Assembly: GCA_000934665.2 (NCBI GenBank)
Contig: KZ538154.1
Location: 62,001 to 113,961 of the forward strand
Reading direction: 5' to 3'
Source of the DNA: Catajapyx aquilonaris
Taxonomy: Eukaryota
DNA length: 51,961 nt
In this document: piece after piece, positions 1 through 51,961 of the stretch
Layout of the letters: each line of letters begins with the position of its first letter
How positions within the stretch are numbered: the first letter of the stretch is position 1
Program-made: the position numbers and the translations under genes
The notes under the pieces: generated by a model
Databases searched by the model: none
What the model saw: the letters and a program-made list of their open reading frames with translations, nothing else
Told to the model about the DNA's origin: nothing

Positions 1-8174
<8,174 letters not shown>

Positions 8175-8294
8175 GAGGATACAAGCATTTGTGAAAATTA
8201 AGAGTTATTATTATATTTGACTATTCAGTGTGGCTCGTTAGTAGAGCAGTTTTAGTTTCTTGTGGTTGTAATAAGTTCACTTAAGGACCAACGT

Positions 8295-8300
8295 AATAAA
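8295..8300 (+). terminator. Candidate polyadenylation signal of PRPF8
   Basis: AATAAA ~120 nt after the stop, followed by a T-rich tract. Confidence 0.6.
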
Positions 8301-8464
8301 ATGATGAAACCCAAAATTCATGTTTTCATTTTTATTTTGTGATGTGCAGTACTTCCCTTTTTGTATATTTGCATAAACTTGGTGTGAGAAGGATCAACTG
8401 GTTAGAATTCTTTTTTGCGAAAATGTTTTTCATATGCAGAATTTGGAAGGTGTTCTTAATATGG

Positions 8465-8515
8465 CAGTGGTTCCCAACCTTTTTTGAGTCGCAACCCCCA
8501 GGTTGGGGACCACTG
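8465..8515. mobile_element. Tiny hAT-like (Charlie/MER5-type ends) non-autonomous remnant
   Basis: TIRs CAGTGGTTCCCAACCT / AGGTTGGGGACCACTG; flanking 8-mers TAATATGG and TTATACGG (6/8 match) look like a decayed 8-bp TSD. Confidence 0.65.
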
Positions 8516-9803
8516 TTATACGGTATCTATGGAACTGGCGATAAGTGGAGTTTTACTTTAATTTAAGCACCCCCATTATGTTACTGAAATGGCCACCGTC
8601 ACCTGGGGCAAAAAAAAAAAAAAAGGCAGGTAAGCAATTCCAAATCCCGCGTGTATTGCTGAAAGTGATGTGCTCATTTTCCTCCTGATAAAAATAACCA
8701 TGACATTATTCATGATATGGTACTTTGGAAGAAAAGCTCTACGACTTGGTGTGGGTGTTTGTATTTTGGAGAAATACGTACTTTATATGCCCACTTCAAC
8801 ACCAATGGATTAGTTGAAATTTTTTAACGCATAATATGAAAAAATATGGGCAAAGCAACTCTTCGTCAACATATAGCGGTCATGTGTGGATGGTTCCTAA
8901 CCAGTTACATGTGGTTACTCCTTGGCAGCAGGTGGTTACAGGCAGTTTACTTCTAGTTATTTGATATTGCTACTCCATTGGATGAAAGCTAAATGGGACT
9001 TGTTTGTTTGCTGTCTGACCAGGCATCAAGGTCGACGACTAGCAGTGAGGGATTAATTACAGTGTGATTACTAATCAGGCAATGAGCTCTAATTATCCTA
9101 TATGCCAATTTCACATCTAATTTTAGAAAATGTTTCACTGATAATTTTTTTCACTTAGCAACTGAGGAGAAACTAAGTTATATTTCCCGAGTGTTGCTAG
9201 TACAGTTAACAAAATATATGAACACAAATGAAAAAATTATTTGCCACCGCCAATGATAATTTTTTGCAAGTAAAAACTACCCAATAAAAATTGTATTTGA
9301 TAGAGACCGCATTTGATCACTTCCTCTTTTCTTGTGTGGCTCGAGTTCAGGATTTGACAAGACAGGTTTTTTTTTAGTGCTGTTCACATTTCGGTTCGTA
9401 CCTGTCGTGTTGTGTTCAGTGTCGGGAGTTACGTGTGTCACCTGCAGGACTTGTGCATTGTTGCTGAAAGGATGGCTGGGACACCCAACAATAGGTATTG
9501 TGGACTATGATTTTATTTTCGGCTATCTCATTCATCTACACATAGGAACTTCACATCAAAATACGCCTACAAACCCGTACAGGTGCTGACTAAAAATTTG
9601 ATTATTCTCAATAGAGTTACACAATTCATTAAATATTAGAATAATAGGTGGGTTAATGCAGTTAACAAAATCTCGGATAACTTTACAGATATGAGGATGG
9701 TACTGTACTTGGCCACGAGGAATACTGAGTTACTGCTCACTGTGGAGTCACTTTCACTCTTATGGCAATTTGCTCCCATAATCTAACATAATATCCCAGA
9801 CAC

Positions 9804-12800
9804 TCATCCGTAGCCAAAACGAGCATCCAATTCTCGATTTTCTGTCCATCTAGTATCATCTATAAATTCTATCCGCTCCTTGATCCATGATACATAGTTA
9901 GCTATACGCACAAACACAGCATGTCTTCGGTTATTACATGAAGGCAATTGCATCGTATTGTCAAACTCAGGGTCTTGTCGCATGCTAAGTATGCCTTGCA
10001 AATGCCACTTGTAGTCATATGCAGGACCAAGTTGCATCACCAGAGCAGTACCCATATCGCCATTACACGAACTTTCTCCTGAAATAAGTTAGAGATATTA
10101 GCTATTATTTGGAAGCTATTATAAATAACTTACTTTTGGGAAATAATGTGCAAAATGTGGTGGGGTCAGCCAGCTCTGGATAACTCTTCATACATTCATC
10201 GTGTGTAACTACAGGCACCTCCATCATAACAGGTTCATGTGTGAAGCTCCCATTTCCACTCAAAGCCCATCCGTATGTCTGTAAAGTTACAGGATAATTA
10301 CCGGTACAGCTAATATTGTTGAATATTATATTCTTACCATGCCCAATCTGCCTTCTCTCAGGAGAACATGGATTGAAATATTATCCAATGGCTTAGATGG
10401 GACGCAAGCTGGTCGTACAAATGGGTCCAACTTTGCTTCCTTTGCAAGACGTAGTATGGCAATATCAGCAGTGTGATTGTCAGATGAATAGTTAGGGTGG
10501 ACATATATTTTGTCAATCTGCAGATGAAAGTGTTAGACAGTTTGTGGACAGTTTTGATATAGTACATACCTCGGAAATCTGGACACTGAGATCTTCAAAC
10601 TCAGGCTCTCTGTAATGCTTCCCTAGAAGTACTTGAAAAGATTTGACAGGTATTGTCTCAGTACCGTTGAACTTCGTCACACATTGAGCAGCTGTAAGTG
10701 TAAGCCTCATTAGATATATGCTTCATGCGTATGTATAGTGTACGTACATGTGAGTACAGCATGAGCACTGATAAGTGTGGCCGAACATGCATATTCCCAG
10801 GTCTCGTTGACCAAATGATATACGCCAACATGCCACGGCCACTGTCCTCTACTTGGGACCATCCCTTCTGTTGGTATCCTCGCTGGTGGTCGACGTGTTT
10901 TTCCACAATCTACAAATCAAGTTTTGTAGTTACGTTCGACCGTGTTCGACCTTCGTATATTCTTACCTGGTATGCATGCAAACGAGTCGTTTCCACTCCA
11001 TGATCCGTCTTCATTGCATTGTCTGAGTAGACTAGGCAATAGGTGGTTACGAGGCACAAAATGAGGTCCGCATCTGTAACTGACCCCAGTTCCTACTATT
11101 TGTGGACTGTCGCATTCGCTGACCTCTAAAGTTTTGGCAGACAAACACTTCAACTTGACCCCTGTAGATGGAGTCAGTGCGTGACAGTTGACGGTCACCT
11201 GGACTCTTATAAGGGCCATAGGACGAAGTGATACCTGTTCTTCTTCAGTGCCTTCAGCTGAAAATATTTGTTTGTTACTGTTACTGTTACTGATTTCATG
11301 ATGAAGATTAACACACCTCTGTCGACTATCTTGATTATCCAATCAGCGTATTTTCCCACCCTGGTAAAGAAGCTGAACTGTGTACTATCACAGGTGATGC
11401 CATCTGAAGTTGGGATACCGACACTGACAATGCCTTGGATGAACCATCGTTTGTCAGTGTCTGAACCAAAAGCGAAGACTAGTCCTCCACCACTATCGCC
11501 GTTACAGACGTTGGTGGCTGTGAATCAGAAACCATCATTTCCGTGTTCTCTCGAGGTTATTTTTAACACTTACAATTTTCACCTACTGCACAGAGGGTAG
11601 TGTAACGCACTTGGGATCTGAAGGCCACTTGTAATTTTTCCATGCAGGTTTGAGGTGATACCACGGTCAACTCTGCCATTCTTAGCTCTCGTGATAGTTC
11701 TTCAGAACCATCTCGACCCCAACCTACCACCTAGGAGAATTTAGAATTGTCTTATTTTTTCTGCAGAACAATCTACAGGTCATTACGTCAGTTCAGTGCA
11801 ATTCCCATATGCACAGCTATGTCGTGACTTTCCTCAAGTAGACAGTGCACCACAGATTTGTTTATAGTTTTCGTTTGGATGACGATGATAATTAGGAGTG
11901 TATTCTGAGTCATCATTTACAGTGAGTATCCTGGGAAAGTCGTGAAATTTCACACGCTTAATTTTTTTTATACTACAGAGGCTGCATCCTCTAAGAAATT
12001 TCATACCATGAGTCATGAGTTCTATCAGGTGCACATAATGATTTAAAGAGATGCAATTCCCATATATGCGGACTCACCTTTCCTCTATTGCCAGGTCTGA
12101 GCATGATCTCTTCCTGTAGAGTGTTCAGGTCACGAATGTAACACACGGGTCTGACAGCATGGTTCAATTCTACTGGAGAATCCAGGATAATTACTGCCAG
12201 ATCTGAGTCATAATTGGCTGGATTGTAATTCGGATGTACATGTATACTGCGTATCTGCAACAATGTATTTATGATCAGATTGTTCTTTAAAAATATGTGG
12301 GTTCACGTACATGTTTAGTCTGAACCAAGGCCTCTTCTTCGTAGTAGTCACGAAAATATTTCCCAACTACAGCTCTGACGTTACCAACCGCCTGAGGTTC
12401 TGATGAGTCTATGTCCTTAGTTATGCAATGGGCGGCTATGAAAAAAAAAACCATTTTTAGTTAGATCCTGAAAAAAGCAATGTTATCGAAACTGCTTACC
12501 GGTGATGATGGCGTTTTCGCTAATGAGAGATCCTCCACAATTGTACACGAACTTGCCTCCGGTCTTCAAGTATAAGCCGGCATGCCAGGGCCACTGACCC
12601 AGGTTGGTGGGTTTGCCGTTGGTCACGAACGGGGTCAAAGGAAGGTCAGACTTGCCACATTCTGAGACGTAGGGATTAATTAGTGAATCGATAATTAAAT
12701 ATTTGCAGGGTGTTTAAATCGGCCCAAACTTCCACTGCAACGGTCATAACCGTCATAACGGTCCTAACGGTCATAACGGCCATACCCAAACGGCCAAACT

Positions 12801-15800
12801 TCTAAGCAATCGGATGATGTAAATTTTCAACCACTTTTAAAATTCCGGATACACGTGGCGGTAAATTATTACCGTGCCATTCTTTGTCATACTACTTTAC
12901 GTAACACCCTGGATAATTAGCGGCCGCCTACGTCAACTCCCCATATTTTCACTCAAATTGATGCGGTACTACCAACGTTTATTACCATCCGCAATTGCCT
13001 ATTGACCTTCAAAGACCAGCATTAAAATTAGCCCAACCCTAATGACCCTCTGACCTGGAGTACACCTGTAGTCGCCCGTCACTGTCCACTTCCCATCCTT
13101 TCGGCAATGACGCACGTTGGAAGCAGCCACCGAAGAAGGGACGTAATACCGTGCACACTTCATCCGGCCCTCGGTACCGTACGGAAACCCAACAGACTCA
13201 TCACCAGCCGGGAACGCAAAGTCTTTACCTAAAGGCATCTTGTACTCTACCAGAACACCTTTTCTTGGTACCAACTGAGGGCAGTAACCAGTAGCCACCC
13301 TGCTGGATTCGGGTGTAGGTTTTTGATCTGTAACATTGATCACAAAACGTCACATATTGGGTGTCATATCACAGCCATGCGTAGCACCAGTCGTGACATG
13401 AATGGGAAATGAGTGTCAATTATTCCATGAAGGTCACTGCTAATTACATGCTGACGGTGACTGTAAATGCCCAGCCTCACCTATTCCTTCTTTTCAACCA
13501 AGTTATCAACAAGACAAGTAGCCTAACTACTTTTTGTTGGTCACGTCTTTTAGAATATCAACTATGGTCATGGTGTATGAACTCTTTGTGCTATTGCTAT
13601 CGAAGCGTACTAATGATGATATTATTAACTGCTTCGTGATATGAATATTCAAATATGTTTATCCTCCTGAGACCCCTGGTACGGAAACGGTTTGGGTTAG
13701 TCAGAAGGTGCTGGAAAAAACAAAGGTACAGTATACTGTACCAGGGGTCTCAGGAGGTTATGTTATGTTAGGACCTTAGCTGTTCAGGAATAGAATACCT
13801 GGAAGACAAGATGGCTCTTTATGGCTCCATTGTCCATCGTCCAAACACACCAACACTGATGTCCCAACCAGACGATGGCCATGAGTACAGGTGAACTTGA
13901 CCAAAGCATTAGGTGGGAGCAAGGAATCAGGTTCATGTCGACAAGCAGGCATGGTATAGTTGATTTCCTTGCACCCAAGAACTATCATCTGACCAAAATC
14001 AGGTGCTTGAGGGAGAGTACATTGTTTTCCAGGCAACAATGCTGGTGTTGGAGGTTGAGGAAGAGGGAATCGAACCTCCTTCTGTTTGCTGGGTTTGGTG
14101 GTTGTTGTAATGTTCTTTCGTTTTCGGGAACACAATCCTGTTGTTTCATCACTTCTATCGGCACAATGGACACGTCCGTCGCACACCAAGTCGGACGGTA
14201 TACATGCACCGTAGTCGCACTGGAAGTGTCCGGTAGGACATGTCCGATTTGAGCACAATTCGGCAGTTTCGTCCGAACCATCCACGCACTCTTCACTACC
14301 CGTGCATACTTGCCATTTGGAGATACACGCACCATACTTGCATTGGAAGGTGTCGTCTGAACACCTACAGGATACGTAGTTGGTAAATTGGAACTGGTTT
14401 TAAGGCAGGATATTTTTACCTGTTGTTGGCACAAAGCTCCGCTGTTTCATCTGAAGTGTCGTAACAGTCGATGTATGAGTCACATACTGTGCTTCGGGAT
14501 ATGCAGCCTCCGAATCGACATTGGAATTCTGTGGGTCTTTTTCCCCAAAAAATGGTAAAAATTAGTTCGTTCTAAAAATGGGAGCAATGACATTACCGGT
14601 TTTATACAGTAACTTCCTTGGAAAACCTGACCATGGTTTTTGCTCACTTCACAGCTAATGCGTACTTTTTTTTGTACATTATATTGACCTTGCAAACGTT
14701 ACATTGTTTAGTAGGGAGATGCCTATTTCAGTTGTGCAGGTTAGTTGATTTGAGTCAGGTTTTTTTCTTTAAGATTTGAGAGGGGTGTAATTTAAGACTC
14801 TGAGACAGAACAAGTTCCATTGTCTTAAGGGGGTTGCTGGCCATATTAAAAATAACCTGTTATTTTGGGGAAATACGCTTGTTCTGGACAGTATGTTCCA
14901 GATTAATCCCGTTCAGAGGAGATGGTTGACGGAGAAAGAACTGGAGTGGTAGATCTGGTTCCCATATAAAATACTAATACAATGCACGCGATGGTTCAAG
15001 GAAAAACGGGAGGCAAACTTGTGATGGGAAATGCCAGCCATTAAAGTTTGTTCTCAAAAAAAACCCAATGATCTGATCGTGATATGCCACGCCTTTTATA
15101 GGCTATATATTAGATACAAGTATCAATTTTAAGTGTCTCTAAATGTTCATTAAGGACAACAAATATCGGAATAGCTATTATATTGAAATTGTGTTAACAT
15201 CATCAGTATCAATTGTTGAAACATCCCAAATTCTTGGAATGCGTATTAATTGTTATTATTACGCATCACGTAATGTTGGCTGTTCATTTCAAGGAAATAA
15301 CATAAATTTCTTGCATAATTATTTTGGCTCCTGATGCCATTAGTTGGAGTGTTTTTTTAAAAAAATTTTCTATCATTAAGAGTACGATGAGTACTGTTAT
15401 CAACACGTGGGTAGACTAGAATAAGTGGTCATGTATGACCTTCACTACCTAGCTGTGGTCGGACATACACGAAAAAATGTGGCTCAAAATTACCCGAAAT
15501 CACTACTAATATTGGTACAAACTATGACGCAAACACAGTCGGGGATTTTATTTTGGGACCACTTATTTTGTCTACAAAATTTTTGAACACGCTACACTTG
15601 CCTATTAATTAAACAGGTCATTGCCTGTTTTTCCCCCTTCCATTTAGAGCATTTACGTCATTGAATATTTCCCCTTCATAAATTGAAAGCATTGTAGACG
15701 CGGAAGGAAAGGGCTGTTCATGAAAACCTAGTTAATGACATGAGAAAATGGGGAAGGAGATGATCAGGGTCGGACGTGTGTGGTCACCAGGGTTTTCCCA

Positions 15801-18130
15801 ATGACAAGTTCAGGCAATGCCCTCTAGTCATAATAAGGCAGTAAAATTGGAACCAGTTAGACCACACATATTTTTTTCCTATATTGCATGTAGGTGTTGT
15901 TCATAGAGTAACACTAAAATATTTTAGTCCACATAACTACAGGGTGTTAATCCTAAGCGTGTCACCAGAAAAGGCGGTGGTAGAGGGCGCAGGTGTGAGC
16001 ATTTTTCCATAAGGAACTAGGGGTCGGAAATGCTACCTCACCGAGTTACGCCCCTTTCAAGTTTACGGTGGCGGAGTGACTCGGTGAGTATGCGTTTCCG
16101 ACCCCTAGTTCCTTATGCAAAAATGCTCACACATGCGCCCTCTACCACAACCTTTTCTGGTGACACGCTTAGGATTAACACCATGTATATTTCTGACTGG
16201 GTATAGTACCTGCATGATTGCTTCTCTGAAAGAATTTGGCAGAAGGCAGGGTCTTCATCCATTCCTCCGGTACAGTCCCAGTGGCCATCGCAGACTTTGT
16301 TAGCTGGGATGCATTTGGCGAGAAACACGCAGCGAAACTCATCGCGTGCGCACATAGGAAAACCGAATATTGTCGCTGAAAAAAATGTATAAATATATAT
16401 ATAAATTTCTCAAGGAAAAACATTCGGAGTCATTAGTCCTACATGTTTGTCTAACGAGCACTGAAGCGTGGAATTCGGCGAAATCGTTCGTATTTACAAA
16501 GGTGATGATGTCATTTTAGACACTTGCATTGTCAACAAAGAAACTATTTTAGTGTATGATGGTGCAATGTGTCGATTTCTGATTAGCAACTGTTCACGAG
16601 TTGAAACTGCGTCGTAGTCTAAATGTGACATGTCTTCGCAGTAATGTACAAAGAATTCCTATACTAATCATAATTTTGAAAAATTAGATTCAGAAATGTA
16701 ATGCATAAAATGATACGTGCTTTTTATTTCCATAGGCTCTGATTTGATAGAAGGTCACATATTGTTTATTGAAATATATTGAAGACTTTGCGTGGAAACA
16801 GGTTGCTTTGATGTTTTTATGACTAAACCCGGAAAAAGTGATTAAAGGTGAATTACATAGATCAACCACTTGTTATGGCCTAAAGGTTGATCACGCAACT
16901 GGTTTTTAGGGCCTATGCATGATGGATGATTTAATCATGTTGTTGAGCACTCTATATGTCCATATAGCATCACGTACGTGCTATGCACCATATTATTAAT
17001 CACTTGCTATGCATTTACTACCGATCACAGTACCGGTTCTAGTATAAGGGAAGAATTGTAAAGATTCAGAATGCCTTACTAGAAACATGGGTCATCCGCA
17101 TAGTAAAAAAAATTGCGTGCGTCATAAATTTGCAAAATTTTCCCACGCATCGTGTTGGGTAGGATAACTCCAGAAAATTCCGGTAGATGGTTAAATCCAG
17201 GAAGAGATAGACATCATGATCGGTCTGGAATGATCCACAGAGCTGTTCACCTTGTATAGTTTCTTTCTCTACTCCAATTTATTATTGGAAGAGCAAAAAA
17301 ATCAGCCTACGTCCAAACACATTTTAAAATTCGTTGACGTCAATGTCCAGGTCATTACAAAAGGTATTTGCAAATTTTTTTTCTAGCTTCTGGATTAGCT
17401 GAGGTAGCAAGGTTAAGACGTTTTCTGTTCAGCAATATTTGTAGATGGACAAGGATGTATATAAAATAACGTTTATGCGGCATGAAGGAAAGTGAGTAAG
17501 GTCAGGGAAGAAAAGTGCGAGTCATTAGGGGGCCATATTAGGTAAGCATTTAATTACTCTAAAAGTAATGAGCAAAAACTGAATGATTTGTTGTGAGTTG
17601 GGCAATGGACAATAGTTGTAATATTATGTATCTAAACCTTCAAATGATACAATTCAAGCCTGCTGAATGCATTATATTAGCGGAACTAAAATATAATGAC
17701 TGTTGCTATGCTTTTCCAATAGGTGAATAAAAGGTAATGAGTCATGCAAATTTTCTATACATGTCTTCTTTATAATACTGCAACTTTCAAGGCTATGAAC
17801 AGTATGAAAACAGCGTAGATTCGCTTCGTAAGGTTCTGCAGAAAAATATTTGCAAAAAAAAAAAAACATCCGATAAAACAAAGAGTGTGTTGCAAGACAA
17901 ATAAACTCAAACGGATGAGATCCCAAAAAATTATGAGTTGCATCATGACAGGATGAGAAAGATCAATTAAACTCTTTAAAAATCCTTATTATATAATATC
18001 CATCCGAAGTTACGAAACAACGTGTAGGCTATTAAGATTGACGTCTTCATTAGTATGCCAACTTATGAAACACACGTCACTCACCTGTAAAATGGGCCAA
18101 AATAGCTGTGGTAAGTAATGTCTGGCCCAT
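9804..18130 (-). CDS. Modular serine protease gene A: signal peptide, 4 LDLa, 2 CCP/sushi-like, active S1A protease, CCP-like, inactive serine-protease-homolog domain
   Basis: Exon 18085-18130 ([15 protein letters not shown]) joins in frame to 16210-16375 (LDLa CARDEFRC...[13 protein letters not shown]), 14420-14536 (LDLa), 13799-14364 (2 LDLa + CCP) and 13055-13327 (CCP-like). Protease 1 exons (12661-11317) contain ECG...[32 protein letters not shown]-like exon (~10967-11257) follows, then a second protease-fold domain (~10908-9804) with TSAQC and CNGDMG. Stop TGA at 9804-9806. Confidence 0.85.
12706..12911. mobile_element. Possible MITE remnant with internal 9-bp tandem repeats, intron of gene A
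   Basis: Ends CAGGGTGTT / AACACCCTG; internal (CATAACGGT)-like repeats at ~12740-12784; no clear TSD. Confidence 0.4.
13663..13757. mobile_element. Short MITE with 20-bp TIRs (possibly piggyBac-like), intron of gene A
   Basis: CCTCCTGAGACCCCTGGTAC and its exact reverse complement GTACCAGGGGTCTCAGGAGG; TTAT on both flanks (left TTAT, right TTAT). Confidence 0.6.
15940..16185. mobile_element. Tc1/mariner-type fold-back MITE, intron of gene A
   Basis: TA|CAGGGTGTTAATCCTAAGCGTGTCACCAGAAAAGG ... CCTTTTCTGGTGACACGCTTAGGATTAACACCATG|TA; ~105-bp imperfect inverted arms; TA TSD. Confidence 0.85.
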
Positions 18131-20461
18131 GTCTATGAAGCAGACTTTCTTCGCTCGACTTCATTGGTAACACCTTCCAAGACACAAACACATTCCTCTA
18201 GGTCCACCATCACACTGAAGCACTAATGGACATCCTCGATACAAAAAAAATGGCTGCCACAAGCAGACCGGATTTTTCTTGACTTTTCAACCCATTTTTT
18301 TGTACCTTGTTATCTGTCACATTACTTCCCACATACGTAGGACAATAGTAATTGAACTTGCGTAAGTTTAAGATGAAAACGATATATAAAAAATGGGATT
18401 TAGCAGAAACGGAATGTGCTCCTTGCTTGGTTGGTAGCCTCAGCAGCACTGAGATTGGATAATGCGCAAAGTACGCAAGTTGCCTGTTTGTACTGTGAGT
18501 TTACCTTGAGATTGCATGCGGAAGGGCGTATCCTTTTTCATAGGCAGTGGGATATCAGGTGTGTTTGATGGGTAGCCTATATTCTCAGGGGCTGGTGTTG
18601 CGAATTACTTGTTCAATTTTTAATTATATTTTATAGAACGCAGTAGTTTGAGACAGTGAAGAAAATGTAAGGTCACCTTGGGCCAATATATCGACAGTTT
18701 TTTCTATGATAAGTCTAACTAAATGGTAACTCGTTGATGTGATATAGTTGCACAGTTTTTTTGTGACTTCAATGGAGGACAAAAGAATTTACCTTGAGGT
18801 ATAACGGGGAAAGGAAGGGAGGTCCATATGAAATTAATCATATACGGACATAAGAAGTTGCATCGACAGGTATTCCCACATAGTTTGGTAGAAATAACTC
18901 GTGGTTAATATGCACGTTTTTACAACTATTTCACATATGTATTGCCTGCTTGCGCATGATATCACATAAAACTACGAGCTATTATGAGAGATACTGTACA
19001 ATTAGATTATATGTCAAAAGAAAATGCAGTAAAACCTGATTTTATTATGGGTATTACTTAATTATGGACTTGAATCAATTGATATAATTAAATGTGTGCA
19101 TCAAGTTTTCCTGATTTTATTATTGCTAATTAGTAACTTTCTAGCGACAGTCCTAGTGGAGTCCTTAAAAGGCGTGTTATGATTTCATAGGGAAATGTCA
19201 CTCTAATCTTCAGCCATTTGCACCTTTGCATGATAGATCAAGGCCAAACAAAACACCTAGTAGGAGTGACTATACAAATATGATGTTAAGCATGTGCCAT
19301 TTCCTTTATATAACTTTTTCTACCTTTGATCCTCATAATAATTGCAGAGAAGAAAAATTATTAGAGTAGTTAAGGATCGCTTATTCGTAATTATTTTCAC
19401 TATTATTTACGATAATACTAGTAGTTGAAAGTAGGAACTGGCTTGTTATCTTGACATCACTCCGAATCCAAATAATAATCCAAAAAATATAATATATGAC
19501 GATACAGTCGATTACAGATCACATAAGCGAGCACATAAGTGCGCAAGTACCTGGCAGAAAAATAATTCCTGGTAAATATTTGCATAATCGTGAAAAAGTA
19601 ACATCTTCCTGCATTAAATCCGACTTTGAACTAGACAACATATAGTTTGACACTAGTGAATTCTGGGAACCAAGATCTATGCAAGGGTAACGGAGATGCT
19701 TGACCACTTCGTGACGCAGTTTCTTCCCTGCTTTATTTTTACTTTGAGGATTCATACTGACGCAGAGGTCATTTTTTGAACATGTGATTAATACTAATGC
19801 GTAAATGTGATTGCCTCTTGTGGAAAGAATCTGGACCTTCTGTATGTCGTATTAACAGAGAAAAAAAATGGTAACCTTGCTCCCTTAATCGTTGCAAAAC
19901 ACTTATTTCTTCATCAATAGCTGCTTATATTGCAACGGATTTTTTTATAAATAGTATTTCTCAGCAAGATTTATGTTGCGAATAAATGTAAGAATTTTTG
20001 TATTATTGCGTTGAAACGTCAGATAAATTCATTCCTCCTCCCTTTGTTGTAAAAATCATATTTGCGGATAAGAGAAATATTTCTTTTCAAATCTTATCAT
20101 ACATGGCAAGAAATCGTCTTTATAAAAACGTTTTTGCGACTATAAATAAAATCACTATTCAATGCCACTATGCCTTTGTATGCCTCACAACCTTGATACT
20201 TCGCACTTAAATAAGATCTGCAAGCTAATTTGCAATACACAGTCGTGCCTTATGTTCTGTCCCATACTTTGTCAAAATGCAAAACATTATGTACAATTTT
20301 TAAAATGTGCACACAGGGTATGGTGGGTTGGTTTCACTATCATCTCCATGATGTCATCTTGGTAATTCATCACTGCAGTTTTCACGCCGTTTCGTTGAAG
20401 ATCAAGTACAGCAATTATTGTGAACCCGTAGCCAAGATTTGACAAGGCCTGATGATTTAGT

Positions 20462-20558
20462 GCCGTGATCAGAAGGTGGCAGCACTCACCAGGGGCCCTT
20501 CCATCTTTCCGCCGCGATCAGCAGGTGGCAGCATTCACCAGGGACCGTTCTCCTTCCG
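20462..20558 (+). repeat. Two-copy ~49-bp GC-rich tandem repeat, each copy with a CTCF-like motif
   Basis: GCCGTGATCAGAAGGTGGCAGCACTCACCAGGGG and GCCGCGATCAGCAGGTGGCAGCATTCACCAGGGA in otherwise AT-rich intergenic DNA. Confidence 0.7.
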
Positions 20559-20644
20559 GAGCGTTCCAGAGGCGAAAGAATATGGCTATTATTATAGAGG
20601 GAATGCACTGACTCAATAGAACATTATAAATATGGCAAATATAT

Positions 20645-20650
20645 TTTATT
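20645..20650 (-). terminator. Candidate polyadenylation signal of gene B
   Basis: AATAAA on the minus strand ~110 nt after the stop. Confidence 0.55.
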
Positions 20651-20758
20651 GCTCTTATATAATATTACAACATTTTTGTTTTTTTAAGCTTGCATAGTTT
20701 GGCACTCTCACAATATCATAGTCATAGAACATATTTGAACTTTTAGAAATAATTTTTT

Positions 20759-23700
20759 TTACTTTTTCCTGCTTTCCGCTTCAATCTTGATCAGAATCCT
20801 TACAATCCAATCTGCATATCTCCCAACACGTGTGAATAAAGCATAGTGCATATTATCACAGACCAAATTGGCTTTTGGAACTCCTAAACTCACTATTCCC
20901 TGAAGTGTCCAACTCGTAGAAGATCCTTCATGATTAGCAAAAACCATTCCGCCTCCACTGTCTCCATTACACACACTCGTACCTGCAATGGTAATGTTTT
21001 AGACATACGTTCAATGCAATTAAGTAGTGGTCGTTACCATTTCGGTATCCAGCGCAGTAAGTAGTTGATCTAGTAACAGCTTGAAAAAATTGTTTGAAGC
21101 TATCTGCACAGGTTTGTGCTGACACAACTGGCATTTCAGCCATCTTTAGTTCATCAGCTAGTTCCTCAGTTTCAAGAAAACCCCATCCAACCACCTACAA
21201 AAAAACTGGTTTTAGTACATCTCACAAGGGAAGGTCACAGGGTGATAATGACGGATCTTGATGAAATTTAACATGCTAATACAGGACAATATATGATACC
21301 CAAAAATGAAATATTTCATGCGGAGGCCCATATTTGCAAAAGTTATGACGTCTTAAAGTTAAAAAAAAACCATTTTCATTTGAGTTCATAAATGGATTAC
21401 ATTAGCGACCACATATAAGACCACATTGAAGTGTGTAATCAGTTTCTACACTTTGTCTCATCGGAAAAAAAGTCCTACATAACGGCTCTGTATCTCTTAC
21501 GGTTTAGGCCTTGATACCTGTCCACAGACGGACGGACGGACAGAGCCGTTATGTAGGACTTTTTTCCGATGAGAAAAAGTGTAGAAACTGATTACACACT
21601 TCAATGTGGTCTTATATACCACATATAATGACATTGAAGTGTGTAATCACACACTTCAATGTCATTATATGTGGTCGTTAATGTAATCTCATTATGAATG
21701 AAAATGTACTATTTTTGGAACTTTAAGACGTCCTAACTTTTGCAAATATGGGCCTCCGCACGAAATATTTCATTTTTGGGTATCATATATTGTCCTGTAT
21801 TAGCATGTTAAATTTCATCAAGATCCGTCATTATCACCCCGTGACCTTCCCTTGTCAGTATCTCACTCATTCAGCATACTTACAGTGCCAACATTGTTTT
21901 CTGCCAATTGAACATCCTCCACTAATGTTTGAAGTGATCTGGGTATGCATACAGGTCGGACAAAGTACGTGAGAGTCACATCTTCTTTGAATGTCAATAT
22001 GGCAATGTCGGAGTCGAAACTTTGAGGGTTGTAACTTGAATGGAGATAGATTGCGGAAACCTGTTAAATAGGCATTGATAAACATGGCATCAAGGTCATT
22101 TTGATGTAATTGGCATACCTCTCTGGATTGAACATTTTCGTCATTTTGTTCCATAGCTCGGTAATATTTTCCCATGTACACCTTTACGGATGATGTAATA
22201 CGAGTCGTCGTTTTTCCAGGCTCGGTCACACAATGTCCGGCTAAAAGATATTATGAAGTGTCAAATCTTATTTATATTTCACAACGTATGTTCGCAATTC
22301 AAGTCCAATATGCTAAAAACCTTCCCAGTTAAAAACTACCCCTAATGATCCCCCTGGGGCATACGTAGAGGCCTCCGTATTGATTTGCATTGCGAACATA
22401 TACGCTGTGAAATATATTCGTAATACAAATCAATACGGAGGCCTCTATGTATACCACAGGGGGATCATTAGGGGTAGTTTTTAACTGGGAAGGTTTTTAG
22501 CGTAATGTTATACCTGTAATTACTGCATTTTCCGATATCAGCGAACCACCACATATGTATTTCCATTTTCCTTCTGATTGTAAGTATAGAGCAACATGCC
22601 AAGGCCATTGTCCTCTGGTGGTAGGTTGCCCATATGTAATCAAAGGCTTCTTGGGAATATCCGATTTGCCACATTCTGTAAATGTATCAGGTTATTACAT
22701 ATGGTACACTGACCAGTACTTATAAACCACCCACCTGCCTGACATGTAAAACTTCCTGAACCTGTCCAGGTACCATCATCCTTACACGTTCGGTAATGAA
22801 CCGGAAGCTTATTAGATGGAGTGTAATAATTGTTGCAACTGTACGTAGCTTCTGTACCAGGTCTTACAGTATTTTCACAACTACTTATCTGGAACGTTGT
22901 GTTATGTACACATTCAATTTGTACTCCTTTACTAGGGTGCAGGGGAGGACATGCCATGATGGTACCACCGGTACTGGGCCTACCAGTAGGACGTGTAGGG
23001 GAACTAGTTTGAGGTCGTGTAGGTGCATTGGTGTGAGGTCGTGGTGGACCTTCAGGCTCACTGTCTGATACACAAATTGGTGTTGGTTGACTCCAGTGAC
23101 CTCCTCTTTGGCACACTGTACGATCCTGTCCATGTAGGTAGTACCCACGGTTGCACGAAAATGATACCAAAGTACCATATGGGACACGACCTCTTTGGTT
23201 GTAACAGACAGGGTTATCATGATCTTGGTCACAACCAGCAATTTCCATGTGTCCTCGTTTAGGTTTGGATGGTAGTTGGCAGCCATTTCCTTGGTTGATT
23301 TGTTCGTTGGTACCGCCTTGGTTTTCCCATCCTTGTTGGCCAGGGTTGGGTCTTCCATGGCCATTTCCAGGTTTGTCTGGACGGTGACCTGGTGGGATAG
23401 GTTTGTTTCCAGGTCGACCTCGGTTGTTTTTCTTACGCTGACCTGGAGGACCATTAGGTAGTTCATCGTCCTCTAGTTCATAACCCTTGTCGGAATATTG
23501 CCGTCGACGACGACGACGTGCTGCGTTGGGGTCGTGACATGGGGGTTCGCGGCAACGCCTGGAAAATAAAGAATATGTTAATTTGGAAAGAGTGTATGAA
23601 AACTGTAGTTTCACACACTGTGATGTCAGACATGATGATGATATGACTACCGCGGGTTGTTCACCCACATACGGTACAGTAGCCTATATAAATTAGGTCA

Positions 23701-24896
23701 TGGATATGAAGACTGGTAATAAAAGCACGATCCTTTGCAATGGGTGAAGGACACCAATACTGAGCGTTGGTTCAAGTACAGTATTCTAGTACAATATTTC
23801 AAGGCCAACGCGAATTTCACCTTTGTCCTTTTATACATACTGCGCGTAAAGAATACCTCAGTTTTTGCTAAGACGCCACAAAATTGTGTGTGCATATCAC
23901 GTAGGACCAACAAAATTGCAATATCAAGATACAAACGTCTAATAAAAAATGATGCCTGTTGTTCCCATTTAAGCAGGTAGTTTTTGTATAACTAATGGCT
24001 ATTAATGGATATCAGAAGTTATGATATTATAATTAAATCGATTTGATTATCCAATGTCTCCATCGAATTCACCCAATTTTCGCCTAAAGTTTGACAATAG
24101 GTGTCTGCTTTTATTGTTTCAACTTTACACACATTCATTTTGGAATTCATTCATTTTAAAAAGATATTTGCATACGTGTAAGGTTTTGGTGTAGGTCTGC
24201 ACAATCCTCCTTCATCAGATGCATCATCACAGTTAGCGAATCCATCACAAACTTGTTGTCGAGGTATGCAACCACCTATGTGGCACTGAAATTCATCCCC
24301 TCTGAAAAATAATGACAAAATGAATATAATTGATAATGTGAGTTATTAATAGTGTTTACCTGCAATTTTGCCGCCGGTAGTTATCACATAATGAAGGATC
24401 TTCATCACTTCTATCTGAACAGTCAGCTTGACCGTTGCACACTTCATTGTCAGTTAAACAATTGAGTCCATCACGGCATGCAAAATTGCGTGAATTACAT
24501 ATCCTGTTACCAATTACTATAGACACTGGAAAGAAAATAGCAAATGTAAAAAATATCTATTAATATGCCAATTTGCAAGAAATTATTAGAAATTAACTAA
24601 TTGAATTATTTTGGTGAATTAATTTATCAGACAATTGAATAATTTTGCCACTAGAAGTTTATCAAGATTGTAAACTCAAACTTTGGGCTAATAATTAATA
24701 AATGATATATTAATATAACTACAGTAATATATCAACATATCTATGATAGTACTGTATTTTATCGCACCAAAAGGCGCCAATTGTTTTGTAATGACGTTTT
24801 ATTTTATTTACTTGCCACCTACAAAATAAATAATTATTGGATCCTACCTGAAATGGCAAAAATAATCAGCAGCACCTGACAATAGTGGACATACAT
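20759..24896 (-). CDS. Modular serine protease gene B: signal peptide, 2 LDLa, RRRRRR site plus G/P/N/Q-rich region, CCP, T/P linker, CCP-like, active S1A protease
   Basis: Exon 24848-24896 (MYVHYCQVLLIIFAIS); LDLa exons ~24360-24525 and ~24176-24301; large exon ~22735-23558; protease exons with ECG...[34 protein letters not shown]; stop at 20759. Confidence 0.88.
21225..21854. mobile_element. Tc4/Tc5-like non-autonomous fold-back transposon, intron of gene B
   Basis: Ends CAAGGGAAGGTCAC / GTGACCTTCCCTTG; near-continuous inverted repeat over most of its length; TCA duplicated on both sides within a CTCAG (CTNAG) target. Confidence 0.85.
22274..22501. repeat. Nested palindrome / MITE-like inverted repeat, intron of gene B
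   Basis: 22312-~22387 is the reverse complement of ~22426-22501 (GCTAAAAACCTTCCCAGTTAAAAACTACCCCTAATGATCCCC); the loop is also complementary to 22274-22298. Confidence 0.8.
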
Positions 24897-26062
24897 CCTG
24901 ACCGTCCACCTCACGCACACTAACTGTCAAACCCTAATTTTTTTTGGGTGGCAAACAGGTCAGCAGCGTTGCACCAAGCCACATGAACTCGACATAGAAT
25001 GAAATGGAAAATCTGGTTACATGTGGATAATGGTATGCTCACCTCATCAAGGTCACGTGGCAATGCTGCATGTCTGCCTTTTCTTTACACAAGGTAATCC
25101 CCCACAAGTTTTCAATGCTTTCAAAGAAGGTGTAATCTGGCAACACGTTAGGTTCTCATCCGGAAGGTCAGTTTTTTCTCAACTGGATCGGGGACTTTGG
25201 TTTGACGTCAGGTTGTCAGTTCATAGAACAAAACAACTTTTTAAAAGTCATTGTTTCGCTAAGCCAAAATGTGCAGGTACAGGTAATACCGGTCAACTCC
25301 GCATTTGCCTAAACTTGATTTTTCTTACGTAAACTGTCCTCTAAAATAATGGGTCATTTTGAAAGGTACTTGTTGCTCGTTTCATGAACGTTGCATCAGT
25401 ATTGTGAAAAAAAAATCATTCAATATTATTTCCTAGAAATTTGGGATTTTTGATTGTGTAATGAAGCCCTATATATAAAGAGGTTATCTGCGTTTATTAC
25501 TATATCGTCGTCATATATTAGACATAACCAAAATTAATTTTTAAGCAAATTTGGCGGTTTAGGACAGTTCAATTTGTGATATTCATAGTCCAAAATTATT
25601 GCATGTGATGAAAAGTCGGACTATATCATGTTTTTGTACTGGTGTGAAAAAAAAGGATGTGAGGTCCAGTGCGTCTGGGATTTTCCACAATCGTCATTTG
25701 TATGGCTTACACTTCAAGCTTTTGTGTAAGGCATAATACCAGTCATAAATACCTTCCACGAATGTAAAATTTCACACAAAATATTTGAACACACATTCAG
25801 GTTACAAAAGTTCAAGGTCACCTTGCATACTTGTCATTTTGTGACACTGAGACGTAATTCCGCATTGTGTCAGGTCAGTAAATTCAATTGACATATTACG
25901 TAACATAGTACCGGCAAAATAATCGCATCGTCTACAAGTCAGCTACCATGAGAAGTGCACACGTCACAGGAAAACTGCGGTTATAGTCAACTGGAAGTGC
26001 TGTGGTTTTCAGTGTACTATAATAATTGGCGAGCTCAAACCCATGGATATTCTCTCAACACC
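24897..26062. promoter_or_regulatory. Divergent promoter region shared by genes B and C, with kappaB-like motifs
   Basis: Head-to-head start codons 1.17 kb apart; GGGATTTTCC at 25677-25686; GGGGATTACC on the minus strand at 25093-25102; TCAAGGTCA at ~25047 and ~25812; TGACGTCA at ~25203. Confidence 0.45.
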
Positions 26063-28974
26063 ATGATATTACCTGCATTTATCCTGCTGCTATGTTGTAA
26101 GTATATAGCTATAATTTGTGTGTTTTATAGCCTTTCGTGCTATTGTCTCACAGTATGAATTGCGTATTACATTATTTAACCTTGGATATAGCTACTTAAT
26201 TCATGTTTGTTTTTTAGGCAGCAGTTGGGCACGAATATTGAATCCATGTAATCCTGGCAGTTTTAAATGCTCAGGTGACCTCAGTTGCATTTCACAAGGA
26301 GCTGTCTGTGATGGTTGGTCAGACTGTCCGGATGGGTCAGATGAAGATATCATCACATGTGGGTCATTGATACGACTTAAGAGACGATCAACTGCTAAAG
26401 TGTGCAACCAAGCAAAATCACCAGCGAATGGTCAAGTGTCATACCCTGATTGTCTAAAATCGGAATATGAATTTGCTCCGATATGCATAGGCAATTCAAA
26501 TTTGGGAAAAGTGAGTGATGGATGGGAAGCTCAATTTAAATGCAAATCTGGTTTCACATTACAAGGAAGCTCTACAATCAAGTGTAACGTAGGAGTATGG
26601 AGTGATGATGAACCTACATGTGTCAAAGATGGTAAGTTAATTTTAATTAATATTTTATACATTCACTTATGCAACATATTTTCAGATTCTGGACCCAAAT
26701 CATGCACTCTTCCTACTAAACCACCCAATGGAGAGATGGAGGTGCAAGGGTGTACCCCAGATTCATATCACCCTAGTTGCCTAATGGTAAAAGGATCTGT
26801 TTTGCCTCCAAATAGTATGATCATATTTTCGTGCAATAATGGGTACAGCCTACAAGGATCTCGAATTGCCACATGCTTGAATGGCAAATGGACTCCAAAT
26901 ATTCCATCATGTGTGATTGGTAAGTTGTCACTATTTGTTGCTTTGTGAAGGTCTAACCACCTCCTTTTACAGCTGAAGCACCTCCAACCAATGCACCTCC
27001 TACCAAAGCACCTCCAACCAATGCACCTTCCAATTGCCCAAAACTCCAGCTTAATCCAAATGTGAGAGCCAAATGCAGTTTGTCCAACAATGCTGAGGTT
27101 GACTGTAATCAAGAGCTGCCTCATAGGAGTAAGGTAGTTCTGGAATGTGACCCATATTATGTTCCCAACACAGGCTTGTCTCGTATGACTTGCCAGAATG
27201 GTAGATGGACACACAGCAGCTTCTTTTGCACTGCAGGTAACATTAATAGTATAGAGTGTGACATTTCATTGCTTGATGCATTGTGCACATAATGGTGAAT
27301 TTTGTAATTGTTTGTGGACAGTAAGATTACATGGCCACCTTACAAACTATATGCGAAAACAATGCATGTTTAAAATTATTCTTGAATGTCATGCATAGGT
27401 ATGAGTGACTCTGTGCCTGAGGAAGCTGTCAAGAGCCTCCTCGATGAAATGAGGATGCTTAAAGAGGAAGTAACGATGATTGGAAAAGAAACTCGAGAGA
27501 AATTGGATGAGCTTGGAACCATGATTGAAGCAATAGCAGAACAAGTGGGGCTTTATCCATCTATTGATGTGCGTTCGGGGACTCCAAGAAAAACAGAAAA
27601 TGTCGATGATCCTAATAAAACTATTTTGCCATTATAACCTAAACAAAAGTAGTTACATTATTGTATAACGTAATTCTTATTTACATATTTATGCCAAAGA
27701 AGAAATAATTTTCAATGTTTAAGTTTACTCTCACTACTTTTAATCAAACTCGACAATGCAAACTCACGAATACTCAGTATACATATCACACATGACTAGT
27801 CATTTATGTAGTCAATTCAATAAATACGACCCACAATGCATTTTTCAAGCATATGAAATGTCAAGCTGTCTTATTTCGTTTACCTTGTCCCTGCCAACAA
27901 CATTTTCATTATATTTTGTAGAATGTGGTGTGGCCGATGTCACTCGTGAAGCATTCATAGTTCATGGTGTTCCCACCATGAGAGGACAATGGCCATGGCA
28001 TGCTGCTATCTATCAGCTCAGGAAATCTGAATGGACCTACATATGTGGTGGATCACTCATTAAAGAAAATATTGTGATCACAGGTAATAAATCATACCAC
28101 GTAATAAATTGCATTGGATTTATGTACATAATTTACAGCTGCTCACTGTGTCACTCAACCTTCCACAACTGCTATTGTTGATGATACTACTCTTAAAGTG
28201 GTACTGGGAAAGTATTCTTCCAACTACTCAGAGAAAGAAGAAGGGACACAGGAATCAAATGTCTGTAGCAGTGTAGTTATGTTCATTTTGTCAAACTTAA
28301 ACATGTGTCAACATTTTAGATTCAGACAATATTAGTACACAGCACTTACGACCCAAACCTCTTCAGTTCTGACATTGCTCTACTTGTACTGGAAATTCCT
28401 GTCACATACAGTTACTATGTGCGGCCTGTTTGTTATCCAGAAAACTCTGAAATTGATGAACAACTGTTCTTTAGCAGTAATGTAGGATGGGTAAGTTTTC
28501 TATTCACTAGGTGTACTCAGATTTAATCGTATTTATCTATGACTGTTGTATGCCTACTGATGCAGGTTGCAGGATGGGGCATAGATGAAAACAACCAAGT
28601 GTCCAAAGAACTACGGAAAGCTTCTCTTCAAACAGCTTTTGGATATAAATGCAGAGAAAAGGGATACCCAGTGTCTGATTCGACATTTTGTGCTGGAAAC
28701 ACCAATGGTAATAACTATTCATGTTGTTACAGTAGTACAGTACAATCAACTTCATCTCATTATTACAGGAACTAATGTTTGCAATGGTGACAGTGGAGGA
28801 GGTATGGTGTTCCCATATGGCAGAGGTTTGGACACCAAATGGTACCTGGTTGGTGTTGTCAGCTTTGGTGTTCGTAAAAGAGGATCACCGCATTGTGATC
28901 CAACTCATTACAGCCTTTTTACACGAGTGGGAAAATTTTCAGATTGGTTGGGATGGACCATTATTGAATTATAG
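26063..28974 (+). CDS. Modular serine protease gene C: signal peptide, LDLa, RLKRR site, 2 CCP, (APPTN) linker, CCP-like, active S1A protease
   Basis: Exons 26063-26096 (MILPAFILLLC), 26218-26631, 26686-26919, 26973-27236, 27922-28083 (ECG...AF/IVHG, WPWH), 28139-28260 (AAHC), ~28320-28489 (SSDIA), 28566-28707, 28769-28974 ([10 protein letters not shown]); all junctions in frame. Confidence 0.9.
26978..27028 (+). repeat. Coding 15-bp tandem repeat (APPTN/APPTK x3+)
   Basis: GCACCTCCAACCAAT GCACCTCCTACCAAA GCACCTCCAACCAAT GCACCT, a mucin-like linker in gene C. Confidence 0.85.
27399..27637 (+). CDS. Candidate alternative terminal exon of gene C (~79-aa helical tail replacing the protease domain)
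   Basis: Acceptor CATAG| is phase-compatible with the donor at 27236; open, protein-like frame GMSDSVPEEAVKSLLDEMRMLKEEVTMIGKETREKLDELGTMIEAIAEQVGLYPSIDVRSG...; AATAAA at ~27819. Confidence 0.6.
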
Positions 28975-29346
28975 GTTGATGCTTGAAGGCTGGATTGCTC
29001 AATGGCTGTAATGTTTTGATGGCCTATATTTTTACCAAACAATGAGTAAGAGTGAAATATGAACTATGAAAACTTTTGAGGGATATTGAAATCTTGGTCA
29101 TTGGTCATGTTGATCTCATGCTGATATGAGCAAATTCAGAGGACATATTGGTGCAATAAAGAGTCAATAAGAAACAATTAGAAATGATTTTTTATTTAAG
29201 TTGTCCTAACTAGATACTCTTCCAGAATCATGAAAGCTGCAGCCATTTTTTCCTAAAACGTATTGCTGTGGGGAGAGTATCAATGGCATGTATTAAACTA
29301 CCAACAACTGTGCATTTATATTTTATATTTAATATTGAAACATATA

Positions 29347-32300
29347 CTAACCTACTCTTCTCTTGCACCCAATTTTGGCACGTTGTCTCTTGCACTTCTT
29401 GGTACAAATTTCCTTAAATCTAAATATCCTACACCTGTGACCTGCCATTGTCCTGAAATAGATTTTTCCACATCATCATTATGTAAAATGCATGAAGAAC
29501 ATAATACTGACCTAATCTGGTCATCAAACATAACACTTCGAGCATTAGCCCATTTCCATAAAAGGCTTTTCCGCAGTTGGTGACCCACCCCGACAGGTGA
29601 CTGCCATGATGACAAAACCTTCCCTAGTATACTTAGCACATGCAACTATAATAAAAAACAGCATCTGATGATAGCAGTAGGGCTATGCTGAAATATTATG
29701 TAAAACACTTTTGATAAGACATACTTGCTGATCTGAAGTGCTGATTGTCAGGATGCTTGCTGCCATCTCATTGCAGACATATTTAGCCTGCCTCCAAGTT
29801 TTCCTCATACCAAATGAGAACCAGTAACAAGTTGGAGGATTTCCATACCAATTTTGGGGACATGCTGAGTTGTCAGAAAATGTCTTTTGACACCCAATTA
29901 TTTGTGCACGTTTTAAATTGCATGGTTTTTCTGCCACTGCTAGCTCTACTGTGCATGTTTCGTCTTCATTTGTATTGTTTCCCATATTTTTAGTGAGAAT
30001 TTTGGCACCTTAAATATGAAGTTCCATAATTACACCACCTGATTTTGTCAACAATAATTCAATATTTGTATACCTGTACTTGGCCAAACAGCAGGGGTGT
30101 GAGTGGATGCAATCATCCCTTTGATCCAATCTATATAACTGCTAACTTGAACATAAACCGAGTAGGCTTTAGGTATGCAGGTTCGGTTATGAGTATGGGC
30201 CAATCCAAAACTGACCACTCCTTCTACCTGCCACTTGCTACTTCCATCAATCCGGGTGACTAGGCCACCACCGCTGTCACCAGTACACACATTGGTGTTG
30301 TTCATGAAACCAGCACAAAATACTCCATCTGGTAAACTTCCATTGTAGTAATTCAGACATGTTGTCCAATTTTTCACGAGTAGTTTACCCTGATGCAATT
30401 CGGATGGATGTAATTCTAGCTCATTCCATCCCCAACCAACTACCTGTAATAAATAACATGATTTTTATGCTTGTAAGATTTACTAAGAATAAACTTACTG
30501 TGGCAATGATGCCTGCTCTTGGAATTATGCCCGGACTGGGTAGACACACGGGACGAACATTACTAGAAAACTTAACAGGCTTCTCCAGTACCAGAAGAGC
30601 AATATCAGCCTCCAGAGATTCATAGTCATAATGATGATGAGGAATGATTCGCTTGACTCTCACTGTCTCCACGTACTGGTCATCTTTTTCAAACTCCAAA
30701 AAGTGCTTTCCTAATGCTACCAGCAAATCTGCTGGTGGCAAAATTCTGCTCACATTCAGACCCACACAGTGACCAGCTAAAATAAAGAATGATTATGAAC
30801 TGTTTTTGCATCAGTACGACTCATGACATACCTGTCAAAACTATTTGCTGGGTGATGAGAGTACCACCACAACTAAAAACCCATGTAATGTAGTCCCTCA
30901 CGTATATTCCAACATGCCAGGGCCACTGTCCACGAAATAGTACTTTTTGTCCATTGTGGATAAAAGTAGCTCTTGTTTCATCCATACTGCCGACACCACA
31001 AATGGGTCTACACTGCAGTGGTGAGTTCCCTACCCATTGCCCTCGGTGGGTACACATTATCACACTGTCGGAAAAATCGACAGCAGGCTCCCAGAACTGA
31101 TCACAGTGAAATCGAGCAGTGGATCCAACAAAATGGGTCTGGTGACATGATATGGACCTTCCAAATCTGTCTGAACAAGCCACAAATGCTCCTGGGTCAG
31201 AATGAACAGGAAGACATGATACCGAATTGGATGGGGGATTGATATGTGTTTCTTGTCCCTTGGATTCTGTAATAGAAAATGTTTTGTAATTTTTCAAGCA
31301 GTCCAAAATAGATTGACAGTCAGACATTACCAAGTGGGAAGTTGCAAAGAAATGGAAGAGTGGAAGAACAGTCCAATGGTGTCCATTGGGAATTATTGTT
31401 AGATTGTGTCGAATCATATGTCATGCACTTCTTTGATGATGCACTGATGCCATCTTGCCAGTTGACCCAAAAAGAAACTGGACTTGAATCGGCCCATTGC
31501 CACTGACCATACCTGTGGCTTAGCCCAATCCATAACAATGGCACTATTTGATCTGCAAAGAAACATATCTCAAGGGATTGATACAAGCAGCCTCTACATA
31601 TACGGTATCTGTCATACCAAGTATAAACCTCAGCTGATGAGGATACGTGATTGAAACTAGTTCACCCCCTTGCTGCTGACACACCTCCTTGGCACCATCC
31701 CATGATGCCTTGTAATCAGATATGTAAATGCAAGCAGAACTGACAGATGTCCACCACTGTGTAGGACATGACATGCTAGCCTTTTGGCAGGCAAAATTAT
31801 ACTGATAATAGCATGGCACACTTAACAAGTCTCCTCCGTAGTCCAATGCAGCACAGTGGTAAGAAACATCATTCTTCCACCTGTGGCCAACATGGGTTTG
31901 TCCAACCCACAAACGATGATGCAGGTAGCGTGATGCTACTGTGTCATCATCAACACTTCGAATCATAGCCAAATGAGCCCTGTCATCAAGTTGACTACAT
32001 TGTTGTTCTGCATTTTGCCAGGCAGCTTCTTTTCTGGAGAAAAACCAGCATTCATTATTTTCCAAGATCCAGCTAGGTGGACAGGGACCTGTAATGAAAA
32101 AAATAGCAATGACATTCCTAGGTTCTGCCAGAACACACATACACTTACTGGAAGGCTTCTTGCAAATGAAACGCTGATATGATTGGCATGACTCGCTTTC
32201 CCATGTCAATGCATCAGAAAGTGTTATGCAGGTTTCGTTTGTATGATCTGGTTCACCCGTGACACCCCATTGCTCCATGTCCAGCTCGGATCCATCAATC

Positions 32301-33190
32301 CATCTCCAATGATCTGCACCATCAGGCATTTCAAGTCCAAGCCACACAGTCCAAAACATTTTTTCTGCAAAAATGGTGTGCTCAGTTGAAGCCTGTTTAT
32401 CATTAACGTTATTATACAATAACCTATTACCTCTTAGATATTCCTGAACTATCCAATTATGAATGCTGGCCAGTGTTGCATTTTCATGCATCCGCATACA
32501 TTTTTTCTCAGCCCTGTACCACGAAGCGGTCTCTTTGGATACATAGTAGCAGGCATCTTCAATGCGCTCCCAGGCCATAGGGCATGGATCTGCGGAATAG
32601 CATGATAAATATCATTAATTCAGTAATTAATATATTCCAAAGATCATTACTTGCGTTAACTCTGCATGCAAAGTGAAACTTGTTCTTGCACTTTTTCCGT
32701 TTCCATTTCCCACTTGAAGAAATATGCCCACACTGTTTGTTATCAATTAAGGGCATATTACCCCAAAATGAGAAGTCTTTGGGGGTCTTGTCACTCCATT
32801 GCCAATTGCCATCTTTTTGGTACAGGCCAATCCACATGTTCCAAAACATTTTACCTGTAACAGTGAGTGTAGTTGATAATGAACAAATTGATCATAACTT
32901 CATGGTGTATTTACCTTTGATAAATTTCATCTCTGCTTCTGTGTTCAAACAGAGTATATTTGACTCCGGGTCCATCCATTTACAATATTCCTGCCCTTCC
33001 TGCCAACTTCCCCTTGGGTCTGCAACATGGTAGCAGTAATCCTGAAACAACTCCCATTCTGAAGGGCATATGTCACATTTAGCAACTGAAAAAAAATCAA
33101 TTAATTATTATTGATTCCAAATACTAGTTTGTGTAACACAATATTACCTTTCAACTTCAGGAAAAGGACAAACAATAATAACGACTTCAT
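29347..33190 (-). CDS. Lectin-protease gene D: signal peptide, 4 C-type lectin domains, CCP-like, active S1A protease, C-terminal degenerate basic C-type lectin domain
   Basis: Exon 33148-33190 (MKSLLLFVLFLKLK) joins VAKCDICPSEWELFQDYCY. CTL hallmarks: WIGL, WLGL...EPD, WVGQ, WIGL. CCP-like module ends CRPICG...TF/IHNG; protease has WPWH, TAGHC, EADIA, NVCTGDSGGG. An in-frame splice leads to CPQNWYGNPPTCYWF; a predicted 59-nt last intron gives HRCRIFRFKEICTKKCKRQRAKIGCKRRVG-stop. Confidence 0.85.
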
Positions 33191-34391
33191 GATCAGTATG
33201 GTTCAGAAATACTGAACAGGGAATTATAATTGTGGTTTTTTCCGCCACTATGCTGATAACCTTATCTGACTTTTCCGGTTCCTCTACCAGTCTACCTTCA
33301 AAAAGCACGTCACTAAGCATGTAAAGGTGGAACCGGTAATGAAAATCTATCACTAATAATAGCCCATGTTACGAAGCCCCTCAGCGTTATATTCTCGTGA
33401 AATGAGGGAAAATGAGTGAGCCATTAACTTTCGTCAGTGTACTGGACTTGCAATTGTAATTAAGTTAATTACTATTCACAACATTTTGAGATTCACTGCT
33501 TGATTAAACATGTGTCGCAAAACCTTTTACTTGCTTTCCTGCTTTGTGAAATCCACCATCTTCCTGATTTGCCTCAACAAGTCAATTTACGTCATGTGAG
33601 GTTATTTCCCCCTGAATTTCCAAATCATATCCTAACCGAGACAAGACTATCTGCAGTACACCCTCTCTTCACATACCAAATAGGCTCTGACATGATTATT
33701 TTTATTTATTCAATTTGAAGGATGTTTGCGTCTCAATAGTGACATCACACAATGAAAGGTCTGTCTCTTCATGTCACAACCACATTTTTCCTATAAGTTG
33801 GAGAAAAAATTAAAACAATTATAACAATTACTGCATTGATACCTGACACCATTTGTGATCTTGAATTCGTACCCAGTAATTGCTGTGGAAACATCCCACT
33901 GTATGTATAACTAACAGGGAATTACAGCACAATACAACTAAATGGTTGTGCAATGAAGTAAACTAATACTCACTTTAAAATTACATCACAATTAAGAAGA
34001 TTGACGTCAAAAGAAATTGAACAAGTTGATTATCAAAAGAGTTTTATTAATAGCATGAAAATCCATAAGCTACTGCTGCAGCATGAGTCACATTACATTA
34101 CAAAGAACAAGTAATGGTGATATAAACCTTTCAGCAGCTGAGTTATTTACTTACAACTAACATGCTTCTAATAGTAATAATCTACTTTATTTGAAATCAT
34201 AACTGCAATGTATCAGTTCACCACTTTTCAGCTATCCTCAACCCTTGTTTCAGCTGTTCCTTTTTCCTGTGAATCCCAGAGTTATTGAACTATTGATACA
34301 TGGACATTTGCATATTACAGGCTTCCGAGGAGTCACAATAGTAGTCATACCCAAGTTATGGCAAAGCTGATACTATTCGGTTGCTCCTTAA

Positions 34392-34677
34392 CCCTTAACT
34401 AGTGACCTGGAAAATCCTAACACTCATGGTGACCTGGGGTGTTTAAAGACCCCAGGGGATTTTAAAATATAAATTGCATTTAATGATAAATATTTGCTTT
34501 TTAATAAATTTTTTTACACAACACCTGAAACTGTTTTCTACAATTTGGTTTAATTTTCAACTCTCTAGCTGCCGTAGAACGGAATTTAAAAAATCATATA
34601 CCTAACTACAATTAAACATTTTATAACAAAAAAATTGCACCTGGGGTGTTGAAAGACCCCAGGTCACCAGTTAAGTG
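34392..34677. mobile_element. piggyBac-like MITE
   Basis: TTAA|CCCTTAACTAGTGACCTGG ... CCAGGTCACCAGTTAAGTG|TTAA; subterminal repeated hairpin CCTGGGGTGTT(T/G)AAAGACCCCAGG at both ends. Confidence 0.8.
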
Positions 34678-35871
34678 TTAATCTATGGAAAGCACATGAT
34701 TCGAGTAATACAACAAAGGTTTTAAGCAATAAATGGAAACCACTGTATATTAAATATCTGCATTTGGTTCGGAGATGTAACATGCTCAAAGATACTCAAT
34801 TTGTAAAAAATATTATGTTTTGATTCTACATGTACGTACACGCATGATCCATCTGCATGTAACGGTGGGGTCAGTGTAAGAAAATAGGGGCCATACCTGG
34901 CCACACCCAGCTCTACAGAATTTACGCATCTAAGCATGGCTTACTGCCAATTTGGCTCTCTGAGATGCAGTTTGAAAATATTTGAATTTGACTTCAAAAT
35001 GCAATCTACAGGTGGTTACGTAAACAATGGTAAAGTTTACCTCATTTATGCACCAGGCCTTATGTGAGAATTTTGTACACGTATTTCAACAAAGCTAACC
35101 AATGCTTGGGTATGACCACTTATAGAAACATTAGCTTGTTGATGCATGTTAGAAACGTCATACAATGGTAATTAATACAAAATAAAATTTTCTCTTCCAC
35201 TCACAAACCATTTGTCAACCAACTGACTAAGAACTCCGGCCATAGTAGTAAGTGAAGAACATTAATAAGGCGCATATTTCTCTTTTACCACAAACTGGTG
35301 GCACTCATGCCAAAAGAGTGTAGGCAGACGGAGACCACTCGATTCACATGTCTCCGGCACTTTGATCCCATTTGCATAGATTTTGGATGGACAATTGTAA
35401 AAATAATAAAGCCATGCATGCAATTAGTGGAACCTATAAATTCACAACCTGAATCACATTATCACAGTCTTGATAACTAATACATGTATGAAAAGTACTA
35501 CGATGCCATGACTATTTTAGATCTTTTAGCAGGCTGTTACACCCAATAAACATTCGATAAAATAGAGATACAACAAAAGCAACAGATAATGGATTTTACA
35601 ACCACAAAGTTAAACTATATTGTAGAACATTAAGTGAGAAAACATTGTTATAAACAGGTACTAGTACTTCCAAACCACATTTCCTTGTTCACAATCCTTG
35701 GTAAGATTCTCTAATACTGAGCCATCACTGGAAAAGTACAAATTGCCCAAATACTGGCACAAACTGCTTATGTGACAACCAATGTACTGGTATAAGTACC
35801 GCTGAATAAAAGTAATCCTCTTCTGTACTTGAGAAAGGTTCAGTCATTTTAAAGGCACAGTGATTTGCATT

Positions 35872-42749
<6,878 letters not shown>

Positions 42750-45700
42750 CTCGTTATGATCTCCTGAACCCCAATTAGTGACTTGCAGTTTGCATGACAG
42801 TGTCTGGAATCACTTGTCCTTGAAGTAAACAGGAAAACTGATATGTATGCACTTCTCTACATAGGTATAGTCTAAATCCCTGCAGCATTGTCCTATAATA
42901 GCACATGCAATATTGCAATAATTTAACTCTCAACAATGTCAATACTAATATTAACTTGTAGCCTTTCACATATAAAATATTCCACTCAAAAAATACTTCC
43001 TGTTACTAATTCTATTAAAAATGCTGGATGTTGACATATGTCCACGATATGCAGAAAAGGGTGAAAATTTCACTTTGCAAAATTACGGAAATTTACATAT
43101 GCTGTGGCCTACAGTACGCATGACACGCAGTACTACGACCTTGAAAATCCTGATATTTTAAAATCCCACGCGCATATACCGCTCTCTAATTAACCCCAGG
43201 ACAAATATTGCATAACACGTAATAAACACAACTTCCATAAAAATTTACGCTTCACCGCCATTTCTTATTTCCAACCTACATTACTGTAAAAAAAAAATTA
43301 TGCTGTAACACCCACCACCACCGGTTTGTTCCTATGCTTCACACAACTTACAAGCCTTACAAGCAGGTGTAACCAACAAAAAAAACAACTGGAGTGACTC
43401 ACCAGCTGTTCAATACCCTCCCGAATATTGACCCGTACTGTATATCTGACCCTTAGGATACAGTAACTTTGGGATCTGTATTACCTTGCAGTTTTTTAGT
43501 ACGTCTCTTTTGCTTCTTGTCTGCTCAACAGCTCCCTCTCAACTCCGCCTTCTTCCGTCAGACTCCCCCGTCCCCCCAAAAAATCACATTCCCGGCAATT
43601 CAGGGTTGGCAACATGCAGATTTTCGCGAGTTTGGCGAGGGATTAGTAGTGATGACTCACCCGGTACTTTTGATCAGCAGTATTCGAATAATTCAATTTC
43701 TGTAAATGCAAAATTGCGGATTATGCAACTGACCTTGTTGGTGCAAAGAGCTACACCCTTATGTCCACATTTACAATGTTACGTAATGCTCGGAAATTGT
43801 TACCAATGCATTACCCAAAAACATAATTTTTTAATTATAAAGTATGCAAATTTTGCGACAATATATTCGCAAAGCTGGCCATATCTGGCAGATAAGCGAT
43901 AAGGTCACTTCCTTGGCTTATTTGTGCACATGTTGCTTCCCAGCGATAATATGCAAAACAACGATATAGGCAAATGTATGCAGTCCACGTTTTTAAAGGA
44001 ATTTCCTGTTATTGTCGCAGTGTTGCCCACAATTGACCTGAATTGTTCAGGTCGTAGTATGTATGACCTCCTTTCACCTGCACGTGACAATACCCCAATT
44101 TTTCCGCATACAGAATATTTTATGAAACTGCTTTAAAAAAAATCAGTGACATAAGGAGCCAGATGGCAAACTGTAATAAACTCGATGCAAATTGCACACT
44201 CAAGATATAATGTTTTACGAGTGAATAAAGATGCCAAGGAGGAATAAATTGGAGAGGTACCAACGAGTGACGTGAATGAGGCAGCTGCCTGTTTCGCACA
44301 TTCATGCTGACTTATGGCCATCATGTTCATATCTCCTGTTCTGTTCGGTGGACTGACACGTTGTCCCCAGAGAACAAAGCTTCATTGGGCAACTGCAATG
44401 TGCCAGTATAATTATCAGCACACACTGGGATGACAACGAGGATTGTATTACGAAATACATAAGAATATGCGAGGCCCATCATTGCGTAATAAAAATATAA
44501 AGTATATGATACATGTTTTGTATGCAATTGGCATATGATAAATAACCTCTTATCCAAGTCCATATTGCCATATAATGTCAATACATAATGAATATGATTG
44601 TGATGGATTGGACTATTGTCATTTTTTTTTCCTACTAGAAACTAGAGATTGCTTACACAAGACAAATTATAGGGTTATGCAACAGAAGTCCAGATGTTGG
44701 GTCTCATGCAATGTAAACAAAATCGTGTCCCTGAACGCGAGATTCCATCATGTGTGGAGTTGGAGATATGTTCGAAAATAATATACTGTATAGGTCTTAG
44801 TACAAGTATACACTAGAGCTTATATTTAGAGCTTTTTTTAAATTTGAAAAATCTGACCTACATTGATATCCAACAGTTAAAACGTAACAAATAGAAAGTT
44901 ACTCACGTAGACATGTACAGTGATATGTGTATGCAATCCCATTGACAGTGATTGTCATTCGAATCTATTGTTTATCATCAGTGACCAGCCATGCCATATT
45001 TTTTAACTTGCAGGTATTGAGTTACTTTTATGCACCAATAAAGGGTGCTCTGACCTTATTTCATCACAGCAGAAGTCCTCATTGCTACTCAGAGTTTTCC
45101 CCAGACAATGCATTACACGGTTCACTGGTGATTACTTTGTAATCAGTGCCACTTGATGTGTAATGAAAGGATCTACTAATAGTAACGAAATTTTGTGTCA
45201 ATGATTAATTAAATTTAATATCAGTTTAAAATATATTGTGTAATGACATGGATAATATCATGCATAACACAAAATTCACACTTCTTGCCATAACACATGA
45301 AATTTTTGTTGATGGCAAGATATTACATGTGGCTTGCCTTTTGAGCCGTGAACACTTGAGAGAATTCCTACCAAGAAAGATACTCGTACCGGTACTTCAT
45401 TCATTCATTCATTCCACTCACAGCATATTCCTAAGACGGGGTTACCAGCGATGAACAGGAACAATCCACCTGGCTATCTCGTACAACCAGTTTATATGAA
45501 CTGGTGCTTAAGGGTAGCAAAATGAACACCCGCCTGCACATACTTGCAGAACCCCCTCAACCTGCCTGCAACTCTCAGCTGCAGGTCTGCAACTCTGCGG
45601 GCGGGCGCTCATATTGCTGCCCTTGTTTCTACACAGTTTTATTATATCCTGCACAACAATGAAACAGATGCAGAACAAAATAGGGCAATTAGACATTGCT

Positions 45701-45863
45701 GTTCCAACAAAACTGATGTCTGACTGCAGCAGGCCTTTTTGTTCGTAAATAATTGATGAATCAAATTGTAACCTACCCAATGTTTTGAAATGCTTGGAAA
45801 CTTCCAGGACTATAGGTGGGGTAAAAATTAGTACTGAAACTCACTCTAAAAGTCTAAAACATG

Positions 45864-45869
45864 TTTATT
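45864..45869 (-). terminator. Candidate polyadenylation signal of MSH4
   Basis: AATAAA on the minus strand ~250 nt after the stop. Confidence 0.5.
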
Positions 45870-46114
45870 AATCAACCCTCCATTTCATACAGCTTTGTAC
45901 TCATGCACTTTGTTTTGATATTTCAAGATATACCGTATTGACACAGCTCACATACCGACATAGTGAATGCCAACTGCTTGTATACCCTGCAGTGTGTCAA
46001 CTTTCAAATAACTGAATTGGCAAACTTTCTATATCAACCATTTTTTTGGAATGTAACAACTTCACAAACTTGTAACAACAAAAATATAGATCTTTGAAAC
46101 ATCACAGCCACAAT

Positions 46115-49100
46115 TCAGATATTCTGACATCCTGCTTTATCATGGAGACTGGGTGTAACCTGGCAACACTCTTCCATGAATTGCATCTTCAATTCCTCAC
46201 AAACAGTGGCTAAGTTCTCATCTGACGACTTGTAGTTTCTGGCCACCATAAACAAGTTTGCTGCCAGGATGTAAGTTGCCCTATCCATTGCATCAACAGC
46301 CACTGGCTTCAAGTCATTCTGGACCAATTCATTACAACTTATTAGAGTACTGTAAAATCTCACAAACAATACAGGGTGTTTCTTACTAGTTAGATCTTGC
46401 TGCTAATGTAATCATTAGCCCAATATGTAAAAATGTAGTGGTCAGAAACATTGAGGGACCAACTGGTAACAAGGTAGATGACCAGGAAATAGGAAAAAAA
46501 TTATTTCACTATTTCATATCGTTATATTGCATAGGATATTGCCTGTTAACAGGGAAATGCCATAATGTTGATGATAATGACAGTGGGTCTCCTGACTCCT
46601 GAAGATGACTCCACCTTCAAATTGATTTTTACAATTTTGGTTTTTGCAGTGTTTGAATAGTCACTCCACAATAATTAGCATCAAACCTTTTTTTAAAGCA
46701 TTATGACCAGTGGTAACAAGATAAATATAAGGCAATACTTACACTCTGGTGTGGGGCCAAACTGGCAGATATCTCTTTGGCTGTTTCCAGTACTTTATTT
46801 GGCATGGATGTCATGGCTGCTAGACGAAGACCGTAGTTTGATGTTGGTGTGACCCCTTCAGTTAAGTGGTATGTGTATCGCAGGTTGCTCCTGTAGCTAT
46901 CCCCACTATTCTCTTCTACTGTTTCAAAATGATGGCTGCAAATCATAAGTTGCAGTGTTTATATGTAGTGAAAGCATGTGAAAGCTAATACTTGTTGCAG
47001 AACTGCATCATAACGCTAATGAGTTATAGTGAAAGGATACAATGCAGCTTGCTCTCCCAATGGTTTCTCTGAATTCATGACCATGTATGATTCAGAAATT
47101 TACAATGACAGTCAATATTGACCATTGCGTTAATATAATTAAGCAAATGCTATCCAAGTGAAATTTATGGAGACTCCAAACTAAGCAAACCATGAAACCA
47201 CTCACTCACCTCTAGAGTGAGTCAAGTGGTTTCAGGGTAGATGTAGATAAAATTTTGGTAGCTAAAATTTGACATGACTAAACAGTACGTACTTGGAGAC
47301 ATTGAAGTACAAAGCCTGCAGCTTGGTAAGGGGTAGATGATGTGTGGCCACAAATACAAACGCAGTGGTTTTGATTAGTTGTTCACACAATGTCCAAGAT
47401 ATGCTGGTGCCTTCTTCATTCGAGGTTCCTTTACCTAGCTCATCAATTATCACCAGAGATTTGTTGCCAACATTTTGCAATATGTACTTCATCTCCATCA
47501 TCTGAAATTTGACAACATTAAAAACTTTGTAGACCACATTTCATCACAGAGAGCTGAGAAGAAACTGTTCCGACCTCCAGTGTGAAAGTAGATGCATTAT
47601 TCTCTATACTGTCTTCAGTTCCAATTCGAGAGAAAATTTGATCTGCAATCCTGAATGACGCCTTTTCAGCTGGTACAAAGCACCCCACCTACAATAACAT
47701 CTTCTTTTAGTTATAAAACATCTACTAATCCTCTTAAAACTTTCAATGTGATCCTACCTGGGCCACGACCTGAAGTAGAGCAATTTGTCTCAGATAAGTG
47801 CTCTTCCCACTCATGTTTGGTCCAGTCACTATCTGCATATTGGACTCAGTAGATGCATACTGCAAATGAGCAACCATGAACACACAAACCACAAAACCAA
47901 CACACAAATTGGCATGGCATGACTCACAATGTTGTTAGGTACTGCGTTGTCTTTGATGGTCTCTAGTATGGGATGCCTGCCTTTCCTAATGGCCAGGGTA
48001 TCTGAGAATTTTGGACGGATGCAGCAGCTGATAGAAGAGTATTGCGTGAAAGCAACTAGCATGTCCAGGTGGGCTACAGCTTCACTTAGATAGTAAAGGC
48101 AGCCCATATGCTGTCGAAGGGTTCCAATCAAGGCTGTTATCACTCTGGAATTGTCATAAATAAAATATTACACAGAGAAAAAACATCATATTCACAACAT
48201 TTTCCTATAAAGGCTGTTTTCTCTCTGCACTCTTGTGCAGTATACATCGCTTTAGTTCTAGGGAGTATTCATATCATCCCATTAGTTAAAAATCAAAACT
48301 TACATGTTGCTCATAGACTGTATCTCTTCTAGAGCATCTTTTGCACGCCTGTCACAGTCTATCAGATACTGGGTGGTACAGGTAATCATTTTGTTGCGAG
48401 ACTTCTGAACCTGAGAAGAAACAGTATCACTTCATTGCTGCAAAACTAACATGAGCTTGTGCACTACCTGTATGAAGATATCAGGCAATGTCTGCTGTCG
48501 TTCTTGATTGTTTCCAAAACCAATTACAAAATGAAAACCATTCTGTGTTGTCTGGCGCAGCTGGATGGGAAGATTGTACTCTTCCGCCAAGCTGTCAGCA
48601 TAATCTACAGGATAATTATTCAATTGCTTATCCATATGTAATGAGATTTGAATTAAGTACAAAAAAAACAAGAATTCTGTAGTTCACAGCGTGGTTATAA
48701 TCATACAGATATCAGCTTATTCACAAGTAAAGAACAATATTTGAATAGATGATAACAAAATCATGCCAGACTTGAGGTAAAAACTAGGAACTTCAAAGTG
48801 GAAGGGAGTGAAGAAAACCACTCGATTATCGCAGGTAGAAAAAAAAGATGCAATAAAGTAACCCACTGCTAATATCCTCAATGAGCTCGCAGTAAATCTT
48901 CCTTGCTACATCCAGTAGGCCGTTGAGTTTTGGTCTAATGGCAAAGCATCTTTGATGTCTCATGGCTTCACTGCCTTTTTGAATTCGTGCATCATCACTT
49001 ATTACCAAGCGCATATGCTCCAGCATGGTCTCATAGCGAGGGTCAGATAGTTGCTGTCACAGAAAATTTCATAATTGAAATACCGAATCTCAATACCTGA

Positions 49101-51961
49101 ACATTCTGTCTAGTTCACCTATGGTAAACAAACAAATATATTTTATACATACAAAATCATATGGAAACAATCTTTATGAGTTATGATGATGATGATAATG
49201 ATGATGAGAGAGAGAGAGACTAAAATAATTGTTATAATTATTATGTGGTAACCTCCTTCACAGCCACAAAGTATGGATTGGTGGCCCCCTCAAGGGTAGC
49301 TTGCAACGGGGCTATTAATCCCAACACTGTCTTGAGTCCAATTACAAAATTGATCCTCTGCTCTGCCACTGCAGGAGTCATTCTCGATGGATCCTGAACG
49401 CACTGTGCCAAGAGGTAGTCAACGTCCACAAAGTTGCCCAGGACCGTCTTAAAACAAAAAATTATCCGTGTATTAGAACAATAGCAGCAATAGCGTGCTT
49501 CGACTTACCTGCAAGCCATAAAATAGTTCAGGTTGCTCAATCATTTCCTGCACGCAATCAAGCCTTCCCTGTATGGTGGGTAGGTGGGAGGGAGGTTGCA
49601 GCAGATTGGCCCTTAGCAGCTTGAGGCCACCTCGTACACGGCATTTGCTCATGACCCCAAAAAGGGAATGACCTGATGTCGGCTGCTTCAAATTCTGAAG
49701 GATCTCCAGGCGCTGAAGTGTATTAATATCTGTAAAAAACGAGTGCAACACTTTATTTCTGAAGGACCACAGTGATACTGCAAGTGGTATATGATCAGTA
49801 TAAAATCCATTTTGTGCCACATGAGTAACAAGATAGAAGTAGGCATACTTTGAAAATGATAACATTAGAAACAAAAATTTGCCTCCTCAATTTCAAATTC
49901 ATTTTAAGTAACACTGGATTTTTAAGAGTTCTGAGCTTTAAAACACCTTGCGTTATGCAGGACAGTCAGTGTATAATTAAAGTCATTAACAAATACTGCT
50001 TTATGTTGCACTTGCCTATCATGGTGGTGTTCTCTGATCCTTGAAATTCAACCTTGAGAGTCTCCTGGGCATAAACAAATGTCTCAGTTACTTCAAGTGA
50101 CTTCAAGAGTGCAGCAGCTGCTGAGAGACAGTAATACCTGATAAAGAGACTATATTAATGACTGTACGCTGGACAGACTTGTGCACAAGAGATTAATTTC
50201 CTTCTGGTAGTTTTATTACAAGGCTGCTGTTTCAACTTTTTTGTCCGAACACTTATCGGAAATATTGCACTATAAGCTGCTACTTTGTAAGCTGTGACTT
50301 GCAACCGGTTTGTTGGAGGAATGGGGAATATTCCCTGCGAATCTTAGGTTGAAGTGACATACACTGCTTACAAAGTAACAGCTTAGTGTAATATTTCCGA
50401 TAACTGTTCGGACAAAAAAGTTAAAACACCCTGTATGTACAGTGTGGTCCAAGTATCAGGGTCCTTTTAGCATTGCAAATTTCACTCAAAGTGTCGTGCA
50501 TTGTGCCCCAATCGAGGTGCCCAACTATTCCCAGGTATGGTCGAATATAACCGCTGCTGTATAATTCGAAACCTCAATTGTCGTGCAGAAAGATACACAA
50601 AAATAACAACTTCAGGGATGATAAATAAACGAATCTGGATACTTGAAACACACTGTATAGGGTCTACAAATGAAATGTTTGTAGTGGTTAGCAGTTTTTT
50701 GACACTAAGCTGCTTACTTTTAATCATATTATTTATGGATAATTACTTTTAGTGGCTATCAAAAGTACATGAATAAAATTTCTCATACTTCTGTGTGAGC
50801 TGCAGGTCCACAGAGGCGTACTCAGGTGCACAGAGGAACTTGATACGCCGCATCCCCATAGCCTCACAAAAGAAAGACCTGGGCAGAGAAGTTATGACAG
50901 TGTTGGGGAACTCCTCTTGCAGTTCTCGCATCAGGTTACTTTTTAAAGCTGTGTGAGGGACCACAATCTTCGCTGGGTCCAGCATATGGAGCTTAGTCAC
51001 TGTTCGCACATGGGTTGCGCTGTCGCTGAACTGGCACAAAATCAGAGATGGGCTTTGAAGGTCGATGCTTGCTAGTCCAACCTCTCCTCTTGCCTCACAC
51101 CTGCCTTCCACTACAGCTGGATGGATGGAACAATGTGTATTTTGCAAATGTAATGAATATGAACAATTCAGATGTGAAAATACTTGCACAAAATATAGCA
51201 CAGCAACATACAAGTATAATAATCTCATACAGCAATAAGTACAGAGAAACCTCAATTAATTACTTATTGAAGAAAATTCTTATTTTACTATTCGGCTTTA
51301 TATTAACGTTACATGTAATGTGATGATGCTTTTACCAACAATGGTGGAACCCATGTCAGTTGCTGTAACAGTAGAACGCGAAGTTTGTACAGTTCCAGGA
51401 GTTCGACGCTGAGCAGTGTAACTGGTGGATGGTGTTGTGCTAGAAAGAGGAAAGGTGGCACTGCAATTCAATTGCTCAAGAAGCAAAACTCTAGCCAAGT
51501 GGGATTAAGTGCACGCAGACTGTGACACAGCACAGTACATCAGGACGCCTCCCTATGCATGAACATTTGACGGTAGTATTGCAAAAGAAGTTGTCATGTA
51601 TGGTTTAGTAATATTTCAAAAGAGTGCGTCACAAACAAAAATCAAAATAAATAAACCTCACCCTTTTCTCTTCATCATTACATTTGCTGGAGTTGACATT
51701 CTTGCACTACTCCGAGCAGTTGAATTGGCTGTGGTGCTCCCAGTCACGAAGCTCCTGCAAAACATTCACAAGAAGACTTTCAGGGGTTAGCTACTCCATT
51801 TGTTAATGTGGAGTATGCATTACAGGTACTGAAATTATTCATTACTACATCATACTTTTTTTCGATGGGAAGCACTAGATCCTATAATTTTTGCTTGATT
51901 ATATGACATTTGGAAAAGTCTTTCCAATTTAACTTTACCAATGTTAAAGCAAAAAAACCAA
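46115..51961 (-). CDS. MSH4: MutS homolog 4 (meiotic crossover MutS-gamma subunit), multi-exon, 5' end outside window
   Basis: [45 protein letters not shown], Walker [32 protein letters not shown], Walker [24 protein letters not shown]; Ser/Thr-rich N-terminal exons in place of a mismatch-binding domain. Confidence 0.93.
49183..49218. repeat. Compound microsatellite (ATG)n-(GA)n in MSH4 intron
   Basis: atgatgatgatgataatgatgatgagagagagagag. Confidence 0.8.
50219..50433. mobile_element. Tc1/mariner-type MITE in MSH4 intron
   Basis: Inverted arms AACTTTTTTGTCCGAACACTTATCGGAAATATT / AATATTTCCGATAACTGTTCGGACAAAAAAGTT; right end CACCCTG|TA; left end degenerate after a TA. Confidence 0.7.
50440..50655. 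mobile_element. Second Tc1/mariner-type MITE immediately adjacent
   Basis: TA|CAGTGTGGTCCAAGTATC ... GATACTTGAAACACACTG|TA. Confidence 0.65.

What the first reader, a model, noticed from the sequence alone, without database searches (positions are those of the whole stretch)
9804..33190. Four-gene cluster that may encode a complement-lectin-pathway-like protease module (sensor, proteases, pseudo-enzyme, decoy)
Seen: four adjacent secreted S1A protease genes share a CCP-like module-CG-protease core, similar motifs (GQWPWH, LGKY/HY, VC(N/T)GDSGGG) and, in A, B and C, the same intron positions in the protease domain, which indicates local duplication. Their N-termini differ (4, 2 or 1 LDLa, or 4 C-type lectins), as do their C-termini (dead protease, extra lectin, alternative helical tail). 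Known: insect ModSP/HP14 (LDLa-CCP-protease) starts the Toll and prophenoloxidase cascades and relies on separate receptors such as GNBP/PGRP; Limulus factor C combines sensor and protease; vertebrate MBL/MASP/MAp44 combines lectin, CCP-protease and decoy. Inference: this locus could be a lineage-specific haemolymph recognition or clotting cascade with those roles encoded side by side. I do not recognise this combination but cannot confirm it is new.
Basis: partly seen in the sequence, partly recalled or inferred. Interest (0 to 1): 0.85.

Follow-up and report, generated by a model that had tools for sequence, protein, structure and literature searches.

The report
Tandem cluster of modular immune-type proteases
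Four neighbouring genes in an arthropod genome encode variants of the modular serine protease that starts insect immune cascades, one of which carries sugar-binding-type domains where the usual docking repeats would be, so this is a locally diversified known family, not a new system.

Summary
Window 9804-33190 carries four intact multi-exon S1A protease genes. A, B and C have 4, 2 and 1 LDLa repeats, then Sushi/CCP modules and a protease. D has four C-type lectin domains, a CCP-like module and a protease. Contigs of one public run join the exons at GT-AG borders. They show that A's live and dead protease domains lie on one transcript. They also show an alternative 3' exon in C that replaces the protease with a helical tail.

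A, B and C belong to the insect ModSP/HP14 modular serine protease family.

All four live domains have Phe or Leu before the activation cut and no Asp at position 189, as in the auto-activating initiator ModSP. They therefore look like parallel initiators with different heads, not successive steps of a cascade. They are not MASP or factor C relatives.

D's lectin head found no relative in my searches. Its extra C-terminal lectin is only half recognisable. No tissue or induction data were available. Verdict: new variant of a known kind.

The parts
9804..16375 (-). Gene A: LDLa x4, Sushi, six-Cys CCP-like module, active protease (A1), linker, CCP-like module, dead protease (A2). The 5' leader exon is not resolved.
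   Evidence: Pfam (on the 85%-identical ortholog P0050). Spliced model. One 2550-nt contig joins A1, the CCP module and A2. The LDLa1-LDLa2 junction is confirmed by tblastn of P0050.
11317..12661 (-). A1 protease exons 12500-12661, 12311-12435, 12078-12254, 11574-11730, 11317-11517. Triad H/D/S present. Predicted cut LTPF|VTNG.
9804..11257 (-). A's C-terminal unit: linker plus CCP-like exon 10967-11257, then dead protease exons 10748-10909, 10570-10691, 10338-10517, 10134-10278, 9804-10078. His replaced by Gln, Ser by Met; Asp kept.
   Evidence: Joint 11257/11317 and four further joints in one contig. Alignment. The same losses occur in P0050 domain 2 (Gln, Ile).
20634..24896 (-). Gene B: candidate leader (ATG 24896), LDLa x2, Pro/Gly/Arg-rich linker, Sushi, CCP-like module, protease. 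Cut KKPL|ITYG. 3' end at about 20634.
   Evidence: Pfam. Model. A 2164-nt contig with 5 listed joints. Leader is heuristic. AATAAA 20645-20650 on the minus strand.
26063..29175 (+). Gene C, main form: candidate leader (ATG 26063), LDLa, Sushi x2, CCP-like module, protease exons 27922-28974. Cut REAF|IVHG. 3' end at about 29175.
   Evidence: Pfam. Model. Contig piece 28768-29175. AATAAA 29155-29160.
27399..27835 (+). Alternative terminal exon of C. It is in frame after donor 27236 and adds 79 residues (G + 78), stop at 27635-27637. The result is an LDLa-Sushi-CCP protein with a helical tail and no protease.
   Evidence: Contig piece 27397-27835 at record positions 707-1145. Frame check. AATAAA 27819-27824. 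AlphaFold2 helix at residues 7-49. No Pfam or Atlas match.
30048..33190 (-). Gene D: candidate leader (ATG 33190), four C-type lectin domains (exons 32915-33085, 32651-32854, 32431-32589, 32149-32364, 31618-32088, 31331-31552), CCP-like module plus protease start (30832-31266), protease exons 30499-30776 and 30048-30443. Cut RATF|IHNG. Triad present.
   Evidence: Pfam. Junctions. Open 849-aa model. Leader. Alignment.
29350..30008 (-). Possible 3' extension of D: lectin-like first half (29725-30008) and a degenerate second half (from 29645 downward). It is either coding after a donor at 30073 or part of a long 3' UTR.
   Evidence: Lectin profile E 6e-6 for 29686-30009, second half not significant. 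In-frame donor and acceptor pairs exist. The first minus-strand AATAAA after D's stop is at 29191-29196. Contig depth is present in 29544-30200, but no splice was shown.

Best explanation
The locus is a tandem cluster of four genes of the arthropod modular serine protease family (ModSP in Drosophila, HP14 in Manduca, MSP in Tenebrio). All four are built on one chassis: a six-cysteine CCP-like module, a Cys-Gly, an activation site cut after Phe or Leu, and a chymotrypsin/elastase-type S1A domain.

What the sequence shows:
- A, B and C keep the family's LDLa plus Sushi head, with 4, 2 and 1 LDLa repeats.
- D has four C-type lectin domains where the LDLa repeats would be.
- A carries an added CCP-like module and a catalytically dead protease domain at its C-terminus.
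- C makes a second mRNA that ends in a helical tail and lacks the protease.

How it most likely works (inferred):
- Each product is a secreted zymogen of the initiator tier. Its head docks it to a recognition complex or, for D, perhaps directly to a ligand. Clustering then lets it cut itself or a neighbour after Phe/Leu, as ModSP and HP14 do. The active enzyme would then switch on clip-domain proteases encoded elsewhere.
- The genes are therefore parallel inputs with different heads, not consecutive steps.
- A's dead domain and C's protease-less form are most simply modulators that bind the same partners without cutting.

The host is probably a springtail or a close hexapod relative. This is inferred from the tree only.
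For: Family.
- The nearest named relatives of A are 'modular serine protease(-like)' proteins of beetles, damselflies, crickets and wasps at 28-36% identity, with LDLa + Sushi + Trypsin.
- In the careful tree (74 rows, 257 columns), A1, B and C group with the LDLa-Sushi-Trypsin protein of Orchesella cincta (support 93/92). B is 51% identical to that protein.
- All five window domains lie in a starred clade of 60 rows (98/93) with insect ModSP and gd-type proteases. MASP-like, scorpion factor C-like and clotting-factor-B-like rows lie outside it.

Chassis.
- A shared CCP-like module with six cysteines stands before CG in all five units.
- D's module matches the corresponding module of a ladybird ModSP-like protein (34% over 89 aa, E 5e-6).

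Tier.
- P1 is F, L, F and F in A1, B, C and D. Position 189 is N, S, N and N.
- Insect ModSP rows read TPL|V/I.
- Tenebrio MSP is listed as LDL(4)+Sushi with cut site L|IVNG (PMC11172050, passages).

Transcripts.
- Contigs of run X1 join exons at CT..AC (GT-AG) borders for A and B and cover both 3' ends of C.

Conservation.
- An 85%-identical ortholog (P0050, 1040 aa) has the same 4 LDLa + Sushi + 2 Trypsin layout and the same dead second domain.
- Identity is 92% for A1 and 73% for A2.

Shared origin.
- Five shared intron positions in A1, A2, B and C; two of them in D.
- All module borders are phase 1.
Against: - No tissue, haemolymph or induction data were available. The single run is of unrecorded kind and source.
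- Gd-type developmental proteases score as high as or higher than ModSPs against the profile of the window's domains (295 against 240-286 bits). The protease domain alone therefore does not say 'immune'.
- D and A2 are long, unresolved branches. D's best identity to anything is 39% over the whole domain and at most 48% over its last exon.
- D's lectin domains mostly lack the canonical EPN/QPD and WND calcium-sugar motifs. Only the second has EPD. This was read by eye.
- Leaders are a hydrophobicity heuristic only, and A's 5' end is unresolved.
- No recognition protein or clip protease lies in the window.
- That record 4 joins the alternative exon to C's upstream exons is inferred, because its other pieces were not listed.
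Confidence: 0.7

Rival explanations
1. The four genes form one integrated, lectin-pathway-like module. D senses carbohydrate and activates A, B and C (or the reverse) in a local cascade. A's dead domain acts as a cofactor and C's short form as a MAp44-like decoy.
For: - Every zymogen has a Phe/Leu cut site that matches the specificity predicted for its neighbours, so cross-activation is chemically possible.
- The protease-less isoform of C is real at the transcript level.
- Contigs covering A, B and C and the 3' region of D occur in the same run.
- B and C lie head to head, about 1.2 kb apart.
Against: - All four domains look like the same tier.
- Known ModSP cascades proceed to clip proteases, which are absent here.
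- There is no kinship with MASP or factor C.
- D's lectin domains are mostly non-canonical.
- Depth in contigs cannot show co-regulation.
Confidence: 0.2
2. The genes have non-immune roles. Examples are embryonic axis or eggshell signalling (as for gastrulation defective and nudel), moulting, or extracellular matrix processing.
For: - Gd-type proteases are the best-scoring outside domains against the locus profile and share the TPL|VTNG..GQWPWH motifs.
- Tenebrio MSP-like and Sushi-bearing polypeptidases are reported as expressed through all or most life stages (PMC11172050, passages).
Against: - No GD_N domain was found in any exon.
- The LDLa + Sushi head is the ModSP head.
- A1, B and C sit with LDLa-Sushi proteases and not inside the gd group.
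Confidence: 0.15
3. D is a young chimeric gene of little or no function, and the lectin-like piece downstream of it is a decayed relic of a former exon or gene.
For: - No relative above 48% identity to D's last protease exon among 1.84 billion representatives, although A has an 85% ortholog there.
- The second half of the downstream lectin is not recognisable.
- Word searches with two D exons found no ortholog.
Against: - D is open across nine coding exons from the first lectin exon to the stop, with intact triad, cysteines and splice sites.
- Contig depth is present over its 3' region.
- The ortholog of A comes from a transcript assembly, in which a weakly expressed D could simply be missing.
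Confidence: 0.1

Closest known systems
Insect modular serine proteases: Drosophila ModSP, Manduca HP14, Tenebrio MSP, Helicoverpa SP41-43
   Same: - LDLa repeats, Sushi and a Cys-rich module before a clip-less S1A domain.
- Cut after Leu/Phe and no Asp189.
- Several paralogs per genome are known, for example three in H. armigera (PMC7215089, passages).
- A, B and C fall with these proteins in the name look-ups and in the tree.
   Different: - Here three such genes and a lectin-headed one lie side by side.
- LDLa number drops to 2 and 1.
- A has an added dead domain.
- C has a protease-less isoform.
- Identity to named insect ModSPs is only 28-36%.
Tenebrio molitor 'polypeptidases' Sushi(2)-SP-Sushi(2)-SPH and human polyserases
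   Same: - An active chymotrypsin-like domain is followed by Sushi and a dead homolog on one chain, with Leu-type cut sites.
- The SPH has been proposed to act as a dominant-negative binder (PMC11172050, passages).
   Different: - A also carries four LDLa repeats, has one CCP-like module between the domains where the beetle proteins have two Sushi domains, and its dead domain has no Leu/Phe cut site (PARI|PTEG).
- Kinship of A2 with the beetle SPH domains was not tested.
Limulus factor C
   Same: A lectin domain, CCP modules and a protease on one chain, so that sensor and initiator are one molecule. This is the function proposed for D.
   Different: - D has no EGF or LCCL domain and no Asp189. 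The scorpion factor C-like rows have Asp there.
- Joining D with those rows is rejected (p-AU 0.013).
- Authentic Limulus factor C was not available to me.
Vertebrate MASP-1/2 with MAp44/MAp19 (architecture and splice forms recalled, not from a call)
   Same: CCP modules precede the protease. One gene gives a full protease and, by an alternative terminal exon, a protease-less protein, as C does.
   Different: - No CUB or EGF domain.
- MASP-like CUB-EGF-CUB-Sushi-Trypsin proteins lie outside the clade.
- MASPs in the PDB are no closer to D than elastase or chymotrypsin.
Mosquito CLSP1-3 (CTLD-SP proteins)
   Same: A protease domain is followed by a C-terminal C-type lectin domain (PMC6070988, passages). 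D would have this order if its downstream lectin piece is coding.
   Different: - CLSPs have no N-terminal lectins or CCP module.
- An Anopheles SP-lectin protein (P0010) sits in another part of the tree.
- D's C-terminal lectin is degenerate and its splicing is unverified.
Gastrulation defective (gd) proteases
   Same: The protease domain and the motifs around the cut site are as similar as those of ModSPs.
   Different: The GD_N domain is absent here. LDLa, Sushi or lectin heads are present in its place.

Membership tests
ModSP/HP14 modular serine proteases | N-terminal LDLa repeats | tested here: met
   A has 4, B has 2, C has 1 (Pfam; tblastn). D has none, so this feature is not met for D.
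ModSP/HP14 modular serine proteases | Sushi/CCP plus a further Cys-rich module directly before the protease, and no clip domain | tested here: met
   Sushi hits in A-D (for D weak, E 0.005, below the gathering score) and no CLIP hit. A six-Cys module stands before CG in all five units. Equating it with the 'Wonton' domain named in PMC7215089 is my inference.
ModSP/HP14 modular serine proteases | Chymoelastase-type domain: activation after Leu-like P1, no Asp189, intact triad | tested here: met
   P1 is F/L/F/F and position 189 is N/S/N/N. H, D and S are present in A1, B, C and D. Reference values come from PMC10732536 and PMC11172050.
ModSP/HP14 modular serine proteases | Protease domain groups with ModSPs in a tree | tested here: inconclusive
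   A1, B and C group with the Orchesella LDLa-Sushi protease at 93/92. They are next to, but not inside, the starred insect ModSP clade, and the gd group is equally near. D and A2 are unresolved. Authentic ModSP, HP14 and MSP sequences were not in the set.
ModSP/HP14 modular serine proteases | Auto-activation on a recognition complex and activation of a clip protease | not testable with these tools
   Needs recombinant proteins.
MASP/C1r/C1s | CUB-EGF-CUB head before CCP-CCP-protease | tested here: not met
   No CUB or EGF hit in any exon. Two CUB-EGF-CUB-Sushi-Trypsin proteins lie outside the 60-row clade.
Limulus factor C | EGF, LCCL, lectin and five CCP modules with a trypsin-type (Asp189) domain; protease groups with factor C | tested here: not met
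   Only lectin and one CCP-like module are present, and position 189 is Asn. D joined with scorpion 'factor C-like' rows is rejected, log-likelihood difference 18.2, p-AU 0.013. The architecture of factor C is recalled.
Polyserase-like SP-SPH proteins | Active and dead S1A domains on one polypeptide | tested here: met
   One contig spans both domains of A. The open frame runs across joint 11257/11317. Gln replaces His and Met replaces Ser.
C-type lectin (carbohydrate-binding) domains | EPN/QPD and WND calcium-sugar motifs | tested here: inconclusive
   Lectin_C hits are clear. By eye, only domain 2 has EPD, with WES in place of WND, and the others lack the motifs. Ligand unknown.

The most novel reading that the evidence does not exclude
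On the ModSP chassis, a basal hexapod lineage has independently assembled the logic of the vertebrate lectin pathway at one locus.
- D would be a single-chain lectin sensor and initiator protease, a functional analogue of MBL plus MASP or of factor C.
- C's alternative mRNA would give a MAp44-like decoy that competes for the docking partner.
- A's fused dead domain would tune activation in cis.
- The shared Phe/Leu cut sites would let the paralogs trans-activate one another on a microbial surface.
Probability: 0.2. Interest if true: 0.8.

Novelty: new variant of a known kind. Interest (0 to 1): 0.5.

Why it matters
ModSP-type proteases are the entry point of the Toll and prophenoloxidase cascades. 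As far as is known, they depend on separate recognition proteins that bind their LDLa repeats.

A paralog whose LDLa head has been exchanged for four lectin domains would be a natural test of whether the head alone decides what triggers the cascade. It would also be a case of convergence with factor C and with MBL-MASP.

The protease-less isoform and the fused dead domain point to built-in dampers, and little is known about such dampers for this tier. The locus also extends the family outside insects proper. If the function turns out to be ordinary, this is a tidy example of exon shuffling in phase-1 modules within a tandem array.

Tried and rejected
- No whole genome is held for this window, so synteny and paralogs elsewhere could not be checked.
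- The look-up of sequencing runs: no RNA holder listed. One run of unrecorded kind was found and laid.
- Read laying showed 15 of 33 joints and 8 of 83 pieces. Joints of C and D, and the upstream part of the alternative-tail contig, were therefore not seen.
- Word search with D's last protease exon: 27 hits among 276 candidates, best 40% identity, mostly mosquito clip proteases. No ortholog.
- Word search with D's CCP + protease-start exon: 25 candidates, none significant.
- HMMER search of 1.84 billion representatives with D's last exon: 5274 hits at E up to 0.001. The ranking is dominated by multi-protease proteins. No per-domain identity exceeds 48%.
- Two attempts to build a family profile from separate exons (alignments A1 and A2) were misaligned by MAFFT and dropped.
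- PDB sequence search: generic S1A matches only.
- ESM Atlas on C's alternative tail: best score 0.77, bacterial hypotheticals, no lead.
- Earlier-findings look-ups by place, words and sequence: nothing.
- Literature searches returned no paper describing a lectin-CCP-ModSP-type protease or ModSP genes in springtails. These were word searches of an open-access subset, and I read passages of only four papers.
- I considered that P0039 (Carabus 'modular serine protease', 2 LDLa, 2 Trypsin) shows the same SP-SPH layout as A. Both of its domains look active and are each other's nearest relatives, so it is a different case or a fused gene model.
Full report
Setting. The window is animal DNA with about 40% G+C and many introns of 52-65 nt. 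PRPF8 lies on the plus strand at about 500-8000. An ABCC-type transporter and a MutS-like gene lie on the minus strand beyond 36600. No whole genome is held for the window.

What is there. Exon-by-exon Pfam scans and splice-site modelling give four genes with open spliced frames.
- Gene A (minus strand, 9804 to about 16375): four LDLa repeats, a Sushi domain, a second CCP-like module, an active S1A domain (A1), a short acidic linker, a third CCP-like module and a second S1A domain (A2). In A2 the catalytic His is Gln and the Ser is Met.
- Gene B (minus, 20759-24896): two LDLa repeats, a Pro/Gly/Arg-rich linker, Sushi, a CCP-like module and a protease.
- Gene C (plus, 26063-28974): one LDLa, two Sushi domains, a CCP-like module and a protease.
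- Gene D (minus, 30048-33190): four C-type lectin domains, a CCP-like module and a protease.
A profile of the locus's protease domains and a profile of D's lectin domains, run over all 1331 six-frame ORFs of the window, find no further copies except one lectin half downstream of D.

Transcript evidence. The run search listed one run, X1, whose kind is not on record. Laid on 10201-30200, its contigs skip introns with CT..AC ends. On the minus strand these are GT..AG borders, which is what cDNA looks like.
- Fifteen of 33 joints were listed. All 15 agree with the predicted sites.
- One 2550-nt contig runs from A1 through joint 11257/11317 into the CCP-like module and A2. The live and dead domains are therefore on one mRNA.
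- A 2164-nt contig covers B down to 20634, just past an AATAAA.
- For C, one contig piece ends at 29175 after the AATAAA at 29155.
- Another piece covers 27397-27835 without a gap. It begins at an AG acceptor that is in frame with donor 27236, and it ends 11 nt after an AATAAA.
- This alternative exon replaces the protease with 79 residues. Their core is predicted as one long helix (residues 7-49, mean pLDDT 73.8, single sequence).
- I did not see the upstream pieces of that contig, so its link to C's earlier exons is inferred.

Relatedness within the locus.
- A1, A2, B and C share five introns at identical alignment columns and phases. D shares two of them.
- All borders between modules are phase 1, the classic arrangement for exon shuffling.
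- The module before each protease has the same six-cysteine pattern and ends in CG.
- Domain identities are 42-47% among A1, B and C, 33-37% for D, and 28-35% for A2.

Relatives elsewhere.
- A HMMER scan of 1.84 billion representatives with D's last exon gave 5274 hits at E up to 0.001, none above 48% identity.
- Among the stored hits, P0050 (1040 aa, unnamed transcript assembly) is 84.7% identical to A over 945 residues. It has 4 LDLa, Sushi and 2 Trypsin domains, and its second domain is also dead, with Gln and Ile.
- A1 is 92% identical to its counterpart and A2 73%. The dead domain is therefore older than the split of the two species and is kept, though it evolves faster.
- Named relatives of A are 'modular serine protease(-like)' proteins of insects. 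Others are an Orchesella cincta protein with LDLa + Sushi + Trypsin that carries the automatic name 'Limulus clotting factor C', and scorpion 'factor C-like' proteins with Sushi + Trypsin.

Tree. I built a careful maximum-likelihood tree of 74 protease domains over 257 columns. The rows were chosen by me from 409 domains: the best scorers plus named outgroups.
- A starred clade of 60 rows (98/93) holds all five window domains, the insect ModSPs (96/84) and a group with gd-type and some other proteases (92/94).
- A1, C, B and the Orchesella protein form a group at 93/92.
- D and A2 branch separately and are unresolved.
- Scorpion factor C-like rows, MASP-like CUB-EGF-CUB-Sushi proteases and a clip/clotting-factor-B-like group lie outside.
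- Holding all local domains plus the Orchesella protein together costs 1.1 log-likelihood units (p-AU 0.45). A single local origin is therefore neither shown nor rejected.
- Holding D with the factor C-like rows costs 18.2 units (p-AU 0.013).

What the motifs mean. GQWPWH, the CG, and (T/S)[10 protein letters not shown] also occur in insect ModSP and gd rows, so they mark the wider family. The informative features are these:
- Every live domain here is cut after Phe or Leu: [32 protein letters not shown].
- Position 189 is Asn or Ser, not Asp.
- By eye, position 216 is Gly and 226 is Ser or Ala.
Passages of PMC10732536 describe ModSP as chymoelastase-like with a preference for P1 Leu, auto-activating with PGRP-SA, GNBP1 and peptidoglycan, and then activating a clip protease. 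Tables in PMC11172050 list Tenebrio MSP as LDL(4)+Sushi with cut site L|IVNG. Passages of PMC7215089 say the LDLa domains of HP14 bind the glucan-recognition protein. All four genes therefore carry the signature of the first, self-starting tier.

Most likely mechanism. The genes encode parallel initiator zymogens on one chassis with different heads.
- LDLa heads of different length would dock A, B and C to recognition complexes.
- D's lectin head might bind a ligand directly.
- Clustering would trigger cutting after Phe/Leu, in cis or between neighbours. The downstream clip proteases are encoded elsewhere.
- A's dead domain resembles the Sushi-SP-Sushi-SPH 'polypeptidases' of Tenebrio, for which a dominant-negative binding role has been proposed (PMC11172050).
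- C's short form would compete for docking without cutting, in the manner recalled for MAp44.
All of these steps are inference. None was tested.

Caveats.
- The protease domain is as close to developmental gd proteases as to ModSPs: 295 against 240-286 bits versus the locus profile.
- D's lectin domains mostly lack the calcium-sugar motifs (by eye).
- The 'extra lectin' after D is recognisable only in its first half (E 6e-6), and its splicing was not seen. The first minus-strand AATAAA after D's stop lies at 29191-29196, so the piece is probably within D's transcript, as coding sequence or as UTR.
- Leaders of B, C and D are heuristic, and A's is unresolved.
- There are no data on tissue or induction.

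Verdict. The parts are known kinds: ModSP paralogs, SP-SPH chains and SP-lectin fusions. The lectin-headed ModSP-type protease, the protease-less isoform and their side-by-side arrangement were not found in my searches (literature). I class the locus as a new variant of a known kind, of moderate interest.

Noticed in passing
window 15938-16052 and 16073-16187: A 115-nt inverted repeat, 90% complementary with a 20-nt loop, lies inside A's 1.7-kb intron between the LDLa1 and LDLa2 exons. It looks like a miniature transposon. Contigs of run X1 with depth 36-48 and loose ends map there, so copies elsewhere are probably transcribed.
   Followed up: partly
window 22306-22401 and 22412-22507: A 96-nt inverted repeat, 92% complementary with a 10-nt loop, fills most of B's 273-nt intron. 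This explains the mirror-image ORFs on both strands.
   Followed up: partly
window 21781-21810: A short stretch in B's 689-nt intron is covered by a contig of depth about 820 with several differing letters. It is presumably a highly expressed or highly repeated element related to this site.
   Followed up: no
window 24896-26063: B and C are head to head, and their candidate start codons are about 1.2 kb apart. A shared bidirectional control region is possible.
   Followed up: no
window 1-8500, 36600-43000, 46000-51300: Flanking genes, identified from the translated ORFs by eye without a family scan. PRPF8 is on the plus strand. An ABCC-type transporter and a MutS-family gene (with an ATPase motif) are on the minus strand.
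   Followed up: partly
proteins P0116, P0061, P0039 (other insects): Several insect database entries hold two to four complete LDLa-(Sushi)-protease units in one predicted protein. Tandem ModSP arrays, or gene models that fuse them, therefore seem common in beetles and butterflies.
   Followed up: partly

What the first reader, a model, noticed from the sequence alone, without database searches (positions are those of the whole stretch)
27236..27922. Gene C carries an intronic alternative last exon giving a protease-less, MAp44/MAp19-like form
Seen: the phase-1 donor at 27236 can join either 27922 (G|AA TGT GGT = ECG, protease) or 27399 (G|GT ATG AGT = GMS..., ~79 codons then stop). The second peptide is an amphipathic, heptad-like E/K/L/M helix, unlikely for random AT-rich intron. 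It sits in the only long internal intron of the gene (685 nt versus mostly ~55-120 nt), with AATAAA downstream. Known: MASP1/2 use alternative terminal exons to make the non-catalytic regulators MAp44 and MAp19. Inference: a convergent decoy, inhibitor or oligomeric adaptor (LDLa-CCP3-coiled coil).
Basis: partly seen in the sequence, partly recalled or inferred. Interest (0 to 1): 0.75.

Follow-up and report, generated by a model that had tools for sequence, protein, structure and literature searches.

The report
Immune protease gene's protease-free splice form
An arthropod gene for a secreted immune-type protease also makes an RNA that swaps the cutting domain for a self-associating helical tail, which may give a non-cutting brake or scaffold for the same pathway, although its function is untested.

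Summary
The alternative last exon is real. A public run (one study, not labelled RNA, but its contigs are spliced) joins 27236 to 27399 at GT..AG and runs on to 27835, 11 nt past AATAAA 27819. The product would be 394 aa: signal peptide, LDLa, three Sushi domains and a 79-residue tail.

The tail has exon-like GC and a strong amphipathic period (5 of 5000 shuffles). It folds as one 43-residue helix and passes a homotrimer model (0.49, best control 0.13).

The protease junction 27236-27922 was not observed. It is inferred because 28 of 29 paralogous loci have the same phase-1 intron and because the protease exons are spliced, have an intact triad and their own AATAAA.

No relative of the tail was found, so conservation is untested; none of three long paralogous introns holds such an exon.

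This is a ModSP/HP14-like gene, not a MASP: it resembles MAp44 only in splicing logic. Decoy function is inference (about 0.45). The new acceptor is followed directly by a good donor, a possible re-splicing switch. The scan's notes showed no earlier case. Verdict: new variant of a known kind.

The parts
26063..26096 (+). Exon 1 coding part: start codon and most of a predicted signal peptide (judged by eye from the hydrophobic core)
   Evidence: Gene model; joint 26096-26218
26218..26631 (+). Exon 2: LDLa domain (acidic motif intact), polybasic furin-type site at residues 64-68, six-cysteine Sushi 1
   Evidence: Pfam PF00057 and PF00084; motif scan; joints
26686..26919 (+). Exon 3: six-cysteine Sushi 2
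   Evidence: Pfam PF00084; joints
26973..27236 (+). Exon 4: Pro/Thr linker and six-cysteine Sushi 3; ends at the shared phase-1 donor (weak: at or above 4 of 45 control donors)
27237..27398 (+). 162-nt intron removed for the protease-less form; weak acceptor (below all 45 control acceptors)
   Evidence: Joint 'skips 162, GT..AG'
27399..27637 (+). Alternative last exon, coding part: 79 codons and stop; one N-glycosylation sequon near the end
27419..27547 (+). Predicted 43-residue amphipathic helix (coiled-coil candidate)
   Evidence: AlphaFold2 helix 7-49; three-copy model; moment test
27397..27404 (+). AG|GTATGA: acceptor directly followed by a donor-like hexamer, in phase with acceptor 27922 (candidate re-splicing site)
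   Evidence: Sequence; donor matrix; use not shown
27638..27835 (+). 3' UTR of the protease-less form, AATAAA at 27819-27824; contig ends at 27835; T-rich tracts follow
27922..28974 (+). Five protease exons (27922-28083, 28139-28260, 28320-28490, 28566-28707, 28769-28974): linker Cys, activation site F327|I328, triad H372/D428/S523
   Evidence: four internal joints
28975..29175 (+). 3' UTR of the protease form, AATAAA at 29155-29160; contig ends at 29175

Best explanation
Gene C is a ModSP/HP14-like secreted zymogen gene that makes two proteins from one N-terminal half.

Shown: splicing 27236 to 27399 with a 3' end just after AATAAA 27819, giving a 394-aa frame LDLa-Sushi x3-helical tail.

Inferred, strong: the ancestral splice 27236 to 27922 gives the 582-aa active protease, so the two forms are mutually exclusive last-exon choices.

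Modelled: the tail forms a parallel coiled coil, so the short form is a secreted oligomer carrying several copies of the zymogen's docking half.

Inferred, weak: it occupies the receptor or substrate sites that the zymogen needs and, being multivalent, outcompetes it. ModSP-type zymogens autoactivate when concentrated on recognition complexes, so this would raise the trigger threshold, with the splice and polyadenylation choice setting the ratio of brake to enzyme. My odds: exon real 0.95, both forms made 0.88, tail oligomerises 0.7, net inhibitory role about 0.45.
For: Spliced contig across 27236-27399 that ends 11 nt after AATAAA; the protease contig ends 15 nt after its own AATAAA.

Family junction: 28 of 29 paralogous loci have a phase-1 Sushi-to-protease intron at this point, 25 of them 55-115 nt. 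A relative's protein P0003 runs straight across the equivalent junction of gene A. Triad and activation site are intact.

Tail looks like coding, folded sequence: and (codon score above 181 of 181 overlapping non-coding windows). The mature short form has 24 Cys, all within four six-Cys modules.

Three-copy model: score 0.49, best of 3 controls 0.13; runs agree in at least 89% of contacts, partner pLDDT at least 69. The mark was reached by 21 of 30 solved self-pairs and 0 of 23 single chains; on eukaryotes by 17 of 29 (animals 7 of 16) and 0 of 30.

Literature (passages seen): HP14 docks through its LDLa domains and autoactivates by concentration (PMC7215089; PMC10795361); MAp44 displaces MASPs (PMC7982787; PMC10855846).
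Against: No functional data, one run, no orthologue.

Gene C has one LDLa, whereas HP14 needs LDLa2-5 for one partner. A furin-type site right behind the LDLa may cut it off, so the docking surface is unknown.

The complex calibration was for two copies, not three; one of three runs scored 0.30, below the mark; only 1 of 7 eukaryote cases without an older solved relative passed; amphipathic helices bundle readily in such models; only the trimer was tried.

In one search a second frame scored almost as high (0.14 against 0.148), so that signal is mostly composition. MAp19's own function is described as unclear.
Confidence: 0.45

Rival explanations
1. Scaffold or independent effector: the oligomeric short form clusters recognition proteins, zymogens or microbes (C4BP-like arms on a helical core) and promotes activation or opsonisation, or has a job unrelated to the protease form.
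For: Same anatomy and models as the best explanation. ModSP-type activation depends on local concentration, which a multivalent arm could raise. C4BP uses C-terminal helices to display CCP arms (PMC11251186 passages). A pure decoy does not need a 79-residue tail.
Against: No partner known. The tail has no Cys and no sequence or fold match to a C4BP core. The best-studied precedent for a protease-less splice form, MAp44, is inhibitory.
Confidence: 0.23
2. Attenuation by intronic polyadenylation: a young exonised stretch diverts transcripts away from the protease; the tail is incidental and the protein does little.
For: The tail is unique in the genome searches and absent from the three long paralogous introns. 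Its acceptor scores below all 45 controls. An open frame this long arises in 85 of 5000 shuffles, which is not extreme.
Against: Exon-like GC confined to the coding part, GC1 0.55 against GC2 and GC3 0.35, strong helical periodicity and a confident helix are hard to get without selection on the peptide.
Confidence: 0.2
3. Gene C has become a protease-less gene, and the protease exons are a separate or orphan unit.
For: The one joint that a contig shows at donor 27236 goes to 27399, and the two halves lie on separate contigs, each ending after its own AATAAA.
Against: Only 86 nt lie between the end of the first contig and acceptor 27922, with no convincing signal-peptide exon. The protease frame keeps the linker Cys, activation site and triad, which need the N-terminal half. 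Acceptor 27922 is strong (at or above 38 of 45) and is the family junction.
Confidence: 0.08
4. Artefact: assembly chimera or rare mis-splicing.
For: One run of one study, contigs only, library not on record.
Against: The joint falls exactly on the predicted GT..AG with 255 letters on the shorter side, in a contig with 1 other letter over its four pieces, and ends at a canonical signal.
Confidence: 0.04

Closest known systems
Insect modular serine proteases (Drosophila ModSP, Manduca HP14, Tenebrio MSP, Helicoverpa SP41-43)
   Same: Signal peptide, LDLa, Sushi and six-Cys Sushi (Wonton-like) domains, no clip domain, C-terminal trypsin-fold protease with intact triad and a hydrophobic residue (Phe) before the activation site. 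Family features from passages of PMC7215089 and PMC10732536.
   Different: One LDLa instead of four or five; three Sushi; furin-type site after LDLa; member of a large genome-specific expansion (53 matches to the first protease exon). No protease-less splice form turned up in searches.
MAp44 (MASP1 gene) and MAp19 (MASP2 gene)
   Same: One gene gives an active modular protease and, through alternative splicing or polyadenylation, an N-terminal form lacking the protease domain (PMC10855846; PMC7982787; passages).
   Different: No CUB or EGF domains. All non-catalytic domains are kept (MAp44 drops CCP2; MAp19 keeps only CUB1-EGF). The private exon adds a 79-residue helical domain, whereas the MAp tails are short peptides (17 and 4 residues, recalled). 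MASPs dimerise by their N-termini (recalled); here self-association is modelled at the new C-terminus.
C4b-binding protein
   Same: CCP arms joined by C-terminal helices into an oligomer (PMC11251186 passages).
   Different: Dedicated genes, helix-hairpin-helix core with disulfides, six or seven alpha chains; no homology detected. Likeness of layout only.
Horseshoe crab factor C truncated transcript; HGF NK1/NK2 (both recalled, from no call)
   Same: Recalled cases of modular protease-family genes with alternatively spliced forms that lack the protease domain.
   Different: Not verified here: searches listed no paper on it by title or abstract start, and none was opened. Different domains; no added coiled coil as far as recalled.
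Recursive splice sites / RS-exons (AG|GT)
   Same: Acceptor directly followed by a donor consensus (PMC8758631 passages).
   Different: Known cases lie in introns over about 10 kb and need a strong acceptor; this intron is 685 nt and the acceptor is weak.

Membership tests
MASP-associated proteins (MAp44/MAp19) | Product of a MASP gene with CUB1-EGF(-CUB2) domains | tested here: not met
   Pfam finds LDLa, Sushi and Trypsin only in the five stretches scanned
MASP-associated proteins (MAp44/MAp19) | Alternative terminal exon or polyadenylation removes the protease domain | tested here: met
   Joint 27236-27399 and 3' end after AATAAA; protease form inferred
MASP-associated proteins (MAp44/MAp19) | Binds the recognition molecule and displaces the protease | not testable with these tools
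   Needs binding and activation assays
ModSP/HP14 modular serine proteases | LDLa + Sushi + Wonton-like + protease domain, no clip domain | tested here: met
   six Cys in each Sushi read from the translation; 34% identity over residues 20-575 to P0003
ModSP/HP14 modular serine proteases | Four or five LDLa repeats | tested here: not met
   One LDLa; the RNA contig joins the start exon directly to exon 2
ModSP/HP14 modular serine proteases | Intact triad and activation after a hydrophobic residue | tested here: met
   H372, D428, S523; F327|I328
ModSP/HP14 modular serine proteases | Orthology to insect ModSP by phylogeny | not tested
   No named ModSP sequence was returned by the searches
ModSP/HP14 modular serine proteases | Autoactivation on a pattern-recognition complex | not testable with these tools
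   Biochemistry needed
C4BP-type oligomerisation domain | Homologous helix-hairpin-helix core with inter-chain disulfides | tested here: not met
   No Cys in the tail; single long helix; no Pfam, PDB-sequence or Foldseek match
Coiled-coil oligomer | Heptad-type amphipathic helix that self-associates | tested here: inconclusive
   Periodicity and model pass (0.49 against 0.13) support it; binding and chain number are not shown
Recursive splice site | AG|GT with a usable regenerated donor | tested here: met
   Regenerated donor at or above 24 of 45 control donors; 9 of 2610 coding hexamers do as well
Recursive splice site | Long intron and strong acceptor | tested here: not met
   685 nt; acceptor below all 45 controls
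Recursive splice site | Lariat or intermediate from the regenerated donor | not testable with these tools
   Needs nascent RNA or lariat sequencing

The most novel reading that the evidence does not exclude
A ModSP-type immune protease gene has gained a private exon that replaces the catalytic domain with a trimerising coiled coil, making a multivalent regulator of its own zymogen. The choice is made at an AG|GT site in a short intron: splice first to 27399, then either polyadenylate (regulator) or re-splice from the regenerated, stronger donor to 27922 (enzyme). That would be splice-encoded self-regulation at the top of an arthropod immune cascade, convergent with MAp44 in logic and with C4BP in layout, switched by recursive splicing. 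The regulator part alone has about 0.45; with the recursive switch, about 0.12.
Probability: 0.12. Interest if true: 0.78.

Novelty: new variant of a known kind. Interest (0 to 1): 0.5.

Why it matters
The inhibitor of ModSP described in the paper read here is a serpin (Necrotic; PMC10732536 passages). A splice-encoded, protease-less sibling would be a second kind of control, acting before activation, and would show the MAp44 solution arising independently in an arthropod cascade. The RNA-supported exon makes this directly testable with two recombinant proteins. The reach is limited: it is one gene of a large expanded family, in an unstudied species, with no orthologue found.

Tried and rejected
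Run search: no RNA holder listed; one run of unknown kind, which proved spliced when laid. No listed contig covers 27836 to about 27968 or joins 27236 to 27922; contigs drop variants and a filter leaves records out, so this hole is no evidence either way. Contig depths were not used to rank the forms. The joined form could not be looked up in other runs (table 5b closed).

Homologues of the tail: own genome by protein and by DNA, only itself (2 and 1 candidates scored); 1.84 billion representatives, 2 hits, both generic helical repeats of fungal-type histidine kinases by my reading of the sequences, rejected; Pfam, 2 sub-threshold hits; ESM Atlas, best 0.77, a lead at most; PDB sequences, best E 0.25; Foldseek, 0; metagenome contigs, 0 of 462 candidates. 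Local tblastn on the window and 58 of 64 loci (six copies of gene C's own region left out): best E 0.56, antisense to a gene A exon, rejected.

Orthologue of gene C: none with exon 2 (0 of 24 candidates) or Sushi 3 (0 of 5); the last protease exon gave 3 of 48, the best being gene A's orthologue; exon 3 in metagenomes gave 1 of 172 at 37% identity, not examined further. These blanks are weak evidence.

Cassette reading (tail then protease): the phase-1 donors inside the exon score at most 1.5 apart from the one at its first base; the one good internal donor (27545) is phase 0. Rejected.

Non-coding RNA in 25000-30000: one Rfam match far below threshold.

The '1 of 59 junctions regenerate GT' figure was dropped as a control because those junction codons are fixed by the protein; that set also held mis-paired introns (L012 contains a Sushi exon), so scores were redone on 45 introns.

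Paper searches returned 0 papers; others listed none on a protease-less ModSP form (listings only). The library lacks most subscription papers; no supplements were opened.

Full report
Setting. The window is G000:C275:62001-113961 of a 285.6-Mb animal assembly. Four related LDLa, lectin and Sushi serine-protease genes lie between about 9.8 and 34 kb. Gene C is on the + strand. An earlier scan note calls the animal a hexapod, probably a springtail; I did not test this.

Gene model. Four shared exons (26063-26096, 26218-26631, 26686-26919, 26973-27236) continue in frame either into 27399-27637 (394 aa) or into five protease exons from 27922 to 28974 (582 aa), all with GT..AG ends. Introns are 121, 54, 53, 685, 55, 59, 75 and 61 nt. 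Pfam gives LDLa, three Sushi domains and Trypsin. The protease has F327|I328, H372, D428 and S523; both forms carry a polybasic site at residues 64-68; the mature short form has 24 cysteines and one sequon, in the tail.

Is the exon real? One public run holds the region. Its kind is not on record, but its contigs skip introns: 8 of the 9 modelled junctions appear as GT..AG joints. A 1145-nt contig runs from 26422 through exons 2, 3 and 4, jumps the 162-nt intron to 27399 and ends at 27835, 11 nt after AATAAA 27819. A 957-nt contig covers the protease exons and ends at 29175, 15 nt after AATAAA 29155. Contigs cannot prove an RNA end, but both stop just behind a canonical signal. This is one study and may be the genome's own source material.

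Is the protease form real? Its junction is not shown by any listed contig. It is inferred. I took the 30 best of 53 genome matches to the first protease exon. Apart from gene C itself, 28 of 29 have a phase-1 intron at the same Sushi-to-protease point and one (gene D) has none; 25 of the 28 are 55-115 nt and three are 268, 393 and 525 nt. Many are near-identical tandem copies, so they are not independent. A relative's protein, P0003, 84-96% identical to gene A in most single-exon matches, runs directly across the equivalent junction. So 27236-27922 is the ancestral junction and the new exon sits inside it. The three long paralogous introns hold no YAG frame over 26 codons: the exon looks private to gene C.

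Is the tail a protein domain? Length: 85 of 5000 intron shuffles reach 79 codons. GC: 0.41, against 0.28-0.33 in the flanks. Periodicity: a single peak at 100 degrees, reached by 5 of 5000 shuffles. The codon score is within the range of true exons and above 181 of 181 overlapping non-coding windows, but another frame scores almost as high, so this is mainly composition. AlphaFold2 without alignment gives one helix, residues 7-49, with block pLDDT 78-95 over residues 1-50, and a low-confidence end. Three copies of residues 1-60 scored 0.49, 0.49 and 0.30, best control 0.13, with like residues paired between chains, that is a parallel bundle; runs agree in at least 89% of contacts and partner pLDDT is at least 69. 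The mark was reached by 21 of 30 solved self-pairs and 0 of 23 single chains in microbes, by 17 of 29 and 0 of 30 in eukaryotes, but by only 1 of 7 without an older solved relative, and the calibration held two copies. This supports self-association and does not show it or fix the chain number. No homologue was found, so selection could not be tested.

Splice signals. On 45 control introns of this family the shared donor is weak (at or above 4 of 45), the new acceptor is weaker than all 45, and the protease acceptor is strong (38 of 45). Use of the weak acceptor therefore probably depends on coupling to polyadenylation or on an enhancer (inference). The new exon begins with GTATGA, so splicing to it regenerates an in-phase donor of average strength (24 of 45), better than the original; 9 of 2610 coding hexamers would do as well, and a paralogue appears to use the same nine letters as its donor. 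This was noticed after the fact, and known recursive sites lie in very long introns with strong acceptors (PMC8758631 passages), so I give it low odds.

How it most likely works. ModSP-type zymogens carry LDLa, Sushi and Wonton domains, dock on recognition proteins through LDLa and autoactivate when concentrated (PMC7215089; PMC10795361; passages). A secreted oligomer of the same N-terminal half without the enzyme could hold those sites with higher avidity and raise the threshold, as MAp44 displaces MASPs (PMC10855846; PMC7982787; passages). The same anatomy could instead cluster partners, as C4BP displays CCP arms on a helical core (PMC11251186 passages). Caveats: gene C has a single LDLa that a furin-type cut may remove, and its partners are unknown. 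I put decoy at 0.45, scaffold or independent effector at 0.23, mere attenuation at 0.20, split gene at 0.08 and artefact at 0.04.

Relation to what is known. It works like MAp44/MAp19 in splicing logic but is not a member (no CUB or EGF). It is ModSP-like in domain type but fails the four-to-five LDLa feature, and orthology was not tested. Protease-less splice forms of horseshoe crab factor C and of HGF are recalled precedents that I could not verify. Searches found no paper on a truncated ModSP isoform, in a library that lacks most subscription papers. The scan's own notes showed no similar case.

Verdict. New variant of a known kind; interest 0.5.

Noticed in passing
window 9807-16400, - strand (gene A): Several LDLa, two Sushi, an intact protease, another Sushi and a second protease-like domain lacking the His and Ser motifs, in one chain; orthologue P0003 (1040 aa) has the same layout.
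   Followed up: partly
window 20750-24560, - strand (gene B): Paralogue head-to-head with gene C, with a run of six Arg and a long Gly/Pro/Asn-rich linker before its Sushi domains; a near-identical piece lies on G000:C13163 (L018).
   Followed up: no
window about 29200-33100, - strand (gene D): Several C-type-lectin-like domains, Sushi, protease with no intron at the Sushi junction, then a further lectin-like domain after the protease; its 3' end converges on gene C's, with a minus-strand joint at 29265-29352. Domain names by eye.
   Followed up: partly
window 26043-26066: A seven-codon upstream frame whose stop codon overlaps gene C's start codon; its ATG lies within the RNA contig's 5' part.
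   Followed up: no
window 26373-26387: Polybasic furin-type site between LDLa and Sushi 1, which could release the LDLa from both forms.
   Followed up: no
G000:C4758, C2210, C2146, C6305, C4280, C2919, C8742: Tandem arrays of Sushi-protease modules every 2-5 kb; whether they are separate genes or multi-protease chains was not examined.
   Followed up: no
window 27042: One A-to-G difference between the RNA-type contig and the genome in exon 4; allele or strain is the simplest reading.
   Followed up: no
window 13660-13760 and 15950-16150 (introns of gene A): Inverted repeats seen by eye, possibly small non-autonomous transposon remnants.
   Followed up: no
window 21212-21352 and 21727-21870; 22200-22690: Short duplicated stretches in introns of gene B.
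   Followed up: no
   Followed up: no
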